Source of the DNA: a virus | Length of the DNA stretch: 64,000 nt | Reading direction: 5' to 3' (one strand) | IMG/VR virus record: IMGVR_UViG_3300032235_000792 | Part shown: piece after piece, positions 1 through 64,000 of the stretch | Numbering within the stretch: the first letter of the stretch is position 1 | Layout: every line of letters begins with the position of its first letter | Program-made: the position numbers and the translations under genes | The notes under the pieces: model-generated | Databases searched by the model: none | Told to the model about the DNA's origin: nothing | The model's input: only the letters and a program-made list of their open reading frames with translations

Positions 1-18
1 AGCAGTGTCAGAGGTTTT

Positions 19-588
19 ATGAGTGATAGAAGGCAAACAGACTTTGATATTCTTATAGAGCATGGGATAGATATCCGCGGCAGAACTGTGTACCTTCAGG
101 GTGAGGTTGATTCAGAGAATATCCATAAATTCGTAAAGATGATAAGGTACTTAGATAAGACAGATGGTGAGATAACTGTAATATTGGACTCAGGTGGCGG
201 TGATGTAAATCTAGGTTTTGCAGCATACGACGCTATAAAAGAATGTAGAAATGCTGTTCAAGTTAAAGTTATTGGTGTTGCCATGTCTATGGGTAGTATC
301 ATATTACAAGCAGCAGATCTTAGAGTTATGACCAGACACTCAAGAATAATGATCCACCGGGGTCAGATGGAAGTCGGCGGGCACTTTAATGATGTTAAAA
401 GGGCTGTTCAAGAAAACGATGAGATGGACAAAATATGTCTTCAGATATACCACGACAAGATAACAGATAAAGATCCTCAATTCAAGATCGCTCAGCTTCA
501 GAAGATGATGGATTTTGATACTTACATTTCAGCAGAAAAAGCATTGGAATTAGGACTGATCGACGAGATAGAAGGTGATGCTAACTGA
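19..588 (+). CDS. clpP: ClpP-family protease subunit (copy 1)
   Basis: RTVYLQGEV, ILDSGGGDV, AMSMGS (catalytic Ser), IMIH (His), DTYISAEKALELGLIDEI; GAGG RBS. Confidence 0.9.
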   Translation: MSDRRQTDFDILIEHGIDIRGRTVYLQGEVDSENIHKFVKMIRYLDKTDGEITVILDSGGGDVNLGFAAYDAIKECRNAVQVKVIGVAMSMGSIILQAADLRVMTRHSRIMIHRGQMEVGGHFNDVKRAVQENDEMDKICLQIYHDKITDKDPQFKIAQLQKMMDFDTYISAEKALELGLIDEIEGDAN

Positions 589-784
589 TCCAGTCACCTA
601 TAAAATAGCAACAAGCTATTATAAAACTTATATAGGCAATTGTCATAATATCATCAAACTTTAGTCTAAATTTTAACAATCTACCGATAAGATTAATTAC
701 TTTAAATAAGAAAAGACCAACAGCTGTAACTAATGCAATAGCCAAAAATCCCATTAGTATCTTACTTAAGATTATGTTAGTCAT
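581..784 (-). CDS. small membrane protein, hypothetical
   Basis: 67 aa, two hydrophobic segments. Confidence 0.55.
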   Translation of the reverse strand: MTNIILSKILMGFLAIALVTAVGLFLFKVINLIGRLLKFRLKFDDIMTIAYISFIIACCYFIGDWIS

Positions 785-940
785 ATTTTTTAACCTTAAA
801 ATATTTAAGCTTGCACGTGTATCTCATTTGCTTTGAATTACCAACTATTTTCTTACCGACCTTGTGACAATTTTCTTTATCTAAGAATTTACCTTGCTCA
901 ACAGAGCCATTGATAAGTTGTATAACAAGCACCCAAAGTT

Positions 941-1150
941 TCATCCCTCTTCCTTTGCTTTATCTTCAAAGTGTCTCTTTAAAATTTTTAATGAAGCAAT
1001 AACTATGATTGCAATTGCTACTAGATTAGAAAACTTAGCCGCAACTAGTAGTGGGAAACAAGCTAGTAACAAGTAAATTCCGACGAACACGTCAGAGAAT
1101 AGACTAATTCCAAATAATAAAAGTAACAGTAAATCTAAGTGTTTTCTCAT
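941..1150 (-). CDS. small membrane protein, hypothetical
   Basis: 69 aa hydrophobic ORF with GAGGA RBS. Confidence 0.55.
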   Translation of the reverse strand: MRKHLDLLLLLLFGISLFSDVFVGIYLLLACFPLLVAAKFSNLVAIAIIVIASLKILKRHFEDKAKEEG

Positions 1151-1956
1151 TAATCGTCCTCTTTTTCAAAGTGAGCAGCATGCCTTATTCCATGATGAGT
1201 TGTGTATGGACCGACTTCAGCCTCATCTAGAGCCTTAACTATAATCTCAGCCAAATCTACAACCGAATCACAGTGCTTATTCTTTAATAGTGTTTCTGCA
1301 ATAATAATCTCTAATTCACTCCGCTTCACTTTCAGGCTCCCATGCGTTATCAGAAATACCTAACTTAGGTAGATGTGCTCTCGGAGGCAGCATACCATAT
1401 CTTTCGGCAAAAAATATGAAGTAACTAGAAAGCATCTCTACTCGATCATGATAAGAAGTTTTATCTAGATTTCTTCCGTGTAAGAAGTCAAGATCCATTC
1501 TAGCTAAATCACCTTTTATGCAGTCGATCATTTCGCTTTTTTTCATTTCTTCCTCTTCTGTATACGGACACCACTTGGCTCCACAAGAAGTTATACAAAA
1601 AGGGCATGTCATTTTTCTTGCTCTTGTTTAATTTTTTCTATAGCTTTATAAATGTAAGTAGCAAATATAGGTATAAAAAGTAATGCTAATCCCTGGGTTA
1701 CTGTATCATCGGCTTTTAAGAAAAGTTTAAAAGATAAACCTAAACCTGCGCCACCTAAAAATAATCTAATCATTTTTGTAAACACCTTGCTTTAATTTTT
1801 ATATCATCTTTTTTGCTTTCTAATTCAAGAGCTGCGCTTATGGCCTTCAAACAACCCGCACTACTTTCAAATTCCGCTGTAGTAACTGAAACATGTGAAT
1901 TAATTATTGTTATTAATATAAGTATGTACACGATTATCCTTTTTAATTACTATAAG

Positions 1957-2283
1957 TTACTTAGTCTTAAAACAAGCTTTAACTTTTTCTAATAGAACTT
2001 TTTCATCTAGAGCACCAAGAATTCTGCAAACTTCTTTTCCATCTTTAATAAGTACCAGTGCAGGAATTCTATCTATACCTAGGCGACTAGCGAGTGCTCC
2101 TCCCGTTTGTGTGTCCAGGTCTACTTCCCTTACTTCAATGAATAATTTTTTAGAAACAGACTTAACTGCAGGTGCAATTTCTTTGCAAGGTTGACACCAT
2201 GTTGCATAGAATTTAATAATAACATTGTTAGCATAAGCTGACAATGAAGATAAAGATAACATCGCCAATAGTATGTATTTCAT
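1957..2283 (-). CDS. thioredoxin with N-terminal signal peptide
   Basis: FYATWCQPC active site, cis-Pro loop IDRIP; hydrophobic leader MKYILLAMLSLSSLSAYA. Confidence 0.85.
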   Translation of the reverse strand: MKYILLAMLSLSSLSAYANNVIIKFYATWCQPCKEIAPAVKSVSKKLFIEVREVDLDTQTGGALASRLGIDRIPALVLIKDGKEVCRILGALDEKVLLEKVKACFKTK

Positions 2284-2311
2284 AGTTTCCTTTTTCTAAT
2301 ATAAAATCCGT

Positions 2312-2722
2312 TTATGCCTGCTTGTATCTGAATAAATCTTTTCTTCTTTTTAATATAGCCTTCTTTAAATCATCTGTCTTATCTGCTTCAGTTAGTGAAG
2401 CATTTGCTGTTTCAGTTAGCTTCATTAAAACAAAGTCATCATAGTCTTCAGGAACCATCTCGTCCATTTCTCTATTCTTCTTGCCCGCGAATTCATCAAA
2501 ATGCTGAAGTGCATGAATAGTATATTTGTAGCAAGCGTCTTCTGGTGAACACTTTGCATCACCTATATCGAATTTACCGCACCTAGCTATATTCAATAAA
2601 CTCTCAGAAATGTGATCTATTTCTTCACTGTCGACCTGAAATAAGATAGGCTCATTCCAGTCTATTTTGTTATTGAAATCACGTTCTATAATGTACTTTA
2701 TACACTGACTTATGCTCATCAT
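2312..2722 (-). CDS. hypothetical protein
   Basis: 136 aa ORF, GGAGG RBS. Confidence 0.65.
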   Translation of the reverse strand: MMSISQCIKYIIERDFNNKIDWNEPILFQVDSEEIDHISESLLNIARCGKFDIGDAKCSPEDACYKYTIHALQHFDEFAGKKNREMDEMVPEDYDDFVLMKLTETANASLTEADKTDDLKKAILKRRKDLFRYKQA

Positions 2723-2747
2723 ATTAAATCCTCCGTGATTCTAAATA

Positions 2748-3212
2748 TTACTGAACTGTAGATGACGTCAGGTGACCAATTCGTTTGGAGATTTCTGATT
2801 CAACTTCCGAATATGCCTCAGAATCAGGTTGAAGAGTAGACAATAGCACCTTAAGATCAGATAGAACCTGATCATTTTTAACCTTGATCTTAGGCGTTTT
2901 TGAATTGCTGCCATTAGCCACAACCTTTGTCGTTCTAGGTGAATAAGATGATCCGCCATTTAGCTCTTTAGCTTTTCTAAAATGATTTGAGATCAAGCTA
3001 GATACGTATGCTTTAACCTTAGCAAGGTCAGACGTGACACCCTTATAAGCTACGACACCAGATGTAATATCGTTAACAATGCTATCTCTTAGAGATGTTA
3101 ATTGAGTTGATGTTATTTGATTTTTAACTGGCTGAGACGGATCGTAGCTAGAACCCAATAGATTTTTTACACCGTCAACTACTGCTTGCTTTTGAGAAAT
3201 TTGATTGCTCAT
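2748..3212 (-). CDS. paralogue family A protein (divergent copy), unknown function
   Basis: SQKQAVV...YVSSLISNHFRKAKELNGGSSY aligns with ORFs at 19121, 33589, 35760, 37372. Confidence 0.8.
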   Translation of the reverse strand: MSNQISQKQAVVDGVKNLLGSSYDPSQPVKNQITSTQLTSLRDSIVNDITSGVVAYKGVTSDLAKVKAYVSSLISNHFRKAKELNGGSSYSPRTTKVVANGSNSKTPKIKVKNDQVLSDLKVLLSTLQPDSEAYSEVESEISKRIGHLTSSTVQ

Positions 3213-3285
3213 GTGTCCTCCTAAAACGTTTAATTATCGCACCGTGCGATATAATAAAATTATACTAATTAAAAAATATACAGAA

Positions 3286-3573
3286 TCACAGACCGTAGGT
3301 AAATTCCATCTTCTCTCTTTCAGAGATTACAGTTATCTTTATTCTTTCAATTGGTAAAACAGACCATTCGAAATCAACAAGATGAAGCTTATCTGCATCA
3401 GCTGCCTTCAATAAAGAGGTGACAACTAGTTCCGCCTTCAATTGAGAAGAATCTGCCGTCTTCCATTTTTCTGGGTCTATGAGCTTATTGTCAGACATCC
3501 AAGATATCATCTCTTCTGCTGCACTAAAATCTATTAGCCTTTTAGTACAGTGAATTTTATTCAATATTGACAT
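3286..3573 (-). CDS. hypothetical protein
   Basis: 95 aa ORF in tightly packed minus-strand operon. Confidence 0.6.
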   Translation of the reverse strand: MSILNKIHCTKRLIDFSAAEEMISWMSDNKLIDPEKWKTADSSQLKAELVVTSLLKAADADKLHLVDFEWSVLPIERIKITVISEREKMEFTYGL

Positions 3574-3709
3574 GCAAGAATCCTTCAGAGTGATATGCGG
3601 TGTTTATCTCTATAATACTTAACTTATCTAGAACTTCTAAGAAGTTCATTATGGTCGCTGATGTAAGATATAAATCATTACCGTTGTGACTAATTAGATC
3701 AAATCTCAT
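3557..3709 (-). CDS. 50-aa micro-ORF (not in ORF track)
   Basis: MRFDLISHNG...LEVLDKLSII...HVNIE; ATG overlaps the TGA of the upstream ORF and fills the gap. Confidence 0.55.
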   Translation of the reverse strand: MRFDLISHNGNDLYLTSATIMNFLEVLDKLSIIEINTAYHSEGFLHVNIE

Positions 3710-3918
3710 CAACCCCACCAGTTGCTATCATTTCTATAGTTATAAAGTTTATCTGGCCCGTGTCTTAGCAGTATGTAAAGCTCTTTCGCCATCCAGTGCC
3801 TAACTACTCCATTGTGGCCGATATCTAACTTATAGAGCATATATGTAAGGCTATCACATATATCTGATTCATAGTTAATCATGTTAGTGTCAATAAAATA
3901 CACTTTATCACTTGTCAT
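3709..3918 (-). CDS. hypothetical protein
   Basis: 69 aa, overlaps the ligase 3' end. Confidence 0.55.
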   Translation of the reverse strand: MTSDKVYFIDTNMINYESDICDSLTYMLYKLDIGHNGVVRHWMAKELYILLRHGPDKLYNYRNDSNWWG

Positions 3919-5152
3919 TGCGCCACCGCAAGAATACTGGGAACCGCATAACTCCGTCTTCCGTTAGCTCTTGATACTTGATCTCAGCTATTTTACCTAT
4001 AAATTCTGACTGATTGCTCCACATATATTGTCTATCCTCATCAGTAAATCCAGAACCACATCTGCATGCAACACCATTCTCTTGAATAAGATCTACGCCA
4101 CCCATAACCCCGTCATTTCTAGAACCGGCTTCACCTTCATATAGACCGACCACACGACAATCTTGAGACTGCATGGTCTTTAGCTTAAGTAACTTGTTAG
4201 ATTTCTTGCCTAGATAATAAGGAATGTCAGGTAATAGCATAGCGCCTTCATAACCTTGAGCCATACATTCAGCTTCAAACTTGTAAGCATCGTCTGCATT
4301 GGTTATGAATTTTTGATCTACTCTAACTATATTTTCTTCAAACGAATATTCTAAATCAGCTAACTGATTTAACCTTTCTGATGTCTTCATACTAAAGGAC
4401 TTACTGTTCCATTCGCCATACGGAATATAGCCAAATACAAAATACTTCACATCACCGACCGTCGTTCCTCGTTTATTGGCAAAAGCAGATTTCTGCATAG
4501 ACTGAAAGTCATCGGACATAATCTCACCATCTAGTACTAGGCTAGCTTTAGGAAAAGATCTTTCTAACGATTCAGCTATTGACGGGAAGTTAACGAATTC
4601 TGTACCAGCACGAGAATACAGAGTAACTTTGCCCTCGTTTATAACAGCTAAGCACCTGTATCCGTCAAATTTAGGGCTTGCAAATACACCTTTAGATATG
4701 ATTTGATTAAGTGTTTTACATGATTTGCCATCTTTAGCGAGCATAACATCAAATAACGGAATATCAAATCCTGCTTCTGCAGCAGTCTCAGCACTAAAAC
4801 CAGCTTTTAGATCTTTTCTCAAGATTCTAAGATACCAGTCTACCTGCTTTTTTGAACACTTAATTAAGAAAAACACAAGCTCTAATCTTGCTTCGTTGCC
4901 CGTTATAACTCTAGTTTCTAATTTATTAAGTATTTCAATGAATTCTTCATGTAGATCGGGGAAGGCGACGCCTTCATTTATTAGGCTTTGACCTAAATCT
5001 AGCTTATTTATATAGAAGATTCTTTTGTAGTTTAGAGCAGCGTCCAGCAATTGAGCCAGACGCTTATTTTGAACATTATCTTTTAGTAATTTAAGTTTGC
5101 CATTTTTACTGCTCTCATCAGATATTGCCTGCAAAATATTGAGCTCGTCCAT
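3908..5152 (-). CDS. lig: ATP-dependent DNA ligase
   Basis: motif I KFDGYR, LDGEI, EGAML, LLKLK, OB-fold CGSGF and MRFPVF. Confidence 0.95.
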   Translation of the reverse strand: MDELNILQAISDESSKNGKLKLLKDNVQNKRLAQLLDAALNYKRIFYINKLDLGQSLINEGVAFPDLHEEFIEILNKLETRVITGNEARLELVFFLIKCSKKQVDWYLRILRKDLKAGFSAETAAEAGFDIPLFDVMLAKDGKSCKTLNQIISKGVFASPKFDGYRCLAVINEGKVTLYSRAGTEFVNFPSIAESLERSFPKASLVLDGEIMSDDFQSMQKSAFANKRGTTVGDVKYFVFGYIPYGEWNSKSFSMKTSERLNQLADLEYSFEENIVRVDQKFITNADDAYKFEAECMAQGYEGAMLLPDIPYYLGKKSNKLLKLKTMQSQDCRVVGLYEGEAGSRNDGVMGGVDLIQENGVACRCGSGFTDEDRQYMWSNQSEFIGKIAEIKYQELTEDGVMRFPVFLRWRNDK

Positions 5153-5154
5153 CG

Positions 5155-5973
5155 TTACTCCTCGCGAATTATAGCATCAAAAAGACCGACAGTCGGTGTC
5201 ATTAATACCTCATCTCTACCTACTGCAACATTGATCCCAACTACCTTACCAGCAGAATTAACAACAGGTCCACCACTCATACCCTTAACTAGATATCCAT
5301 TGCCTTTATAGGCAAATCCGCTATTTCCAAGCGCAATAAAGTTAGAGCATACAGCTGGTGTTTTAAGATTAGCGTACCCACAAGACCGTAATAATTCACC
5401 AGGAACTACATCGAAGCTTGTTGCAAGAGGTATTTTCTCAAATTCTGAGAAATCTCCACTCAATACTGCAAAGTCTCTATGACCTAGTTCGCTATCGACA
5501 GCTATCACTTTAATCTTTACTTCTTTACCTAAAGAATTAAATACTTTAAATGTATCGGGTTGTTCTTTTTTTAGCTTATCTATAAATCTTCTTGCACTAT
5601 TAATTTCTCTCATCATGCTTTTCTTAATAGTGACACACTGTAATTTTGGCATCTGAGTAATGGTATCACAATCAACACTGTTCATTTCTACGAGAGTTCT
5701 TTCTATAAAAATTCTAGCACCAACTATTGCTCCCTCTTTGTTCTCTTTAATAAGAGACTTGGATACTTCTACGCAATGTCCAGCTGTTATAGCTTTTCTA
5801 TTAGAGATAACAAACGCTGTACATCCACCACCATTATCTGTTAAAATCTTAATAACAGCATGATGCTTAGTGCCAACTGGGTTGGTTACATTGTAAACCT
5901 CAGATACATTGCTACTTGTTTTGAGGTTGCAGGACATGAGAAGCAGGGAAGCTAGTAACAGAATTAATTTCAT
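5155..5973 (-). CDS. trypsin-like serine protease, probable lipoprotein
   Basis: TAGHC, DFAVL, GMSGGP triad motifs; start re-called at MKLILLLASLLLMSC (lipobox-like, AAGGAG RBS). Confidence 0.85.
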   Translation of the reverse strand: MKLILLLASLLLMSCNLKTSSNVSEVYNVTNPVGTKHHAVIKILTDNGGGCTAFVISNRKAITAGHCVEVSKSLIKENKEGAIVGARIFIERTLVEMNSVDCDTITQMPKLQCVTIKKSMMREINSARRFIDKLKKEQPDTFKVFNSLGKEVKIKVIAVDSELGHRDFAVLSGDFSEFEKIPLATSFDVVPGELLRSCGYANLKTPAVCSNFIALGNSGFAYKGNGYLVKGMSGGPVVNSAGKVVGINVAVGRDEVLMTPTVGLFDAIIREE

Positions 5974-6193
5974 TTTTCTCCTTACGGGCTTGTAGTATCT
6001 TTTTCGCTTTATAAAGAATTGCTTTTCTAAAATCATTGTCAGTTTTACATGAAAGAAAGTCTAGCACAACTAACATTTTATCTAGTGAAAAGTTTTTCTT
6101 CTCCAACGAATCAATAATGTCATAAGCCCTTATTTTTTCGTATTTTTCTTGTTTTTCTACTATTCTAGCAGAATCAAAGAACATATATTTCAT
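5912..6193 (-). CDS. hypothetical protein
   Basis: 93 aa, GGAGG RBS. Confidence 0.5.
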   Translation of the reverse strand: MKYMFFDSARIVEKQEKYEKIRAYDIIDSLEKKNFSLDKMLVVLDFLSCKTDNDFRKAILYKAKKILQARKEKNEINSVTSFPASHVLQPQNK

Positions 6194-6224
6194 TTATACC
6201 TCCATTTTCTGGTATAATAGTTAC

Positions 6225-6671
6225 ATGACAAGTAAAGAAGAAATCGAAAAACACAAAAATGATTTTATCTCTGAATGGACGCCACGTTTAAGAATGTGGA
6301 TAAAGGACGTTGCTGGTCCTAGACGTCTATCAGAGGATCAACTTCAAGAATATCGCACCGCCGCAACATATGGCCTAATGGGTGCATTAGCTAATTATGA
6401 CAAATCAAAGGGTGCTAGTTTCGACACCTTTGCTGCTCATCACGTTAAAGGTCATTTAAAAAACCATATGGCAAGATCTGGCGATATTAAGTCAAATGTC
6501 TTAGGCCAAATTCAAGAAGCAGAAAGAGAAGCTAGAAAAGAAAGACAGCAAGCTCCTCAACAACCGGCATCATCAGCGCCAAAAATACCAACTATACCAA
6601 AACCAAGTGAACCAGCAGAGCCGAAATCTCCGACCCTGCCTGTGCAAAAACCTACTCCGGATCGTCCTTAG
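6225..6671 (+). CDS. minimal sigma-70-like factor (region 2 only, Pro-rich tail)
   Basis: GLMGALANYDKSKGASFDTFAAHHVKGHL resembles sigma region 2.2-2.4; no region 3/4. Confidence 0.7.
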   Translation: MTSKEEIEKHKNDFISEWTPRLRMWIKDVAGPRRLSEDQLQEYRTAATYGLMGALANYDKSKGASFDTFAAHHVKGHLKNHMARSGDIKSNVLGQIQEAEREARKERQQAPQQPASSAPKIPTIPKPSEPAEPKSPTLPVQKPTPDRP

Positions 6672-6975
6672 TAAGTTCTTCTTTTAGATCATTATCGAAT
6701 TGAAGATCAAATACAACCGATTCAGCTGCCTTTTTTGGCGCATCCCAAAGACTATCGGCAAATGACTCATGGCTAGAGCTCAGCATCCATTTACACATTT
6801 CCAATTTCACACCAAGTTGATTATCGAACGTGTTATCTGAGGAGAATTTTTGCAGTGCAGCTTCAAGTCCAGGCGTAAGTGGTACGTTGAAGTGCGAAGC
6901 ATATTTTAAAACATTAGCACAATCTTCATTAGAGATAGTAACTTTATTTTTAACGTCATCAGTTTTGTCTGTCAT
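6652..6975 (-). CDS. hypothetical protein
   Basis: 107 aa, AAGGAG RBS, coupled to clpP copy 2. Confidence 0.65.
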   Translation of the reverse strand: MTDKTDDVKNKVTISNEDCANVLKYASHFNVPLTPGLEAALQKFSSDNTFDNQLGVKLEMCKWMLSSSHESFADSLWDAPKKAAESVVFDLQFDNDLKEELTKDDPE

Positions 6976-7619
6976 TTTTTCTCCTTTTTATTTTTATTTT
7001 GAATCTGTTGTGGTTTTTTAGTATTTTTTGGTTTAGCTTCTTCGTTTTGATACTTTTTATCAGGTGATACTTCAACCTGATACATTACTATTGGTTTAAT
7101 CATTGGTGTACCAACAAAATCGACTATTCCAAATTTTTTAGATTGCTCAGCATCTAAATAAAAATCTCTGGATTCATTGTCTTTAATAATCTGCTTCAAT
7201 TCATTGAGACTTTTACTACATCTTTTCGCTAGAAACGACATAAACGTGTCATTGACCCGTTTACACTCATCTACATTTTTTTGTAAGCCTTCTACAGGGC
7301 CGTAGTCGCCGCCAGTAGATTGATGAATCATAACTCTAGAAAACTTACCGCAAAAGCGGTGATCTCCAGCTGCCAATAAAACAGCACCGCAACTCATTGC
7401 TTTACCAATACAAACTGTGATAATAGGATTAGTAACCTGACCGATAGTTTCCAACATAGAATTTAAAGAGTCTAAGTAACCACCGTAGGAATCGATGTAG
7501 ACAACTATTGGCATGTTAGGATCTTGCATATTGCGAATCATAACCTGTTTCCTAAACTGTCTAGCGGATTCTTCATTGAACGAATTAACAATAATGTCAT
7601 CGTATCTTTCATCTGACAT
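6972..7619 (-). CDS. clpP: ClpP-family protease subunit (copy 2)
   Basis: YIDSYGG, AMSCGA, VMIHQ, DFYLDAEQSKKFGIVD; start re-called at MSDERY after GGAGG. Confidence 0.9.
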   Translation of the reverse strand: MSDERYDDIIVNSFNEESARQFRKQVMIRNMQDPNMPIVVYIDSYGGYLDSLNSMLETIGQVTNPIITVCIGKAMSCGAVLLAAGDHRFCGKFSRVMIHQSTGGDYGPVEGLQKNVDECKRVNDTFMSFLAKRCSKSLNELKQIIKDNESRDFYLDAEQSKKFGIVDFVGTPMIKPIVMYQVEVSPDKKYQNEEAKPKNTKKPQQIQNKNKKEKK

Positions 7620-7659
7620 ATAACCTCCTTCATGAAGATATACATAAATATAAAATCTG

Positions 7660-7869
7660 TTATGGTAAATCCAGTAAAGTAGATTCAATTTTCGAATCTA
7701 ATTCTTCTTCTGTATATATAGATTCTACTATTGCAATTGCGACATTTTGCATTGTTGCCCTAAAGTGATCAAGCATAGCAGGTGGCCAACCGACTGCTTC
7801 ATGTGGCGTGTATGAGTTCCACACTGCATTATGAATAATCATTAAAGCTTCTTCTTTATTTTTTAGCAT
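7660..7869 (-). CDS. hypothetical protein with C-terminal IESTLLD tail
   Basis: 69 aa ORF in operon. Confidence 0.6.
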   Translation of the reverse strand: MLKNKEEALMIIHNAVWNSYTPHEAVGWPPAMLDHFRATMQNVAIAIVESIYTEEELDSKIESTLLDLP

Positions 7870-8231
7870 ATTTCGCCTTTTATATTAAAAAGGCCAAGAA
7901 AAGTTTTACTATCACCATTTACAAATCTAGAATTTAAACTATTTACAATATCGTCAGCCATATCAAGTGCTAAAATTCTATACTTATAATCTTCACTAAA
8001 AAAAGAAGATACAAAATTAGGTTCGTCTTTTTCGATAGAGAGTCTTAATAGCTTAATTTGATCAGATAGTGATTGTAAACACGTTCCGTTATTAGAATCT
8101 GATATATTAGCGGATATTTGTATAATACAGACCGCTGTGTCTTTGAAGACTTTAGCGTATTTTTTATCATGTATTCTTTTCTCTACAAAAGAAGTCTGAG
8201 AGCATAACATAAGTCTAGCCAAGTCGATCAT
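7863..8231 (-). CDS. hypothetical protein
   Basis: 122 aa, GGAGG RBS. Confidence 0.6.
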   Translation of the reverse strand: MIDLARLMLCSQTSFVEKRIHDKKYAKVFKDTAVCIIQISANISDSNNGTCLQSLSDQIKLLRLSIEKDEPNFVSSFFSEDYKYRILALDMADDIVNSLNSRFVNGDSKTFLGLFNIKGEIC

Positions 8232-8477
8232 TTAATCCTCCATTTTTAATGCAATCACTAAAGCAGATACAGAATCTTTATCATTAAAAACAAAAAGCGG
8301 AACTGGGTCATTTTTGTATTTAAAAACGCACGAGGTATAGTCTTTAGCTATAAAGATCTTTATTTTATTTTTAACTAAAAAAAATCTATTAGTAATAGTA
8401 ATTCTACCCTTCAATAATCTTAAAGCGTCATCAAGATCAGAACTTAAAAATAATAACTTACTAATATGATTAATCAT
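8232..8477 (-). CDS. hypothetical protein
   Basis: 81 aa, coupled to neighbours. Confidence 0.5.
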   Translation of the reverse strand: MINHISKLLFLSSDLDDALRLLKGRITITNRFFLVKNKIKIFIAKDYTSCVFKYKNDPVPLFVFNDKDSVSALVIALKMED

Positions 8478-8934
8478 CCGATTCGTCTTCGTCCAGCAAT
8501 ATATTATCTATCTCTTCAGGAAAGGAGAAGTAGTACAGGTCATTAAAAGTAGATATTTGTTCTTCTATTTCTTTTTTTATTTTTAAATCAGTGTTGTCTT
8601 TGTGGGCTTTGGTTACTCTTTTAGACAGAGTGCTCCAAGTTCTCCAAACAGGGCAGGTCCATCTAGTTAATATACCAGATAGTTTATAGTGACTAGTGAT
8701 AACATTGTTTCCTACTTTAAATTGGATTCCTAATTTATTACTTGAGGTGTCGTGCCATATACACATACTGCATTTTTTAGTAATTAATTCTAATCGATGA
8801 ACTCTTTTAATGTCATGAGTCAAGTCGTAGTTAAATTGACCTGGCCATTTCTTAATATCAGTGTCTTCTAAAGTACTCATCATTCTGTTTAGAATTATGA
8901 GCAACTGCTCTCTCTGCATCATCCTTGTACCCAT
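8470..8934 (-). CDS. hypothetical protein with C-terminal IDNILLD tail
   Basis: 154 aa ORF downstream of thyX. Confidence 0.6.
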   Translation of the reverse strand: MGTRMMQREQLLIILNRMMSTLEDTDIKKWPGQFNYDLTHDIKRVHRLELITKKCSMCIWHDTSSNKLGIQFKVGNNVITSHYKLSGILTRWTCPVWRTWSTLSKRVTKAHKDNTDLKIKKEIEEQISTFNDLYYFSFPEEIDNILLDEDESDD

Positions 8935-9629
8935 CCAGCTGCCTCAGATATTATAGGAAAATTAATAATGAAGTGTTGTTTTATTGCTTCAGCGATCTCT
9001 CTGTGCTCTTTTTGCGTTGCTGGATCTGATCTAAGGTTTATATAATGAACCCATGATCTGAGGGTGCCGTTCATAAATAGTCTTGTCTTTGCTTGTAATG
9101 GAAGAACCGCCCTTGCACATTCTTTAGCGATATTGTTATCTAATGCCCATTTATAGTGTTGAAATGATGCCTTCCAATTCTCTATCTGCCGCTGTTCCCA
9201 CTCTTGTTTAATGTTGTCGGCTAAATCATCTAAAGAGTTTTGTCTATTTTTCTTGTCTTGTCTACGCGCTACATAGATTTCAATGCCACTTTCATCGACT
9301 GATTGGTAGCGTTGACTAAATTCTTGAAAATTGAAGGACCTATGCCTCAATATTTGAGGAGCTATCATTCTTGATGTTTCTATTTCAAATGATGCGTTAC
9401 CCATTTCAAGTATTGACCAATGACCGTGATTAATGCAGTACTTAATTAAGCCAGCATAATTTGGATTTTTTTGATCTGAAGAGCTCACCCTAGCAATGTA
9501 AGCGACTAATCCTTCCATTGTTTGGACATTTTGAATAAATGGAAGTTCTTCTGCTGAAGATACTTCTTTTATAAGTTTTTCAACATACGATTCATCTATT
9601 TTAGTTTGAGAGACTAGTCTAACTTCCAT
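8919..9629 (-). CDS. thyX: FAD-dependent thymidylate synthase
   Basis: HWSILE, RHRSFNFQEFSQRY ThyX motif, KECARAVLP, QKEHR. Confidence 0.95.
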   Translation of the reverse strand: MEVRLVSQTKIDESYVEKLIKEVSSAEELPFIQNVQTMEGLVAYIARVSSSDQKNPNYAGLIKYCINHGHWSILEMGNASFEIETSRMIAPQILRHRSFNFQEFSQRYQSVDESGIEIYVARRQDKKNRQNSLDDLADNIKQEWEQRQIENWKASFQHYKWALDNNIAKECARAVLPLQAKTRLFMNGTLRSWVHYINLRSDPATQKEHREIAEAIKQHFIINFPIISEAAGWVQG

Positions 9630-9967
9630 GCAACCTCTTAAAATAATTTTTTTATAGAATTGATAGTGTTAGATCTTATTGTACTTGATATAGTTTTGTT
9701 AGTTTCAGTAATTGAAATTGAAATAGCAAATAATAAGTAAATTACAACAAATATAGCGACTATGTATTTAGCATTAAAGATATAGTCATCTATCAATAGA
9801 TTGTTTATCATATATTCCTATAGATATAAGAAGTACAGTACAGTACTATACAATACTTCTTATACGTAGCCTACTCAAAATATCAGCAATTTCATTGGAT
9901 AACGTCGATTTCTCTATAAAACAATCTAATTAGTAATTTTAACAAGTTATTCTTGTGATTCATTGAG

Positions 9968-12274
9968 CTACTTGTCCCCTGCTCCTGGATTTGCATTGTT
10001 TACTGCCTCTGGTTGTTCTTGTTTTGGTTTATTGAATTCTAGTTTAATTTCATTATTAGCCACAATAACCTTTACAGTATCTCCCATTTCCAACTCTTTC
10101 TTTAAAATAGGTTTGACTAGTTGTTTAACAATAACATCGTCAATTAACTTTTTGATTGGTCTAGCTCCCATTTCTGGATCGTACCCTTCATCTGCTAGAA
10201 ATTCTTTAGCTTTTTTAGATACGTTTAGTCTAATACCTTTAGGTGTAAGTTTAATTTGAGCTAACTTAATAAATTTCTCAACTATCTTAATAGTTATGTC
10301 TTTAGACAGTGAATTAAAAAGTACTACTCCGGTTAGTTTATTTCTAAATTCTGGGCTAAACGTGTCTTTAAGAACACCGTCCATGCTTCTGCTTTTTGCC
10401 TCTTTCTCATCGTCTCCATCACTATTTAGTCCAACTGGCTTTTTAGTTTTGGCTGCTAATGCTGCACCAGCATTACTAGTCATCAATACTAATACGTTAC
10501 TAAAATCAACTTTATTGTCTCTGCCATCTGTCATTTTTGCACCATCAATGATTCCAAGTAATGCATCATAGACTTTTTTATGTGCTTTTTCAATTTCATC
10601 AAGTAGTAATATCGTGTGTGGGTACTTCATGACTTCATTTGTTAGTACACCGCCCTGCTCGTGTCCTTCGTAACCGGGAGGCGCTCCAAATAGCTTAGCT
10701 ACAGCATGTTCTTCGGAAAATTCTGACATATTTAGTTGAAAAAAATTAGAATCAGTCTGAGCAGCAATTTGTTTTGCTAACTCGGTCTTACCTGTTCCGG
10801 TTGGACCCAGCAATAAAAACGAACCAATTGGTTGCCCCTCGTCCCTTAATCCAGCTTTAGCTAGCTCAACCTGCTCAACAACAGTATCAATTGCCTGATC
10901 TTGACCAAAGATGGACGACTTAATGTTGCCAGAAATATCAACGTATGATTCTTTTTGCCTTGTTTTCTTAAAAGCCGAAACAGGTGTTCCTGTTATGTTT
11001 GAAACAATCTCTTCAACATCATCAACTGATGCGTCGACTCTTGATCCACCAAGAGTTGTTTTAATTCTAGCACCGACTGAATCCACTATCGATATTGCTT
11101 TATCTGGAAAAAACTGATTCGTAATGTATTGTTTAGATAATTCTATGACTCTTTCAAGTACTTCTTTAGAGTATTTAACACCATGATATTGCTCTAAAAC
11201 AGGTTTGATACCTTGTTCAAGGATTCTAAGTGTCTCTTCTCCTGTCGGTTCTTCAATTTTAACTACCTGAAACCTTCTCATTAAGGCTTTATCTTTTAGT
11301 ATTTTTTGATTGTATTCATCGTCTGTTGTTGCACCGATACAACTTAAATCGCCGTTGGCTAGACCTGGTTTAATCATATTGGCTAGATCGACACCTTCCT
11401 TACTTCCACCTGCTCCAGCACCCATGACCTGGTGAACTTCATCTATGAAGAGAATCGCATTGATTCCTTCTTTCTCTTTCATAGTTTTTAAATCTTGAAG
11501 TACACCTTTGACCTTCTCTTCGAATTCACCTCGAAACTTTGAACCAGCCAAAATATTGCCTACGTTTAAAGAATAGACTCTTGACTTTCTTAATGATTCT
11601 GGCACTAGGTTTTGTTCAATCATTGATGCTAGACCTTCAACAACTGCGGTCTTACCAACCCCAGGTAAACCTACTAGCATAGGATTCTTTTTCTTATAAT
11701 GAGCAAGAATCTCAACCATCCGTTCCACTTCTTTACGTCTACCGATCAGTGGATCAATTAACTTCTTACCGGCTCTAGCATTTAGATCTTCACATAGCTC
11801 ATTAATAAACTTGTATTTACCTTTGGCATTCACAGAAGACTCAGGATCGTGCTTGTATCCAGACTTCTTTAAAAAATAAACGATGTACATGTCTGGATCA
11901 GACTTGGCAAGAACAAATATTGCGTTTATCATGTCTTCAAAATACATAGGTCTTTGATCTTTGGACGCAGCTTTTTTGCAAAGTTCAAATACTTTGCTAA
12001 GCTCTGGTGTCATGGTTGGCTCTAATTGATTAGACCTGTTCATTAGAGTCTTAACTTGAGAAAAGATCTCGAGTTGAGCGTCTTCTACTTCAATGTGATT
12101 ATCTAAAGAATCTTTGAGGAAGTCAAGATCTGCGCCTTTTGCCTTTAAGAAAGCAATATTTTCTTTAAAATCATCTTTAAGGCAATATCTAAAAAATTTA
12201 CACACAGATATTGTGTTAATGTTTGACTCAGAAATCACTCCATTAATAACTTCTTCAGTGATCTTGTTAGTCAT
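9968..12274 (-). CDS. clpA: ClpA-like two-ring AAA+ unfoldase
   Basis: Walker A GLPGVGKT and GPTGTGKT, Walker B LFIDE/LLDE, KFRGEFEE, GAPPGYEG, ClpP-docking-like PVGL loop, no middle coiled-coil; adjacent clpS. Confidence 0.92.
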   Translation of the reverse strand: MTNKITEEVINGVISESNINTISVCKFFRYCLKDDFKENIAFLKAKGADLDFLKDSLDNHIEVEDAQLEIFSQVKTLMNRSNQLEPTMTPELSKVFELCKKAASKDQRPMYFEDMINAIFVLAKSDPDMYIVYFLKKSGYKHDPESSVNAKGKYKFINELCEDLNARAGKKLIDPLIGRRKEVERMVEILAHYKKKNPMLVGLPGVGKTAVVEGLASMIEQNLVPESLRKSRVYSLNVGNILAGSKFRGEFEEKVKGVLQDLKTMKEKEGINAILFIDEVHQVMGAGAGGSKEGVDLANMIKPGLANGDLSCIGATTDDEYNQKILKDKALMRRFQVVKIEEPTGEETLRILEQGIKPVLEQYHGVKYSKEVLERVIELSKQYITNQFFPDKAISIVDSVGARIKTTLGGSRVDASVDDVEEIVSNITGTPVSAFKKTRQKESYVDISGNIKSSIFGQDQAIDTVVEQVELAKAGLRDEGQPIGSFLLLGPTGTGKTELAKQIAAQTDSNFFQLNMSEFSEEHAVAKLFGAPPGYEGHEQGGVLTNEVMKYPHTILLLDEIEKAHKKVYDALLGIIDGAKMTDGRDNKVDFSNVLVLMTSNAGAALAAKTKKPVGLNSDGDDEKEAKSRSMDGVLKDTFSPEFRNKLTGVVLFNSLSKDITIKIVEKFIKLAQIKLTPKGIRLNVSKKAKEFLADEGYDPEMGARPIKKLIDDVIVKQLVKPILKKELEMGDTVKVIVANNEIKLEFNKPKQEQPEAVNNANPGAGDK

Positions 12275-12284
12275 TTCTTCTCCT

Positions 12285-12626
12285 TTATGCTTTTTCTATT
12301 GTAAAAGCTAACATTTTTATTTCTTTAGATCTTTGAGGAATCATTTGAACTAGTGTTTCTTTAATTGTACTAATTAAAACTAATTTCATCTCCGCAACTT
12401 CTTTGCTGTAAGTTCCGCATTTACCTCTACCTTCATAGTTAACTTTGTTAGCTACTTCTAATGCTTCTTTATTTGACATTTCAAAGGCATTGCACAAAAT
12501 AATAATAACTTCTTCATATGAAGTGTAATCATTGTTGTGAACAATTACATCATATTTAGATGGTTCTTTTATTTTTTCTTTTTCTGCAACTGCGACGTCA
12601 GTTCCAATTACTGTTTTAGTAGCCAT
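12285..12626 (-). CDS. clpS: ClpS adaptor (atypical pocket residues)
   Basis: PSKYDVIVHNNDYT...CGTYSKEVAEMK...TIEKA; directly upstream of clpA as in bacterial clpSA operons. Confidence 0.88.
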   Translation of the reverse strand: MATKTVIGTDVAVAEKEKIKEPSKYDVIVHNNDYTSYEEVIIILCNAFEMSNKEALEVANKVNYEGRGKCGTYSKEVAEMKLVLISTIKETLVQMIPQRSKEIKMLAFTIEKA

Positions 12627-12859
12627 TTTAACCTCATTTTAATTTTCTATCTTTAATACACTTAGATATATCTTTATAATTACTAGTATTGCTTAAACAT
12701 TTAACATAATATTGCTGACATTGAAGTTGAAGTTTTTCAACATAATCAGCCGAATCTCTAGGAGAAGAGATAGAGCAGAGAAAAGCAATTGTTCTTAATA
12801 GTTCCATTTTTTATTCCCTATTTATATTATACTAATTAGATAATTCATACATTTCAATA

Positions 12860-13177
12860 CTAGTCCCTGCGACGACTACGACCACCAGCAGCGTATACTA
12901 GTCCGTTTGATCTTACTTTGCCAGAGTTGGCTTTAAGGTTATTGCCTAAGTTTGATGCTTTGTTTCTTAATTTCGTAGAGTTAATGATGTACTTAGTCAA
13001 CTCAGGGTCAGAGTTGATTTGAATATCTGCACCTGTTTTATGGTCATAAATCATATTGCCAGTATAACGTGTTACATCGTCATTACTGCAATCCGCACAC
13101 ATGTTCTTTTTGCCAGGTTTGTTTGGCTTAAACTCAAATTCACATTCGCATTCTGTACACGTATAATGTTTGTTCAC
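12860..13177 (-). CDS. zinc-ribbon hypothetical protein
   Basis: CTEC...CADC; start re-called to GTG after GGAGG. Confidence 0.55.
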   Translation of the reverse strand: MNKHYTCTECECEFEFKPNKPGKKNMCADCSNDDVTRYTGNMIYDHKTGADIQINSDPELTKYIINSTKLRNKASNLGNNLKANSGKVRSNGLVYAAGGRSRRRD

Positions 13178-13412
13178 ACATACCTCCATAAAAATAAAAT
13201 ATAAATTCCGTTGATGTTTAATAGCATTCATGTGGTATAATTTTATAGTAAGGGAAATTCGATAAGGAACAAAGATGAATACAAAATATAGCGATATCAA
13301 TAACTTATCACTTCTAAAAAATGGGCATACACCCACGTCCGACTCGTACTTCAGTTAAATAGTGCACAACTTTTCAACAAGATAAAACAACAATGCTCGC
13401 AAAGGAGAGAAG

Positions 13413-14441
13413 ATGTCTCTTACTCAAAAAAGAGAAGTATACAAGCCGTTCGAATATCCGAAAGCTTTTGAATACTTTGAGAAACAACAACAAGCTCATT
13501 GGTTACCCACTGAAGTTAGTATGGCAGGAGATATCAATGACTGGAAGACTGTATTGAATGAAGTTGAAAAATCAGTAATTGGAAATGTTCTAAAAGGATT
13601 TACTCAAGCCGAAATTCATGTTGAAGATTACTGGTCAAGAAAAGTTGCGAAATGGTTTGTTAAACCAGAAGTTTGCATGATGGCAAATACTTTTGCTGGT
13701 ATGGAAGCTATCCATATTTGGGGATACTCGTACTTAAACGACTCTTTAGGTTTGGATGACTACGCTGCATTTTTAAAAGATGACGCAACAATGGCTAAAT
13801 TAAATCGATTAAAAGACACTAAAGCAATTAAGACTAGTAAAGAAGAGATAGCTAGATCTTTAGCTGTATTTTCTGGTTTCACAGAAGGCGTTCATTTATT
13901 TTCAAGTTTTGCAATACTGTTAAATTTCTCTAGGTTTAATAAGCTTAAAGGGGTTGGTCAAATAGTTACGTGGTCTATCAGAGATGAATCACTTCACAGT
14001 GAGGCTGGATGTTGGCTTTTTAGAGAGTACTGTAAAGAGAATCCAGGAGTAAGGGAGTCTATTGAAGAAGATGTATATGAGGCAGCAAGATTAACTGTAA
14101 AATTAGAAGATGATTTTATTGACATGTGCTTCAAAAGCCCAACTGGAGATAACTCTATAGATAAGATGTTTAATCTTGGAATAGAGGGTCTCGATCGTGA
14201 CGATCTTAAGCAATATATTCGATACAGAACAAACACTAAGCTTCAAGACTTAGGTTACGCGAGTAACTGGAAGAATATAGATAAGGACGCAATAAAGAGA
14301 ATGGAGTGGTTCGACGCTTTAAGCGCTGGAGTAGAGTTTCAAGACTTTTTTGCACAACGTGTTACCACATATTCTAAAGGTGTTAGCTCTAATTGGAACA
14401 CTGACTACGTATTTGGAGATGAAGATGATAAAAAGAACTAA
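13413..14441 (+). CDS. nrdB: ribonucleotide reductase class I beta subunit
   Basis: HWLPTEV, EAIH..GY, EGVHLFSSF, RDESLH, DFFAQRVTTY. Confidence 0.95.
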   Translation: MSLTQKREVYKPFEYPKAFEYFEKQQQAHWLPTEVSMAGDINDWKTVLNEVEKSVIGNVLKGFTQAEIHVEDYWSRKVAKWFVKPEVCMMANTFAGMEAIHIWGYSYLNDSLGLDDYAAFLKDDATMAKLNRLKDTKAIKTSKEEIARSLAVFSGFTEGVHLFSSFAILLNFSRFNKLKGVGQIVTWSIRDESLHSEAGCWLFREYCKENPGVRESIEEDVYEAARLTVKLEDDFIDMCFKSPTGDNSIDKMFNLGIEGLDRDDLKQYIRYRTNTKLQDLGYASNWKNIDKDAIKRMEWFDALSAGVEFQDFFAQRVTTYSKGVSSNWNTDYVFGDEDDKKN

Positions 14442-16134
14442 ATTAGAGGATCTTAAAAGTAAAGGTGAAGCTCCAGAGTGGATGACAGAAGAAGGTTATG
14501 CCACTATTTCTAAAGGTTATTTGCTTGAAGGAGAGACACCTAGAAGCATGTACCGCAGGATATCTAGGGCTGCATCTACTGCCATAAACAATAAACAGTT
14601 AGAAGATAGATTTTTCGATGTAATGTACAACAAAAATTGGCTGTGTCCTGCGTCCCCAGTTCTTAGTAACTTAGGGACAAACAGAGGTTTACCAATATCT
14701 TGCTTTGGAATAGACGCACCAGATTCTGTTGATGGCATATATAAATCTTTGCATGAGATGGCCATGCTTACTAAGCACGGCGGAGGAGTCGGAGTATCTC
14801 TTGACAGAATAAGAGGTCGTGGAGAGCTGATACGAGGTGGTTCGAATGGAAAATCTGAGGGAATAGTTCCTTGGGCTAAATGCTACGACACAGCAATTAT
14901 CGCCACGTCACAGGGTAACGTGAGAAGAGGTGCAGCCTCTATAAATCTTAGAGTTACTCATAAAGACTTTGAAGAGTTTCTATCTATACGCAGACCTCAA
15001 GGAGATGTCAACAGGCAGTGCTTAAATCTTCATCAGTGTGCTGTTGTATCTGACGACTTCATGAATAAGGTTGAAAACGGAAATGCTGAAGCTAGACATA
15101 AATGGCTAGAGTTACTAAAAACTAGACTTGAGACTGGTGAACCATATATAATGTTCGAAGATACTGTTAATAATTCAGCACCTGCTGCTTATAAGAACAA
15201 CAATCTAAAAGTATCGATGACTAATATATGTAGCGAAATAACTTTGTTTACCGATGAAGATCACAGCTTTATCTGCTGTCTTTCTTCTATAAACCTAGTT
15301 AAATGGGAAGAATGGAAGGACACTGATCTTGTTAACCTAACGGTGCAGTTCCTAAATGGTGTTTTGAATGAATTCATTGAAAGAGCCAAACATCTACCAG
15401 GTTTCACAAGATCTGTTAGGTCTGCAATTAAGGGCAGAGCAATCGGTATAGGTGTACTTGGTTGGCATACCCTATTACAACAGAAACAGCTTCCGTTTGA
15501 TTCATTTGACACAATGATGCTGAACGCTAAGGTATTCAAGAAAATCAACGAAGACGCGATATCTGAATCTAAGAATATGGCTAAAGTATATGGCGAACCT
15601 GAATGGTGCAGAGGCACGGGAATGTACAACTCTCACTTAATTGCAATAGCTCCAACTAGATCTAACTCTATTATCTCAGGGGACGTTAGCCCTGGCATTG
15701 AACCTATCATTGCTAATGCATATACGGATAAAACGGCTAAGGGTGTCTTTATAAGAAAAAATAAAGAACTTATATCGATATTAGAAAAATACGGCAAAAA
15801 CGATGACGAGATATGGAAGTCTATTTTATTAGAAAACGGATCTATTCAGCACTTAAAGTTCTTAACAGATTCTGAAAAAGAAGTATTTAAGACTGCATAT
15901 GAGATTAATCAAAAAGCTATAATTAGACAAGCCGGACAAAGACAAAAGTATGTAGATCAGGCGCAATCTTTAAATCTATTCTTTCCAGCTGACGCGGATC
16001 CTAAATGGTTTCACGAAGTGCACATGGAAGCATGGAAAGCTGGAGTCAAGACTCTGTATTATTGCAGGTCTAGTTCAGTCATAAAAGGGGATATGGCGAG
16101 TAGAGGTGAAGACTGTAAGTCATGCGAGAGTTAA
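14425..16134 (+). CDS. nrdA: ribonucleotide reductase class I alpha subunit (no ATP cone)
   Basis: SPVLSN, ISCF, TNICSEI, APTRS, KTLYY, C-terminal CKSC; start re-called to ATG at 14425 after GGAG. Confidence 0.95.
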   Translation: MIKRTKLEDLKSKGEAPEWMTEEGYATISKGYLLEGETPRSMYRRISRAASTAINNKQLEDRFFDVMYNKNWLCPASPVLSNLGTNRGLPISCFGIDAPDSVDGIYKSLHEMAMLTKHGGGVGVSLDRIRGRGELIRGGSNGKSEGIVPWAKCYDTAIIATSQGNVRRGAASINLRVTHKDFEEFLSIRRPQGDVNRQCLNLHQCAVVSDDFMNKVENGNAEARHKWLELLKTRLETGEPYIMFEDTVNNSAPAAYKNNNLKVSMTNICSEITLFTDEDHSFICCLSSINLVKWEEWKDTDLVNLTVQFLNGVLNEFIERAKHLPGFTRSVRSAIKGRAIGIGVLGWHTLLQQKQLPFDSFDTMMLNAKVFKKINEDAISESKNMAKVYGEPEWCRGTGMYNSHLIAIAPTRSNSIISGDVSPGIEPIIANAYTDKTAKGVFIRKNKELISILEKYGKNDDEIWKSILLENGSIQHLKFLTDSEKEVFKTAYEINQKAIIRQAGQRQKYVDQAQSLNLFFPADADPKWFHEVHMEAWKAGVKTLYYCRSSSVIKGDMASRGEDCKSCES

Positions 16135-16727
16135 AACTCTCGCGACTTACTGTATTTTAGTTGAATAAATTTTTTAACATACGGGTGCTCTGATATTTGT
16201 TTATCGGACGCTCGTATAGCACCGGTTATGCCATTCTTCCAAGCATAAGCTCTTCTTTTTTCATTTCTAGGAAACACTTTAGAAATGCGTGCCCAATGTG
16301 CATTGGCTATCTCTTTTTCAATTATCTCATTATTGTTTATGAAGTGAGTTATTTGAGTCGCTTCCATTCTGGTAATAGACTTGTATTTCCTGCTTAGATC
16401 CTTATTTTTGTCTATAGTTTCTTTTATCGTTAAAGGCATCAGTCCTGTTGATCCAGCTGCTCTGTGCCCTCTGTTAAGGCCATGTTTTACTAATTTATGT
16501 TTTTTATTCTTGCCAGCATTACTTTCTATTTTTGAAATGTGACTAAGATCAGGTGACAGCCGAACCTCAGCGTTCTTTACAATCTCTTTATCTTTATTGT
16601 TTGACATCTCTGATGTGTTAAATGTTGTTAGAAGCGTCGCTGCTATTACCATGTTTTTAATTAATTTTTCAGTAGACAATTCAAGTTCAAAAAAAGCATT
16701 ATTCTGTGTTATCTCTCTGTTTTTCAT
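16131..16727 (-). CDS. putative lysozyme/transglycosylase-fold protein
   Basis: ISKIESN (E-S motif), AAGSTGLMP, AYAWKNG resemble SLT motifs I-III. Confidence 0.45.
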   Translation of the reverse strand: MKNREITQNNAFFELELSTEKLIKNMVIAATLLTTFNTSEMSNNKDKEIVKNAEVRLSPDLSHISKIESNAGKNKKHKLVKHGLNRGHRAAGSTGLMPLTIKETIDKNKDLSRKYKSITRMEATQITHFINNNEIIEKEIANAHWARISKVFPRNEKRRAYAWKNGITGAIRASDKQISEHPYVKKFIQLKYSKSREF

Positions 16728-17040
16728 TTGAAACCTTCTGTTTTATCTTTCTCATCGGGCCTCTATGTCCGCAAATTAAGCATATTCTTATTTCAAAATT
16801 GCCATCTGCTCTTTTTAGAGGAACTTTGTGAAAGTCTGTTTTCCCACATTTGTCGCATATAGGTTCAACCGCAGCACCACCTTCTTCAACCCTAGAAGCT
16901 CTTTCTTCTAATTGATCTATTACACTATTGTTTATTAATTTTCTTAATTTAGATACTTCTCTTTTGAGCTTTTCATTTTCTTGCTCTAACTTCTTGTATC
17001 TTTTCCAATCTTCTGGTGAATCTTTTTTACCGCGTCCCAT
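16699..17040 (-). CDS. coiled-coil plus zinc-ribbon protein
   Basis: N-terminal heptads; CDKC...CLIC. Confidence 0.6.
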   Translation of the reverse strand: MGRGKKDSPEDWKRYKKLEQENEKLKREVSKLRKLINNSVIDQLEERASRVEEGGAAVEPICDKCGKTDFHKVPLKRADGNFEIRICLICGHRGPMRKIKQKVSNEKQRDNTE

Positions 17041-17134
17041 ATTTCCAACTTTAATAAAATAGTTATTTACAAAGTCATATGTTAATTATATCAGTAATTT
17101 ACTTATACCTCCCTGTCGTAGTATAATAGGCTCT

Positions 17135-17428
17135 ATGTCTGATCTTTTAAATCAAATGTCTAAACTATCGTTTTTATGTCCGTTATGCAACGGATACACG
17201 TTTTCTCAACATTGGATGGCTGAATACTCCGCTCAATGGAACAAGTGTCAAAGTTGTGGCTACATGGAAGAAAAAACGGTATCTCGCAACAGAATACTTA
17301 ATAAATTATGCCCAGATAGGCTTGATGAGCCATTTGTAGACCCTGTTACTGCTGAAGTCATCAAAGAATCTACTCAAATCGGAATATACGGCAAAAGAAA
17401 AAAGCGTAAAAATAACAGCAAAAACTGA
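17135..17428 (+). CDS. zinc-ribbon protein, probably leaderless
   Basis: CPLC...CQSC; TATAAT 7 nt before ATG. Confidence 0.6.
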   Translation: MSDLLNQMSKLSFLCPLCNGYTFSQHWMAEYSAQWNKCQSCGYMEEKTVSRNRILNKLCPDRLDEPFVDPVTAEVIKESTQIGIYGKRKKRKNNSKN

Positions 17429-17491
17429 ATTGACCGTTCCACAAGCCATTATGGCTAACATTAAAAATTTTAACATTACGCTCCTCTAGAA

Positions 17492-17971
17492 CTATTCATC
17501 CTTGGATCTATTGATTAGAGAAGCATTTACTGCTCTGTTCATTAGGTATTTTTCCATGAAACTCAAGAAGTTGTCAAGCAGCTTTTCTTCTCCGGTATTA
17601 TTAAGTTTTTCGCCATTTATAAATAAATCACTTTCTGACATAACTAAAATAAGATTATGATCTTCACTTATAAATTTAGCTGAAGCCTCTACTATTTCAA
17701 TAGTGTCGATTATTTCCTCGGGAACATCAAAGCTTCCACCGTCAAGGTGGTTAACTAGCTCCAACACTTCCTCTTTGTTTGCTGCAGATGTTACATTTTC
17801 TTTTATCAGAAAATCTCCGCCGTAAGTAAAAGCAAGAATGTTAGACCCGAGCTCCCATTCACTTACTAATGCGTAAGATTTAGTTTTACTTTTCATTGAG
17901 ACGATATCTTTTATATTCTTAAACTTTACCCTAGCTATCTCACCTTTTTTTAAACCGCTTATCTTACTCAT
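17492..17971 (-). CDS. hypothetical protein
   Basis: 159 aa ORF. Confidence 0.65.
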   Translation of the reverse strand: MSKISGLKKGEIARVKFKNIKDIVSMKSKTKSYALVSEWELGSNILAFTYGGDFLIKENVTSAANKEEVLELVNHLDGGSFDVPEEIIDTIEIVEASAKFISEDHNLILVMSESDLFINGEKLNNTGEEKLLDNFLSFMEKYLMNRAVNASLINRSKDE

Positions 17972-17977
17972 AAGATC

Positions 17978-18190
17978 CTATTCATCTAAAAAGATGGTTT
18001 CAGTTATTAAATCAGAAAGTTCTTGACGCTTTTTTATAAGCTTTTTAAGCATTGTTTTACTAAAATTCTTATAACTAGTTTCAACCTTAATTGAGTTAAT
18101 TATACCTTCATGCTTCTTTATATCTCTAAGAATATCTTGCAATTCTATATCTAGTTTCGCTAGTGCTACAGCTTTTTTAATCTTTATCAC
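17978..18190 (-). CDS. hypothetical protein (C-terminal ITETIFLDE)
   Basis: 70 aa, overlapping operon. Confidence 0.55.
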   Translation of the reverse strand: MIKIKKAVALAKLDIELQDILRDIKKHEGIINSIKVETSYKNFSKTMLKKLIKKRQELSDLITETIFLDE

Positions 18191-18392
18191 TTAAAATCTC
18201 ATTTACTAATGTTTTCAATGACTTATTGCCATCCACGTCCTTGTCTATGAAGATAACAGAGTCGAATCCGTACCCCCAAACTACAGACGTTGAGTTTTTC
18301 TTTACTTCTTCTATAAATTTAAGAAATATATCGCGTTGCTTGTCGTCCATTGTTCTCCGAATAACGCCGTTATGCGCTCGTAGCAGTGTCAA
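18177..18392 (-). CDS. hypothetical protein (C-terminal VNEILSD)
   Basis: 71 aa; start uncertain (ATG of MDDKQ has a GGAG RBS). Confidence 0.5.
   Translation of the reverse strand: MTLLRAHNGVIRRTMDDKQRDIFLKFIEEVKKNSTSVVWGYGFDSVIFIDKDVDGNKSLKTLVNEILSDKD
18379..18391 (-). repeat. TGACACTGCTACG 13-mer, dispersed copy
   Basis: plus strand reads cgtagcagtgtca; exact match to copies at 33-37 kb. Confidence 0.9.
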
Positions 18393-18865
18393 TCTTTAGA
18401 GAGTAGCCGCTGATTTCTTTTGTGTATAAAATTTGCAAACTTATTACCAAATAATATTTTTTTAGGATAGTCTGCTGACCAAACTATATCCGATGCACAG
18501 TCCGTGTTTTTAATAATGGCTACCCAGTATGCTACATTATAGAAAAACATCTTATATAAAACAAACACATAAAGAAATATACTGAAGAACTTTGACATGT
18601 TGTTGATTATATCTAATATACGGTACTTCTGCCCCTTAGTTGGATCCCAGTTGTACTTATCTCTAAACTCTTGCACGTAAACAATATCATGTAGTGACTC
18701 AGGGGCATCTAATTTTGCATACCATCGAGTTTCACCCCATTTAGACTTGATTTGCCCTTCAATTCTACCTACTTTCATACCCCAAAATTCAAAAGCTTTA
18801 AGGGTTGAAGAAGAGTGTTTTCGCGATCTCTCCTTGAACGCTATGTAGTCTTTATCGCTAATCAT
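18389..18865 (-). CDS. hypothetical protein
   Basis: 158 aa; QIKSKWGETRWY motif. Confidence 0.6.
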   Translation of the reverse strand: MISDKDYIAFKERSRKHSSSTLKAFEFWGMKVGRIEGQIKSKWGETRWYAKLDAPESLHDIVYVQEFRDKYNWDPTKGQKYRILDIINNMSKFFSIFLYVFVLYKMFFYNVAYWVAIIKNTDCASDIVWSADYPKKILFGNKFANFIHKRNQRLLSKD

Positions 18866-19120
18866 GAGACTCCTGATTTTTATTTTTTACTTTTCTATTG
18901 TAGGTCTTAGCGTCTTTAAATAACTTAGTTGGTTTTACCGGTGCACGAGGCGATGAATGTAATTTAAAGTAAAAATTAAGGCAACCCAAACATTCGTATT
19001 TGGGTTGCCGCTTTCCTGTGTACTTTGGATGCTTGCTACATTTTTTCATACTACCTAATCAGATTAAACATCAGAACTGAAAACAGCAATATCAATACAT
19101 TCTTTAGTATTGGTCCCATG

Positions 19121-19621
19121 TTATTTTACCAAATGGCGCAGATGTTCAGGTAAAGCATCTGCATTAATACTAACAGAAGGACTTTTCTCTGCTTTAATTT
19201 GAGCGATCCTATTGTTAAGGGCTGTTGCTACATCTTTTTCAGCCTCTGTTCCAATAGTTACTTTAAGTAACTTTCTTAATTCTTTGACTTGTGAGTCGCC
19301 ATTCCCAGTTCTAGTGCCTTTATTCACAACTTGATATTTAGTATTGCCGTTAAGACGAGTGTCTTTCTTAACCCAGTTAGATATCAAACCACTACAATAT
19401 TTATTTAGCTCTGCATCTGAGTTAAGCTTTGATTTAAAGTCATCACTGACGGCAATAGTACCATTGTTGAATTCAGACACCAACTTTGATCTTACGTCTT
19501 TTTTCATAGCTGAAGTCAAAACACTCTTAACATCATTGCCTGGTGTGAATGCAACCCCATTATTTTTAAGAACAGAAATAATAGCATCAAACGTTGCTTC
19601 TCTTTGACTTTTTTTTGACAT
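19121..19621 (-). CDS. paralogue family A protein
   Basis: SQREAT...KYCSGLISNWVKKD..LNGN..Y...GTRTGNGD...ALPEHLRHLV. Confidence 0.85.
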   Translation of the reverse strand: MSKKSQREATFDAIISVLKNNGVAFTPGNDVKSVLTSAMKKDVRSKLVSEFNNGTIAVSDDFKSKLNSDAELNKYCSGLISNWVKKDTRLNGNTKYQVVNKGTRTGNGDSQVKELRKLLKVTIGTEAEKDVATALNNRIAQIKAEKSPSVSINADALPEHLRHLVK

Positions 19622-19773
19622 TACAAACCCCCTGTGTTGTTTTCGTATTCAGAAATATAATCCGTTAAAGATTTCACTTATTTTTATCTGAGATAAATTT
19701 TTTCGCTAAAGAGTATACTCCATATATTGCTACTGCTGGTATTGCGCCTGGCAGTACAAGTATTGCTACTATT

Positions 19774-20109
19774 TTAAGTAGACCTTTTTTCATTAGTAAG
19801 TTCTCTTTCAAATAATTCGTTTATAATAGCATCTATGGTAATCTTTGCTCTTCTTTGAAGACCTTTATTGTCTGCAGTAACTATGTCCTGCAGAGTCTTA
19901 GAATCTAAATTGCACAAGTTTTTTCTGTATTGTTCATCTAATGCTTCTCTAAGCTGCAAAGCCTCTTCTTCTGTCAGAAGCGTATCCATATATCTTTCTC
20001 TAATTATTTCATTACTGTAACCTAATTTATTTACAGCATCACTGTAACAAGATGATGAAGAGCTCCACAGCTCAGCCAGTCTCTTTTTTGAAAGACTTCT
20101 GCGTTTCAA
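19774..20109 (-). CDS. hypothetical protein
   Basis: 111 aa ORF. Confidence 0.55.
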   Translation of the reverse strand: MKRRSLSKKRLAELWSSSSSCYSDAVNKLGYSNEIIRERYMDTLLTEEEALQLREALDEQYRKNLCNLDSKTLQDIVTADNKGLQRRAKITIDAIINELFERELTNEKRST

Positions 20110-20349
20110 TGTTTGCCCTGTCTATCTCTTATATTTTTATTATCACTATGAATTCTGTCTACCATCTGATTCATATAGCGAGCCTGCTCTCTACTGTTAA
20201 TTTCTTCTAGAGTTCTCTCACTTGTCCTATCTTTTACACGTACAGGTACATGCTGTGAATTATTTTCTGAACTATTTGCAAACGCAATAGTTGCAACGGT
20301 CAAGGCCGCACCGATAAATAACGCGATTAAGATTATTTCCATTTTATGC

Positions 20350-20571
20350 TCACTTGTTAATAAATTGCATTACTAGTTTCTTTTGTTCTTCGGACAGGCT
20401 AGAAAAGTCTACGGAATTTTTTTCTGAACCTTCAACGAACTGTCTAATTTCATCAATTGACGCTAATATTGCTTTTGCCTTATTTATACCAAAACTAATT
20501 ATACGGCGATCGTCGCTCATAATAGAAAGCGTCTTGCTGCCTTTGTATTCACCAACTTCTGTCTTAAACAT
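20350..20571 (-). CDS. small hypothetical protein (EYKG...SFGINKAKAIL)
   Basis: 73 aa, AAGGAG RBS, own TAACAGA promoter motif. Confidence 0.7.
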   Translation of the reverse strand: MFKTEVGEYKGSKTLSIMSDDRRIISFGINKAKAILASIDEIRQFVEGSEKNSVDFSSLSEEQKKLVMQFINK

Positions 20572-20782
20572 TGTGTCTCCTTTATTTGTTGTATAGATAA
20601 ATTAAATCTGTTAAAGAAACCGTTGCTCTGTAAGTCCTAATTCATATAGCATGTAGAACAGACAATCTGTAAGATGAGTGTCTAACATACTCTCTAAGTA
20701 TTTAACATACTGTTCTACTTCTTTTTTAAGAAGTATCATTGTATCATTTTGATATGCAGGCTTCAACAACTGTTGATTGATA

Positions 20783-21271
20783 TTACTCAGGTACGTCTTG
20801 TTCGTCTGTATCAGCCTCATTAACTCTTCGTGCCTTGAATTCACAGGTCTCCTCAAACAAATTAAGTAGCGCCTCAACGTCGTTTGTCTTACTCTGATCT
20901 TGCTTAAAATTTTCTTTGATTGTATCTGCTAATACAAGTAGCTTATCTAATGTTAATCTGGCTTGTGCATCTTCTTGCGTTTTCACAATTGGAAAATAAG
21001 ATACGCCATTACCAAAATTATAAGCAATGACAGGGAGTCCAAACTCATTTCTACCTACCTGTAGGTCTGCTTCTGCAAACAATTTATCAAAATCAATAGG
21101 TTCAACGACTGTCGGCGATTTAATCATGAACTTGTATTCGCCGTATTTAGCTACAATGTTAGACTTAGCATTTTCATCTTGAATCTTCTTCTTGAGAGCA
21201 GAAAGGTCTCTAAATTCTTTATTAAGTTCTTGAAGCCTAGCATTGATTAGTTTTAAGTCATCCATTTTCAC
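20783..21271 (-). CDS. hypothetical protein
   Basis: 162 aa ORF. Confidence 0.65.
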   Translation of the reverse strand: MKMDDLKLINARLQELNKEFRDLSALKKKIQDENAKSNIVAKYGEYKFMIKSPTVVEPIDFDKLFAEADLQVGRNEFGLPVIAYNFGNGVSYFPIVKTQEDAQARLTLDKLLVLADTIKENFKQDQSKTNDVEALLNLFEETCEFKARRVNEADTDEQDVPE

Positions 21272-21466
21272 CTCTATTATTTTTAGAAAGCTCGATCAAA
21301 TAGCTTAAATCGCTAGCCAAGTCTTCAGTGTCCACATGATCCATGTTTGCTAGGAAGTCCTCGGTGAGCTCATGTGTACTGACATAACCATAAATATACT
21401 GTAGTTTATCTGGGTACGAGAGTGTATCCCAAACAGATCTAAGTTCACCTATTACTGCTCTTCTAT

Positions 21467-21628
21467 TCATTTGCTCTCCAAATTTTCAATTACTAACAAT
21501 GCTTCGTCTATGCTATTAACAGGAACTAGCGAGCCTCTTCCGCAAACATAAAGACCATCGCTTCGTCTAATAATTCTAGGTTCACCTGAAGTATCAAATT
21601 CTTCACCATCTGAGAATCTAAGTACCAT
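21467..21628 (-). CDS. small hypothetical protein
   Basis: start re-called to MVLRFSDG after AAGGAG. Confidence 0.6.
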   Translation of the reverse strand: MVLRFSDGEEFDTSGEPRIIRRSDGLYVCGRGSLVPVNSIDEALLVIENLESK

Positions 21629-22217
21629 GAACTCTCCTTTAATAAAGGGACACCTCGGCAACTCTAAGCCTTAATATCGCAAGTCGACAGGTGTCCTATA
21701 GACCGCGGAGGGTTAAGCCTTTATCTACCCACAATTTCACGACGAGTGCGACCGGCTAACTAAGTATCCTAATAAAAGTTAATACTATTAATCCATTCAA
21801 CAGCATCCAAATAAATAAACCTGTATGACGGCTATCCATATTTACCTCAATAAAGTTAATAGTCGTTGTTTCTTAAATCTTATTTCTTCTAGCATAGAGG
21901 ATAGGCTATTAAAATCTTCTTCTATACTTTTAAATTCTTCTGTTGAAACAAAGTCTTTTGACTCTAACCAAAATCTATGTCTTTCTACTTCATCTTCTAA
22001 TAAGTTTAGAAAAACATTAAACTGATCAACATTTAACTTAATCATATAACCTCTTATGTAGATATATTAAATCTGTTATAGAAATCTAGATATTACAAAG
22101 CCTACCGCAACCACAATAGCAATTACTAAGTAAACAGGCATAGACGTTAGGAGCAGATATGGCAAGAAGACAACTCCTGCCAACATAACTCCAACTAATG
22201 AAAAGCTAATAAACAAA

Positions 22218-22850
22218 TCAACTATTCTTACCAATAGACTTATCACTGAAGTACCTCGCTATAAATGATTCTATCTCAGAGATAGACACTGGCCTATAAT
22301 TATTTGCTGGAACTCCGACATCATATTGCTTATCTAGTGTCTTAACACTTTTACCGCTATTAGGAGAGTGTATGTGTCCATGTAAATGAAATTGTCCTTC
22401 ATTAGCCACTGAGTAAGCTTGATTCTTGTGATCTCCATGCCATAGGCTATCTGCTGTTGCGCCTTTCATATCAGAAGTATCTTCTCGACGCACGCCAAGC
22501 AATGGGCAATGAGATAGTGTGACTCTATGCTTGCCTATATAAATAGTCGCTTGGTGCATCACCACGTCAAACCCCATATCGTACATTGCGTTGTAACCAG
22601 GATCGTGGTTGCCAACTACGAATACCTTAGTACCATTTAACTTAGACACTACTTCTTTGACCATAGACTTATTCATACCCATATCGCCAAGGAAATAGCA
22701 TATGTCTCCGTCTTTAACAGCAGAGTTGTAGTTATTGATTAGCACTCTATGCATGTGATCTAGGTCTTTAAACGGTCTACTGTCAAATACAATAGCATTT
22801 GCATGACCAACGTGCCAATCTGATGTAAAGAACGTGTTAATCCTCTTCAT
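22218..22850 (-). CDS. calcineurin-like metallophosphoesterase
   Basis: SDWHVGH, LGD, GNHD, SHCP, HGHIH motifs; start re-called to MKRIN. Confidence 0.9.
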   Translation of the reverse strand: MKRINTFFTSDWHVGHANAIVFDSRPFKDLDHMHRVLINNYNSAVKDGDICYFLGDMGMNKSMVKEVVSKLNGTKVFVVGNHDPGYNAMYDMGFDVVMHQATIYIGKHRVTLSHCPLLGVRREDTSDMKGATADSLWHGDHKNQAYSVANEGQFHLHGHIHSPNSGKSVKTLDKQYDVGVPANNYRPVSISEIESFIARYFSDKSIGKNS

Positions 22851-23014
22851 TCCTGTCCCTATTATCTGCAATAGATAAGCTTGCTGCAGAAAATAAAGCG
22901 CCAATAAGACTGACGAACGGAGTCCTTCCTTCGATAAGGAAGACCGCTACAGCAATGGCTAAGTTTAAAATAAGTAAAAATGCAGAAATGTGTTTGATAG
23001 TAAATAGTGTGCTT

Positions 23015-23332
23015 TTACGCATAAGTCCCCAATATTATTTTACTAACCAGATGGTCCTCAATTGCAGAGCGTATCTCATCGTTGCTCCAAGCATGCGACC
23101 TATAATAGTTCTTTACCGTATCTTTACTTATTATGGGCTCATCTCTATTAAAATAGACAGTATTATTTTTTAGAATATAAAAAGCATTTTCTGTACAGTC
23201 ATTCCAATCGCTAAATCTATAACTAAATATAATATCTTCGTCATCGACCTTAAATTCATAGATATATAGAGATCTAGTGCCGCCATATCGGCTTTCTCGG
23301 CCTGATAAAATAATATCTGGCTTGTCACTCAT
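23015..23332 (-). CDS. hypothetical protein (N-terminal KPD, C-terminal VSKIILG)
   Basis: 105 aa; may be a distant member of the KPERxPD family. Confidence 0.6.
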   Translation of the reverse strand: MSDKPDIILSGRESRYGGTRSLYIYEFKVDDEDIIFSYRFSDWNDCTENAFYILKNNTVYFNRDEPIISKDTVKNYYRSHAWSNDEIRSAIEDHLVSKIILGTYA

Positions 23333-23567
23333 GGTGTTTCCCCTCTTTTCCTGAATAGCCTAATATCCAAGGTTAACCAAAATATGTCACCAACATCTAT
23401 CACCTCTAGGAAGGCGTACGTATACAGCAGCTCGTCTATTGTAGATAGTTCATCTTCATTAAATGAGTAAAAATCTCTAGAACGGATTTCCGTGCTCCCA
23501 GTAAAACTCATGAGTTACTACCTCTAATCTCCAAAGTACTAACATAAAGTCGCTAATATAATCAAAG

Positions 23568-23903
23568 CTATTCAATTGATAGCCTTTTAAGCATTCTCCA
23601 AACCGCACCATTTACTTGCATGCCATTGTAGAAATTAGTAGTAATGCCTTCGTAGGTTAATTTCCATACATACTTAGTTTGCCATATTCGACCTTGTATA
23701 TCAAATAAGTCAAATGCTCTGTTTATGGCAGTTTTAGTAGTCGTAGTTTCCCAACCGCCAGATCGTAGCTCAATAGTTCCGTCTGTATATCTAGTAAACA
23801 CAGGTGTGCTGTGTAGCACAATCTGATAGAATCCTAGTCCATCGTGATATACCGTAATATTACCTTGCCGCTTCTTATTTAGGACAAAAGATCTAGCCGA
23901 CAT
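23568..23903 (-). CDS. hypothetical phage protein
   Basis: 111 aa; LHSTPV...GGWETTTTKTAIN; GGAG RBS. Confidence 0.65.
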   Translation of the reverse strand: MSARSFVLNKKRQGNITVYHDGLGFYQIVLHSTPVFTRYTDGTIELRSGGWETTTTKTAINRAFDLFDIQGRIWQTKYVWKLTYEGITTNFYNGMQVNGAVWRMLKRLSIE

Positions 23904-24133
23904 ATACTATCTCCAATTTATCTAATACAACACACAATGCAATGTAGTGATACCAACTCTGAGGGTCCGCAAAAGCTATCATAGCTTATCTATTACCCTG
24001 AATTCATTGTTTGGCTTCATAACATCTTCATATTGAATAGTTATTTGCCTTACCGCCATGCTACACATGACCACTAAACTAAACATAAATGTTAAAGCTA
24101 ATACAAAAGTTAATAGACCGTCTAAAAACTTAA

Positions 24134-24379
24134 TCATGATAATAGCTCCTTTTCTGCTAACCAATTAAGGTATCCGTTAGTCACCACTTCTTCCTCGTTT
24201 CCGCCTAGATAGTACTCGTTCCACGTTCTATCTCTTGGATCGTAGAACATAACATCAAGATTTTCAGTTACTTTTATATCATAAAGAAAATCTTCTTTAG
24301 AGTTCCATTGAACACCTTCTTCAAAGAAGAATTCCCAATCTTCATGAACAAAGTCCGGATCTCTTTCTGGTTTTTCCAT
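24134..24379 (-). CDS. KPERxPD family protein 3
   Basis: tandem paralogue of the two upstream ORFs. Confidence 0.8.
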   Translation of the reverse strand: MEKPERDPDFVHEDWEFFFEEGVQWNSKEDFLYDIKVTENLDVMFYDPRDRTWNEYYLGGNEEEVVTNGYLNWLAEKELLS

Positions 24380-24381
24380 AG

Positions 24382-24636
24382 TTAATCCAACAGTATATTT
24401 TCAAGTTGCCAATCTATGTAAGCTTTGAATATATTAGCAGAATCATTCTCACTACCAAGATCATGGTTATCGTAGCGCTTCCATCTGTCCCACTTTTCAT
24501 CGTAGAAAACTATATGATTTTCTCTAGCCTCTAGATAATAGAGCTTGTTTTCTCTTTCATTCAACTGAATCATTTCAGTAAAATAAAAATGCCAAAAGCC
24601 TAAAGTGAAATCAGGTTGTCTTTCTGGCTTAGTCAT
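24382..24636 (-). CDS. KPERxPD family protein 2
   Basis: MTKPERQPDF...FYFTEMIQ...AYIDWQLENILLD. Confidence 0.8.
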   Translation of the reverse strand: MTKPERQPDFTLGFWHFYFTEMIQLNERENKLYYLEARENHIVFYDEKWDRWKRYDNHDLGSENDSANIFKAYIDWQLENILLD

Positions 24637-24637
24637 A

Positions 24638-24877
24638 CTACCCCAATATTATGTTTTCAACTTGCCAATTTAGATAAGCTTCACTAACTAGGTCTCGATC
24701 ACGTAAGCCATATTCGACCCATTTATTAGCTCTTGCACTAAAAAATTCAAAAACTAAATCTTCAGATACACGAATATCATAAATAATATTGACGTCAGAG
24801 TTCCACTGAATCATCTCTTTAAAATAAAAAGAGTAGTAACCTATTATTAAATCTGGCTCTCGTTCTGGTTTTCTCAT
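24638..24877 (-). CDS. KPERxPD family protein 1
   Basis: MRKPEREPDL...FYFKEMIQW...AYLNWQVENIILG. Confidence 0.8.
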   Translation of the reverse strand: MRKPEREPDLIIGYYSFYFKEMIQWNSDVNIIYDIRVSEDLVFEFFSARANKWVEYGLRDRDLVSEAYLNWQVENIILG

Positions 24878-25185
24878 AAAGCATTATTTAAAAGTTCACT
24901 ATATTTAGACTTAGGATGAACTCCAACTAGGCGATCAATAACCTGCCCATCTTTAAATACAAGTACAGTCGGAATACCTCTAATATCAAAAAGTGATGCA
25001 GCTTCAGCATTAGTATCTACATCTATCTTTCCAATAATAGCCTTACCTTCAAAATCATTAGACAATTCATCTATAGTTGCAGCTAAAGACTTGCAAGGTC
25101 CACACCATGTTGCATAAAAATCTACAAGTGAAACACCTGTAGAGACTGTTTCTTGAAAGTTGTCCTCATTTATTACTTTAGTCAT
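24874..25185 (-). CDS. trxA: thioredoxin
   Basis: VDFYATWCGPCK, IRGIPT. Confidence 0.93.
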   Translation of the reverse strand: MTKVINEDNFQETVSTGVSLVDFYATWCGPCKSLAATIDELSNDFEGKAIIGKIDVDTNAEAASLFDIRGIPTVLVFKDGQVIDRLVGVHPKSKYSELLNNAL

Positions 25186-25202
25186 TTAGCACCTTTTAAA
25201 AA

Positions 25203-25279
25203 TGGTGGGACCAGTAGGACTTGAACCTACAACCACCCGGTTATGAGCCGGGAGCTCTAACCAATTGAGCTATAATCCC
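25203..25279 (-). tRNA. tRNA with CAU anticodon, most likely tRNA-Ile2
   Basis: GGGATTA-TAGCTCAATTGGTTAGAGCT-CCCGG CTCATAA CCGGG-TGGTT-GTAGG TTCAAGT CCTAC-TGGTCCC-ACCA cloverleaf with encoded CCA; body resembles bacterial Ile2 tRNAs. Confidence 0.9.
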
Positions 25280-25510
25280 ACTTAAATTAACCTAAATCAG
25301 AATACTTTAACAAATAATGATACTCAGTATCAGATAAGTTCCAAAAGTCTGCACCTTCGCATTCGTGGAAGGTGTATCCTCTAAACATGAAGAAAGGCTC
25401 ATCAGTTGGTACGCGCTTTTCTTCACTTCCATCTTTTAGAGTCATCAAGAATGCACTTTCACCAAAACTAACTAGATCTTTAGCAAAATTGTTCATGATG
25501 TATCCTTCTG

Positions 25511-25714
25511 TTACATTAATTTAGCTAAGTAGCGTAGATTTTCTGGTAGACTTTGTTCTAGGTCATCTTTCTTTTTTCTTCTAAAGAATTTCTTTTTCTT
25601 ATTAAAGTCTTCGCCCATTATCTCTTTTACTTTTGCTACTTGTTCAGAGATAGAGAGATTAGTTTTAGTAGTAGTAGTAGTAGTAGTGATAACAATTGAT
25701 TTTTTTACAGTCAT
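25511..25714 (-). CDS. small basic protein ending in LPENLRYL
   Basis: 67 aa; poly-Thr tract; C-terminus resembles family A tail. Confidence 0.6.
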   Translation of the reverse strand: MTVKKSIVITTTTTTTKTNLSISEQVAKVKEIMGEDFNKKKKFFRRKKKDDLEQSLPENLRYLAKLM

Positions 25715-25936
25715 AGTTTACCCCTTTCTAATTCTTAAAAATAAGAGGAACGCTAGTACAGCCCATAAATAAACTATCACTTTAGTCTCCCAGACGACTC
25801 GTAGAAAAGAGTGTGCTGTTCATTTTCTGCATTTGTTAATTCTCTATGAGATGAGCAAGATTGAAGCAACATTGAGATAAAGATTAAAGTTAAAATTTTC
25901 ATCAACACCTCCATTTTTTAGAAAATATAAAATCCG

Positions 25937-26494
25937 TTAAAGATATGGGTCGTCATCGAGCATTGCAGAGTATTCTGCAGAATCTGCCCTGTCCTGCATT
26001 ATGTGCTTGAAAACATTGTCTGGTATTATCTTATTCTCGCAGTATTTTAAGAACTCTAATGTTAGAGCTCTTTGTTTTGAAAAAGCCTCTATCTCAGCTG
26101 GATTAGAGTAGTAGTCTAAGCCGGACAACGACACACCCTTCCAAAACCTAGTTCTCCTAGAAACAGGAAACAATCCAAGTATGTACGTTGTTTCTTTACC
26201 AAAATGAAGTTTGCCTTTTATAAATTGTTGTGCGTGCACCATTTCATGAGCTAAAGCCTCCACCATGCCAAATATCGTTATTCCTATTTTTATCTCTATA
26301 TCGATTCGGTAAACAAGATTATTTTCATCTATTAATGCAGTACAGCAACCTGCTACATTACCTCTTCCAATATTATCTACAGTTTTAACTTGAAGAGGTA
26401 TAGGTGTCTCGCCTATATCTAGTGATACACTAAAAAATTTTACAGCATCTGCAAATAGTTCAGCATCTAATGACTCTAATCTTTTAGAGATCAT
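25937..26494 (-). CDS. putative zincin metallopeptidase
   Basis: ALAHEMVHAQQ plus downstream PAEIEA. Confidence 0.7.
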   Translation of the reverse strand: MISKRLESLDAELFADAVKFFSVSLDIGETPIPLQVKTVDNIGRGNVAGCCTALIDENNLVYRIDIEIKIGITIFGMVEALAHEMVHAQQFIKGKLHFGKETTYILGLFPVSRRTRFWKGVSLSGLDYYSNPAEIEAFSKQRALTLEFLKYCENKIIPDNVFKHIMQDRADSAEYSAMLDDDPYL

Positions 26495-26866
26495 GTTTAT
26501 AGTCTTCTATAATTTAGTGTTATAAAAAACAACATAATCATTGCCGTAATTAAAGAGCCTAAATCTAATACTCCGACGGACAGTGCTTCTACAAAACTAA
26601 ACGCGCAACGTATTACAGATGCAAAAAAAAGTCCAATCATAATTAGTGTATTGTCTCTCTGAGAGAGGCCAAATCTTTCTAGAACTTTATCGTGAGTACC
26701 AGAAAAGAAATATAAAACTAGTAAAGCTAATAATACTAAGCTGACCATAAGTTCCTAATTTCGCCTCAATAAGCGAAGTTGAAGTTTATCTATATTTTCA
26801 TCTAAAGTCTTAAAGTTAATTAAATTTAATCTAAATGCTGATCTTAATAAATTTGCCATGATCATT

Positions 26867-27169
26867 TCATCCATCTCGTTTCCTATATAAAGAGGTAATT
26901 AATAGTGTAATTCTTGATCTGCCTACAGGGTTTGCACTTACACATTCTATTTTTTTAGGCAGGAACTGTAGGTTTTCTTCAAGCCAACACATTATATCGT
27001 AACCCGTCTTCTCTTTACCATCATTATCAAATGAAGCTAAGTCGTGATCTAGCAGCAGTAGATCCCAAGGACCATTTAGTTCTAATTGTCTTATACCTTC
27101 ATTAAAATTACGAGCTAGAACACTAGCCTCTGGTAATTCTCTTGAGTCATCTATTGCAAGTGTTCTCAT
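26867..27169 (-). CDS. stand-alone receiver-like domain (cyclic-phosphate-processing type)
   Basis: LAIDDSR, LLLDHDL, TGYDIMCWL, SANPVG. Confidence 0.7.
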   Translation of the reverse strand: MRTLAIDDSRELPEASVLARNFNEGIRQLELNGPWDLLLLDHDLASFDNDGKEKTGYDIMCWLEENLQFLPKKIECVSANPVGRSRITLLITSLYRKRDG

Positions 27170-27618
27170 ATTTGAGGTAGCCCTAGTAAGATATCGTTAA
27201 TCTCAGTCTCTAAGACGATCCTATCCATTTCAGATACACCAAATCTAAACCTTTGCCCTAGAAATTCTATTGTGACTGCCTCTACGGTATTGCAAGCAGT
27301 TTTGCGTTGTTTAGTTTTAAATTTTCTTTGTAGCTCTAATCTGAGAGGTCTATTTTCTTTAGTAAATTTAGCTAGCTCTTTACGAGCAAGAATATATTCA
27401 GCATTTGCTGTGCTAATATTTTTACGCAACTTGTATAGTGGAGTTTTTAGATGTTTACCTGATATTGTGTTATTTAGTTTTTTATCGATAATTTTAGTTA
27501 AATAGCAAACTTTTTGCCTTTTATTAAAGCGATCTCTAGCTAAAACATTCCTTTCTTTTATTAGCCTAAATAAGTCCAAGATGTCGTCATTTATATATAA
27601 GTCCATGTCGCCCTCCAT
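27166..27618 (-). CDS. basic hypothetical protein (C-terminal INDILLG)
   Basis: about 150 aa, own promoter motif and GGAGG RBS. Confidence 0.6.
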   Translation of the reverse strand: MEGDMDLYINDDILDLFRLIKERNVLARDRFNKRQKVCYLTKIIDKKLNNTISGKHLKTPLYKLRKNISTANAEYILARKELAKFTKENRPLRLELQRKFKTKQRKTACNTVEAVTIEFLGQRFRFGVSEMDRIVLETEINDILLGLPQI

Positions 27619-27840
27619 TAGTTAATAAAAATATATTATATTTGTTATTGTACGAGGTGACCTTAGTCGTCTGAGCCTCCTGATTCTTCAATTAAGTTAT
27701 TTTCAACCTGAAGTTGTAAACTATGTAGAGAGTTTACTGCGGCTTCTGCAGTCAGAACTACTTCAATATTAGGATTACTATCCACTAAGAATCTAAAGTA
27801 GTTCTTCCCCTCTTCAAGCATTCTCCAAGTAGGGTGTTCG

Positions 27841-28146
27841 TCAAAGCGCATCCGTCATCTCCTCTACTAACATTTTATCTATCTGATTATTTAACCAGTT
27901 GTTATAATACTTTTGATGATCTGAATGATGATGTCCGCCCATCTGCTCTCTTGAAGGCATACCCATATCAACCCACCTACAGAATATTTCGTATGTTGCA
28001 TGGCTATACGGCGATAATGGAAACGAGTCCAGTCTTATCGAATCTGACTTAATAAAGTGAAAGATCTTTACATTATCTTCTTCGTAATCTTTCTCATAAA
28101 AGTAGTTAACCCCATTATACGAGTAAACAAACTCATCGCTTTGCAT
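27841..28146 (-). CDS. hypothetical protein (C-terminal IDKMLVEE)
   Basis: 101 aa, GGAGG RBS. Confidence 0.6.
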   Translation of the reverse strand: MQSDEFVYSYNGVNYFYEKDYEEDNVKIFHFIKSDSIRLDSFPLSPYSHATYEIFCRWVDMGMPSREQMGGHHHSDHQKYYNNWLNNQIDKMLVEEMTDAL

Positions 28147-28636
28147 CTAAGTCCTCCATATAGTGAGAATTTTCTGGTACATAGCAGTTGTCTATCTCAT
28201 ATTGATTAAACATAAAAGATCTCATAATACTATTAGGGCAGTCGCGTCTATATTCAAGCATAGAATCATCATGACCTAAGTTAAATACACAATGCCCCAA
28301 CTCATGAAATATAAGCTGCTCTTTTTGCTCTTCAGAGAAGTTCGACCAGTGCATTGAGTTTATCTGAATCTCCCTGTATCCGTCTGACCAAACATAACAT
28401 ACGCCTGCCGTACTTAAATCTAGCTTCCTAGAAATTACTGGCACTCTAACCTTTACAGCAAACTCTTCTTCAAAACTGTTAACATAAGGTAAAAACTCTG
28501 GGCTTGTTTTATGTTTAGTGTGTGGCCGCTTGCCCATGTTTAGCATATCAGATAAAGTATTGCCACACGCAATATTTAACATTAAACAAACTAGAGGTAC
28601 GTAAGATGATTTCATAAGTAAATCACATACACTCAA
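28133..28636 (-). CDS. putative metzincin-like metallopeptidase, probably exported
   Basis: HELGHCVFNLGH zinc motif, SIM Met-turn, hydrophobic N-terminus ending in IAC. Confidence 0.75.
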   Translation of the reverse strand: MSVCDLLMKSSYVPLVCLMLNIACGNTLSDMLNMGKRPHTKHKTSPEFLPYVNSFEEEFAVKVRVPVISRKLDLSTAGVCYVWSDGYREIQINSMHWSNFSEEQKEQLIFHELGHCVFNLGHDDSMLEYRRDCPNSIMRSFMFNQYEIDNCYVPENSHYMEDLDAKR

Positions 28637-28846
28637 TAAACAGAAGAATTATATTCTGGTTTATCTTCAAGCTTTATTATCTCTTGAATAACATTATCAA
28701 GTTTAGAATAAAGTTCAGCTGTTCCGTCATCATCTGCCATATCAAGATAACTCATTGCACCAATCACTGCGCTCTTGATAAAAGAGATTTCAGTTTTAAG
28801 TTGTCTTTGCTGTTTCTCTTTAATTAGTTGTTTTGCTGTACTCATA

Positions 28847-29092
28847 TTATAAACCCTCCACTTGTATGCCTTGAGATCTTAAAAACTTAATAACTTCAGC
28901 TTCGCTCGGAGTTCCAACTGCAGCATCTAATAGCTTTTGAGCATCAATAGCTTTTTTCTTTGAGCCGAAAGAATTGCGCTCTCCAACTTTTTGAGCTTTA
29001 CCACCACGAGCTAAGAATTCTTCAGCTGTTTCTAGTTTAATGTTGTTGAATTTTTTTCTAGTATTTTCTTCAGCATACCACTTCATTGTCAT
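28847..29092 (-). CDS. small protein with SutA-like (RNAP-binding) motif
   Basis: AEEFLARGGKAQKV resembles the SutA-type FLxxGGxI motif. Confidence 0.45.
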   Translation of the reverse strand: MTMKWYAEENTRKKFNNIKLETAEEFLARGGKAQKVGERNSFGSKKKAIDAQKLLDAAVGTPSEAEVIKFLRSQGIQVEGL

Positions 29093-29502
29093 TTGAACCT
29101 CCCATTTATATCATAAAAATATATTATATTTGTTAGAGTCAAATGTCTTAAGTTTTTAAACTTAAATAAGGTTTAATCTTGTAAGCATGTGCTTTAGATG
29201 AACTCGATAATGATGACCTATACCTATTAAAGGTTTCATTAGCTTAACCTCCGAATAAGTGAATTATGTTTTGCTTTATCGCCTGAGTTTTAGTCATGTT
29301 TCTAGTGTACAATGAGGTAAAGCCATGATTAGCGTGCCAAATACCTCTATGAAGTTGAATACCAAAATCAGCATTTTCATCTCCACTTATTATGCGGAGA
29401 ACAATGCTAGCGAAAATTGCTTCACCGAAATGTTCATCTTCTTCTTTTTGCGCTAGATATATTCTCCTACCAAACATAGAGGATAGCCTGTATACGAAGG
29501 CT

Positions 29503-30174
29503 TTAATCTTCAATATCATAGACCCTCACTGGCTCATTTTTATTATGCTTTGCCATCAGTTCTTGATAGCCAGAACCTGAAAAAACAAAATTTATAGCTA
29601 CTCTTCTACTATTAGATCTAGGCGGTGAACTAGCATGGAACTGCTTCGCACTCATTATTACCGCTCTACCCTTTTTAGGAGATACTCTATGATTAACAGA
29701 CACAGATGTATTAACTTGCCCAATTTTAGCACTCTCATTGAACACAAAAGTATCACCATCAGAATCGCACACGTAATAGAGCAGTATCATTAAATTATCA
29801 GAGTCGTTACTAAATACATCTGTGTGAGCGGGATTATGGAAGTTGTCCGGAAAGTCCGGCTCTCTTATCAAAGTGTGTACTTTTGCTCTAAAGATATGGT
29901 GGCACTTAGCTCCAATTTTTTGCTCAATAAACCAAAATATAGGTTTAACTAATTCAAAGTAAGAGCTATTTGATCCTGTATTTTCTGTATAAAAGTTATG
30001 AGCAAATTGATGGCTATCTCTTGTGAAATCTGTATCAATAACATCTACGTCATATTCTTTACTGCTTGATTTTGCTGTGTGCGGAAGATAGTACCAAGGA
30101 AAACTGGAACTTAGAAAAGTATTTTCTAACTCATTAATGTAAGTTTCTGGTAAAAAGTCTTCTATTATAATCAT
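29503..30174 (-). CDS. 2OG-Fe(II) oxygenase
   Basis: IIEDFL, PAHTD (HxD), LYYV..SDGDT, FHAS..P, RRVAIN. Confidence 0.85.
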   Translation of the reverse strand: MIIIEDFLPETYINELENTFLSSSFPWYYLPHTAKSSSKEYDVDVIDTDFTRDSHQFAHNFYTENTGSNSSYFELVKPIFWFIEQKIGAKCHHIFRAKVHTLIREPDFPDNFHNPAHTDVFSNDSDNLMILLYYVCDSDGDTFVFNESAKIGQVNTSVSVNHRVSPKKGRAVIMSAKQFHASSPPRSNSRRVAINFVFSGSGYQELMAKHNKNEPVRVYDIED

Positions 30175-31773
30175 GTATAGTTTATACCTTAAATTTAAAA
30201 TTACTCCACATGATCTGTGTATCCCTTACTTCTCCAATACGAGCCCAATTTCCAACCAATCATGAGAATACCCATTTTATCTAAGCTATACCAGAAATCA
30301 AAACATATCTTTGTGTGCCTGTTAAAAAGCTTGCTCCGCTGTTCGTCATCCATCATCCCCACCTCACAAAATCACCAGTCTCTAATTCTAGTTTTAGAAG
30401 AACATCCTCTAGTTGATACAGTCTCAATAAAGACATGAAATCCATATTATATTTGTTCACTATAGACCTAACCTAATCATTAAACCCTTAATTCTGTTAG
30501 CGACAGCAGCACTTTCTCTCAGTTGCTTCTCGTGTAGGTAGTTGAATACAGCAATAAAAGCCGGTAAACCTACCAGTATTGTAAACAGCAGACCCAACAT
30601 GATAGCTCTAATCAACATAGACCTAGCCTTATTAACGCGTACCTGATATTCATCTTAATATTAATCGTTTGCCAATATTTTTCTTTTTTAAACGTATTCA
30701 TCGTCTGTTATCTCAAAACCTTTAATTATCTTGAAGGTAATCGTGTCTCTTGCCTTCTTTAACTCATCAGCGTACTCTCTAGCGTCTTCTTCGTACTGAA
30801 ATTCTTTAAGTATATGGCCAATAGTGTCATCTGTGTAATAAACGTAGTATGTCATTTTTCTCCTAAGTTACTATATTTTAGTGTAAAATGGTAAATTTTA
30901 CTGTCACCCATGAAATAGGGAAGGTCTAGGCTAAACAACACCAGCCCTAGCCTTCTAACTACTTTCAAACTGTCAACTGTATTTAAGTCAAAAAAGCCTT
31001 CTTCAAGCATATTAGTATGCCCTTGTTTCTGTATCTTTTAAGCCCAACCTACGCAATATACGATTGATTTGCAGCCTAACAATTATTGTGTCTGCAATGT
31101 GCGTGTTCATAGACTCAATGCCTTTAAAACGTAGTACATACGCTTTCTAATATAAGTATTGTAACAATACATAGCTCCATTATAGTAGTATACTTTTGCC
31201 AAGTCTTTTCTCCCTGTCCACCATAATACCTCTGTAAAAAAAAGTCATAGTAACTATAGCAATAGTTTCTGGCCTAGATATAGTTAACCTGTCTAAACAA
31301 GATACAAATGCCAGTATTAGTCTAGTATTAGACACACCATCATCCATTTAACTCCTCCAGGAGATCCAGCTTTGCAACCAGCTCGCGAATGTCCATGGCT
31401 GCATCTGCTACACCATGCCAGTCTTCTTGCTCTAGCTTTAGCTTCAGATACTCAGTCATGCCATGCTTTTCTCTAGTTAATCTAACTTTCTCTTCGACTA
31501 CATTTAAAAACATAATACCTCTTAGTTAAGAATATTTCAACCCTTGTACGTTCCAAATATAGAGTCCAATAATGTATACGACGTAGCTATCTTTAGCTTA
31601 AGAAGAGTTGATATAAACAAATGCCTCAAATCTCTACCACTAGTACCTTCTGACATGTCTTAGTTCCTTATATAGCTTAGCAAACTGATCTTGACTAATT
31701 ATCTCTAACGTTCTCAGTACTAATAGAAAATGTACCCTAGAAACCGAACGCTCTACCTCTATCTCTAAACCGT

Positions 31774-32037
31774 TCATAGACCTATAGATTCTTCAAGTAC
31801 AGCGCCCGCCACTTCCCTATAAGCATCTAGCACGCTATTCACCTCTGTTTCTAGGTCTTCATCGTCTAATTCACCGCTATCATGTAAGCTAGTAACATGG
31901 GTATGGACGACGTCCCAGAGAACTTCTACACCACCAAATTGATGTAGCAATACCCTAAGCATAATATCCTTATCTTTATACAGCTCTTCGTACGCTTCAT
32001 CATACCTATCTAACAACTGAACACGGTCCATATTCAC
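31774..32037 (-). CDS. acidic hypothetical protein
   Basis: 87 aa, GAGG RBS. Confidence 0.6.
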   Translation of the reverse strand: MNMDRVQLLDRYDEAYEELYKDKDIMLRVLLHQFGGVEVLWDVVHTHVTSLHDSGELDDEDLETEVNSVLDAYREVAGAVLEESIGL

Positions 32038-32392
32038 CTCTATAGTTTATCTTTACAGCACATCAACATAAATAAGTCGAACATATTAGGGCGCCCAATG
32101 CCTAAGTACATAAACGTGAATACTAGGTTAGCTACAGCTTGACCACTAACTCCACTGGCGTACTCCTTCATCTGTTCATCTGTTATTTCTCTATTCACTA
32201 AAGCTCCCTATGATCTATATCTTCTAAAAACAAGTACCACACTACAATAAAGAACCTACGTAGCACAACCTTATCTTCATCAGAGCTATACTTATATTCA
32301 GTTACCACAAGCTTACTTAGCATGCATACCGTATATAGCCATAACTCGTTGAGCCCCAGTTATTACACCTATTCGTACTAAAATATCGAACA

Positions 32393-32941
32393 TTAAGATT
32401 CTTCTCTCAAAGTTTGGCTCCATAAGCTAATCCCCTCTAGTTTCATCAACCGTTCAGCCTCACCACCTACCAATAATAGCTTAACACTATACTCAGCTAG
32501 CCGCTCATAATCCATACCATCCTCATCAAAGCCTATATCCATATTTATAGTTCCACTAGCACTACGCACATATCTTACAAAGTCTTTCCACTCACCAAAT
32601 ACATTAATAACTGCATAGAATACCTTAGCAACCATATACATAGGCTCATCTACATCACCATCATAATTAAAGTCTATATCTTGTACATTAACATACTCTT
32701 TTATCTCAGCTACAACAGGCACATCGTCACCTACTACACTAAAAGAGAAGCCACCTACTTCACCTATAGAACTAAACCTAGGGGCTTTACTTATGAACTC
32801 AGAGACCTCACTAGAGTGGGACGAGGCGTTCACTTCTCGGCCAACTGTAAATTGACCTGATTCGTCTGAGAATAGACCGTATGGACCTACTATTTGGGCG
32901 TGGAAGCGGAGCTTGTATTGAACCATCAGTATACCCCACAA
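32393..32941 (-). CDS. hypothetical protein
   Basis: about 180 aa downstream of an AACAGA promoter motif; start uncertain. Confidence 0.6.
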   Translation of the reverse strand: MWGILMVQYKLRFHAQIVGPYGLFSDESGQFTVGREVNASSHSSEVSEFISKAPRFSSIGEVGGFSFSVVGDDVPVVAEIKEYVNVQDIDFNYDGDVDEPMYMVAKVFYAVINVFGEWKDFVRYVRSASGTINMDIGFDEDGMDYERLAEYSVKLLLVGGEAERLMKLEGISLWSQTLREES

Positions 32942-33009
32942 AGTTATATATGATATCTGTTGTAGTTATACAAGCCATTGTATTTACGAGTTAGTCGAGG
33001 GTAAAAGAT

Positions 33010-33310
33010 AGGGTTTGGCCGCGAGCCCCATAGCCCCACTTCGTCCCCAACAGACCAACTGCCTGCCCATCGACAGACCAGCGCGCGGGTCCCAACAGAT
33101 CGGTCCACGCGTACCGAGCAATGTTAGGCCGCAACATTGCTCAGCGCGACAGGCCTGTTACTGGCCAACAGACTGTTTCCCTAGGGGGTTTTGAGGTGCC
33201 TGCTGGCCAACAGAGCTCCCCCGTTGGGCGGCGTAGCAGTGTCACAGACGTCTAGCTGCCAGCAGACCCGCTTAACAGACTGCTGGCGTAGGACCTGTGG
33301 ACTTAACAGA
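33010..33310. other. GC-rich non-coding element with clustered AACAGA motifs and hairpins
   Basis: six AACAGA copies plus degenerate ones on the plus strand, perfect 10-bp stem gagcaatgtt/aacattgctc (33116-33142), one 13-mer copy (33232-33244). Confidence 0.6.
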
Positions 33311-33535
33311 CTACTCTTCTAGCATCTTGTTGATGGCCAGAGCTGCTCTGACTTCTGCTAGTAGCTCATCGTCATCACTGGCATAGGACTCGTACTCCTC
33401 TAACAGCTCTTGATCTGTCATATTGCGCAGCCCCGGAAAGTTACCGCCATAGAGGATATAGTCTCTGAGTTCAAAACAGCCATACATGTCATCGAACAGT
33501 ACATCCATCAGCTTGTTTCTAGTAACTTCGTCCAT
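33311..33535 (-). CDS. acidic small protein (C-terminal INKMLEE)
   Basis: 74 aa, AAGGAG RBS. Confidence 0.7.
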   Translation of the reverse strand: MDEVTRNKLMDVLFDDMYGCFELRDYILYGGNFPGLRNMTDQELLEEYESYASDDDELLAEVRAALAINKMLEE

Positions 33536-33554
33536 ATTAGCTCCTTTATGGTTA

Positions 33555-33584
33555 AAGAAAAGGCCGGAGAGTTACTCCGGCCTT
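33555..33584 (-). terminator. intrinsic terminator
   Basis: AAGGCCGGAG-TAACT-CTCCGGCCTT followed by TTCTTT after family A gene. Confidence 0.75.
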
Positions 33585-33588
33585 GGAA

Positions 33589-34071
33589 CTAGCCTACTAA
33601 GTGACGTAGGTGCTCTGGGAGAGCGTCAACATTGATCTCTACTTTAGCTTCGGGCTTGATCTCTGCTAGTCTAGCATCAATCGCTTGTTGAACTTGTGTT
33701 TTAGTTTCAGCATCAGTAACCGTCTTGAGTAGAGCTTTAAGAGCTTTGATCTGAGCGTCACCAGAACCAGAGCGAGAACCTGGGTTTTTGGTGGTATAGC
33801 TCTGACCATTGTTGAACTGCGGGTTCTTTCTAATCCAGTTATCTAGTAGGCCAGAGACATACTTCTTAAGCTCGGAGTCAAAGGCATACTTATCACTAGC
33901 TTCGGCTGACATCTGGACTTGGCCAGAGCGGAAGCCAGCGACCAGCTTCTCTTTCATAGTATTCTTTTGCTCTGAAGTTATGATGTCGGACAGCACGACT
34001 TCACCGCCCAGCTCATAGTTAGGCACTACAGACATGACAACTTGAGTAACTGCATCTTTTTGACTAATCAT
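33589..34071 (-). CDS. paralogue family A protein
   Basis: AGFRSGQVQMSAEASDKYAFDSELKKY...KNPGSRSGSGD...LPEHLRHL. Confidence 0.9.
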   Translation of the reverse strand: MISQKDAVTQVVMSVVPNYELGGEVVLSDIITSEQKNTMKEKLVAGFRSGQVQMSAEASDKYAFDSELKKYVSGLLDNWIRKNPQFNNGQSYTTKNPGSRSGSGDAQIKALKALLKTVTDAETKTQVQQAIDARLAEIKPEAKVEINVDALPEHLRHLVG

Positions 34072-34341
34072 ACTAAACCCCTTTAGTAGCTAGCATTATT
34101 GCTAGTGATTAAATATAATATTTGTTAGAGTCCTTGAGTTAATAACTGACAGTTCATCATTTTAGGTGTCTGCACTGTCAAACCGCCCACCGGATACTAA
34201 TATGCCTAGTCCACGCTTGTTAGTCTATGTAAGACTTTTTTACAACCGTATTGGTTGATGTTAATATATAGAATCTGTTAAGGCGGGGGATGGCAGGCGT
34301 AGCAGTGTCACTCGGCCACTAGGCCGAGCGCACGCTGGAGG

Positions 34342-34545
34342 CTAGAACCCTTGGGAGGTGAAATCCAACTCTCCATCTTCTTCATCGTAACTATCTTCTA
34401 CATATACTTCTAGTGTATCTTCGTCACTGAACTCGGCATTCATATCATCTAAGTCTGCCTGTTCGATAGCATCTCGTATCTCTTCCTCAGTATCGATGTC
34501 GTCCTCAAAGTCCTCGTATGAATCGAATAAGTTCATGCTTCTCAT
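34342..34545 (-). CDS. very acidic small protein
   Basis: 67 aa, about 28 Asp/Glu and 2 Arg; AGGAG RBS. Confidence 0.7.
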   Translation of the reverse strand: MRSMNLFDSYEDFEDDIDTEEEIRDAIEQADLDDMNAEFSDEDTLEVYVEDSYDEEDGELDFTSQGF

Positions 34546-34601
34546 ATAACTCCTATGTTTATTTAGTTTTAAAGAAATGAGCCATCCATGGCTCGAATAA
34601 C

Positions 34602-34829
34602 TTAGGCACAGTACTCACGAAGACGCTTGTTGTACTTGATTCTTAAAGCTTCAGCCTCAGCTTTTAGCTCAGCCGCCTTATCATCAGAGCTCGTCTTCAT
34701 AGCGTCAGCGAGTTTATTCCAGTAGGCTGATTTGAACTTAGCCAGGTGCTGTTCATGAAACTCGATCGCTCTAGGATTCTGGATGTCTTCAACTCTAGTA
34801 ACACCATTACATTCTTTAGATTTAGTCAT
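34602..34829 (-). CDS. hypothetical protein
   Basis: 75 aa, GGAGG RBS, own promoter motif. Confidence 0.7.
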   Translation of the reverse strand: MTKSKECNGVTRVEDIQNPRAIEFHEQHLAKFKSAYWNKLADAMKTSSDDKAAELKAEAEALRIKYNKRLREYCA

Positions 34830-34904
34830 TTAACCCTCCCAAGGTTAGATCATCTACTAGATGATCATTTAATTATGATATATTATAGAATCTGTTGGAG
34901 ATAT

Positions 34905-35222
34905 CTACAGACAGGCAGCCAGCCATCTTATTGTATTCTCAATATCTTCTCTATCTTTGATGTAGTCTTTGCCATCATGACAACCACAGCGGCTAGACAC
35001 AACCATATCATCATCTATGTGTATCTGGCATGGTGGACACTCATCATTCTCATACAGCCATTCGCCAGTGAAGTCTTCAAACTCCGCTTGCTCGCTCTCA
35101 CTTAGATGGGAATAGTCTGGTACATTCTTAAGATATGAGTATGCATGATCACAATCCCAGTCATACCCAATCTCTTTGTCACTTTCCATGAATAGCTTTT
35201 TCAAATCACCAAGTGTTTTCAT
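34905..35222 (-). CDS. acidic Cys-containing hypothetical protein
   Basis: start re-called to MKTLGD after GGAGG. Confidence 0.65.
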   Translation of the reverse strand: MKTLGDLKKLFMESDKEIGYDWDCDHAYSYLKNVPDYSHLSESEQAEFEDFTGEWLYENDECPPCQIHIDDDMVVSSRCGCHDGKDYIKDREDIENTIRWLAACL

Positions 35223-35262
35223 GTTACCTCCAAAGTTAGAGCCATCCATGGCTCGAGTTTAG

Positions 35263-35616
35263 TTAGACTTTGCGGAACTGTAAGATACCGTAGTAGAGAC
35301 CGTTGCCAGAACCATCTTGCTCATAGAATAAGCTATAACCATAGTGCTTCATATATATCTCAATGGCTTCAAGTACACCATTAGTTTTACAGTTATCACC
35401 GAGCATCCAACTAACGAACTTGTCGCTCTCCTCCTTTTTGCCCCACAGTTCTTCATCGCTAAAATCATAGTAGACAACGATATCACTTGGGGCGAGATCA
35501 GCTTCATCACCAAGCGACGCCTCATCGTGGGTGATCACACTTAAGTTACCGAGCTTTGGGTAATAGTTGTAGTGGTTTAAGAACTTGCCGAGTGCACTTA
35601 TCATAACTTGATCCAT
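35263..35616 (-). CDS. hypothetical protein
   Basis: 117 aa, GGAGG RBS. Confidence 0.7.
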   Translation of the reverse strand: MDQVMISALGKFLNHYNYYPKLGNLSVITHDEASLGDEADLAPSDIVVYYDFSDEELWGKKEESDKFVSWMLGDNCKTNGVLEAIEIYMKHYGYSLFYEQDGSGNGLYYGILQFRKV

Positions 35617-35723
35617 AGTTGCCTCCGAGTTGGAGTCAGTCCGTGACTCGATTAATATTGTAATTATAAAAATATATAAAGTCTGTTAGAGTTTGTGTAG
35701 GTGTGAGCGGCGTAGCAGTGTCA

Positions 35724-35751
35724 AAATAATAGGTGGGGCTTTCGCCCCACC
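35724..35751 (-). terminator. intrinsic terminator with GAAA tetraloop
   Basis: GGTGGGGC-GAAA-GCCCCACC-TATTATTTT. Confidence 0.75.
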
Positions 35752-35759
35752 GTGGTGGC

Positions 35760-36248
35760 CTAGCCTAGCAGGTGGCGTAGGCTTTCAGGTATCAAGCTCG
35801 CATCGATCTCGATCTTAGGTTTCAACTCTTCAAGACGCTTATCGATCTCGACTTGGATGGTTGCCTTGACCGAAGGGTCGTTGACAGTACTCATCAATGC
35901 TCTCAGAGCTTTCAGCTTCTCGTCACCAGACCCGCTTCGTGATCCAGGATTCTTGGCTTGGTAAGTGTTGCCGCCGTTGAACTCAGGTGCCTTACGCAAC
36001 CAGTTGTTCAGTAGTCCGACACAGTACTTGCGGAGCTCGGAGTCGAAGGCATACTTGTCACTAGCCTCGCTCGACATTTGGATTTGACCCGAGCGGAACC
36101 CAGCGATCAGCATCGCCACAGCGTTCTCCTTGTCACTCACGGTGAACACCTCACTCACAGGTGTCTCGCCATTGAGAGTGTAGTTAACACCACGCTTAGA
36201 AAGAGTAGCTAACACGATAGAGACAGTTGCTTGACGTTGATTAACCAT
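35760..36248 (-). CDS. paralogue family A protein
   Basis: very similar to 37372-37857; start re-called to MVNQRQ after GGAGG. Confidence 0.9.
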   Translation of the reverse strand: MVNQRQATVSIVLATLSKRGVNYTLNGETPVSEVFTVSDKENAVAMLIAGFRSGQIQMSSEASDKYAFDSELRKYCVGLLNNWLRKAPEFNGGNTYQAKNPGSRSGSGDEKLKALRALMSTVNDPSVKATIQVEIDKRLEELKPKIEIDASLIPESLRHLLG

Positions 36249-36412
36249 ACGAGATCCTCCCAAGGATTAAGCGCGCACGACATGTGAGCACTATTAGTTA
36301 ATTAATATAATTAAATAAGTTATATATTTAATTATAAATAATATTAAAGTCTGTTAAATTATATAGCGGCGTAGCAGTGTCAGTAGGCCTTGCGGCCTAC
36401 TGCACCAGATAA

Positions 36413-36688
36413 CTAGACGACCAGTCCTTGGTCTTGGAGTTGTTGGTCAAGTGTCTTACCATCGTAGTTGAGTAAGTCACTACCATCGTTGAGATCAGTG
36501 AACATATCCTGCTTGACCTCGCTATAGGTCTGCACACACTCGGGATCCTCGTGGCACATGAACCACAGTTGACCGTTGATGCTGTAGACTTCGAAGTCGT
36601 AGATAGCGTGGTTACCGATGTGGACACAGCCGACATGGTTAGATTCAAAGTCTTCGTGGTTAAAGTTAGATGGATCGAAAGTTGTCAT
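36413..36688 (-). CDS. acidic hypothetical protein
   Basis: start re-called to MTTFD after GGAGG. Confidence 0.65.
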   Translation of the reverse strand: MTTFDPSNFNHEDFESNHVGCVHIGNHAIYDFEVYSINGQLWFMCHEDPECVQTYSEVKQDMFTDLNDGSDLLNYDGKTLDQQLQDQGLVV

Positions 36689-36757
36689 GATTACCTCCAA
36701 GATAGAGAGTCGTCCATGACTCAGTTAATTTATATTGATTGTTAAGATTTGTTAGGG

Positions 36758-37027
36758 CTACGCTTCGGTATCCCAGCGGAAGAGTAGCTCGTTGTACTTA
36801 GCTTCGCTGATCACCACCCAACTCCATGTGTTAAGGTAGCGGACCGCATGATTCTTCTTGCCAGTCATGCGCAGCGACTTGCCGTACATTTGGGACTTGG
36901 CTCGCTCTTTGATGACACCAGACTCTTTATGGCCGCTCAGCGAGTGCGACTCATACTCGTAAGAGTAAGGGTTGTTGTCAGTGGCGTCGATAGCACGGAC
37001 GAGCTTAATGAGTGACAATGATTTCAT
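36758..37027 (-). CDS. hypothetical protein
   Basis: 89 aa, GGAGG RBS. Confidence 0.7.
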   Translation of the reverse strand: MKSLSLIKLVRAIDATDNNPYSYEYESHSLSGHKESGVIKERAKSQMYGKSLRMTGKKNHAVRYLNTWSWVVISEAKYNELLFRWDTEA

Positions 37028-37184
37028 AGTACCTCCAAGTTGGAGTCAGTCCGTGACTCGATTAATATAATAAATAATTTTAATTTTATTTAATTATAAA
37101 TAATATTAAAGTCTGTTAAATTATATAGCGGCGTAGCAGTGTCAATAGGTAAGCGGGCCATCATGGCCCGCATAACCTCGGAGA

Positions 37185-37277
37185 TCACTCAGCATCTTCG
37201 CTAAGCAATTCATAATCATCGTAATCAAGATAGCTTAAGTTATAATCATCATCTTCATTCATATTTATATCGTTCAT
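37185..37277 (-). CDS. 30-aa acidic micro-ORF (not in ORF track)
   Basis: MNDINMNEDDDYNLSYLDYDDYELLSEDAE with GGGGG RBS. Confidence 0.45.
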   Translation of the reverse strand: MNDINMNEDDDYNLSYLDYDDYELLSEDAE

Positions 37278-37334
37278 AATTTCCCCCATTAGTTATATCC
37301 GCTATTAAGTACCAAGATAGACATCTTAATACTT

Positions 37335-37362
37335 AATAGAAGGGAGGGACTTTCGTCCCTCC
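37335..37362 (-). terminator. intrinsic terminator with GAAA tetraloop
   Basis: GGAGGGAC-GAAA-GTCCCTCC-CTTCTATT. Confidence 0.7.
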
Positions 37363-37371
37363 AGTTAACCT

Positions 37372-37857
37372 CTAGAGTAGGTGGCGTAAGCTCTCAGGGA
37401 TCAGATCAGCATTGATCTCGATCTTAGGCTTAAGCTCTTCGATTCGCTTATCGATCTCAGATTGGATCGTAGCCTTGGTAGTAGGATCACTTACCTTAGA
37501 CATCAGAGCTCGTAGGGCTTTCAGCTTCTCATCACCAGATCCCGTTCTAGATCCAGGGTTCTTAGCTGTATAAGCATTACCACCGTTGAACTCAGGAGCC
37601 TTGCGGATCCAGTTGTTAACCAGACCAACCACATATTTCTTAAGTTCAGAGTCGAAGGCATACTTATCAGAAGCCTCAGAGGACATTTGTATCTGTCCAG
37701 ATCGGAAGCCCGCGACCAGCTTGTTGACAGCTTGTTCCTTGTCAGTTACCGTTAGGACATCTGCGATACATTGCTCACCGTTTAGGTTGTAGTCGATACC
37801 GCGCTCAGAGAGAACAGATAAGATAACAGATACAGTTGCTTGACGTTGAGATACCAT
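37372..37857 (-). CDS. paralogue family A protein
   Basis: MVSQRQATVS...GLVNNWIRKAPEFNGG...IPESLRHLL. Confidence 0.9.
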   Translation of the reverse strand: MVSQRQATVSVILSVLSERGIDYNLNGEQCIADVLTVTDKEQAVNKLVAGFRSGQIQMSSEASDKYAFDSELKKYVVGLVNNWIRKAPEFNGGNAYTAKNPGSRTGSGDEKLKALRALMSKVSDPTTKATIQSEIDKRIEELKPKIEINADLIPESLRHLL

Positions 37858-37910
37858 TGAGAACTCCTTGGTTATGAGTCATCCGTAACTCGGTGGTTAA
37901 TTATAAAAAT

Positions 37911-37925
37911 TTATAAAGTCTGTTA
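37911..37925 (-). promoter_or_regulatory. phage-specific promoter motif TAACAGA-w4-ATAT (representative of about 16 copies)
   Basis: recurs 15-60 nt upstream of minus-strand RBSs; see findings for positions. Confidence 0.7.
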
Positions 37926-38420
37926 AAAAATAGGGCCGGGTAACTTTATTATTTATATAAGTATTGTTAAAATCTGTTGGATCTGGTACCCCACGAACTC
38001 TGGGAGGACACTTCGCCATAAAATAGGGCCCACTGGCTTCTACCCCATAATAGGCAAACTCACCAGGTACCACTACTTCAATTTTTATATATTATTTTTT
38101 ATCTAACAATAAGGCCAGAAATAATACCCACTGCCGTACCACTTCTCATCTTGGGTCATCTCAAACTTGAACACACCTAAATTCTGAAACACGCGTAACA
38201 ACCGCATTCTTTCCTGATAATCATTATAATTATTCTGAAAACTCATCTTCACCCCAACCTCACATATCGAGCTCAATAAGACCTAACCTATATAAGGTGA
38301 ACCACATAGATATCTCACAATAAAAATCGCCATACCACTCGTCAAACATCTAACTCACCAAGCCCTAACTTCGACCAAAGCATGACAATGAGATTAAACT
38401 TTAACACGATACCATCTTGC

Positions 38421-38690
38421 CTACTCTTCGCTGTCATCTTGAAACCTCTCGGCTAATACAAATCTTCTGTTGCATATCACATTGTTCCCTTCGTCCCAAA
38501 ACGTCAACACCACACCATAAACTTCCTGAGGGTTACTAAACTCGAAATTACCTAACCTATTGATCGTCAACCTAGGCTTTCTTTCCCATGTCACTATATA
38601 ACTCGTGGGCTCTAACAAACCTAGACCCTTCAATACATCGAGTGTATCTATGAGCGTCATAAAATCATTTAACCCTATATAACTTCGCAT
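38421..38690 (-). CDS. hypothetical protein
   Basis: 89 aa, GGAG RBS. Confidence 0.5.
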   Translation of the reverse strand: MRSYIGLNDFMTLIDTLDVLKGLGLLEPTSYIVTWERKPRLTINRLGNFEFSNPQEVYGVVLTFWDEGNNVICNRRFVLAERFQDDSEE

Positions 38691-39393
38691 ACCAGCGCAA
38701 TTCTCCCATCCATTCTATAAACTCATTGAACGATGTTGCTCTATCTATGAGATCTAACCGTCTCAACATGATGAACACGTCTCTAACTGTCATAACCTCG
38801 TGCCAATCGTCTGCTTGCTGATTCACGGCTCTACATCCTTAACCACACCGATGCACCCGACGCTACCCGCGCCATCCGGTAGCTTGTTTATCTCGTACAT
38901 ATCTTCTGTCGAAAATATCCATATCATATCCAACTGGTCGATATCGTTAAATATTCGCCCCAATATCAACCACATTATCTTTCTGGCCTCAAAATCTTTC
39001 ATATATAGTTATTATATAGCCAATCTGCCCCAAGTCATCTCGAGTTACGCGCAGACCAGAAAGGCCGATTAAATTGAGCGAATTAAGGATCTTCAGGATC
39101 GGGCATAACGCCTCGAGATCACGGCCAGCAAATACGCGCGCACTATGATGTAGTTGTGACTTATTTGTCACGTGATTTCCGATCAAGGTAGATGACGACC
39201 CACGGTGCGGCCAGTGTTGCGACAAGTTGTGCGCCAGCGAGCATAACTCGCAGTAGTTCATAAGTGGTCATTTAAGACCCCCATCTTTATTAAGACAGTA
39301 ATGACGCGGTAGAGCTTGCGTTTATCTTCGAAAGGTAAGCTTAGGAACGCGTTTGAGCAACGAAACATGTTCGCTCTAGTTCTCAGAGCATGT

Positions 39394-39594
39394 CTAGTAG
39401 GTTTCACGACTGTCTCCGTTTATGATCGCTTGATAGATCTTCATTTGAAATGAATTGCACATAGTATAGTATTCTTTCGCTGTTATGACACGAAGCTTGT
39501 ATAGGGAGTACAACATTAGACCATGACGAGAGAATGTCTCGTGGATGGATTTAGCGTTATCAGAGCAGGTAAGTAAGTATTCTTGATAGTTCAT
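39394..39594 (-). CDS. hypothetical protein
   Basis: 66 aa, first ORF divergent from the sigma gene. Confidence 0.5.
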   Translation of the reverse strand: MNYQEYLLTCSDNAKSIHETFSRHGLMLYSLYKLRVITAKEYYTMCNSFQMKIYQAIINGDSRETY

Positions 39595-39703
39595 ATAGTT
39601 CTTTTAAGTTATCAACAACTTATGCGGTAGGGGCCCCCTAACCGCTTCGCGGGACATTAAAAATGCTTGATAATATTATACTATGTTACAGTATAATAAA
39701 TGC

Positions 39704-40390
39704 ATGGACAACATAGTCAAGACATACTTAGAACAAATGGGTGCAATACCGATGCTTAGCGTGAAGGAAGAGGCGCGCATCGCTAAATTAGCATTTGAAG
39801 GTGATCAAGAAGCTAGGAAGATACTCATAGAGTCTAACTTGAGACTAGTTGTTTCTATCGCTAAGAAATACACCAGCTCAGGCATGGACTTACTAGACCT
39901 CATCCAGGAAGGTAACATCGGCTTGATGAAAGCAGTTGAAAAATTTGAGTATAAGCGCGGACATAAGTTCAGTACTTACGCTACATGGTGGATAAGGCAG
40001 GGAATAACAAGATCTATTGCAGATTCCGGTCGTACCATCAGACTGCCTGTTCATATGGTAGAAACAGTTGGCAAGATATTCCAGTCTATACGTGAAATAA
40101 TATACGACACCGGAAAAGAGCCAAGTGTTGCAGAGTTATCTAAGTATATGGGAATAACTGAAAAGAAATTAAGAGAAGCACTTGATGTAGCCAAGATACC
40201 AGTCTCGCTAGATATGAAGATATATGATGACTCGGCAAGCTTAATGGATAAAGTCCCTGATATAAAATTAGATTATCATTTAGATAGAGTCGATACGGCA
40301 GATCTCTCTAAGAATATAAAGATAATATTGAAGACTCTCACCCCAAGGCAAGAAAAAATACTGAGAATGAAGTTTGGGATTTCAGATTAA
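39704..40390 (+). CDS. RpoD-like sigma-70 factor truncated before region 4.2
   Basis: region 1.2 ([12 protein letters not shown]), [52 protein letters not shown]; ends at [10 protein letters not shown]; start re-called to MDNIV. Confidence 0.9.
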
Positions 40391-40498
40391 CGATTTCTAA
40401 TATCTAACAGAACAGCTATCATCATATATAATCTCATTTGAATCATGTCTAGTTCTTCCTTGTTGTTCCAGAAAATCCTAGTTTTGTTCATCTTGCTC

Positions 40499-40699
40499 CT
40501 AGACATCCAGCAGTATCTCTTCTGCCAGTTTATCCAGTGCCCACTGGACACGTGTTGCAGTTCCAATTGACTTTCCAGTATTTAGAGTTAGTGTCAGGCA
40601 CTTGTCCATGAAAATACATTTGTGGCATTTTGGGACAGCATCCTTGTCTTTGAAACAATCGCCGTCTAATTCTATGATTCTTTCGTATATATCATCCAT
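40499..40699 (-). CDS. small Cys-rich protein (C-terminal AEEILLDV), probably leaderless
   Basis: start re-called to MDDIYER, TATAAT 7 nt upstream. Confidence 0.6.
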   Translation of the reverse strand: MDDIYERIIELDGDCFKDKDAVPKCHKCIFMDKCLTLTLNTGKSIGTATRVQWALDKLAEEILLDV

Positions 40700-40765
40700 T
40701 GAATATATTATACGAATTATAAAAACGGGGGGCATTTCGTGGTAAAATATAGGCCTGGAGTTGAT

Positions 40766-41563
40766 ATGTCACCATTAGATAAGCCGAATAAACAGTACAC
40801 GAATAGCGCTAGGTCTTACTCGTCACCGATGCCAGACCTTATTCCAGATATAAGCATACGAGGAGAGTCTTGGGATCAACTTGTTCAAAATAGAGGAATC
40901 AGGTTCATTCATAGACTAGCAGCGCCATGTCCAAACATGAGAAGACTCAACGACAACAATCACGACCCAGAGTGTAGCTTCTGTGACGGTAGTCAAATTA
41001 TATACATACAAGAAAAAGAAATATTTGGAACGTTTACAAATAACTCGTTAGAGAAGCTGTTTGAGGTTCAGGGAGTATGGGAAATCGGCACTGCCGTAAT
41101 AAGTTTTCCGACCGAATATCCAGATACAGAACAAGCTGACTTTAATGTATTCGACAAACTTATATGCCCAGATTTTCAAATTAGATTAACTGATCTAAAA
41201 GAATACGAACCTAACTCTAGTAACATGATGTCGATGAAATATCCGATAATTAGAGTATCGGATATGACATCTGTGGTCAATGGGGCAATTAAGAAATACG
41301 TACAAGGTATTGATTTTACTATAGTAGATGGAAATATAAGATGGGAGCAAGGTCGTGCACCTTCATATGATAGCATAGAAGAAATTGGTGAAGTACTGTC
41401 AATAACATACTCCGCGAATCCTGTGTATAATGTACTACAGAATATGCATGAAATAAGAGCAACTCAGCAAATGGTTAACGGGCAGAAGGTGGCGAAAAGG
41501 CTACCACAGCATGTCTTAGTCAAGAGGGATTTCTTGTTTAAACCAGATTCTAAGGAGCTCTAG
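40766..41563 (+). CDS. putative neck/head-completion protein
   Basis: CPN...CSFCDG motif, first gene of structural block; start re-called after GGAG. Confidence 0.5.
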   Translation: MSPLDKPNKQYTNSARSYSSPMPDLIPDISIRGESWDQLVQNRGIRFIHRLAAPCPNMRRLNDNNHDPECSFCDGSQIIYIQEKEIFGTFTNNSLEKLFEVQGVWEIGTAVISFPTEYPDTEQADFNVFDKLICPDFQIRLTDLKEYEPNSSNMMSMKYPIIRVSDMTSVVNGAIKKYVQGIDFTIVDGNIRWEQGRAPSYDSIEEIGEVLSITYSANPVYNVLQNMHEIRATQQMVNGQKVAKRLPQHVLVKRDFLFKPDSKEL

Positions 41564-41612
41564 GCTTACATTTAAGATATAATATCTAAGCATTAGAGAT
41601 ATTTGGAGCAAT

Positions 41613-43127
41613 ATGCCGCAAGCAGCAAGTAAAAAACAATTTAGATTTATGCAGGCAGTCCTGCATGGATATAAAGGACATTCTAGAGGGGTTCCGCCTA
41701 AAAGTGTAGCGGCTAAGTACGTTTCTAATAAGAGTGCACCAGAAAGTAAGAACAATGATAAAGGTGGCACGTGGTCAGAGGATCACCATAAGTTGCATGG
41801 TGAAGGCAAAAAGAAGAAGAAAGAAAAGAAGAAGCTCAAAAAAGCATTTGAGCAGTACTATTCCGGCCGTGGTGTTGGCTTAGTAGTTACTGACGATGAC
41901 GGTCAAATTCTTGTAGGTAAAGGTCATGACGGAACCTGGCAAACTCCAGGCGGACACGTTGAGGCCGGAGAAGATTTCTCAGATGCAGCTAATCGTGAAT
42001 TAAAAGAAGAAGCTGGAATTAGCGCAGGACCGATGCGAGAGATAGGTCATGCTAAGCTAGACGGTAATGACGCTAAGATTTTTCATGTTGAGTCTTTTTC
42101 TGGAAAAGTTAAGGATTCTGAGGAACTTAAAGAACTACATTTCGCTCCACTCCATGATGTCTTAGATTTGGATCTAAGAAGCTGTTCTAGAGCTGGACTG
42201 GAGATGTACGTACAGTCTCATCTTAAAAAATCTACAAAATTAAGTGATTTAGTTATATTAGAAAAATTAAATAAGAATATATTAAGAGGCGCAGATCAGC
42301 GCACTGCTGTGTTAGACGTGAGTCACGGAGAAGCCCTCAGATTAGTTGGCAATGGCTGCTTTAGAATGTTGCAAAGCGCCACTAAAGATATGGGTGACGA
42401 GGATTTTAGAGAGATCAAGATCGACACATATACAATAAGCATACGAAAGCATCTTAACGATGTATATTCTGGGCGCATAAATGACGGACACAAAGTAATT
42501 CATCAATTCACAAACAAGTCGCTTCCTCAACTATGTGCAGATGTTATGTCTGTATTTGAATGGTACTCAGATGAAGACGACAAAGTATTTGATATTCTTG
42601 ACGAAGAAAAATTACCTGACGACGCTATTCACGGCGGACTACATCAGCTTTCTGAAAACTATAAAAAACATAATCTAGCTAATATATATACAGAGATGGA
42701 GAATATTAGAAAAGAGATTAGGAACGGCGTTGCCGTGGATATTCAGCAAGTAGAAAGCAAGATCATGTCTTTGTTTGACAAACTTGAGAATTCTGTTTTA
42801 ACAATAATCGATAAACATAATCAACTAAATCAAGATGCCGGTAAAGAAATCGAGATCATAGAAAGCAAACTATTAGAGCTTCAAGAAAAGATAGAAGAAC
42901 TTAATCGCAAGCCGTCAAGTGTTGATGTAGTGCAATCTAAGAAGATAGATCCTAAAAAGGTTTATGAAAGTCAATATATGTACTTACCTAAACCAAAAAT
43001 TCAATTAAGCTCAGACGGCAATATCTCCATATCTTTTGATAAAGAGTGGACAGACCTAGAAAAATCAAATTTCCTCTGTGACATGAAGGCGAGGATCTTG
43101 AAGAAGGGTCGAGATGATAGACGCTAG
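41613..43127 (+). CDS. Nudix-hydrolase-containing multidomain protein, possibly internal head protein
   Basis: Nudix box GGHVEAGEDFSDAANRELKEEAG; coiled-coil C-terminal half. Confidence 0.75.
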   Translation: MPQAASKKQFRFMQAVLHGYKGHSRGVPPKSVAAKYVSNKSAPESKNNDKGGTWSEDHHKLHGEGKKKKKEKKKLKKAFEQYYSGRGVGLVVTDDDGQILVGKGHDGTWQTPGGHVEAGEDFSDAANRELKEEAGISAGPMREIGHAKLDGNDAKIFHVESFSGKVKDSEELKELHFAPLHDVLDLDLRSCSRAGLEMYVQSHLKKSTKLSDLVILEKLNKNILRGADQRTAVLDVSHGEALRLVGNGCFRMLQSATKDMGDEDFREIKIDTYTISIRKHLNDVYSGRINDGHKVIHQFTNKSLPQLCADVMSVFEWYSDEDDKVFDILDEEKLPDDAIHGGLHQLSENYKKHNLANIYTEMENIRKEIRNGVAVDIQQVESKIMSLFDKLENSVLTIIDKHNQLNQDAGKEIEIIESKLLELQEKIEELNRKPSSVDVVQSKKIDPKKVYESQYMYLPKPKIQLSSDGNISISFDKEWTDLEKSNFLCDMKARILKKGRDDRR

Positions 43128-43851
43128 ATTCGAGATAGACAAGCTAAAACAGGTCCTCAGACAAAAGAATATGCCTGAATCTATAATTCAAGAGATCTGT
43201 AACGATGCAGCTAGAGATATTAGTTCAGCTACAACAGACTTATTGGCTGATGCTATGATAGCAGCAGTTAATGCAGGTGGCGATGTTAGCTCATCACAAT
43301 TTGTTAGTGAAGTATTGTCAGTGAGATCTGGTCACACCTTTAATGTAGACACATCTTCTGGTAAGCAGAACTTCTCTGAACCGCCGTTTCCAATGTTGCC
43401 AAAACTTCTCAAGAATGCAAAAATCTCTAAAGACGGTGAAGCATACAGAGTAATTCCTATATCTAATAAATCAGGGCCATCAAGTGCTGTTACTACTGAA
43501 GCGGCTATTCGCAACATAAATCAAGCAAGGCAAGCAGCCAAAGATGAACGTGACGCCAAAGAGAAAGGTACGAAAACAGCGTCCACTCCGGATCCTATGG
43601 CAGGCATGGAAATTTTAGCGGCAATACAGGGTGCTGGTCGTCCTTCGCCGCAAAAAAGAGAAAGTAAAATAAAAGAAGGAAGTATAACCTTTAGAACTGC
43701 CTCTAGTAAGCAAGATGCTTCGGTTAGTTGGGTTATGCCAGCAAAGAACGCAGATTTAACAGAGAGACTTAGAGACATAAATAATAACTTACAAGACTCT
43801 ATTGATAGGGTTATTTTGGATATCGTCAATAGATATTCTGGGATGTATTAA
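43114..43851 (+). CDS. putative virion neck protein
   Basis: 245 aa; synteny upstream of sheath. Confidence 0.4.
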   Translation: MIDARFEIDKLKQVLRQKNMPESIIQEICNDAARDISSATTDLLADAMIAAVNAGGDVSSSQFVSEVLSVRSGHTFNVDTSSGKQNFSEPPFPMLPKLLKNAKISKDGEAYRVIPISNKSGPSSAVTTEAAIRNINQARQAAKDERDAKEKGTKTASTPDPMAGMEILAAIQGAGRPSPQKRESKIKEGSITFRTASSKQDASVSWVMPAKNADLTERLRDINNNLQDSIDRVILDIVNRYSGMY

Positions 43852-44555
43852 TGGCTTTTGTTATGCCTGAGGTTGCTTTACAGCGACTAGTACAAATTGG
43901 ACTGTCCAACCTACGAACTAATCGTGCGGCGTTTAATTGTATCTTTGCGCAGTTCCTAACTCCAGAAATGAGCGGAGCTTATGGGCAGCAGCATATAGAT
44001 AAGATCTATAATTGGTTTATTGGCTCTAAACTACCGGTACTTCAAGCATGGTCTTTTGACCCAACTAGAGTGCCTGCATATAGCATACACTTGGCAGATG
44101 AAAGTGAAGATGAGAGCAAGGCTGCAATAAGTGATTACTTTGGAATGGGTGAGAACTCAGAGATATTAACTGGACCATCTACTGTATCTCTAGACATTGG
44201 TATTCATGCCGACAAGTCTAAGGATCATGTCCTGTGGATGTACTACATACTTGCTTACATTTTTTACAAAGAAAAGATGACTGGGCATGGATTAGGTCTG
44301 CAATTATATACATTTAGAGCTTCTGATTATAACAAAGAAAGCAAGTACATGGCAGACAATGTGTGGTCTAGATGGATTCGATTTAGATGTACAGTTCAAA
44401 ACTATCTGGATGGCGAAGAATACATGGATCAACCTGTTATAAATATTGATATCGATGCTAGTGCGATAGATAATTATGATGAAACAACTGATATATATAG
44501 TGAAACTCTAGGTGGACCAGATTCACCAGATATAAGGAGAAGCAATGGAACCTAG
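43851..44555 (+). CDS. putative tail completion/terminator protein
   Basis: 234 aa; position just before sheath. Confidence 0.4.
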   Translation: MAFVMPEVALQRLVQIGLSNLRTNRAAFNCIFAQFLTPEMSGAYGQQHIDKIYNWFIGSKLPVLQAWSFDPTRVPAYSIHLADESEDESKAAISDYFGMGENSEILTGPSTVSLDIGIHADKSKDHVLWMYYILAYIFYKEKMTGHGLGLQLYTFRASDYNKESKYMADNVWSRWIRFRCTVQNYLDGEEYMDQPVINIDIDASAIDNYDETTDIYSETLGGPDSPDIRRSNGT

Positions 44556-44793
44556 TGAATTAGAGCTTAAACAAAAAATTAAAGAGATGGAGCAGCAAAA
44601 AAGAAAGGTAGAATCTCCGGCTAATGAGCTAGTTACCTTTGACACTTGGTTTCATAAGAGAAAAGACTCCATACCTAGTCGTCACATGAAGGAAATACTT
44701 TTTGCTGACTTTTCTGCTAGAGGACTGAAGGGGGCTGCAACAATGGAACAGTTCGATAAGGCTCTGGCCCTTTATGGGGTAAAACTTAAGTAA
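44545..44793 (+). CDS. small hypothetical protein
   Basis: 82 aa, AAGGAG RBS. Confidence 0.6.
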   Translation: MEPSELELKQKIKEMEQQKRKVESPANELVTFDTWFHKRKDSIPSRHMKEILFADFSARGLKGAATMEQFDKALALYGVKLK

Positions 44794-44846
44794 ATATACA
44801 TGTTATAATATAATTAATGCAATGAAACTGATTAGGAGAGACTAAC

Positions 44847-47030
44847 ATGGCAATTAATGTATCATTCAACGGTTCTACGATCTATAAGCCAGGTGCTTAC
44901 TCTAGAACTACAATAGATCTTGGCGGTGGATTTCCACTTGGTCCTGCTGGTATAGTAGCCATTTTTGGTGAATCAACTAAAGGAAAGCCCGGTAGCGAAG
45001 AAATTATCGCAAATAATGTATTTAATGCTAATCAGATAGCACAAGTTCGTCAAAAGTACGGATCTGGTCCTATTGTTGATGCCATGAACTTCTTGTTTGC
45101 TCCAGCTTCTGATGGAGCTATTCCAAGCGGTGCTCAAGCTGTGTACATCTATAAAACAAATGATTCAACTAGAGCGTCAATTGCTTTAGCTAATTCATTC
45201 GGTACTGTTAGATCTCTAGAGCATGGTGTTGGTGGTAACACTATTACATTCTCTGCTTCTGAAGTTTCTGAGGTTGCACCGTCATTGTCATCTTCTTCTG
45301 CATTTGATGAAGCAGCAATCGCTGCTGGTTCATTCGATATTTTCGTAAACGGTGTTAAATCTACTGTTGCTGTTGCTGGCGGTTATGCTGATAAAGCAGC
45401 TCTAGTTGCGGATGCCGCTTCGTGGTCGGTAGATGATGTATCTTTTGTAGTTGGTGGCGCAGATGGTGCTTGTACTTTACAAGTTTCAATTGATGCTGAC
45501 GCACAAGCTGCTAGAAAGGGTTGGGGAAAATCAATTCAATTAGCAGATGGTTCTGGCGCTCCTCTTGCTGCAATGAACATGTCTGAAGATATGGAAGTTT
45601 CTTCTGTTGAATCAGCTATGACAGTTACAATTAAACAAACAAGAGATCTTCTTCAAGAACAAGACACTATCGGTGGTAACGTTGTTCTAGAAGTTGGTTA
45701 CAGCGGTGCTCAAGCTGCAGCAAGCATAGAAATCACAGATACGCAAGTCATATTGACTGCTGGTGCATCTATCTCTATCGACAAAAGCTCATACCCAACA
45801 CTTAGTCAATTAGTTAACGCTATCAACCTTAATCCAGGATGGAAAGCCGCTCTAACTAGTTCACTATATAATTCAATTTCGCCTAAGATGCTTGATCAAG
45901 TTGACGTAGGCGCTAAATCACCTGACGCAGAAACTAGCAAGCCAGCAAGAATCAAGAAAGATTCTGGTGAAGCTGCTCAGCTATTTGCAGAATCTGCTAT
46001 CGTTGATATTGCAGATCAATCTTCTGCTGGATTAATGGATGCAATGTCTGAAGCTGCTTTGACTGGTGGAACACTTGGATCAACAACATCTGCAGACATC
46101 GTAGATGCACTAGCTGCTCTTGAAGGTGTTCGAGTTAATGCAGTAGTTCCTCTATTCTCTAGAGATGCTATCGTTGATTCTGACACTGCTACGGGCGATG
46201 TTGCTGATAATCTTACTGATGTCGCTTCATCATATACAATATTAGGTATTCATCAAGCTGTTAAAACTCACTGCAGCTTAATGAGCACAACTAAAAATAG
46301 AAGCGAAAGACAGGGTTACCTTTCTTATAAGAACGACTTCGTCTCTTGTAGAGAAAGAGCGTCACTTCTTGCTGATGCAAGAATGCAGCTTGCAATTCAA
46401 GATATTCGCAATATCGATTCTCAAGGAAACATCAAGTGGTTTCAACCATGGGCTCAAGCTTGTATGCTTGCTGGTGCTCGTTCTGGTTCTCCAGTTGGTA
46501 CTCCACTAACATTCAAATTCTTCAACGCAGTTGGAATCAGACAAACTGAACAGTCTATGTCTACGTCAGAAGAAGATATCATTGCTGATTTTAATCCTAA
46601 TACAGATGCTGATATTGCTATTCAAAGCGGTATTTCGTTCTTCGAAGCTCCTCAGTTGGGTGGAATAAGATGTGTCCTAGATAATACAACTTATCAAAAA
46701 GATGGTAACTGGGTTTACAACAGAGGTAACGTACTTTACGCTGCTGACATTTTAGCGTTTGATTTCAGAAATCAAATGGAGAATCTATATGTTGGTAAGA
46801 AAAATACAGTTAAAGCGAGTGAAATTAAATCAACAGCTTCTACTATACTAGATACATATCTAGCGCAAGGTATTACTGTCTCTTCTAATGGCGCACCAAA
46901 TGGCTATAAAGATCTTATTGTAAGTGTTAACGGTAATGTTATCAATATTAGCGTTACTGTAGTTCTTGTTGAAGGTATTGACTTTGTATTAAGTGATATC
47001 ACAATTACAAGAGCACAATCACAAGCTTAA
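44847..47030 (+). CDS. contractile tail sheath protein
   Basis: IYKPGAYS N-terminus, VAIFGES..GKP, sheath-like C-terminal domain; followed by tube genes. Confidence 0.88.
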   Translation: MAINVSFNGSTIYKPGAYSRTTIDLGGGFPLGPAGIVAIFGESTKGKPGSEEIIANNVFNANQIAQVRQKYGSGPIVDAMNFLFAPASDGAIPSGAQAVYIYKTNDSTRASIALANSFGTVRSLEHGVGGNTITFSASEVSEVAPSLSSSSAFDEAAIAAGSFDIFVNGVKSTVAVAGGYADKAALVADAASWSVDDVSFVVGGADGACTLQVSIDADAQAARKGWGKSIQLADGSGAPLAAMNMSEDMEVSSVESAMTVTIKQTRDLLQEQDTIGGNVVLEVGYSGAQAAASIEITDTQVILTAGASISIDKSSYPTLSQLVNAINLNPGWKAALTSSLYNSISPKMLDQVDVGAKSPDAETSKPARIKKDSGEAAQLFAESAIVDIADQSSAGLMDAMSEAALTGGTLGSTTSADIVDALAALEGVRVNAVVPLFSRDAIVDSDTATGDVADNLTDVASSYTILGIHQAVKTHCSLMSTTKNRSERQGYLSYKNDFVSCRERASLLADARMQLAIQDIRNIDSQGNIKWFQPWAQACMLAGARSGSPVGTPLTFKFFNAVGIRQTEQSMSTSEEDIIADFNPNTDADIAIQSGISFFEAPQLGGIRCVLDNTTYQKDGNWVYNRGNVLYAADILAFDFRNQMENLYVGKKNTVKASEIKSTASTILDTYLAQGITVSSNGAPNGYKDLIVSVNGNVINISVTVVLVEGIDFVLSDITITRAQSQA
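46181..46193 (+). repeat. TGACACTGCTACG 13-mer inside sheath gene
   Basis: exact match, opposite orientation to left-arm copies; encodes D-T-A-T. Confidence 0.9.
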
Positions 47031-47040
47031 TAGTATAATA

Positions 47041-47066
47041 AAAAGGTCGACGTACGTCGACCTTTT
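47041..47066. terminator. perfect 26-bp palindrome, probable terminator after sheath gene
   Basis: AAAAGGTCGACGT-ACGTCGACCTTTT. Confidence 0.65.
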
Positions 47067-47082
47067 AACACTAAGAGGATCA

Positions 47083-48201
47083 ATGAAAAAGCTATTAGAA
47101 TTAGAAAAAAGACTTAGAGAAGCTAAGCAAGAGCTTGAGAAAGCAAAATCAGATAAAGGCTTATCTAACGATGAAAAGATAGCAGCAAGACAAGAAAGAA
47201 ATGTCCGCACTCCAAGTAAGAATAAGAAGACTATGGTTGGTTCTCCAAAAGAAACTAAAATGCCAGAGCAAACTTTCTTATCTGGCATGAAAGAGATAAT
47301 TGAAGAAGAGAAGAAAAAACCTCAAGAAAAATTAGCAGCTTCTCTAGAAGGTAGAGCTTCAGAGAATGAAGAATTATCTAAGACTTTAGATGAGACTATC
47401 GATAGACTGTTAGAGAAAACATCAGGTCTTAATAAGATCATGTCTTCTGGAACAACTCAGGCTGGAAGCGTTAATTCGACTGGCGGTTCATCTCTTGCAT
47501 CTCAGATCGGATTTGGTAAAGGCGAAGATAAGAAATTAGTCGGTGGTCAAAAAGAACTAGATGCAGATAAAGATGGCGATATCGAAGCTGATGATCTAGC
47601 TGCCTTAAGAGAAAAAAAGAAGAAGATGGATAAGGCCGAACACGAAGACGAGAAAGAAGACAAGGAGCTTATAGCTGAGGCACTAGATCGTCACAATGAA
47701 AAAAAGCATGGTGAAAAGAAAAGTGTTGATTCTGCTAAAAAAGAAATATTCAAAACTTTAGCTAATGGTCAATGGTCTATGCATAAAGCAGACGACATTG
47801 AGACTATGTTTCCAGCTTCTAAAAACTTTCCTAAAGAAAAGCCTGCTAAAGAAGCTAAAGAGCCAAAAGAAGATCAGCCAAAGATAGAGACAGAGGAAAT
47901 GTTCCCTGAATCTAAGAGATTCCCTAAAGAAGGCGAAAAGAAACTAAGTAAAGGTCTTGGCGCTAAGCTAGAAGAAAGCTCATGGAGAAGAGGAAAAGAC
48001 AAGTCTATGGCAACTAGACAGCCAGCAAAAGTTACAGATGTAAAATCTGGTGAAACTAAGATGGTTTCTCCAGGTGAGCAAGTCACTCAAGCAAAGGTTG
48101 CTAGAGCTTCAAGTAAGTCTGAGGCAAAAATGAAAGGTGAAGCTGCTGCAGCAGCTAGGCGTGCCAAAATGAAATCAGAGGCCGCAGCCGAAAAAAAATA
48201 A
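47083..48201 (+). CDS. highly charged protein with EF-hand-like motif, putative internal head protein
   Basis: K/E-rich, DADKDGDIEADD, repeated LxK(A/S/T/G); start re-called to MKKLLE after GAGGA. Confidence 0.6.
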   Translation: MKKLLELEKRLREAKQELEKAKSDKGLSNDEKIAARQERNVRTPSKNKKTMVGSPKETKMPEQTFLSGMKEIIEEEKKKPQEKLAASLEGRASENEELSKTLDETIDRLLEKTSGLNKIMSSGTTQAGSVNSTGGSSLASQIGFGKGEDKKLVGGQKELDADKDGDIEADDLAALREKKKKMDKAEHEDEKEDKELIAEALDRHNEKKHGEKKSVDSAKKEIFKTLANGQWSMHKADDIETMFPASKNFPKEKPAKEAKEPKEDQPKIETEEMFPESKRFPKEGEKKLSKGLGAKLEESSWRRGKDKSMATRQPAKVTDVKSGETKMVSPGEQVTQAKVARASSKSEAKMKGEAAAAARRAKMKSEAAAEKK

Positions 48202-48210
48202 GAAACCTTA

Positions 48211-48238
48211 AAACCCTCTTTTCAGAGGGTTTTTTGTT
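48211..48238 (+). terminator. intrinsic terminator
   Basis: AAACCCTCT-TTTC-AGAGGGTTT-TTTG. Confidence 0.8.
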
Positions 48239-48325
48239 TAGCCCCATAAATGATACAATATATTTGGTTACATAAGTAACCGTTAAAAAATTCTAGGTAA
48301 GTGGAACCGAACCACAAGGAGATTT

Positions 48326-48853
48326 ATGTCAGGATTAAAACCGTCTTTTGTAACAGGTGCAAATGCTAAGATTAAGCTTGCAGGAAAGACAATGGCTTAC
48401 GCACAAGATGTTAGCTATGCAGTTACAGTTTCTACAATCCCTGTTGAGACCATGGGTCGATATGAGGTTGTTAATCATGAGCCAGTTGCTTATTTCGTAG
48501 AAGGAACTCTATCAGTTGTTAGATATACTAAGAACAGTTCTGCTATGGCAGGATCATCAGATGACGGCAACTCTACTAATAAATGGGGCGGTGCTACTGA
48601 TTCCATTGGCAAACCTGACCTAATGTTTAATCCAGGTCGACTAACTGCTTCTTCTACATTTGATGTAGATATATTTCAAAAAGGTACAGCAGAAGACATA
48701 AGTGTTGTAAAATTAAGAGACTGCAGATTCACTAGTAAAGGTGGTCAGCTAGATAAGCGTGGAATCTTAGTTGAAAGATTCGCATTTAACGCAATATACC
48801 TAGATGACGAAGGTACTTCTGTAAGCGGATCTGGAGATGAGGATCTAGCTTAA
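48326..48853 (+). CDS. tail tube protein (paralogue 1)
   Basis: 175 aa beta-rich; MSGLKPSFVTGANAKIK; downstream of sheath. Confidence 0.7.
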   Translation: MSGLKPSFVTGANAKIKLAGKTMAYAQDVSYAVTVSTIPVETMGRYEVVNHEPVAYFVEGTLSVVRYTKNSSAMAGSSDDGNSTNKWGGATDSIGKPDLMFNPGRLTASSTFDVDIFQKGTAEDISVVKLRDCRFTSKGGQLDKRGILVERFAFNAIYLDDEGTSVSGSGDEDLA

Positions 48854-48870
48854 TAAGCGAAAGGGCGTAG

Positions 48871-49422
48871 ATGTCCGGCAAAAAACCATTGTTTTTAACT
48901 GGTGCAAATGCCAAGATCAAAGTTAACGGCGTGACCTTGGCATATGCAGTAGATTTAAGTTATTCAATAAGAGTGGAGCATGCTACCCCGACTGTGTTGG
49001 GAATGTATGAGGCCAGTTCAGTTGAGCCTATAAGCTATTCTGTAACTGGTACATTCACTGTTGTTAGGTATGTGGCTGAAATGCATCAAAAAACTGGCGG
49101 AAACGCTGGTACCTCTAAAAAGGGAAACGGTGCTGGAACTTGGGGCGGAGATGCCGGTCTACTAAAGACGACTGGTAGAGCCTATGAAAGCTTTGTTCCT
49201 TCTAAGCTAAGCACATCTTCTTCGTTCTCAATAGAGATATTTCAGAAATACAACGGTGGCTCTATGCCTGTAGCCAAAATAAGAGACGCACGCATAACTG
49301 CCAGCGATTTTCAAATTGACAAGAAGAGCACTGCAATGCAGAGATTCTCTTTTACTGCCCTTTATGCAGACGAGGACAGCTTTATCGCTGACTTCTCTGG
49401 TGATGGCCAACAATTCTCATAG
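48871..49422 (+). CDS. tail tube protein (paralogue 2)
   Basis: MSGKKPLFLTGANAKIK; aligns end-to-end with paralogue 1. Confidence 0.7.
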   Translation: MSGKKPLFLTGANAKIKVNGVTLAYAVDLSYSIRVEHATPTVLGMYEASSVEPISYSVTGTFTVVRYVAEMHQKTGGNAGTSKKGNGAGTWGGDAGLLKTTGRAYESFVPSKLSTSSSFSIEIFQKYNGGSMPVAKIRDARITASDFQIDKKSTAMQRFSFTALYADEDSFIADFSGDGQQFS

Positions 49423-49429
49423 GTGAAGT

Positions 49430-49951
49430 ATGTCTGGAGAAAATAAGTTAGAGTCAGGTAGCGGTCTTAATTTAGCAGACAATCTAGCCTCTAATCTTGG
49501 TGTGTTTTCTATAAAACCTATAGCTAAGTACTTAAGTGGTGCAAGATGTACTCTTAAGGTTGGCGGTAGGATCATAGGGTTTGCTTTCTCTGTATCTTGG
49601 ACTGTAGAGACCAAAGTGACAGAAATACTAACTATAGACAACTATGAACCTCACGAGTTAGCACCATCTCGTATAGATGTTCACGGAAGTATATCTGGAT
49701 TTAGGATTCCGGGATCTGGTCCTGGGCAGCTATATATGCAATCAGATGTATTAAACTTCTTACATCAGCCATACATTGAAATAGAGGTTAGAGATTCTCA
49801 GACTGATGAGATTATCTTCATGACTAAGAGAGCAATGATAACAAATAGACAAGAAGCCATAAAAACTAATAGCTTAGCTGAATTAACTTTACAGTTTAAG
49901 GCAATAGGCTTTAGAGACGAGTTGACGCCAGAACCACCTAAAACATTGTAA
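49430..49951 (+). CDS. tail tube-like protein (paralogue 3)
   Basis: YLSGARCTLKVGG.IIGFA.SVSW.V...I.TID.YE..E aligns with the other two. Confidence 0.6.
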   Translation: MSGENKLESGSGLNLADNLASNLGVFSIKPIAKYLSGARCTLKVGGRIIGFAFSVSWTVETKVTEILTIDNYEPHELAPSRIDVHGSISGFRIPGSGPGQLYMQSDVLNFLHQPYIEIEVRDSQTDEIIFMTKRAMITNRQEAIKTNSLAELTLQFKAIGFRDELTPEPPKTL

Positions 49952-50009
49952 GTATATAAATTATATTTTGATACTCTTGGTATAATGTCCTTAAATATAA
50001 GGAGCTACA

Positions 50010-50384
50010 ATGGATCTTCCTAAAAATGAAAAATCTTTCGCACTAGATCATATTGGACAAACAACTGGCAAGAAATATCAAGGTACATTTACAGTTAAAT
50101 GTGCTTTAAGCATGGCAGATAAAAGAAAGCTAGAAATTGAAAAAACTAGTCTTTCTGCTGACTTCAATAACCCAACTGCAGAACTCGCTGCAATCTCATC
50201 AATTATTGCAAATCTAAGAGTTAAAGTTATAGATGGCCCAGACTGGTTTAAACAATCTATTAGAAGTCTAGACATCCTAGACGAGGATGTATATCTAGAG
50301 ATTTTCGATAAATGCTTTGAAAAAAGCGAAGAATGGCTAAATGAAGTTAAAGCCAAATCTTTAGGTGAAGAAGTGGGAAACTAG
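50010..50384 (+). CDS. tail assembly chaperone (gpG-like)
   Basis: between tube and tape measure; ends in slippery G-GGA-AAC-TAG. Confidence 0.75.
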   Translation: MDLPKNEKSFALDHIGQTTGKKYQGTFTVKCALSMADKRKLEIEKTSLSADFNNPTAELAAISSIIANLRVKVIDGPDWFKQSIRSLDILDEDVYLEIFDKCFEKSEEWLNEVKAKSLGEEVGN

Positions 50385-50830
50385 AGGCCGGTGAACTAGA
50401 CCGGCTATCGATCCTAGATGCCATAAAAGACATAACAGACAAAGCAGCAAAAACGCCAATAGACGATGAACGATCTACTGAATTGTATTTACGTAGTTGG
50501 TGGTCTAAATTTTACAATAAACCCCTCAAAGATCCTATCCTAGATCAATACACTGTCTATGAGCTAATGTATGAATTTTACGATAAAATATCACGTAAAG
50601 TTGCAGAAGAAGAAAGAGCTGGGCAAGAAGCTGATAAAATAGAAGATAAGAAAATAGATGACACACTTAAGTGGATCGAAGAGGAAGAGCGCAAGGAGCA
50701 AGAACTGAGCGCTAAGAAGTCAAGTGATGCACCTAAAGAGTCTTCTGTAGACGACGAAAAATGGATGCTGGAGCAGCTTAAGAAGCAGCACGGTGATGAC
50801 TTTGGGGAAGACATAGATCTTAAATTTTAG
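50375..50830 (+). CDS. -1 frameshift extension of tail chaperone (gpT-like)
   Basis: the -1 frame is open from GGG at 50375 through the 50483-50830 ORF. Confidence 0.75.
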   Translation, partial: GKLEAGELDRLSILDAIKDITDKAAKTPIDDERSTELYLRSWWSKFYNKPLKDPILDQYTVYELMYEFYDKISRKVAEEERAGQEADKIEDKKIDDTLKWIEEEERKEQELSAKKSSDAPKESSVDDEKWMLEQLKKQHGDDFGEDIDLKF

Positions 50831-50837
50831 GTAAATT

Positions 50838-53690
50838 ATGGCAGACGAAAATAAGAGCAATCGACCAGTTAACTCATCTGAAAAACCTGTAAATAAAATT
50901 TACGAGACAACTGCCGAATCAATAGAGAGAAGCTTGGTTGCAGGACTTGAGACTGCGCATCAAGACGTAGAAGAGAATATTCGGAAAAAGGGTATAGTAA
51001 ATCCGCAACAGCAAAGAATGATGAGAGCTCAGGCTCACGGTGCAGAAAAGAAAAAAGCGTCAAGATTACTAAATACGTTAGCATCGCCTAGCAGAATACA
51101 AAGTGAAGTGGCAACCCTAGCTCACCAAGAGGCAACCAGAAGAAATGTGTCTGGTTCGTCATTGATGGGTATGTCAGACTATCTTCTTGAACAAGGCTAT
51201 CAAGAAGATATGCTCCGAGCAAATGAACACAGAATGAAGGTAGCTAATTCAGTTAAAACGGCAAATATAAGCAGCGGTGGGTCTCCTCAGCTAAGCACTG
51301 CTTATCGCGAAGATTTAGCGGCGGGTGGATTTTACGCACAAGAAGCCGCTAAGAAAAAAGCAGCAATTAATGAGAGAAGAAGAACCGGCATAAGTGATGT
51401 TAAAGTTGAATCTGCAATACAAGAAACACGAGATAGACGATCTGTCTTTACGCAAGATGAAGCCCTTAAGCGGCAGATTAGTGAGAACAAGTTATCAAGA
51501 AAAGATCTTGAGTCTCAGTATGAATCAACATATTCGAAATTTGAAAAAATGGAGCGAGGGCGAGGTAAGTTAGCAACTCGCGCAGAGCAAATAATGGCAG
51601 AAAAGTCATTAAGAGAACAGGCGCTAAATCAAACTGTCGAAGAGCAGAAGATGTTACACGGCGGTAACAAGAGCGCTGCAGACATAATAAAAGATTCTCC
51701 TGCTTTACAGGCTGCACAGAAAGAGATTGAAAAACTAGAGAAAAATTTAGAAAGTGTTGGTAAGGCTGCAGCAAATGCAGATAAAGAATTACTTGGATAC
51801 AATCAAGAGCTCTCTAAACAAGAAAGAATGCTTAAGTCAATGCCAAGAGGCGGAGTTGGTGGATTCATGCAAGGTGGTGGCGGTGATGCTATCATAGAAG
51901 CCATGGGTACTGCATCTCAATTATATAGAAGCCAAATGGTTGGCGTGCCAATGCGCGAAGAGAGAGCAAAAGCCGGTATTGCTAATTTAGCGTTAAGTAG
52001 ATATAATAGACAGTTTGCAGCCACGCAAGGTGACATGGGTGCTTACTATGAGATATTGCAAGACAGAGGCGGTGCAGAAGCTTTTGGTAAACAAATGGAG
52101 CTGCGTGGAAAAATTTCAAGTGGAACAGAGGCGACTCTGAACGTTGCAGAAGGACTGCACGGCGTACTAGGTGTAGCTATGGGCAGCGGAGACACGAGTA
52201 AGTCTATGGCTGGAATAGCGAAAATGTTTTCCAAAGGTACTCAAGCAGGTGCTGCGGCAGTTAGAGGCGTTAATGAAAATGCGGTTGTCGGTGCAGAAAC
52301 TAAACTAGAAGCAATACTCACAAGAGATCAATATAACGCTGCTGTAGCCGCAATAAGAAGTCAAGGTGGTCAAGCTTTATACAACCAAGCAATGGGTGCG
52401 GCAAACATATCTGTTGGGTCAGGTAATGCGGCTGCACTTGAAGAAAAATTAAGCAGTATTAGTGGAATGCAGGACGCCGTTACTAGGGGAAACCTATCAC
52501 CTGAAGAATATAGACAAGTAACTGCTCAAGTTGGTCAGTCAGTATACGGTGCAAATCAAGATCGTGCAGACATAGCCATAAGAGCTGGCGAAATGCAGAA
52601 AAAAAGGGTAATGTCAACTGATCAATTTACTCAAGCTATGGGTATACAATCTGCAGCGGGTGGATCAGTTGGTGGCTTAGAGTCTACATTAAAAAGAGCA
52701 GTTGCAGCCGGTGTTAACGACTCTAAATTATTAGTTGAATTTGTTCAACTAAGCTCAAACTTAAATCAGAGCTTAACTGATATGGGTACAAGTGCAGAAA
52801 ATCATACTGCATATTCAAATAAAGTACAGCAGATGAAAGAAGCAGGCGTAAGTGAGGTCTTAGCGACAAGATCCGCGGCTTCTCAAATTGGAGCAATTGA
52901 CGCGATGCTTAGAGATACCTCGATAAATGAGGGATCTATTTTAAAAGCTGGTGTAATACAGAAAGCGCTTGGCCCTGGAGCCACAGACCTTGAAAGAATG
53001 TACTTGCAAAAAGCAGATACAGCACAATTGTCAATGCTAACAAAAGATACATTGACGGCAGAAGAGCGCCAATCACTTTCTCCAGTACAAAAAAGCATAA
53101 GAACTAAATTTGAGAAAGATCTACAAGCTTCACAAGGGTATGCAGCAGAGATGACGAACATTGCAGCAATGAGTGCTGCTGGTACTCTGTTCATGCAAGG
53201 TGCACCGGATGCAATGCAGGCAACACAGATCATGCTCAACCAGCGAGACACTAAGGAAAGGAACATAGTCAATTATAACGGTAAAACATCCGGTGCAGAT
53301 TTTAAAGATCAATCTGGTAAAGCGGAAGAAAGAGGACAAGATCAGGCTCAAGCAGCACTTAATCAAATAGTGCAAGCAGCTAAAGCATTAGGTGGAGTTA
53401 AGGAGACGTTCAGCGCGATAACAGATAGTTTAAAAATAATAACTGCAAATCTAGATTCAAATAAAGCAGCAACTGCTGCTCAAACAGATGCTGCAAATCT
53501 TCAAGCAAATGGTGTATTCAAGGCAGCAACAGATAAATTTGCAGCAGCTGTAGATCAAATGCAAACAAAGATGGGGATTACACCTGCTGAGAAAGCTGCA
53601 GTTGATAATACCAATAAGAATCCAGGTCTTGGATTTGAAAAATCTAAAGGCTCTAAGACCAATAATGGATTAAGATGGGGTAGCGGTTGA
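50838..53690 (+). CDS. tape measure protein
   Basis: 950 aa, Ala/Gln/Gly-rich helical, directly after chaperone pair. Confidence 0.8.
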   Translation: MADENKSNRPVNSSEKPVNKIYETTAESIERSLVAGLETAHQDVEENIRKKGIVNPQQQRMMRAQAHGAEKKKASRLLNTLASPSRIQSEVATLAHQEATRRNVSGSSLMGMSDYLLEQGYQEDMLRANEHRMKVANSVKTANISSGGSPQLSTAYREDLAAGGFYAQEAAKKKAAINERRRTGISDVKVESAIQETRDRRSVFTQDEALKRQISENKLSRKDLESQYESTYSKFEKMERGRGKLATRAEQIMAEKSLREQALNQTVEEQKMLHGGNKSAADIIKDSPALQAAQKEIEKLEKNLESVGKAAANADKELLGYNQELSKQERMLKSMPRGGVGGFMQGGGGDAIIEAMGTASQLYRSQMVGVPMREERAKAGIANLALSRYNRQFAATQGDMGAYYEILQDRGGAEAFGKQMELRGKISSGTEATLNVAEGLHGVLGVAMGSGDTSKSMAGIAKMFSKGTQAGAAAVRGVNENAVVGAETKLEAILTRDQYNAAVAAIRSQGGQALYNQAMGAANISVGSGNAAALEEKLSSISGMQDAVTRGNLSPEEYRQVTAQVGQSVYGANQDRADIAIRAGEMQKKRVMSTDQFTQAMGIQSAAGGSVGGLESTLKRAVAAGVNDSKLLVEFVQLSSNLNQSLTDMGTSAENHTAYSNKVQQMKEAGVSEVLATRSAASQIGAIDAMLRDTSINEGSILKAGVIQKALGPGATDLERMYLQKADTAQLSMLTKDTLTAEERQSLSPVQKSIRTKFEKDLQASQGYAAEMTNIAAMSAAGTLFMQGAPDAMQATQIMLNQRDTKERNIVNYNGKTSGADFKDQSGKAEERGQDQAQAALNQIVQAAKALGGVKETFSAITDSLKIITANLDSNKAATAAQTDAANLQANGVFKAATDKFAAAVDQMQTKMGITPAEKAAVDNTNKNPGLGFEKSKGSKTNNGLRWGSG

Positions 53691-55624
53691 TAACTAATCC
53701 AAATGCTGCAGTTATAATTTACAGCTATAGAGACAGACTTGGTTCTGAAAAAATAACCAATGATAATTCTGTGAGTGAAAACGAGGCAGAAGAGATGATT
53801 ATAACAACAGAACTTATTTCTGTAAGAACTAATAAGGTAAAATCTGCGCCCGCTGGTAATTTTGAAATACAACTTGCTCCATCTACAAACTGGATAACGG
53901 CCATAACTCCGGGTAGTTGGTGCGTTATTTTAATGAGCAGAGACGGTATAGACATACCAAGCACATCAAGCTCTTCAAGGTCTAGTGCAGCGAATACACA
54001 AAACGACAATGCTGTTGCAGGCCTGCAACAGCAGTCAGACAGTCCTAACATAGTAAAACAATCAGAGCTTAGAATGGTGGGTCGCATTGATAGTGTTAGG
54101 TTATCATCGCTCGTTTCTCAAGATGGTACTATAAGCAGTGCATATATAGTGACCGGAGTAGACTGGGGTTCTATTTTTGATAGTTATTTCTATTTAGATC
54201 AAATATATAAAACTAATTTCGACAACAGAGATGGCGGAATAATCTTAAGTAAGATATATGAAACCTACATGGCGCATGGAAGTGTAGGTAAAAAAAATAT
54301 AAAAAACAAAGACGCACAAAATTCAAGCAGTAAAGAAGAAGAACTGGTACCGCCAATAGAAAATTGGACGACAACGGCGACAATGAAAAAATTGCTGCTA
54401 ATTTGGGGCAATAGCGAAAAATTTGCCTCCCAGAGCAAAGAGGGAAGCCCGACTGCAAATCTTTTAAGTAAAGCGCTTAATCAATTTTCAATACCTGAAA
54501 AATTAGCGAGGTATCTTGGATTTGTACAAGACGGTAATGTGATAACGGCGATGTCGGAGTTAATAAAATTTAGAGGTGGCGTCCTTGTTGATAAAGATAC
54601 TTATAGCGATAAGGACGACGTATCTGATTTATCTCATAGTGATGGTGTTTGCTATTTACAGGCACAGAACTTATTTTCAATGAACACAGTGTGGCAAATA
54701 TTGGCCGCGCACTCTAATCCTACACTCAATGAAATGATATGTGATATTAGGTTTGAAGATGGCAAGCCTAACTTTACTTTATATAAAAGAGTAAAACCAT
54801 TCTCAATAAGAGACCCAAACTCTTTACCACAAGATGAAGTCTTTTTTAAAGAAACAGATGACCACAAGACGGCAAGAGAGAACTCCAGAAGTTATGCTAA
54901 GAGTTTGTTATCTAACTTTAAAAACGTTAGAAGAGTAGACATTGACATAGAAGATGTAATATCGATAAACGCGGGAACAAATTGGAAAGACAGGGTAAAT
55001 TTTATAGAAGTTAGATCCGGCAGATCAGAGCCATTTTTTCAGATGGTGGGAATATGGAACAGGACCGATTTTCAAATATTCGACTCTGGATCCGTGAGGC
55101 GCGATGGGCTGCTACCTATGGTTGGGGAAGTCTTCAATATGCCATTCACTGTAGATAGAAAAGGTGTTGACTACAACAACATAGCAGCATATAAATATTT
55201 ACTAAGAGAGTGGTTTTTCGATACACATAAAATGTTAAATGGGGCTATAAGTACAATTGGCCAAGACCAGTATATTCAGGTTGGCGATAACATACTAGTA
55301 CCAGCCAAGGCTCTTGGGGCAAGTTACAACTACAGCAGTAAAGAGAATGAAGAGTATCTTGCTGGTCAAGACTTGTACTTACTTGCACATGTAGAATCAA
55401 TAAGCCATAACGCACTAGTTGATCCTAATGGCGCCAGATCTTTCATCACAGATATCCAGTTTGTGCGAGGTATTATAGTAAGTACTTTTGCACTTGATGG
55501 GGACATCAATATGACTTTAGATCAAGACAGATACAAGATGAACGGATCTTCTATTAATAATTCAGTGACTACATCTAGTTACGCATCGAGCGGTAAAAAA
55601 TCTAGCAGCGATAAGGGTAATTAA
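53687..55624 (+). CDS. putative baseplate hub protein
   Basis: after tape measure; GNFEIQL, GRIDSV, VTGVDWG, HVESISH patterns typical of hub-like proteins. Confidence 0.55.
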   Translation: MITNPNAAVIIYSYRDRLGSEKITNDNSVSENEAEEMIITTELISVRTNKVKSAPAGNFEIQLAPSTNWITAITPGSWCVILMSRDGIDIPSTSSSSRSSAANTQNDNAVAGLQQQSDSPNIVKQSELRMVGRIDSVRLSSLVSQDGTISSAYIVTGVDWGSIFDSYFYLDQIYKTNFDNRDGGIILSKIYETYMAHGSVGKKNIKNKDAQNSSSKEEELVPPIENWTTTATMKKLLLIWGNSEKFASQSKEGSPTANLLSKALNQFSIPEKLARYLGFVQDGNVITAMSELIKFRGGVLVDKDTYSDKDDVSDLSHSDGVCYLQAQNLFSMNTVWQILAAHSNPTLNEMICDIRFEDGKPNFTLYKRVKPFSIRDPNSLPQDEVFFKETDDHKTARENSRSYAKSLLSNFKNVRRVDIDIEDVISINAGTNWKDRVNFIEVRSGRSEPFFQMVGIWNRTDFQIFDSGSVRRDGLLPMVGEVFNMPFTVDRKGVDYNNIAAYKYLLREWFFDTHKMLNGAISTIGQDQYIQVGDNILVPAKALGASYNYSSKENEEYLAGQDLYLLAHVESISHNALVDPNGARSFITDIQFVRGIIVSTFALDGDINMTLDQDRYKMNGSSINNSVTTSSYASSGKKSSSDKGN

Positions 55625-55626
55625 TT

Positions 55627-56724
55627 ATGTACTATACGGTCAGAGATTCATCAGTATTCCAAGATCCTAATAGCTACAGTGCATACAACAATAAAGAAAA
55701 TAGAATAATGGTTGGCACGGTAAGAGAGGAACTGTTTGACAAGGAGTCCAAGCAGACCAAATATCTCGTGGACGTTTGGCTGGACGGAATCACTATGTCG
55801 ATTGTTTGCTCTAACTGCACTAGATTCGGGGGGATTTATAATTATGAGGAGTACACTAGGCAAACATACAAAGTAGACGATAGCAAACGACCAGTCTCCA
55901 ACTCCGTAATTCCTGGTGATCATGTCATTGTCGCTTTCTTAGGCGGAGATGCTAGAGAGGGTGTCATATTAAGCGGATACAAGCACTTTGGTCGACGTGA
56001 GACTATAGATTTTAAAAAAGATTCAGCTAGCTCTCAGTTTTTGAATAGAGAAACTAAAATAGCAGCGACAAAGTATGCAAGTGAATTTAATGGTGTAGAA
56101 AAGATGATAAATGCAGACGGTGAGTATCGTGTGACATTCAAAGGACAGCCTACTAATCTTGCTAATTTAGTAGCAATAGGCGACAAAGAGATACCAAATC
56201 CCCAGTATGATACGTCAATAGGGTCTAGCTATTATGAATTTGATAAAACTGGCTCATACTTCATAACTGACAACTCTAAAGAAAACCCTCAATCAATAAA
56301 AATAGACAAGCAAAATGGTAAAGTTATTATAACATCTGGAAAAACTTCGCTCGTTATAGATAAAAAGGAAGAGTCTTACATCATAACAAATAAGAAAGTA
56401 ACTTTTAACACTGCTACGGAGTGGAATTTAAACACAAAGAGTACGAGTATAAAATCTTCAAATGTAATAATTGCAGAATCTAAAGATATAAAGACGACAG
56501 GTAAGATTACACAAAAAGGTGACGTCCAGATAACTGGAGGAGTTAAGCAGACCGGCAATAATGAGATAACTGGTAACTTAAAAACTACTGGTGAAACACT
56601 TCTAGCTGGTGGCTCTTTTCCGCTTATATATGATATAGTTCTAATACTAGGTGTGGGTAATGCAGGTGCACCTGTTGTAAGCAGCGCGATAGTACTTAAG
56701 ACAGCCCTAACAAAGGCAACGTAG
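55627..56724 (+). CDS. putative baseplate central spike (gpV/gp5-like)
   Basis: OB-like PGDHVIVAFLGGD..GVIL and C-terminal beta-helix repeats (TTGKITQKGDVQITGGVKQTG). Confidence 0.65.
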   Translation: MYYTVRDSSVFQDPNSYSAYNNKENRIMVGTVREELFDKESKQTKYLVDVWLDGITMSIVCSNCTRFGGIYNYEEYTRQTYKVDDSKRPVSNSVIPGDHVIVAFLGGDAREGVILSGYKHFGRRETIDFKKDSASSQFLNRETKIAATKYASEFNGVEKMINADGEYRVTFKGQPTNLANLVAIGDKEIPNPQYDTSIGSSYYEFDKTGSYFITDNSKENPQSIKIDKQNGKVIITSGKTSLVIDKKEESYIITNKKVTFNTATEWNLNTKSTSIKSSNVIIAESKDIKTTGKITQKGDVQITGGVKQTGNNEITGNLKTTGETLLAGGSFPLIYDIVLILGVGNAGAPVVSSAIVLKTALTKAT

Positions 56725-57743
56725 TGTCAATACTAAATACATTAGATGAAGAGATTGCCCGTAGAAAAGCAGCGTCTAAGACGCTAGAGCAAGCTGTTCC
56801 TGATTTAATACAGGCAGAGCAACAATTTAACGCGTTGGACCAGATTCATAGAACAAATGAAAAATCAGCAAGAGATACATTAAATAGTATCTATGGCGAG
56901 AATAAGTTTTATACTGGAAAAATACCTAAGGTTTATTCTTTCACCGAAACAGAAAAGTACCCTTTTTTTGCTGGATCTAGTGATGCCGACTGTAATCCCT
57001 ACTTTCCAATAACAAAAGTTCAAAATAAAACATTTGATGGTATAAGTCCGCTTTATATTCCACCAACTGGTGGAACTGGCGTCTGGAGCAGGGATATAGC
57101 TTTCCCTGGCACAATAGAGTCATCTCTTAGAAATGTTGCACTTCCTGCTATACAGGCGTTTCCTGACTTATCAAACGAAGTAGGTGCTGGTTACTGCTCT
57201 AATCCATCAATCACAACGCAGACTGCTTGCACCGCTGACGGTGGAACGTGGACTACCGAGTACGCAGCTGGATCAACTGCAACAGCCAAACTAAGAAATG
57301 CAGTAACTCCGTGGAGAGATCGAATACAGGAGATGCTGCCAAGCATCTATAATCAACCAGATAACTCTATGTATAATTTTTGGCAAGACATACTGAATAA
57401 GCTAAATGCTATATTAACGGCTGTTCAAGTGGATACTACGTACCCTGGCACAACTCAAGACTTTATTGCTGGCAGTCCAGCAGATACAGCAAGAGATTAC
57501 TTAGTAGCAAATATATCAAGTATAAATACACAAATAACTAATAGAATCAACTATTTAGCCTCAGAAGCGTCAAAGCAAGAGCAGATTTTTTTTGGTGTAA
57601 TTAAGCTTAGGTTGCATCAAGCTAATGGTTCTTTTGCAAAATTAAAGACAATAAAAACTCAGATATCTACCAACAAGTCATTGATAAATGACAATATAGA
57701 AGCCATCAGCTCCTTAAATCTTTTAAAGGTTAAAAATTCTTAG
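56724..57743 (+). CDS. hypothetical virion protein
   Basis: 339 aa, coiled-coil ends, one CSN...AC..DGGTW motif. Confidence 0.5.
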   Translation: MSILNTLDEEIARRKAASKTLEQAVPDLIQAEQQFNALDQIHRTNEKSARDTLNSIYGENKFYTGKIPKVYSFTETEKYPFFAGSSDADCNPYFPITKVQNKTFDGISPLYIPPTGGTGVWSRDIAFPGTIESSLRNVALPAIQAFPDLSNEVGAGYCSNPSITTQTACTADGGTWTTEYAAGSTATAKLRNAVTPWRDRIQEMLPSIYNQPDNSMYNFWQDILNKLNAILTAVQVDTTYPGTTQDFIAGSPADTARDYLVANISSINTQITNRINYLASEASKQEQIFFGVIKLRLHQANGSFAKLKTIKTQISTNKSLINDNIEAISSLNLLKVKNS

Positions 57744-57805
57744 TCATAACTCATTTTGCTATATAATATATAAATATCATTGATATTTAAAGAATATAGG
57801 CACAT

Positions 57806-58825
57806 ATGGATTTAAGTAAAATAGCAGGACTAGCTGGGATTCCTAGTAGTGACTTGGCTGGCGATAAAGCTGATGCAGATAGAATAAAAAAAGAAGATAA
57901 CTCAGGACTGAACCTTGAGGAGATGTACGAGTCAGATCCTAAGCTGTGGTGGAAGCAATCTCCATATACTTTTGTGTTTAAAGAGGAAAATACAGGCGAG
58001 GGACTGGGGAAGCGGTACGCCTTTAGTTTGCCAATATCACCGTCTAATATATCAATAACAACACATTTTGCTACAAACGTAGTAACTACCATGTATGGAA
58101 CAGTGGAAGAACATTCTGAACAAAGGTATTTTGATATAAACATATCTGGTACAACAGGTATGAGTCCAACGTACTCTACATACGCTAAATTATCTGATAT
58201 AAACACACCCAATATGGATCCTGCTAAGCTAGACGGTCCTGGTGGTAAAAAAGCAAAAAATGAAAGAAAAAGAAAAAGCTACAGCACTGCTAGTGTGATA
58301 AGTGCAGGAATCGACACGCTTGGTTTCTTGAGAAGATCGGCCAATATAGCAGAAACAATAGCTAGTCAAGCAAAAGATCTTTTTAACGCCCCAAAGCCAA
58401 TAGGTATTTCTACAGAAAATGTAAATACTGGTTACATGGCTTTTCATAATTTTTATAGGTTTTTACTTAAATATAAAAAACATACGTCTTCTAAAAGATC
58501 TAATACTAATGCAGGAATTCATCCACTAACATTTATTAACTGGAAAGACAATAATCAGTACGATGTTGTGATTAGCAATTTTCAATTAATGAGAGATGCA
58601 AGTAATCCAATGCTGTATAATTATACAATATCTATGCGTGCATATAATTTAACAACAGCGGGTTCTGGCGACGCAGCAATGCAGATCGATCAATATGATC
58701 TGCTTAAATCTATTGGCCTAGACAAAGTCAACGGATCTGCAAAAGCACTACTTGCTAGAAAAGCTAGAAATGCTAGAAACGCTGCATATGCAGCTATTGC
58801 ATTAACAAAAGTTGCAGGTCAATAA
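57806..58825 (+). CDS. putative baseplate/tube-initiator protein
   Basis: LPISPSNISIT, INISGTTG, LYNYTISM. Confidence 0.5.
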   Translation: MDLSKIAGLAGIPSSDLAGDKADADRIKKEDNSGLNLEEMYESDPKLWWKQSPYTFVFKEENTGEGLGKRYAFSLPISPSNISITTHFATNVVTTMYGTVEEHSEQRYFDINISGTTGMSPTYSTYAKLSDINTPNMDPAKLDGPGGKKAKNERKRKSYSTASVISAGIDTLGFLRRSANIAETIASQAKDLFNAPKPIGISTENVNTGYMAFHNFYRFLLKYKKHTSSKRSNTNAGIHPLTFINWKDNNQYDVVISNFQLMRDASNPMLYNYTISMRAYNLTTAGSGDAAMQIDQYDLLKSIGLDKVNGSAKALLARKARNARNAAYAAIALTKVAGQ

Positions 58826-60426
58826 TGGCGGCAGGATTTGAGAACAGCATTTCTGAGCTCTCTAAACTAGATCTATGGTATAAGGTCAGTGACGGAGTAC
58901 GACTTAATTTAACTGACGTGCCAGAGTTGATAAGATTAAGATGGTTGTATTTCAGAGATAACTGGCAGTTCTTAAAAGAGAGCTATATATCTAAAATACC
59001 AGACTACTCAGATCCTAATAAGTTAAAGTTAGAAATAGATTTATTTAGCGAATTTATTGAATCTCAAAGAAACTACAGTATAAATAGAAATCCATTTGAC
59101 TCAGAAAGTATATTGTATAGATTTTTCTCTATATTTGATTTGACGAGCGTATATGATATATCTCTTTCTTTCGAAGAAGTAAATATACTGTCAACGAAAA
59201 TCAACTCTATCAGAAACATGACGAGAAGAGATTTTCTTGAAATGCGCGGCAAGATAGTCCAGGACAGGGATGCTATAGCCGATAGAGTTGGATTATCAGA
59301 CCCTGATTATAACTCTACGTACGACAGAAGCTCTCAGCCATATAGAACTGCAGTAAAAAACAAAGATATAAACAACATGTTTGAGTTGCAACAGGCAATT
59401 AAGTCCATAGATTATATATTGGCTAATTATTTTACGACAGAAAGACTAGCAGTAGATCCTTTTGCAATAGCAAGAAGTAATGCCAATAATCCACTTATAG
59501 ATATTGGTAATTATTCTTCTGGCGTTTTAGTTAAAATGCAATATGGTGAGAACCTGCAGTCTTTAGCAAAAAGAACACTCGGTACGCCAGATAAATGGAT
59601 AGACATTGCAATAGCTAACGGATTAAAGCCTCCTTATATAGATGAGATAGGTTACAAAATACCACTCATATCTAATGGAAGCAAGAATCAAATAAACATA
59701 GCTGGAAAAGATTCTTTTCAGAATGCTAACATAGACAAGGTTTACGTAGGACAAGTCCTGTTCCTGAAATCAGATATCGAAAATTCTACAGAGCAAAGAT
59801 CTATAATAAACATTAGACAAGTGCCTATATCTGATGAGATAATTATAGAGTTAGACGGAGTGCAGGACCTAGATCGGTACAAGATCGGCGACAATGCAAA
59901 CATTAGAGTATATAGACCTAACACCACTAACAGTTCATTTTATATACTGATACCAACAGACGAGCAGATTGAGCCAGAGGTCAAAAACGGAACACCTTGG
60001 TTTCTAAAAAGCAGTGATGCGGTAGAGAAAAAACAAAAAATTGACATTAATATAAGCGATGACGGCGACATAAACTTTAACTCTACAGGGGATCTGCAGT
60101 TATCTTACGGATTAGACAACTCTATACAGGCAATAAAACTTAAGATGTCAGTAGAGAGTGGCGAATTAAAGAGGCATCCATCATTTGGGTTAATATCTGT
60201 TGCCGGAGCAGGCAGCACAGATGTCGAATCAACAAAAAGATCATTGACTAGCTCTATAGTTGATAGTATAACTGCTGATAGCAGATTTTCAATGGTAGAG
60301 TCAATATCTGTTGACTATTCTAATCCAAAAGACGCAGAATCACCAAGTTATTTCAGTATAAATATATCAGTTAGATTGTCAGGGTCTAATCAACTAGTTC
60401 CAATAAGTTTTAATATAAGAGGATAG
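58825..60426 (+). CDS. putative baseplate wedge protein (LysM-like and gp25-like parts)
   Basis: GENLQSLA..LG..DKW.DIAIANGL..P; C-terminal GELKRHPSFG...DSRF. Confidence 0.6.
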   Translation: MAAGFENSISELSKLDLWYKVSDGVRLNLTDVPELIRLRWLYFRDNWQFLKESYISKIPDYSDPNKLKLEIDLFSEFIESQRNYSINRNPFDSESILYRFFSIFDLTSVYDISLSFEEVNILSTKINSIRNMTRRDFLEMRGKIVQDRDAIADRVGLSDPDYNSTYDRSSQPYRTAVKNKDINNMFELQQAIKSIDYILANYFTTERLAVDPFAIARSNANNPLIDIGNYSSGVLVKMQYGENLQSLAKRTLGTPDKWIDIAIANGLKPPYIDEIGYKIPLISNGSKNQINIAGKDSFQNANIDKVYVGQVLFLKSDIENSTEQRSIINIRQVPISDEIIIELDGVQDLDRYKIGDNANIRVYRPNTTNSSFYILIPTDEQIEPEVKNGTPWFLKSSDAVEKKQKIDINISDDGDINFNSTGDLQLSYGLDNSIQAIKLKMSVESGELKRHPSFGLISVAGAGSTDVESTKRSLTSSIVDSITADSRFSMVESISVDYSNPKDAESPSYFSINISVRLSGSNQLVPISFNIRG

Positions 60427-60427
60427 T

Positions 60428-63400
60428 ATGGCTAATATAGATATTAAAAGTTATAATCAGATTCTTGGCGATATGGTTCGAAAAATTGTCGCAGATACGC
60501 CGGTAAACGACGTAAGTGTGGGATCCGTGCTACTAACTATACTTGAAGCAGCAGCCTCAAACGATTATGAAAACAACACTGCAATTCTTAACGTACTAGA
60601 ATTACTTAACATTGACATTATTAAAAACAATGACTTAGATGCATATGCTTCTAATCTGGGTCTCACTAGAAAAATTGCGACAAAGTCTACCGGATTTGTG
60701 GTTGTGTCTGATTCTAGCATAACAAAAAGAAGCACAACACTGTACTCCATAAAGCCTGCACCTATAGCAGGATCTACTAAGCTTTACGTAAATAATGCGT
60801 CAAATTGGAATGCCTTTGGTGGGTCAGTTTATATAGGTAGAGGTACACCTAATTTCGAAGGCCCATTAACATATACATCAATAGAGAATAACGGAACTTT
60901 TTATACAATAAATCTAGCGTCTTCTTTACAAAAAGATCATTTAATCTCTGAATCTGTGATAGATGGGCAAGGAACCACTGACAGGAGCATACCGTCTGGG
61001 ACTATTGTTAAAATTCCAGCGAACAGTGTATCTCCAGAAATAGAGTATTCTACACTAAGATCTTCAGTCGTTCCAGCAGGAGAAGACACATCAGAGAGTA
61101 TACCTGTCGTTGCAGTAAGAGCAGGTTCAGCCAGCAACGCAGGAATAGGGACTATATCTTTATTTAAAGCGCTACCAACAAACTTCACTTCTGCAACAGT
61201 TAAAAATACTACAGCTTTTTCTAGTGGTAGAGATATTGAGTCTGATGAAGATTTTAGAGACAGAATCAAATCTTACTCTAATTCTTTAGCAAGAGGCACA
61301 AAAGATGCTATTTTATCTGCTATTAGAGGAATATCAGATGACACTGACGGTAAGCAAGTTCAATCTGCTGTAATAACGGAGCCAGCAAGTGTTGGTGATG
61401 CCTCTATTGTTTACATAGACGACGGTGCTGGATTTCAGCCAAGCTATGAGGGTCAATCTGTTGACCTATTGATTCCTTATGCCAATGGTAGCGAAGAGTT
61501 TTTGCAACTTGCAAACTATCCTTTACCAAGACCTCAAGTTATAAATTCTGCTGAGTCTCCGTTTTCTTTAATAGAAGGAAGCGAGCTCAAGGTTAAAGTA
61601 GACGATATAGAAGAGACTATCCTATTTACATCTTCTTATTTTAGAAATATGGCTATTGCTTCAATATATGAAGTAGTTATAGCCATAAATAGTCAATCCA
61701 CGCTATTTAAATGCAGATTAGATAAGGAATCTACTAGACTGCTGCTATATCCGGTTAGTAATATTGCTGAAAATATACAAGTAATAAGTGATGAAAGTAC
61801 ATTAGATGCGAATCTACAACTAAAGTTTCCTACAAACGAGTTTTCTTACATTAAGTTATATAAAAATAATCAACTTCTTAAAGAAGTTGAAAAACCAGCA
61901 ACAGTCGCGTCGGCCCCTTTCTACACATGGAACATCAGCGCGCCTGGAAACCTAGCCTTATCTGTTGACGGTACACCAGATCAAGATCAATACTTTACTG
62001 CATCAGATTTTAATGGTGCAACATTCACGTCGTTAAATTTAAGTGATTGGGTTACGGCAATTAATCGAAAATATGCAGGCATTACTGCATCCGAAACAAC
62101 GACAGGGCGACTTGTAATAACATCAAATAAAGAAGGTAGTGCATCAACTATTGAGATAGTTGGTGGGTCTTATTTGGATAAAATTTTTGGCGGACAGCAG
62201 ATATCGGCTGTTGGACAGAACTCGGACTACACACTTAATAGACAAAATGGTAGTATTCAAATTAGTACAACGATTTCTGCAGGCGATTCTATATCTGCCG
62301 GATCTAGCGACACCAAAGGCTCAATTACTTCGTATTCAGCTGTTGGCGGATTATTCAACTTAGCGGTAGACGCAAATGGTAGACCATCAGAAATGGTAGT
62401 AGTAGCCGATGCAGAAAGAGTTGTTATTAGAAATTTGAATATGGCTATCGGTTCAACTATACAAGTGTCTAATCAGGGTTCTAGCATAATGAGAGTAATG
62501 TCAGGTGCTGCTGTAACTTTCAAAGAGGTTCAACCTGGGGACTACATCTATTTAGTAAACAGAGGAGATACGGCCGAAGGTGGATCTTGGCTGGGCATCG
62601 AATCATCTGGGCTTTACAAGGTTAAATATAAAGGGTCACATACGGCTGATGGTGTAGATACATACTTAGACGTAGATAACGCTAATATGTTTACTGGTGG
62701 ACCTTACACATACTCAGTGCAAGATACAGCAGACATATACGCCTTTTATTCTGACGCATATCCTCAGATTTGGAGAGGCTCGTACCTCTCGGTTCCTGCA
62801 ACAGCAAGTGCGCAAGAAGTTGTCACCTCATTAAATTCTAATTTAAGAAACACAAAGGCATCTTTATTTAAAACAAATTATGTAAAAATAACGTCCACTA
62901 CAGAAAATACCGGTAGTGTGTCAATACCTGTATCCGTTGGATCGTGTGCGCAGCTTTTTGAAACAGAGCAGGAGCGGCAGGGCGGAACTCAGTCACATAT
63001 AGCAAGTATATCCCCAGACAAGGACTACATAACATTCTTCAGAGCATCTGAACCTACAAATACATGGCTAGATAGACACACTTACACTGACATTAGAGGA
63101 TCTATAAGTCTAGACCAAGAATCAAACATAGACGGAACTGGTACTTATTCTGAAATCATTAATGACACTGCTACGGTAGACTTTAACACAGACTGCTCAT
63201 ACGATAATATCGTAACTATAACAAGTGGTTCAAATAAGGGGCAAATTAGAACTGTACGCTCTATAATAGATTCTGAAAACATAGGGACACGGAACGATAA
63301 TCTTAGAACATTAATGGATTTTACTGCTGGCGATGAATATCAGATTGTCAAAAGTTTAGAAATTTCAGCAGAAGATACTATGGTAGTTATTATGGATGAT

Positions 63401-64000
63401 GACGCCATTGCAAAAACTATAGATATATCTTTCTCAAGAACCGGTAAAGTAAATAGTGGATCTCAAGCTGCAACTTTTATACCAACAAATTTAGCGTTTT
63501 CTGCAAATGATGCAGATAATGAGACTGGCATTGATTTTGGTGAACTTAGCGTTTGGGAAGTTTATCCTTCTCAAAGAAATACAAATTTTGATGATTATGC
63601 TATTTGGTTTAAAGCAAGAAATTGGTATTCTGAAAATGGTGCATGTATTTTATTAAGAGCTAAAGAGTATGGACCGATAGGGGATAAAATAAAATTTAGA
63701 ATAGAGTATCCAAGTGCTCAAAATAGTTCAAGTGTAGTATTCCATACTAATACTCCAGAAGAAACTTTAGTAACTTATGTATTTGGATCCAGCGCTGCAG
63801 CAACTACTGATGTTGCCCCAGGGGACCTGTTTACTATTACAGATTTAGGCTCTAATATAGCTAGAATTAAGTTTCCATCTACAGCAACAGTTGCAAATAT
63901 AGAAATTAATAACATTTTAAGTATAGCAGAGGACAGCGGTTTTTCTGCGGCAAATACTGGTACATTCTCTATCGTAAATAAGAGTGATATAGATAAAACA
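60428..64000 (+). CDS. large baseplate J-like wedge protein, 3' end outside window (not in ORF track)
   Basis: MANIDIKSYNQILGDM...GSVLLTILEA...DLDAYA..LGLTR; GRDIESDEDFRDRI...LARGTKDAI; no stop seen to window end (about 1190 codons). Confidence 0.8.
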   Translation, partial: MANIDIKSYNQILGDMVRKIVADTPVNDVSVGSVLLTILEAAASNDYENNTAILNVLELLNIDIIKNNDLDAYASNLGLTRKIATKSTGFVVVSDSSITKRSTTLYSIKPAPIAGSTKLYVNNASNWNAFGGSVYIGRGTPNFEGPLTYTSIENNGTFYTINLASSLQKDHLISESVIDGQGTTDRSIPSGTIVKIPANSVSPEIEYSTLRSSVVPAGEDTSESIPVVAVRAGSASNAGIGTISLFKALPTNFTSATVKNTTAFSSGRDIESDEDFRDRIKSYSNSLARGTKDAILSAIRGISDDTDGKQVQSAVITEPASVGDASIVYIDDGAGFQPSYEGQSVDLLIPYANGSEEFLQLANYPLPRPQVINSAESPFSLIEGSELKVKVDDIEETILFTSSYFRNMAIASIYEVVIAINSQSTLFKCRLDKESTRLLLYPVSNIAENIQVISDESTLDANLQLKFPTNEFSYIKLYKNNQLLKEVEKPATVASAPFYTWNISAPGNLALSVDGTPDQDQYFTASDFNGATFTSLNLSDWVTAINRKYAGITASETTTGRLVITSNKEGSASTIEIVGGSYLDKIFGGQQISAVGQNSDYTLNRQNGSIQISTTISAGDSISAGSSDTKGSITSYSAVGGLFNLAVDANGRPSEMVVVADAERVVIRNLNMAIGSTIQVSNQGSSIMRVMSGAAVTFKEVQPGDYIYLVNRGDTAEGGSWLGIESSGLYKVKYKGSHTADGVDTYLDVDNANMFTGGPYTYSVQDTADIYAFYSDAYPQIWRGSYLSVPATASAQEVVTSLNSNLRNTKASLFKTNYVKITSTTENTGSVSIPVSVGSCAQLFETEQERQGGTQSHIASISPDKDYITFFRASEPTNTWLDRHTYTDIRGSISLDQESNIDGTGTYSEIINDTATVDFNTDCSYDNIVTITSGSNKGQIRTVRSIIDSENIGTRNDNLRTLMDFTAGDEYQIVKSLEISAEDTMVVIMDDDAIAKTIDISFSRTGKVNSGSQAATFIPTNLAFSANDADNETGIDFGELSVWEVYPSQRNTNFDDYAIWFKARNWYSENGACILLRAKEYGPIGDKIKFRIEYPSAQNSSSVVFHTNTPEETLVTYVFGSSAAATTDVAPGDLFTITDLGSNIARIKFPSTATVANIEINNILSIAEDSGFSAANTGTFSIVNKSDIDKT
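63163..63175 (+). repeat. TGACACTGCTACG 13-mer inside baseplate gene
   Basis: exact match; encodes D-T-A-T. Confidence 0.9.

Follow-up and report, generated by a model that had tools for sequence, protein, structure and literature searches.

A conserved 13-nucleotide word as a putative transcription-factor docking site in a family of uncultured phages

The 64-kb stretch of phage DNA analyzed here, which we call the window, carries the 13-nucleotide word TGACACTGCTACG on both strands, between genes and within them, and raises the question of what reads it. A scan of the window found eight exact copies, one copy with a single mismatch, and one 10-nt partial at the edge, reproducing exactly the coordinates and strands of all copies listed in a first-pass annotation of the sequence. 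That the copies exceed chance, as had been claimed, was also confirmed: allowing one mismatch or fewer, there were 9 matches relative to 0.05 expected, with a maximum of 1 among shuffles, and the word was the top-ranked 13-mer by count in the window and also in the relatives G1 and G5. All 10 of the large relatives scanned contained it, in 6 to 15 copies each (≤1 mismatch), whereas a reversed-motif control gave 0 matches in the same 10 genomes. Protein identity among the motif-bearing relatives is only about 42–56%. In Mx1, the nearest named phage, the motif was absent (1 match relative to 1 control match). TGACACTGCTACG is thus a genuine signal, unchanged in every letter across a large family of uncultured ~165-kb phages. 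It had not been recognized as a described motif at the outset, and a literature search likewise found no published description of it.

Most of the exact copies in the window (six of eight) are intergenic and co-oriented with their genes. Apart from a handful of scattered plus-strand genes, those up to ~39.3 kb are on the minus strand; from 39.68 kb onward the plus strand carries the genes, and relative to these two arms all copies are on the sense strand. The edge partial at 1..10 is on the minus strand and clipped by the window start: the opening letters AGCAGTGTCA are, as had been noted, the complement of motif bases 1–10, and they lie 8 nt upstream of a plus-strand ClpP-like gene (19–588) to which the partial is antisense. 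It is syntenic with a one-mismatch copy at 135412 in G1. Five exact minus-strand copies form a cassette array. The copy at 37132..37144 begins 8 nt after a hairpin (37153–37171) and is separated by a spacer of 15–16 nt from a promoter-like box at 37106–37117; the copy at 36370..36382 adjoins its hairpin (36383–36400) and has the same spacer to a box at 36344–36355; the copy at 35711..35723 again has a hairpin 8 nt before it (35732–35751), with a box at 35676–35687; and that at 34298..34310 adjoins hairpin 34311–34328 and is followed by the box AACAGATTCTAT at 34268–34279. The final copy of the array, 33232..33244, comes after hairpin 33259–33286 and runs into a GC-rich non-coding stretch without a promoter box. 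Four cluster copies had been described as following a GC-rich hairpin and preceding a promoter; a promoter-like box does come next in four, but hairpins, of −16 to −22 kcal/mol, precede five. The remaining intergenic copy (18379..18391, minus strand, exact) also has no promoter box after it; its TGA is the stop codon of an ORF at 18389–18865, the following start codon is 28 nt downstream, and this layout is repeated in G1 at 117995. Outside the cluster the copies are 9–18 kb apart, a wider range than the 13–18 kb given previously.

When the relatives were included, the same order of elements recurred: a variable hairpin, the 13-mer followed by CC, a non-conserved spacer, and a compact promoter-like box. 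The intergenic 13-mer is strict, ending in TACG in 31 of 35 copies, usually with CC next, and lies 0–19 nt after the hairpin. About two thirds of the intergenic copies (32/48) have the box, downstream and co-oriented, as is the gene array, with the 13-mer; its sequence is AACAGAYTYTAT in the window, AACCGATTCGAT in both G5 and G9, and CCCGAYNYTATA in the clade of G4, G6, G7, G8, and G10. Counted from motif base 1, the box lies 28–31 nt away in 19 of the 32 units, 38–41 nt in 6, 47–50 nt in 2, and 56 nt in 1; the gap between 13-mer and box is usually 15–16 bp and overall 15–43 nt, filled by sequence that is unrelated from clade to clade. In the window, box copies also stand alone 17–45 nt upstream of the SD-ATG of other left-arm genes, always in the sense orientation. 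Matches to sigma-70-type promoters were not enriched between 32.5 and 39.8 kb (20 relative to 15.7 ± 4.6), and no −10 element was found 16–18 bp downstream of the TTGACA-like beginning of the 13-mer.

The explanation that we favor, and to which we would give about an even chance, is that TGACACTGCTACG, with its core GACACTGCTWCG, is a putative DNA docking site for a transcription factor of this phage family, working with the adjacent promoter. A sequence-specific factor of the transcription apparatus, presumably a protein, would bind the word, and the intergenic 13-mer would be the fixed upstream component of a composite unit with which one early-gene cassette ends and another begins. Relative to the presumed +1, the word would occupy the place of a −35 element or of a promoter-proximal activator; the bound protein would promote initiation by helping RNA polymerase to use the adjacent promoter; it may in addition stop transcription of the upstream cassette from reading through. 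The orientation of the 13-mer would follow that of the promoter, which would explain why all copies in the window point away from the divergent junction at ~39.5 kb. The sharp mode at 28–31 nt could instead represent the shortest spacing that compaction allows, with no contact implied, and the ten-base steps among the longer spacings are seen in few units. Counting against a docking site, about 30% of the intergenic copies have no box, among them those at 18379 and 33232 in the window and that at 5399 in G9, which lies 18 nt from the start codon.

Those boxless copies bear on another reading, in which the 13-mer would on its own be a compact promoter, covering about −13 to −1 and arranged in tandem with the downstream box, that would be used by host core polymerase with a truncated phage sigma-like factor (for example the region-2-only ORF described below, in the manner of T4 gp55). 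At 18379 and at G9 5399 the word is the sole conserved element, 18–28 nt before an SD-ATG, intergenic copies always face a gene, and a single asymmetric, family-wide block is what other phage-specific promoters look like; read by eye, GACACT also shows the A at −11 and T at −7 of a −10 hexamer. However, the copy at 18379 overlaps a stop codon, so that its downstream gene may simply be co-transcribed, and a fixed gap of 15–16 nt to a second promoter is not expected of independent tandem promoters. Copies are few, just 8–15 per genome, and mostly confined to one array, leaving most operons without one in front, and half of the copies within genes are antisense, some of them facing convergent genes, as at the 3′ end of the G1 primase gene. 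On balance we regard a compact promoter as unlikely. Co-orientation, which promoters of a phage single-subunit polymerase should show, holds for the intergenic copies but not for those within genes, and no match to T7-like RNA polymerase (PF00940) was found in three complete relatives, a search in which the control genomes gave no match either.

The transcription machinery encoded by these phages offers candidates for a reader. A phage sigma factor at 39683..40390 (plus strand) contains regions 1.2, 2, 3, and 4.1 and ends just before region 4.2, which reads the −35 element; it aligns to residues 100–326 of the 371 of Bacillus subtilis SigA, and region 4.2 is missing. A second sigma-like ORF, with region 2 only, lies at 6225..6671 (plus strand); it is sub-threshold here, whereas its G1 ortholog is above the cut-off, and truncated sigma-like ORFs, two to three of them, are a point in favor of the compact promoter. 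In addition, all seven motif-bearing relatives searched encode a protein of 116–170 aa with four conserved cysteines (Cys4) and a region-4.2-like helix-turn-helix; Mx1 has no such protein. Against Pfam sigma region 4 the protein scores 16.8–21 bits, below the 24.1 cut-off. A predicted complex of the Cys4 protein with the sigma C-terminus scored weakly, just under the middle of the scale, relative to a best control at zero, and may echo solved structures of intact sigma factors. For that prediction the partner had a pLDDT at least slightly above the middle of its range and at least about half of the runs agreed; scores this low were seen for 7 of 80 solved complexes, and for both of the 2 mismatched pairs, of 110, that passed. 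Judged from its sequence, the Cys4 protein is a candidate reader of the 13-mer and a lead only. Its putative recognition helix differs between clades and the DNA word does not, which would count against this reader. A more specific version, in which a split sigma (the SigA-like regions 1.2–4.1 plus the Cys4 protein as region 4.2) would use the 13-mer as its −35-type element and drive the early cassettes, with the same protein on the in-gene copies, seems to us improbable; if it were true, the protein on the in-gene copies would constitute a second, non-promoter layer of marked sites in the genome.

Since the hairpin adjoins the 13-mer even where it lacks a T-run, a role at the RNA level or in termination is also conceivable: hairpin plus UGACACUGCUACG would then be a processing, stabilizing, or antitermination site in read-through early transcripts, akin to the nut/put-like site suggested in the first-pass annotation. 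In the window and in the clades of G4, G6, G7, and G8 the hairpin often has no T-run, so that read-through RNA would carry the motif; every intergenic copy is on the sense strand and follows a variable stable hairpin. In G1 and G5, by contrast, the intergenic 13-mer lies just past hairpin-plus-T-run terminators and ahead of the next promoter box, so that most RNA would lack it. Intergenic copies are upstream of the box rather than in the transcript downstream of a promoter, and half of the in-gene copies (12/25) are off the mRNA strand, which speaks against a nut/put-like site; sense copies in the sheath and baseplate genes would, moreover, be cut. Searches found no complementary RNA, no trans hammerhead, and no Rfam matches save one tRNA. 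We consider an RNA signal quite improbable. The 13-mer might instead mainly be shared homology for the exchange of cassettes within and between phages and have no dedicated reader. It marks the boundaries of cassettes in which the window and G1 have different small genes but share three paralogs of one 160-aa family, the region differs in composition, and the PeSL elements of T4-type phages act in this way (PMC2839356). Yet a stretch of 13–17 bp offers very little for homologous exchange, neutral homology would not remain letter-perfect at 42–56% protein identity while hairpins and spacers diverge, and neither the in-gene copies at synonymous sites nor the fixed spacing to the box would be accounted for. 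We strongly doubt this reading.

The docking-site explanation leaves the in-gene copies, which occur in either orientation with no promoter downstream, unexplained. In the window these are an exact copy in the tail sheath gene (46181..46193, plus strand), in a variable loop; an exact copy in a large baseplate-wedge gene (63163..63175, plus strand); and the one-mismatch copy TAACACTGCTACG in a baseplate-region gene (56406..56418, plus strand), which may be due to chance since its GACAC core is broken and it is not kept in relatives. The two exact copies do, as claimed, use identical synonymous codons, both encoding DTAT with GAC, ACT, GCT, and ACG after a codon ending in T. In-gene copies mostly end in TTCG/A (17/25) and occur ~20–40 times more often than under a synonymous-codon null, indicating selection at the nucleotide level and bearing out the proposal of a non-palindromic cis signal. 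That proposal had looked to further copies elsewhere, which every large relative has, and to synonymous-site conservation of the sheath and baseplate copies, which failed in part. The sheath copy is limited to the window and its closest relative, L129, where the 12-base core GACACTGCTACG is kept and the first base is A, not T; the baseplate copy is limited to one clade, being exact at the homologous position in the G1 clade and absent from G4, G5, and G9. Positions are thus mostly lineage-specific while 4–8 copies per genome are maintained. In the window and four complete relatives the in-gene orientation is neutral, 13 copies being sense and 12 antisense. These copies are kept by selection irrespective of orientation, and we take them to be additional predicted sites of the same factor.

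Orientation neutrality also largely rules out a Chi/KOPS-like polar signal, read relative to replication or to entry of a DNA end. All eight exact copies in the window are co-oriented with its two arms, and the GC skew changes sign near 39–40 kb; this is the orientation switch reported in the first-pass annotation. Gene strand and skew are, however, confounded there, the switch coincides with the gene-strand switch, and since in-gene orientation is neutral it merely mirrors the divergent gene arms. There is no strand polarity along replication arms and no replichore-like pattern, the density is ~1 per 15 kb with copies clustered in one array of 4–7, and the 13-mer is longer than any Chi known to us. 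We regard a direction marker of this kind as extremely unlikely. A word that is asymmetric, dispersed over both strands, and found in genes either way round could alternatively mark site-specific single-strand nicks or other cleavage in virion or replicating DNA, its proximity to promoters being secondary. Consistent with this, positions turn over while copy number is kept, the copies are spaced a little more evenly than random placement would give (combined p about 0.02), and the window opens between motif bases 10 and 11, at what is apparently the record's start. Related assemblies, however, circularize with overlaps of 123–144 bp, and since they close as circles their contigs do not end at the motif; the sole other contig end near a copy falls in a repeat-rich cassette array. 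No nickase was identified, and nicking leaves the fixed spacing to the box and the strict intergenic TACG-CC form unaccounted for. We give this reading only a small chance of being right.

Several known systems resemble the putative docking site in part. The promoter-early stem-loop (PeSL) cassettes of T4-type phages are built from repeats that are host sigma-70 consensus promoters, with a stem-loop whose position varies, inside or next to the promoter (Arbiol et al. 2010, PMC2839356). As in PeSL, repeated intergenic units join an early promoter to a stem-loop that ends upstream transcription, an arrangement present in the cassettes of the window, and the units cluster in a plastic region where small genes without known function lie and gene content varies between relatives. 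Unlike PeSL, the repeat here is not a host sigma-70 consensus, sigma-70-type promoters are not enriched in the array, and an extra invariant 13-mer stands apart from hairpin and box, family-wide and also inside conserved genes. The T4 middle promoters combine a MotA box with AsiA-remodeled sigma-70, and T4 late transcription uses gp55 and gp33. As is proposed for the present units, T4 has a phage-specific box in place of the −35 contact upstream of a −10-type element and sigma functions split among small phage proteins; the 13-mer variant ending in TGCTTCA includes the MotA-box core, TGCTT(t/c)A. In contrast to T4, the 13-mer is farther from the −10-like element than the MotA box is, the phage encodes its own SigA-like sigma without region 4.2, and a MotA C-terminal domain was not found. 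The nick consensus words of T5, phiKMV-like phages, and phage tf are likewise short and asymmetric, a handful to about 14 per genome, scattered irrespective of coding sequence; they are defined by mapped nicks and keep no fixed distance to a promoter, whereas the 13-mer is known here from sequence alone. The KorB operators (OB) of IncP plasmid RK2 are 12 copies of a 13-bp site, classed as promoter-proximal, promoter-distal, or far from any promoter. A repressing dimer of the ParB family reads these palindromic sites, whereas the phage word is asymmetric; the two systems are alike in having about a dozen 13-bp copies per replicon, some at a fixed position upstream of promoters and others distant or within genes, with one reader presumed for all.

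A pattern search of the window recovered the same copies of the 13-mer TGACACTGCTACG that the first-pass annotation had listed: exact copies at 18379, 33232, 34298, 35711, 36370, and 37132 on the minus strand and at 46181 and 63163 on the plus strand, and a copy with one mismatch at 56406. These nine matches compare with 0.05 expected from dinucleotide-preserving shuffles, and among 13-mers the word ranks first in the window as well as in two large uncultured relatives, G1 and G5. A literature search for the word returned unrelated primers only. Window positions 1–10 are the complement of motif bases 1–10, and the window start, apparently also that of the deposited record, falls between motif bases 10 and 11, TGACACTGCT^ACG; either this is a coincidence of ~1 in 1000, or it hints that the DNA physically ends or is nicked there. 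Nicking or cleavage at the word would suit both this record start and the dispersed copies. Among the contig ends none fell at the motif except one, within a repeat-rich array, the 123–144-bp repeats at the termini of G5 and G9 stem from assembly overlap, and we regard cleavage as an unlikely function of the 13-mer.

The window phage is a myovirus without a close named relative. By protein, the nearest named phage is Myxococcus phage Mx1, with 33% identity between the sheaths; the sheath gene gave no DNA match to named phages. Metagenomic relatives of the sigma factor number in the hundreds, and not one is assigned to a phage that is cultured or named. The left arm encodes a ligase, two ClpP-like proteases, a Lon/ClpA-like ATPase, ThyA, ribonucleotide reductase, and endonuclease V; in the right arm a sigma factor gene precedes the virion and tail genes. 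In IMG/VR there were 51 related loci, with sheath identities of 39–74%. An initial 17-mer scan yielded seven viral contigs, six of them relatives of the window phage by sheath homology and the seventh (G004, 176,837 bp) a relative by gene order. The 13-mer was present in all ten large relatives (G001–G010), at 6–15 copies each with up to one mismatch, while the reversed motif used as a control gave zero matches in them; it also occurred in two further fragments. In Mx1 it was not above control (one match vs one control match). Four complete relatives, including G1, are broadly collinear with the window, with protein identity to G1 of only ~42–56%. Because the word was kept across the family despite this divergence, a family-wide conserved reader is implied. 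A 15-mer scan of bacterial genomes gave no reliable evidence of the host, as the matches were mostly single and scattered and the sole multi-copy match was a member of the phage family itself, G006 (146,658 bp; L215, LNEN01000305.1), whose database entry places it among the contigs of a Cytophagales MAG. Cytophagales is a doubtful host for G006, since Shine-Dalgarno usage is strong in these phages.

To classify contexts, we compared copies of the core GACACTGCTWC in the window and the four complete genomes. Intergenic copies ended in TACG in 31 of 35 cases, usually with CC next, and formed an array of four to seven in the early cassette region, with a few more elsewhere. A stable hairpin whose sequence varies preceded each of them by 0–19 nt; it carried a T-run in G1 and G5 and was often without one in the window and in the G4/G6/G7/G8 clades. 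Downstream of 32 of the 48 intergenic copies lay a compact promoter-like box, AACAGAYTYTAT in the window, ACAGACTCGATATA in G1, AACCGATTCGAT in G5 and G9, and CCCGAYNYTATA in the other clade. The window box, AAC(A/G)GAYTYNAW (12 nt; minus strand at 2312, 7009, 7661, 20612, 22077, 25938, 34279, 34896, 35687, 36355, 37117, 37924, and 37978), also occurs alone, 17–45 nt upstream of the SD-ATG of other left-arm genes and in the sense orientation in all cases. Judged by this placement, the box behaves like the promoter that serves the early and middle arm, and it probably marks a phage-specific promoter class separate from that of the late genes, which have G-TATAAT or TGnTATAAT, no −35, and often almost no leader. 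The box often holds GANTC and a CCGAT core, the latter reminiscent of sigma-28 −10 elements.

Measured from motif base 1, the first C of the box lay 28–31 nt away in 19 of 32 units, 38–41 nt in six, 47–50 nt in two, and 56 nt in one. The spacer filler is unrelated between clades, and therefore the gap length is constrained and not inherited. Such roughly ten-base steps, in these few cases, suggest same-face placement; a minimum-distance effect is the alternative. If the KATAWW end of the box were the −10-like part, the 13-mer would lie at roughly −48 to −36; with the CCGAT core as the −10, the 13-mer would be centred near −35. We propose that in the unit of hairpin, 13-mer, spacer, and promoter the 13-mer would be a DNA docking site that cooperates with the adjacent promoter, the best-supported reading and one to which we give about an even chance. 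That the 13-mer is instead a compact promoter standing by itself seems to us rather unlikely. No fixed promoter was found downstream of in-gene copies. A sigma-70 reading with TTGACA of the 13-mer as −35 was also tried and rejected, there being no −10 at 16–18 bp. Action of the 13-mer at the RNA level, for which the neighboring hairpin might speak, is quite improbable: no trans-acting hammerhead, ribozyme, or other RNA complementary to the motif was found, and Rfam matched a single tRNA and nothing else.

Several other elements were seen in the cassette region and elsewhere. Three paralogs of a 160-aa family (37372–37857, 35760–36263, and 33589–34071, all minus) alternate with small acidic proteins in the window cassettes, and G1 has three as well; the family had no Pfam or PHROG match, and a protein-atlas look-up gave no functional lead. 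The 5′ leaders of cassette genes contain short GAGTC-loop-GACTC hairpins just before the ribosome-binding site (35633–35649, 36707–36722, 37045–37062, and similar ones). After the last cassette comes a GC-rich non-coding stretch (33043–33312) with about seven reverse-oriented copies of the box core (GTCTGTT on the sense strand), and an equivalent stretch follows the last cassette copy of G1. The region's best match to a sigma-70-type promoter (39693–39720, minus; TTGACT, 16 nt, TATTAT) is at the divergent junction, directed into a chain of micro-ORFs and the cassette array, and is a candidate immediate-early promoter. Near the other strand-switch point of the G1 genome (150838–152660, the L096–L097 region) there are nine copies of a conserved ~19-nt word containing TTAAGCACATCAGG, mostly at ~165–190-bp intervals.

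In-gene copies ended in TTCG or TTCA in 17 of 25 cases and had neither a hairpin nor a downstream box. With the coding strand taken from the longest open frame, 13 were sense and 12 antisense, and their absolute strands showed no replichore-like arrangement. The strand polarity proposed in the first-pass annotation thus did not hold, and a Chi- or KOPS-like signal is extremely unlikely. The coordinates of the orientation switch described there were correct, but as a signal it fell away, the copies merely following gene strand: window genes lie on the minus strand up to ~39.3 kb, a few isolated plus-strand genes excepted, and from 39.68 kb onward on the plus, and every window copy is on the local sense strand because of this layout. 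The switch is a by-product, since six of the eight exact copies are promoter-linked and bound to follow their genes; that the two in-gene copies in the window are both sense is unremarkable. Even spacing of copies was striking at first; once the null was given an equal minimum gap, it weakened to a combined p of ~0.02. A preference of in-gene copies for gene ends was not convincing, 12 of the 25 being no more than 150 nt from one vs ~34% expected.

Both exact in-gene copies in the window use the identical codons GAC ACT GCT ACG, as had been noted. Sense copies encode DTA(T/S), once (M/L)TLLR, and antisense copies always (E/V)AVS. Against a codon-aware null, synonymous shuffling within genes gave 0.05–0.37 core copies per genome vs 4–8 observed in the four complete genomes. 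Conservation at homologous genes was limited, the sheath copy being confined to the window and its closest relative, L129, and the window shares the baseplate copy only with the G1 clade. In the variable loop that holds the sheath copy, L129 retains the twelve-base core intact although 7 of 12 flanking codons differ. Most other in-gene sites had no counterpart at the homologous position; as exceptions, G1 and G9 share an antisense copy near the dCMP deaminase start, and G5 and G9 share a sense copy within a small endonuclease-like gene. This retention at silent sites in either orientation points to a second, DNA-level role for the word.

As to the machinery, no T7-like polymerase was found in the three complete relatives searched, where control genomes likewise gave no match, nor was MotA found. 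The 235-aa window sigma (39683–40390) aligns to residues 100–326 of the 371 of B. subtilis SigA and is SigA-like through region 4.1, ending just before the region 4.2 helix-turn-helix, the part of sigma that reads the −35. A second sigma-like ORF (6225–6671) has region 2 only. All seven motif-carrying relatives searched encode a protein of 116–170 aa with four conserved cysteines and a region-4.2-like C-terminal segment (outside the window, at L137:1468–1818 (−), L136:1234–1674 (+), and in L144–L147), whose Pfam match to region 4 is below cut-off and which is absent from Mx1. Co-folding of this Cys4 protein with the sigma C-terminus scored 0.46 vs 0.00 for the best control (partner pLDDT at least 56, run agreement at least 52%); at such low scores most passes are wrong, and the predicted fit may stem from likeness to solved intact sigmas. 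The two proteins may be one sigma factor divided over two polypeptides. The putative recognition helix of the Cys4 protein varies between clades, and the protein is a candidate only for the reader of the 13-mer.

That the 13-mer stays unchanged throughout this widespread and uncultured family of large phages, freshwater and environmental, speaks for a single conserved reader, apparently linked to a sigma system that is unusual and piecemeal. The 13-mer is an easy marker for the family and its early-cassette boundaries, and a concrete bait for finding its binding factor. In layout and gene shuffling the cassettes are like the PeSL units of T4-type phages; that the 13-mer is purely a recombination boundary between such shuffled units is very unlikely, copies being found inside genes as well. 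In contrast to PeSL units, the cassettes here are without a sigma-70 consensus and have an extra invariant box, the 13-mer, which is conserved family-wide and found in coding sequence too, and its second role falls outside what existing models of PeSL cassettes and of phage promoters cover. The KorB operators of RK2 are copies of one 13-bp word, promoter-proximal and in-gene copies being mixed; the mix of copies here is similar, but the 13-mer is asymmetric.

Follow-up and report, generated by a model that had tools for sequence, protein, structure and literature searches.

The window, a 64,000-nt stretch of one strand from an uncultured lake-water phage (IMGVR_UViG_3300032235_000792), contains a set of small genes whose products end in the same short tail, hydrophobic-D/E-x-I-L-L-G/D/E. 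In its extended form the consensus is h-h-x-x-h-h-[DEN]-x-x-phi-[DE]-x-I-L-L-[G/D/E], and the core is followed by 0-8 mostly acidic residues before the stop. All 14 candidate tail genes in the window are on the minus strand (Table 1). For comparison we used three relatives, G001 (complete, 166 kb), G006, and G007. Bearers of the tail are small early or accessory proteins of a clade of ~165-kb lake-water phages; they are located in the early gene block, outside the head module, and the largest in the window and the relatives examined has 154 aa. Gene 8470 is found between thyX/clpA and a ClpP-like gene, and 7660 is directly upstream of the ClpP-like gene. The 27166 product has no family match in Pfam or PHROG, and 23015 has no orthologue among the fetched relatives.

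Table 1. Candidate tail genes and Clp genes of the window. Genes are named by their first coordinate; ends run to the stop codon.
Gene	Coordinates	Strand	Product	End or claimed tail	Core	PWM (nats)	Standing
7660	7660..7869	-	69-aa ORFan	...DSKIESTLLDLP	7669-7689	6.7	supported
8470	8470..8934	-	154-aa ORFan	...PEEIDNILLDEDESDD	8491-8511	8.4	supported
23015	23015..23332	-	105-aa ORFan	...DHLVSKIILGTYA	23027-23047	6.2	supported
24382	24382..24636	-	84 aa, KPERxPD family	...YIDWQLENILLD	LENILLD, 24385-24405	7.7	supported
24638	24638..24877	-	79-aa paralogue of 24382	...YLNWQVENIILG	24641-24661	9.1	supported
27166	27166..27618	-	150-aa ORFan	...ETEINDILLGLPQI	27181-27201	8.5	supported
27841	27841..28146	-	101-aa ORFan	...NNQIDKMLVEEMTDAL	27862-27882	6.1	supported
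40499	40499..40735	-	78 aa, 4-Cys superfamily	...LDKLAEEILLDV	40505-40525	12.9 (circular)	supported
24134	24134..24379	-	81-aa paralogue of 24382/24638	...YLNWLAEKELLS	24137-24157	2.3	variant
33311	33311..33535	-	74 aa	...ALAINKMLEE		-1.9	borderline
17978	17978..18190	-		LITETIFLDE		0.4	rejected
18177	18177..18392	-		LVNEILSDKD		0.8	unsupported
19774	19774..20109	-		LFERELTNEKRST		-3.6	unsupported
27663	27663..27851	-		QVENNLIEESGGSDD		0.3	unsupported
First ClpP-like gene	19-588	+	Pfam CLP_protease				
ClpP-like gene 2	6972..7688	-	Pfam CLP_protease				
clpS and clpA-like	9968..12626 (clpS 12285-12626; clpA-like 9968-12274)	-	Pfam ClpS 3.8e-18; AAA_2, AAA, ClpB_D2-small				

The sequence-only reading had proposed the tail for about 14 small proteins, and all 14 quoted C-terminal peptides were found at the genes named. 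We scored the ends with a PWM trained solely on tails of the 4-Cys family of a related phage, and took at least 6 nats as support in the window. By this measure eight genes are supported, one of which, 40499, belonged to the training set so that its own score is circular. The tail of 24134 is a variant in which E replaces I; the protein has full-length homology to its paralogues, and its AEKELL variant is also present in G001_139562. Gene 33311 is borderline, and its end is kept in the G006 orthologue (ALAIDKMLE; tail 79% identical vs body 63%). The other four did not hold up. The orthologue of 17978 keeps a different end, IITESMFLEN, and this gene was rejected as a member of the motif. Gene 18177 scores too low and has no orthologue in the fetched relatives, the tail of 19774 is just 14% identical to that of its G001 orthologue, and the orthologues of 27663 end in LEVENQLTNQE and LEVENQLINQE. 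Two further claims, that the bodies are dissimilar except for the KPERxPD paralogues and that enzymes and structural proteins do not have the tail, proved correct. Only 24134, 24382, and 24638 are related by BLAST, and no G001 protein of at least 180 aa reaches 6 nats (top score 4.7).

That reading had also proposed comparing C-terminal with internal occurrences of the motif. Within the window the outcome is weak. The regex [ILVMA][EDNSQ]x[ILM][LIF][LIV][DEG] was strongly C-terminal, with 7 matches ending no more than 8 aa from the C-terminus (expected, 0.06) and 1 internal match, but the window regexes were formulated post hoc. A naive de novo motif finder applied to the last 15 aa of the window proteins did no better than on internal windows. 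In a reduced-alphabet scan of the window the best C-terminal pattern was acid-x-x-h-h-acid (10 of 25 occurrences C-terminal), which is the pattern of the earlier reading, and its score was matched by 9 of 100 random-truncation controls. The enrichment in the window by itself is suggestive and is not significant after correction for the pattern search. The outcome is clear in the relatives. Application of the identical window-defined regex to G001 gave 25 C-terminal matches (expected, 0.47) and 9 internal ones. When 799 non-training proteins (394 BLAST families) were scanned with the PWM at a threshold of at least 7 nats, there were 21 C-terminal matches in 14 families, with a C-terminal expectation of 0.76 and 17 internal matches. 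Bearers total 29 in G001, the most of any genome compared; there were 0 C-terminal matches among the 84 genes in bases 1-50000 of T4 (early genes). Half of the bearers are one 4-Cys family, and much of the raw count comes from this single expanded family in which the tail is common by descent. With this superfamily collapsed to one protein, an unbiased scan of G001 was modestly significant, with 2 of 60 controls reaching the score. BLAST groups the 33 strict bearers into 21 families, and at least a dozen unrelated families have the tail. Thus, it is the independent data from the relatives, not the window statistics, that settle that the tail is real.

The tails are also better conserved than the proteins that carry them. 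Between orthologues the tails are 64-86% identical and the bodies 33-49%, and the conservation of the tail spans 10-14 residues. For 24382 and its G006 orthologue the last 14 aa are 86% identical vs 49% for the body. The values for 27166 are 79% vs 33% with G006 and 50% vs 24% with G007, those for 8470 and its G007 orthologue are 64% vs 33%, and the two orthologues of 27841 have tails 86% and 71% identical with bodies at 36% and 37%. Orthologues of 7660, ending in AETILLDSSTDSIK and AERIILSEDNHIK, are closer to the motif than 7660 itself. The core is constant across clades whose terminases share only 53% identity; in G001 its residues are I in 21/25, L in 24/25, and L in 24/25. The first Leu is written with six codons at near background usage and is never Phe. 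Because the Leu codons vary synonymously, selection, which is purifying, acts on the protein. Upstream of the core there is an amphipathic, heptad-like pattern, and position -3 is acidic in 79% of bearers. Downstream, counting from [GED] to the stop, E makes up 25% of the residues, D 17%, and G 13%, and there is no fixed final residue (E 12, L 7, D 6, K 5, others). The tail is a selected, C-terminally specific, and portable protein motif.

We defined a 4-Cys superfamily with an N-terminal helix LTxxDIExL, the arrangement C-x(9-12)-CxxC-x(8-12)-C, and, at the C-terminus, a long helix. Window gene 40499 belongs to it and aligns with 17 G001 proteins, with the four Cys and LL invariant (alignment A1). 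Of 1.84 billion representatives, a profile search recovered only 25 proteins, and the outcome is the definition of a new, rare family of small proteins. Members outside G001 also keep the tail. The multi-repeat proteins P0016, P0017, and P0022 have the 4-Cys domain without the tail, the profile match stopping at position 64-67 of 78, and there are homologue pairs with and without it, such as G001_151671 and window gene 20350. In the AF2 model of a 4-Cys bearer, which has a helix/4-Cys fold, the tail is within helix 51-70 at a pLDDT of about 80. The model of 24382 (pLDDT 89.5) has six strands and a helix at 65-83, where pLDDT is about 93 to residue 80 and drops to 67 at the last four residues. 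Residues Y73 and W76, within this tail helix, are invariant in the 24382 family, and the model has weak fold matches to PH-like domains (Z 4.8 or less). On two or more different folds, the tail is therefore predicted to form the final two turns of a long amphipathic helix at the C-terminus. The earlier description of a modular terminal helix on accessory proteins is borne out by 14 further families, the two predicted folds, and a 4-Cys domain that also occurs tail-free.

Our preferred, tentative reading is that otherwise unrelated small early proteins carry the tail as a docking epitope, through which they would bind one common putative partner. The hydrophobic I-L-L face and the adjacent conserved acidic residue would fit a groove on this partner, and many different early proteins would thereby be gathered at the same place. 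Both the binding as such and its restriction to a single partner are inferred. The enrichment in relatives, the unrelated bodies, the add-on character of the tail, the selection at the protein level, the amphipathic pattern upstream of the core, and a precedent in T4 favor this idea. Since the core is unchanged between such diverged clades, we expect the putative partner to be a protein conserved in the phages or in their hosts. The idea is weakened by the lack of significance in the window alone, by the modest result of the collapsed G001 scan, and by the tail helix, confident in both AF2 models, which may pack on the body. To our knowledge, dozens of clients on a single site would be unusual, and this also counts against it. 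Encapsulin cargo-loading peptides, which are C-terminal tags that bind the inside of an HK97-fold shell, are similar by description in being portable, on unrelated bodies, and read by one protein surface. They differ in consensus, and the phage bearers are in the early gene block and not the head module. In T4, interchangeable hydrophobic-acidic C-termini of gp43, gp55, and gp33 bind the gp45 clamp (PMC2988020). These are likewise C-terminal epitopes that are short and combine hydrophobic with acidic residues, on unrelated proteins with one hub. By contrast, the spacing is phi-D-x-I-L-L here and L-D-F-L-F in T4, the candidate clients here number 8-29 and are all small ORFans whereas T4 has 3, and here a long predicted helix includes the tail, which the phage polymerase lacks.

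A broader form of the docking idea, possible but more doubtful, is a proteome-wide address system. Here the portable helix end phi-[DE]-x-I-L-L would dock dozens of unrelated, fast-evolving early proteins on one conserved hub, and new genes would join by acquiring this handle. Candidate hubs are the host sliding clamp, RNA polymerase, or the phage ClpP pair via a host unfoldase. If this is true, the handle would deliver the expanded 4-Cys family as a diversified effector library, the tail peptide could be used as bait for the hub, and the tail would be a marker of effector genes in metagenomes. As far as we know, phage early ORFans are the largest unexplained gene block in virology, and if the handle is common many of them would act at one site.

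It is unlikely, in our judgment, that the tail is a structural or self-association element. In this view the helix end packs on the core of the protein that carries it or enters coiled coils, either homo- or hetero-oligomeric, the Gly or acid caps the helix at its C-terminal end, and there is no external reader common to the bearers. The long, fairly confident helices that contain the tails in both models, the heptad-like hydrophobic periodicity, and the invariant Y73 and W76 are consistent with this. PH-like domains are capped by a C-terminal helix, so that the tail helix of 24382 would be an element of the fold if the weak PH-like matches hold. However, the same I-L-L recurs on different folds, whereas core packing and generic coiled coils normally tolerate I/L/V/M exchange. 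Also counting against packing are the low pLDDT over the final four residues of 24382 and the repeat proteins, whose tail-free 4-Cys domain is complete.

Less probable again is a degradation tag by which early proteins would be destroyed at a set time, either by phage ClpP1/ClpP2 together with an unfoldase of the phage or the host, or by host Lon or ClpXP. The two ClpP-like genes (CLP_protease E-values 1.3e-31 and 1.5e-31) have orthologues in G001, G006, and G007, the bearers 8470 and 7660 sit between clpA and a ClpP-like gene in the window clade, and the tail is limited to small early proteins. The sequence-only reading had named the co-encoded ClpA and atypical ClpS as the obvious reader. 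This is not supported, because G001 is the genome richest in tails and, although complete, lacks ClpA, ClpS, and any Clp-type AAA_2 module in searches that were positive for G006; its Clp inventory is the two ClpP-like genes only. The alternatives named in that reading, RNA polymerase, a clamp, or a capsid-loading factor, are still candidates. The tail resembles ssrA-type degrons, read by ClpX or ClpA with SspB, in being a C-terminal peptide that would give many proteins a common fate in a phage with Clp genes. Degrons of this type need apolar residues and a free C-terminus, and a DD variant blocks ClpXP. The phage motif is instead 0-8 residues from the stop with E, D, or G after it and no fixed last residue, unlike known C-terminal Clp degrons, and we rejected it as ssrA-like. 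Moreover, the prediction for it is an ordered helix and not a disordered tag that is exposed.

We consider it quite improbable that the tail, like those of T4, has a clamp as its docking site, either the beta sliding clamp of the host or an unrecognized one of the phage. The style is like that of the T4 gp43 and gp55 tails (PMC2988020). Tails in the T4 record read SLDFLFG and SLDFLYEAND, with an acid, a hydrophobic triplet, and then G or E plus a few acidic residues. We found no match to PF00712 or PF09116 and none above cut-off to PF13177, searches that a divergent clamp could escape, and a PHROG scan of 10 G001 proteins gave no clamp or clamp loader. Because they encode a DnaE-type polymerase without a detectable clamp or loader, these phages would be expected to rely on the clamp of the host. 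In G001, G006, and G007 the gp55-like mini sigma has a conserved hydrophobic-acidic end, W..N[LI]E[ET]VL[GQ]E plus acidic residues, to which the PWM gives at most 1.3 nats. In G001 and G006 the last residues of the DnaE-like polymerases are NIQEIELIQ and NLKEIEIIK and the tail is lacking, so a T4-type tail on the replicative polymerase is not seen. The motif fits neither form of the bacterial beta-clamp motif, QL[SD]LF or QLxLxL, as the would-be Leu4 is polar in examples such as QLENILL and QVENIIL. Clamp-binding peptides bind in an extended conformation, whereas the tail is predicted to be helical.

The last position of the tail (G/E/D) doubles as the Shine-Dalgarno sequence of the next gene, which explains the odd equivalence of these residues. 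In G001, GGAG is spelled across L-[GE]-[ED] in 20 of 25 tails, 4-10 nt ahead of the next start. The second Leu has a strong NNG codon bias (p = 5e-12), and an SD-like 4-mer occurs in 26 of 47 tails vs 7.7% of random coding 15-mers. These observations also fit the idea that the tail is a by-product of gene architecture, riding with a gene-end/RBS module for translational coupling in packed arrays and spread by recombination rather than protein function. We regard this as the least likely explanation since it covers only the last one or two positions, while amino-acid identity is kept at phi, [DE], I, and the first Leu despite varied codons, conservation extends well upstream, 94 other GGAG sites have no tail-like upstream sequence, and tails persist without a close next gene, at gaps of 58-277 nt or at the operon end. 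The overlap is a clean example of dual coding, the ribosome-binding site of the next gene shaping the last position of a protein motif.

All 14 C-terminal endings quoted in the sequence-only reading were found in the window. Judged on the window alone, the shared tail is only suggestive. A strict regular expression matched seven C-termini versus one internal site, with 0.06 expected, in a test that is circular because its patterns were written after the tails had been seen. Two tests that allow for free choice of the pattern gave a weak signal. A simple de novo motif finder applied to the last 15 residues did no better than on internal windows, and in a reduced-alphabet scan the top C-terminal pattern, acid-x-x-h-h-acid, had a score equalled by nine of 100 random-truncation controls. 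Homology among the window bearers (named by gene start coordinate) was detectable by BLAST for 24134, 24382 and 24638 only. A weight matrix built on the tails of a family with four cysteines (4-Cys, described below) identified eight solid bearers (7660, 8470, 23015, 24382, 24638, 27166, 27841 and 40499) and marked 24134 as a paralogous variant; 33311, 17978, 18177, 19774 and 27663 were not members by this matrix. Thus eight or nine of the 14 tails proposed as shared are upheld and the rest are not; the relatives provide much stronger support.

The source phage is uncultured, and none of the phages in GenBank is closely related to the window, although several studies of lake water yielded metagenomes with near-identical DNA. 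We reached relatives in IMG/VR via the terminase and the ClpP-like protein, and three were analysed in full with gene calling by the same script. These were G001 (complete, 166,618 bp, with terminal repeats and a terminase 53% identical to that of the window), G006 (complete, 165,836 bp) and G007 (a 57.9-kb fragment), the last two each with a ClpA 88% identical to the window's. The window-defined regular expression gave 25 C-terminal versus nine internal matches in G001, with 0.47 expected, and four C-terminal matches in each of G006 and G007. The matrix, trained on 4-Cys tails only and scanned over 799 other proteins (394 BLAST families) from all genomes, gave 21 C-terminal matches in 14 families and 17 internal matches at ≥7 nats, with 0.76 expected. 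No C-terminal match was obtained among the 84 genes (49 of them small) in the first 50 kb of T4, so we rejected a generic trait of AT-rich phage small proteins. Together, these data indicate that the motif is real, clade-specific and carried by many unrelated proteins. There are 29 bearers in G001, eight in the window and four each in G006 and G007; every one is at most 154 aa long, and no G001 protein of at least 180 aa has the tail. A literature search for a shared tail of this kind returned nothing relevant. This particular motif is new here, as are the 4-Cys family and the overlap with ribosome-binding sites, both described below. In four lake runs (reads and contigs), none of the 40 differences listed, of 87, affected a tail, but with an expectation of only about one the comparison is uninformative. 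At least six G001 proteins of 55–196 aa end in NYLAD[LK]EIE[RK][MI]L followed by a few polar or acidic residues (DE, DEE, DERT, GKREG or STQ); this ending is more loosely related to the tail and escaped the strict pattern.

Seventeen G001 bearers and window 40499 form one superfamily (alignment A1), with an N-terminal helix LTxxDIExL, four invariant cysteines spaced C-x(9-12)-CxxC-x(8-12)-C and, at the C-terminus, a long helix whose last residues are phi-[DE]-x-I-L-L-[GED]. About half of the raw count is thus one expanded family, the other half being unrelated ORFans. Hidden paralogy of all bearers is therefore partly true, but 14 further BLAST families bear the tail. When the superfamily was collapsed to one protein, the pattern a...hhG still came first in an unbiased scan of G001, with a score that is only modest in that two of 60 controls reached it. 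The 4-Cys profile matched just 25 of the 1.84 billion representatives searched, and members outside G001 retain the tail (ENILLGK, EKILLES, EDILLDT). Three proteins from public metagenomes, P0016 (595 aa), P0017 (268 aa) and P0022 (263 aa), have two to five tandem 4-Cys copies lacking the I-L-L tail. Their profile matches stop at position 64–67 of 78, and the tail is thus an addition to the 4-Cys domain. Searches with tail bearers returned no significant match in Pfam, PHROGs or NCBIfam and nothing usable in the ESM Atlas. In one region of G001 the 4-Cys genes alternate with a repeated family of 109–122 aa with Trp-rich endings (FMIWVEGLI, YYLLWEWLDI, FIWWIYNE, FVYWIERVTK), an arrangement suggestive of two- or three-gene cassettes repeated in tandem.

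The tails are retained between orthologues of the window, G006 and G007, with conservation over the last 14 residues far above that of the bodies. Identity over these residues versus the body was 86% versus 49% for 24382, 79% versus 33% for 27166, 86% versus 36% for 27841 and 64% versus 33% for 8470 (G007 orthologue).

Across 47 bearers, hydrophobic residues recur at −9/−8, −5/−4, 0 and +3/+4/+5 relative to phi, position −3 is acidic or Asn in 79%, and the residues after L-L are chiefly E, D or G with no fixed last residue. AlphaFold2 (AF2) modelled a 4-Cys protein as helix 9–20, a Cys-rich region and helix 51–70 (mean pLDDT 73), and the 24382 family as six strands and helix 65–83 (pLDDT 89.5, falling to 67 at the last four residues). 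Foldseek gave no match at E ≤0.001 and no convincing PDB match for either model; VIA-wide, the 24382 model reached Z ≤4.8 at best, mostly with PH-like domains that have a C-terminal helix cap. Thus the tail forms the last part of an amphipathic helix in at least two distinct folds, which supports the earlier idea of a modular terminal helix. We tentatively favor the idea that it is a docking epitope for one partner, a reading we rate a little short of an even chance. The same helix end might serve as a structural or self-association element, which we consider unlikely.

The candidate reader first proposed was the phage's own ClpA/ClpS/ClpP, as a tag-and-degrade or adaptor system. G001 has the most bearers, yet neither ClpA, any AAA_2 unfoldase nor ClpS was found in this complete genome by searches that were positive in G006, which argues against ClpA/ClpS as the reader. 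Of the Clp genes, G001 shares only the two ClpP-like ones. Known C-terminal Clp degrons, as in ssrA recognition, are unlike the phage tail, which lies at a variable distance from the end with acidic residues trailing. Co-folding of the ClpA N-domain (1–150), ClpS and the 24382 family scored 0.00 in a run without controls and is counted neither way. We rate a degron as a rather improbable reading. Genes for ThyX, a phosphoesterase and a 2OG-Fe(II) oxygenase-like protein are interspersed with the small early genes, which makes the window's "Clp operon" a mixed block rather than a dedicated proteolysis operon. Pfam also identified a trypsin-like peptidase, DNA ligase, ribonucleotide reductase, ThyX and a sigma factor limited to regions 1.2, 2 and 3. 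Around the tRNA-Met gene, other lake samples give contigs that break off or diverge (loose ends 25203–25281).

Features of the window and its relatives
Feature	Genome	Coordinates	Strand	Remarks
Mostly small genes, ~100	window	581-40735	-	block
Structural block	window	from terminase onwards	+	
ClpP-like gene	window	19-588	+	Pfam
ClpP-like gene	window	6972-7688	-	Pfam
ClpA-like gene	window	9968-12274		Pfam
ClpS	window	12285-12626		Pfam
Mini sigma	window	6225-6671	+	148 aa; sigma-70 region 2 match only
Conserved ORFan	window	6652-6975		107 aa
ThyX thymidylate synthase, phosphoesterase (PHROG 547), 2OG-Fe(II) oxygenase-like protein	window	8919-9629, 22218-22904, 29503-30174	-	among small early genes
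tRNA-Met (CAT)	window	25203-25279	-	single; mid early block
Second multi-copy family	window	2748-3212, 19121-19621, 33589-34071, 35760-36263, 37372-37857	-	150-170 aa; five copies
DnaE-type (Pol III alpha) polymerase	G001	59753-63784		~1345 aa
DnaE-type (Pol III alpha) polymerase	G006	25298-29341		~1345 aa
gp55-like mini sigma	G001	20272-20652		121-126 aa across genomes
gp55-like mini sigma	G006	144690		
gp55-like mini sigma	G007	31846		
4-Cys genes alternating with 109-122-aa family	G001	125.6-137 kb		
Proteins ending NYLAD[LK]EIE[RK][MI]L	G001	140147-142136, 150579, 152197-153025, 158597		

A special case of docking would be that the tail is a handle for a clamp. In T4, gp43, gp55 and gp33 have interchangeable hydrophobic-acidic C-termini that bind the gp45 clamp (PMC2988020), and the T4 record gives the endings SLDFLFG* for gp43 and SLDFLYEAND* for gp55. 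This is the nearest documented principle. The phage tails are similar in style to those of T4, but their spacing is different, their clients differ in number and kind, and the phage polymerase here has no such tail. We found no phage clamp or clamp loader, and none of PolA, PolB, sliding clamp or clamp loader was detectable in the DnaE-encoding phages (G001 and G006), so these phages probably rely on the clamp of their host for replication. A scan of the phage DnaE for a tail-like clamp motif found none. Among 97 G001 proteins with orthologues, the sole loosely tail-like conserved ending was that of a gp55-like mini sigma, W..N[LI]E[ET]VL[GQ]E followed by four to six mostly acidic residues; it recalls the peptide with which T4 gp55 binds the clamp. 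Because its matrix score is ≤1.3 nats, this ending is a lead only. We regard the clamp handle as decidedly improbable. The other mini sigma, in the window, lies on the opposite strand and adjoins a ClpP-like gene and the 107-aa ORFan; its G001 orthologue matches PF04542 (1.2e-10). The ORFan directly follows the ClpP-like gene, overlapping it in the window, G006 and G007 and lying 25 nt downstream in G001.

Many tails also overlap the signals of the next gene. In 20 of 25 G001 tails the following gene has an overlapping start 4–10 nt beyond a Shine-Dalgarno (SD) sequence, and an SD-like 4-mer occurs in 26 of 47 tails versus 7.7% of random coding 15-mers. The second Leu has a strong NNG codon bias (p 5e-12); its codon and the one after it (GAG, GAT, GGA or GGG) read GGAG or GGA, which is the SD sequence in those 20 tails. 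Such dual coding accounts for the equivalence of G, E and D at the last motif position, which is odd chemically. It leaves the rest of the tail unexplained because ATA-YTR-YTR is missing upstream of the remaining 94 GGAG sites in G001 and because tails persist even without a closely following gene; that the whole tail is a by-product of the gene end is thus highly improbable. A general extended ribosome-binding site (ATAYTRYTR-GGAG) was rejected on the same absence. At the first Leu, all six Leu codons occur at near-background frequencies and Phe is never found, and with such synonymous variation we rejected a DNA motif in favor of a protein motif.

The second multi-copy family in the window has its own conserved C-terminal ending, [IL]PExLRHL[VL]. 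It had no Pfam, PHROG or PDB sequence match, and 16 copies aligned across the relatives conserve the core NNWxRK...LNGG...KNPGSRxGxGD.

Follow-up and report, generated by a model that had tools for sequence, protein, structure and literature searches.

ANGGAX-loop hairpins in the early-gene leaders of an uncultured lake phage probably tie early expression to a CsrA-like RNA-binding protein

Described systems and the phage array

CsrA is a master post-transcriptional regulator. The high-affinity consensus of CsrA and RsmE is an ANGGAX hexaloop seated directly on a stem, and the loop of hcnA reads ACGGAU (PMC4005645). In the window, i.e., the whole 64-kb stretch of viral DNA analysed here, six hairpins of 16-17 nt, comprising four distinct sequences, map to positions 34579-37891 of the minus strand, which is the sense strand here. 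They had been reported in a first-pass annotation, and all six sequences were found on that strand exactly as described. Like the CsrA/RsmE-repressed leaders of Pseudomonas hcnA and of E. coli glgC, cstA and pgaA, the phage leaders combine a short hairpin bearing an ANGGAX loop on its stem, a site just upstream of the start codon and a second GGA, that of the Shine-Dalgarno (SD) sequence, within bridging distance. Unlike in these leaders, the phage site has been copied as a module to six different genes, and in relatives of the phage the hairpin also occurs at gene ends. The phage hairpin lies upstream of the SD, whereas the hairpin of hcnA carries the SD as its GGA, and no CsrA is known for the phage system.

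As in the CsrB/CsrC and RsmX/Y/Z sponges, many GGA-loop hairpins are carried on transcripts, those of the phage being presumed abundant, but the phage hairpins sit on protein-coding mRNAs at one or two per gene. Arbiol et al. 2010 reportedly described promoter-early stem-loop cassettes in T4-type phages. The phage array resembles these in that small novel early genes are flanked by a repeated promoter and stem-loop in a shuffled array; it differs in that its boxes are not those of T4 early promoters and its stem-loop is a leader element with a selected loop, not a terminator only.

To our knowledge, the dealings of lytic phages with CsrA are almost unexplored. The published record consists mostly of csrA genes carried by some phages and plasmids (PMC7366521). 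The phage examined here is uncultured, large and of lake origin; no cultured relatives were found, and a genome contig search gave no match. It is probably lytic, with structural genes that show a distant relationship to their counterparts in SPO1-like phages. For the ten ORFs tested in the array and next to it, neither Pfam nor PHROG gave a match.

The six hairpins and their cassette

Each hairpin belongs to a modular early-gene cassette, which runs in the order terminator, invariant box A (TGACACTGCTACGCC), AACAGAYT-TATA box, hairpin, YAACYY, SD (GGAGG) and ATG. Five minus-strand copies of box A lie within 33230..37144 (37144-37130, 36382-36368, 35723-35709, 34310-34296 and 33244-33230), each coming after a terminator-like hairpin and marking a cassette border; the box is also present in multiple copies in many related viral contigs. 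Box B (AACAGAYTY-TATAWAT), whose sequence suggests a promoter role, is found on the minus strand within 34271..37978, at 37978, 37924, 37117, 36355, 35687, 34896 and 34279, and its position is taken in relatives by ACAGACTCGATATA-type boxes. It stands 15-45 nt upstream of four hairpins, the only ones that follow a promoter-like box; the copy preceding the 36722 hairpin is degenerate. The gene layout suggests that these are the earliest genes of the phage.

The hairpin GAGUUACGGAUGACUC (37891-37876, minus strand; GAGUUA-CGGA-UGACUC) occupies the leader of a conserved 161-aa early protein (37372-37857), with its SD GGAG at 37867-37864 and its AUG at 37857. Its loop and closing pair read ACGGAU, identical to the hcnA loop; it scores 25.1 bits with the covariance model R1 and has an energy of -3.5 kcal/mol when folded alone, this fold also being the minimum-free-energy fold in context. 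The hairpin GAGUCACGGACUGACUC (GAGUCA-CGGAC-UGACUC, minus strand) occurs twice: at 37059-37043 in the leader of an 89-aa ORF (36758-37027; SD GGAGG 37036-37032), where its energy is -5.7 kcal/mol and a CUCCA/UGGAG helix, which can mask the SD, competes with it, and at 35649-35633 in the leader of a 117-aa ORF (35263-35616; SD GGAGG 35626-35622). The two sites share a 45-nt repeat of 91% identity. At 36722-36707 (minus strand), the hairpin GAGUCAUGGACGACUC (GAGUC-AUGGAC-GACUC), with an ANGGAX hexaloop, precedes a 91-aa ORF (36413-36688; SD GGAGG 36698-36694); its energy is -5.2 kcal/mol, and the minimum-free-energy fold in context is a GUCAUGG/UCAUGAC helix over the start codon. The remaining hairpin, GAGCCAUGGAUGGCUC (GAGCCA-UGGA-UGGCUC, minus strand), is intercistronic in both copies, with a gap of 7-8 nt from the stop codon of the upstream gene. 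The copy at 35254-35239, 8 nt past the stop of ORF 35263-35616, has an energy of -7.8 kcal/mol, scores 27.6 bits with R1 and precedes a Cys-rich 105-aa ORF (34905-35222; SD GGAGG 35231-35227). The copy at 34594-34579 begins 7 nt past the stop of ORF 34602-34829 and has AUUUCUUUAAAA after it; 25 nt separate its end from the SD GGAG (34553-34550) of an acidic 67-aa ORF (34342-34545). It scores 29.6 bits and is also scored as terminator-like. A weaker candidate for a seventh member (GACCA-AGGAC-UGGUC, 36419..36433, minus strand) falls in the last codons of ORF 36413-36688, upstream of the terminator of this ORF and the invariant box; its stem is just 5 bp, and R1 misses it.

Stems of the six hairpins measure 5-6 bp, with energies from -3.5 to -7.8 kcal/mol. 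In context, only three of the six sites have the hairpin as their minimum-free-energy fold; alternative helices compete at the three others, covering the SD or pairing the loop GGA. The leader slot can also hold other loops, since a non-GGA hairpin (GAUCAUCUAGUAGAUGAUC, 34848..34866, minus strand) takes the equivalent position before UAACCUUGGGAGG and ORF 34602-34829.

One dimer of CsrA is said to bridge about 10-63 nt, with an optimum near 18 (Mercante et al. 2009). From the loop GGA to the SD GGA, the distance is 16-17 nt at five phage sites and 34 nt at one, within this span at all six. From the hairpin 3′ end, the SD GGA is 8, 6, 8, 6, 7 and 25 nt away, in agreement with the spacing first reported; five hairpins end 6-8 nt before a GGAGG or GGAG SD, and one ends 25 nt before it. 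The likeness to CsrA targets put forward in the first-pass annotation likewise holds: loop and closing pair read AUGGAU, ACGGAU, AUGGAC or ACGGAC on stems of 5-6 bp, and five sites have the second GGA in the SD 16-17 nt downstream.

Several described classes of RNA element were also considered. Rfam gave no match covering the hairpins at E<=5, and the sites lie on coding transcripts, which speaks against a dedicated non-coding RNA of the CsrB/RsmZ type; the early mRNAs themselves may still have a sponge-like effect. The hairpins do not have the make-up of intrinsic terminators, in which a U tract follows a G+C-rich stem. Among the six, only those at 34594 and 36722 score as terminator-like on the minus strand; a U-rich-like tail follows 34594 alone and is interrupted (AUUUCUUUAAAA), the 36722 hairpin runs into UCUAUCUU and the SD, and in the remaining four, CAACUY, UAACUUU or AUAACC leads on to an SD. 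Lambda-type nut sites do not fit, as the loops read YGGA(Y) instead of forming a GNRA-like pentaloop, and nothing like boxA precedes them. RNase III sites of phage early transcripts (T7, SP82) involve duplexes of about 20 bp or more, and the present stems reach 5-6 bp only. The GGAG target of T4 RegB is not reproduced, the base after GGA being U, C or A in all window copies. An ompA-type 5′-terminal stabiliser cannot account for all six, because two copies are intercistronic and have no promoter-like box.

Specificity and recurrence of the loop

Within the window, GAGYYAYGGA occurs 7 times, against 0.6 expected and a maximum of 3 among 100 shuffles; the seventh copy (42320, plus strand) is inside an ORF and has no complementary arm. 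GGA-loop hairpins as a general class show no enrichment there (103 vs about 137 in shuffles). Run unfiltered over the whole 64 kb, R1 matched the six sites and only one other element, a terminator at 37171-37153 with an AUGAU loop. The special feature is one hairpin family and its clustering, not GGA-loop hairpins in general. The first-pass annotation had stressed stem changes that preserve pairing around an invariant A-Y-GGA. These changes are present, but as covariation they are thin in the window alone, because one is truly compensatory (C-G to U-A) and one is a C-G to U-G change. Because just four distinct sequences are involved, shared descent could also explain why A-Y-GGA is invariant, a possibility that we regard as real if somewhat doubtful.

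The scan of related phages proposed in the same annotation yielded further copies with R1: four in L012, three each in L122 and L053, plus matches in L035, L119, L027 and L120. The same loop is carried by different, compensating stems in distant relatives (L012, L035, L053, L119, L122 and others), in leaders and just upstream of box A. In whole records, the matches are grouped in the early block, with four of them in a 2.2-kb span of G006 and two in a 0.5-kb span of G007. No such hairpin was found in the nearest complete relative (G001) or in G004, and the former has hairpins with unrelated A/U-rich loops at equivalent leader positions. Most of the 71 distinct leaders of a conserved 162-aa early gene family have a hairpin 6-12 nt before the SD, with a GGA loop in none of them outside the window, which shows that the hairpin slot itself needs no GGA.

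Evidence on the loop comes from counts across relatives, from which exact duplicates alone were removed, so that near-identical contigs may inflate the following figures. Of the AYGGAY-loop hairpins, 27/164 lie in leaders; the antisense loop gives 9/157, and seven control cores give 5-8%. In leaders, the asymmetric loop numbers 17 sense vs 5 antisense. Among strong hairpins at most 2.5 kb from box A, A.GGA loops number 44 sense vs 7 antisense, the sense count exceeding that of every control core and being comparable to those of UUCG and GNRA loops. When stems were picked without regard to the loop, an ANGGAN loop was found in 8/12 GGAGC..GCUCC, 7/14 GACUC..GAGUC and 3/6 GACCC..GGGUC hairpins; in these, A and GGA are constant, whereas N and X differ from copy to copy, G being absent at X. 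Among phages, stem pairs 3-5 compensate while the loop-adjacent C-G and A-U are fixed, in sequences that had been preselected as hairpins; these fixed pairs agree with the wider CANGGANG consensus. Altogether, the loop is under selection in the relatives, and a fixed A and GGA on changing stems is the pattern that a loop-reading protein of CsrA-like specificity would be expected to leave.

Candidate readers of the loop

Our tentatively favoured explanation is that a host protein of the CsrA family binds the hairpins, with repression or titration as the outcome. The six elements would be copies of the leader stem-loop of the phage family's modular early-gene cassette, whose apex, CA-NGGA-YG, is a near-ideal predicted CsrA/RsmA-family site; together with the SD GGA 16-17 nt downstream, it would form a two-site layout that one CsrA dimer could bridge. 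The first-pass annotation had also considered a CsrA encoded by the phage, and this part is not supported: the PF02599 profile had no match (E<=1) in any of ten relative records, among them G001 (100% complete), G004 (93%) and G007 (91%), and a CsrA query sequence, used with a motif regular expression, found no CsrA-like protein in the 64-kb window. A small protein proposed as CsrA-like, tested through a probable orthologue, has no such similarity by Pfam, PDB profile or fold. Since no csrA turned up in these relatives, host CsrA is the likeliest binder. The lack of such hairpins in G001 and G004, the A/U-rich loops of the former and the competing folds at three sites count against CsrA, as does its uneven distribution among bacteria (PMC7366521).

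The selection on A and GGA demands a reader of the loop and names none. It is conceivable, though rather doubtful, that another RNA-binding protein or ribonuclease, most likely an uncharacterised early phage protein, reads the loop to process, stabilise or shut off early mRNAs, its likeness to CsrA being convergent. Confinement to the early block and a patchy presence among phages would suit an accessory phage module, sites in leaders and at gene ends resemble processing or protection sites, and the unassigned ORFs of the array leave room for candidates. However, no candidate protein emerged, no early ORF of the window is consistently common to the hairpin-bearing relatives, relatives without hairpins also encode the universally conserved 162-aa early protein, and agreement with CsrA/RsmE at the eight positions of CANGGANG would be a notable coincidence. 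It is unlikely that the hairpin is purely structural and its loop incidental, i.e., that it serves as a 5′ or intercistronic stabiliser or insulates the translation start, could sequester an anti-SD-like CUC(Y)A that would pair with UGGAG, and owes its loop to cassette duplication and exchange. A hairpin before the SD is the rule in the phage family whatever its loop, also in the window (34866-34848); the modules at 35649 and 37059 are repeats, the CUCYA/UGGAG helix does appear in folds, and the window alone offers one compensatory change. Against this stand the retention of the loop on unrelated stems in distant phages, with A and GGA constant while N and X vary, and the excess of ANGGA loops over all control cores with a strong sense-strand bias. 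We know of no thermodynamic stability for ANGGAN as a loop, in contrast to UUCG and GNRA, which are used elsewhere in the regions of the relatives that carry ANGGA hairpins.

That the loop is an exposed SD-like standby or STAB-SD-type 30S site, or the target of a T4 RegB-like GGAG endonuclease, seems highly improbable. GGA is the SD core, AAGGAA and AAGGAU loops of relatives can pair with five anti-SD bases, and the SPO1-like phages, to which the structural genes point as distant relatives, are a group with known 5′ polypurine stabilisers. Yet the window loops UGGAU, CGGAU, CGGAC and UGGAC offer three complementary bases only, and G never follows GGA in about 25 strong family members, so that GGAG and GGAGG are avoided. 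We give just as little credence to a DNA element, either an imperfect palindromic operator for a dimeric protein or a recombination site at cassette borders: the inverted repeats do sit at cassette junctions, four of them just downstream of promoter-like boxes, but two have no promoter nearby, the half-sites change together with pairing kept, for which a protein operator has no need, and the asymmetric loop nearly always reads in the sense direction.

If host CsrA does bind the hairpins, it would occlude the SD, and early-protein synthesis would then depend on the free CsrA pool; a phage without csrA would thereby wire its early-gene block to the host Csr state, or drain CsrA. Because abundant early transcripts carry many sites, they could draw CsrA off host mRNAs. 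The stronger version, in which the early transcripts jointly act as a viral analogue of CsrB, is decidedly unlikely in our estimate. ANGGAX hairpins at either end (5′ or 3′) of numerous highly abundant early mRNAs would capture host CsrA within minutes of infection and reprogram carbon metabolism and mRNA stability, while the same binding would delay early-protein synthesis until CsrA is saturated. Host takeover would then proceed by mRNA structure rather than by a protein. Should the binder be another protein, the conserved ANGGAX hairpin would represent a new, uncatalogued viral RNA motif with a loop under selection. The evidence spans an entire, diverse and uncultured phage family.

Among relatives, loop GGA and SD GGA are 16-22 nt apart in leader copies, by our own count. 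Many other copies lie upstream of box A at the ends of genes, a position that rules out SD bridging and fits titration or protection. Of about nine hairpins in 3.3 kb of L035, six share a 2.3-kb stretch and stand just upstream of box A; the window holds six or seven in 3.3 kb.

Hairpins before probable early genes

The six hairpins of 16-17 nt that were first described at 34579-37891 were all recovered on the minus strand, which is in sense for the genes that run leftward. Their shared element, GAGYYAYGGA, occurs seven times in the window against 0.6 expected, the seventh copy, at 42320, being devoid of the second arm. In the hairpin alignment, G-A-G, A, G-G-A, G and C-U-C are invariant, while in the stems C-G is replaced once by U-A and once by U-G; the isolated hairpins fold at -3.5 to -7.8 kcal/mol. 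The spacing reported by the first-pass annotation, with five sites 6-8 nt and one about 25 nt before the Shine-Dalgarno (SD) site, is borne out by gaps of 6, 6, 7, 8, 8 and 25 nt, and the GGA of the loop is separated from that of the SD by 16-17 nt at five of the six sites and by 34 nt at one. A covariance model (R1), evaluated position by position along the window, matches these six sites and a terminator with an AUGAU loop (37171-37153), and nothing else. Hairpins with GGA loops in general show no enrichment in the window and, because the six sites comprise only four distinct sequences, the window alone does not make the constancy of A-Y-GGA statistically compelling.

When folded together with their flanking sequence, three sites adopt the hairpin as their minimum-free-energy structure; at the remaining ones, competing pairings are possible, either of the 3′ arm and the bases after it (CUCYA) with the SD UGGAG or of GUCAUGG with the start-codon region. 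Only the two GAGUCA-CGGAC copies would allow a pseudoknot in which the loop GGA pairs with a UCC further downstream, so this pairing is not general. An Rfam scan of 33000-39700 gave no match at the hairpins, and an exact search of viral contigs with the 17-mer hairpin sequence returned eight loci (L001-L008), all of them chance matches in coding sequence of unrelated contigs. Far from the early array, a weak A/U-stem hairpin (AUAAA-CGGAU-UUUAU; 2301-2315, minus strand) is followed after 10 nt by an AAGGAAA SD; this ANGGA hairpin may be unrelated and due to chance.

The loop class in related phages

In most of the 71 distinct leaders collected for the 162-aa early gene family, the SD is preceded at 6-12 nt by a hairpin. 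The usual loops are A/U-rich (AUAAA, AAUUAA, AAUGAC) and no GGA loop is found in these leaders outside the window, so a hairpin in this slot is general to the family and does not depend on GGA. R1 has no match anywhere on the closest complete relative. The covariance-model scan of relatives suggested by the first-pass annotation did extend the family, with additional copies in L012, L035, L027, L053 and L120 (loci in related viral contigs), and in whole relative records the R1 matches are clustered in the early block only. Leader copies at another such locus, L122 (GGCUCA-CGGA-UGAGUC twice and GACUCA-AGGA-UGAGUC), each lie 7-9 nt before GGAGG, and the loop class also occurs in leaders of the more distant relatives L035, L053, L119, L012, L055, L121 and L133. 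Many copies in relatives are located directly upstream of box A, the invariant 15-mer of the early cassettes, i.e., where the preceding gene ends; these have long G+C-rich stems, such as GCGGAGCA-AGGA-UGCUCCGC.

All enrichment counts were made with exact duplicates alone removed. On this basis, 27 of 164 AYGGAY-loop hairpins are located in leaders, against 9 of 157 for the antisense loop and 5-8% for seven control cores, and UGGA and CGGA tetraloops together number 17 in leaders, against 5 for their complements. Strong hairpins, with a stem of at least 6 bp that includes three or more G-C pairs, were counted up to 2.5 kb from box A: A.GGA loops are found 44 times in sense and 7 times in antisense, compared with 28 and 7 for the best control core, and A-UGGA-U is the third commonest loop behind UUCG and GAAA. 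A less circular, stem-anchored test, for which stems were picked without regard to the loop, yielded ANGGAN in 8 of 12 GGAGC..GCUCC, 7 of 14 GACUC..GAGUC and 3 of 6 GACCC..GGGUC hairpins. In these loops, A and GGA are fixed, N is represented by A, C or U and X by A, U or C, and one-step variants of ANGGAN are absent. Stem pairs 3-5 vary by compensation and the loop-adjacent C-G and A-U pairs are fixed, full pairing being given by construction, as the sequences were picked as hairpins. Considered across all pre-SD hairpin loops, GGA (45 occurrences) is about average and not enriched; the enriched class is A-N-GGA-N on good stems only. Altogether, the feature is real: an RNA hairpin found across the family, specific to the early block, whose ANGGAX loop is under selection.

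Candidate readers of the hairpin

The high-affinity site of the translation regulators CsrA/RsmE is an ANGGAX hexaloop placed directly on the stem, in which A, G, G and A are the specifically recognised bases and N and X are free; the hcnA loop, for instance, is ACGGAU (PMC4005645). The CsrA-like character first attributed to the loop holds at the level of sequence, since ANGGAX is matched exactly by the window sites and by the family-wide pattern, and so is the extended CANGGANG form. The loop GGA and the SD GGA are 16-22 nt apart, within the range that one CsrA dimer can bridge between two sites, and would thus be compatible with such bridging. Binding of a host CsrA-family protein, which would either repress early translation or be titrated by the hairpins, is the best single explanation, although we hold it tentatively, at somewhat less than an even chance. 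The loop could also be read by another RNA-binding protein, of phage or host origin, which comes next and which we regard as rather unlikely. Ranked third, and a little less probable again, is a purely structural hairpin whose loop is incidental; it draws support from the leader slot of relatives, where hairpins have A/U-rich loops and GGA is dispensable. With X never G, a function as an SD-like or RegB-type (GGAG) element is very unlikely, and a role at the DNA level is given equally little weight.

The suggestion that the phage itself encodes a CsrA was not sustained, as none was found in the window or in ten relative records, three of which are at least 91% complete. A strongly conserved family of 62-70-aa proteins (WWLGKKKPFIINDEYEIKLLFIDKINNSAKIEITN), represented by the first gene of the helicase operon in the relative G001 (L141:4860-5066), has at least 150 homologues at E<=0.01 in metagenomes and a predicted fold consisting of an N-terminal helix and a four-stranded sheet (pLDDT 71). 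Its alignment has no Pfam match at E<=10 and only a chance match to PDB profiles; the model has no Foldseek match at E<=0.001, and the best VIA-align match (Z 4.8) is to YkuJ, with no CsrA chain among the matches listed. None of these four comparisons supports a CsrA-like identity, with the qualification that the model reaches a pLDDT of only 71, and the protein was set aside as a candidate. Because no csrA was found in these relative records or in the window and this family shows no CsrA likeness, host CsrA would be the simplest putative binder. The ClpA-like ATPase shares about 41% identity with PA5oct-type Pseudomonas phages and 38% with an Acinetobacter phage, and the NrdA atlas search returned viral clusters only; neither these results nor the sigma factor and the genome_contigs scan gave a usable host signal.

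The early cassette and its phage

The hairpin is part of a repeated cassette that runs in the order terminator-like hairpin, box A (TGACACTGCTACGCC), promoter-like box B (AACAGAYTY-TATAWAT), A/T-rich spacer, hairpin, YAACYY, GGAGG and ATG. Box A has five copies at 33230-37144 (minus strand), after terminator-like hairpins at each early cassette, and is repeated 2-5 times per contig in many divergent IMG/VR phage contigs, whose G+C content varies widely; contigs with several copies have conserved proteins in common with the window. There is no -10 box at a fixed distance from box A, which is therefore not an ordinary sigma-70 promoter. Box B precedes four of the six hairpins. The two GAGCCA copies follow the stop codon of the gene before them by 7-8 nt; the six hairpins therefore cannot all be 5′-terminal structures, and in two other leaders of the array the same slot is occupied by unrelated hairpins (e.g., 34866-34848). 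From hairpin to SD, the spacer is UAACUUU, CAACUU or CAACUC in the window (35227-35238, 37032-37042 and 35622-35632, minus strand) and CAACUA, ACUUAAC or UAACUAA in relatives, and we take it to resemble the T7 gene 10 'epsilon' translational enhancer UUAACUUUA. Upstream of box A, the terminators GCGGGCC-AUGAU-GGCCCGC (window 37153-37171, minus strand) and GCGGGAC-AUGAU-GUCCCGC (L122:14170-14188) have a loop equal to CAUGGAUG minus one G, and may be decayed members of the hairpin family.

The window derives from an uncultured, large tailed phage, with a tail sheath, baseplate proteins, NrdA/NrdB, ThyX, an ATP-dependent DNA ligase, a ClpA/Lon-like ATPase and one tRNA-Met. No close cultured relative was found by megablast with the region or by tblastn with the sheath, a 274-aa virion protein and a 161-aa early protein, which returned remote matches or nothing. 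Its IMG/VR relatives are 150-197 kb long and include G001, rated complete at 165.8 kb; as for closer ones, a single-protein scan of viral contigs and the genome_contigs scan found none, an alignment scan retrieved the G001 group only, and a metagenome scan only 37%-identical loci. Transcription diverges at about 39.65 kb. The rightward block opens with an RpoD-like sigma factor comprising regions 1.2, 2 and 3 only, and the leftward series of closely packed small ORFs, which have no database match, is by its gene layout the probable early block.

Three paralogues of a 160-162-aa early protein are encoded on the minus strand of the window (37372-37857, 35760-36248 and 33589-34071), with the motifs LRKYVVGLVNNWLRK and KNPGSRxGSG and no Pfam or PHROG match. 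Since 1-3 copies adjoin box A in essentially every related contig examined, this is a hallmark gene of the phage family. At 32-40 kb, across the early cassette array, G+C content is 42-45%, against about 35% elsewhere in the window; this compositional island (32000-40000) could stem from the exchange of cassettes among phages, or from a constraint on these genes that differs from that elsewhere. Two small, very acidic early proteins rich in D, E and Y (34342-34545, 67 aa, and 37185-37289, 34 aa; minus strand) recall, in their composition, DNA-mimic anti-restriction proteins.
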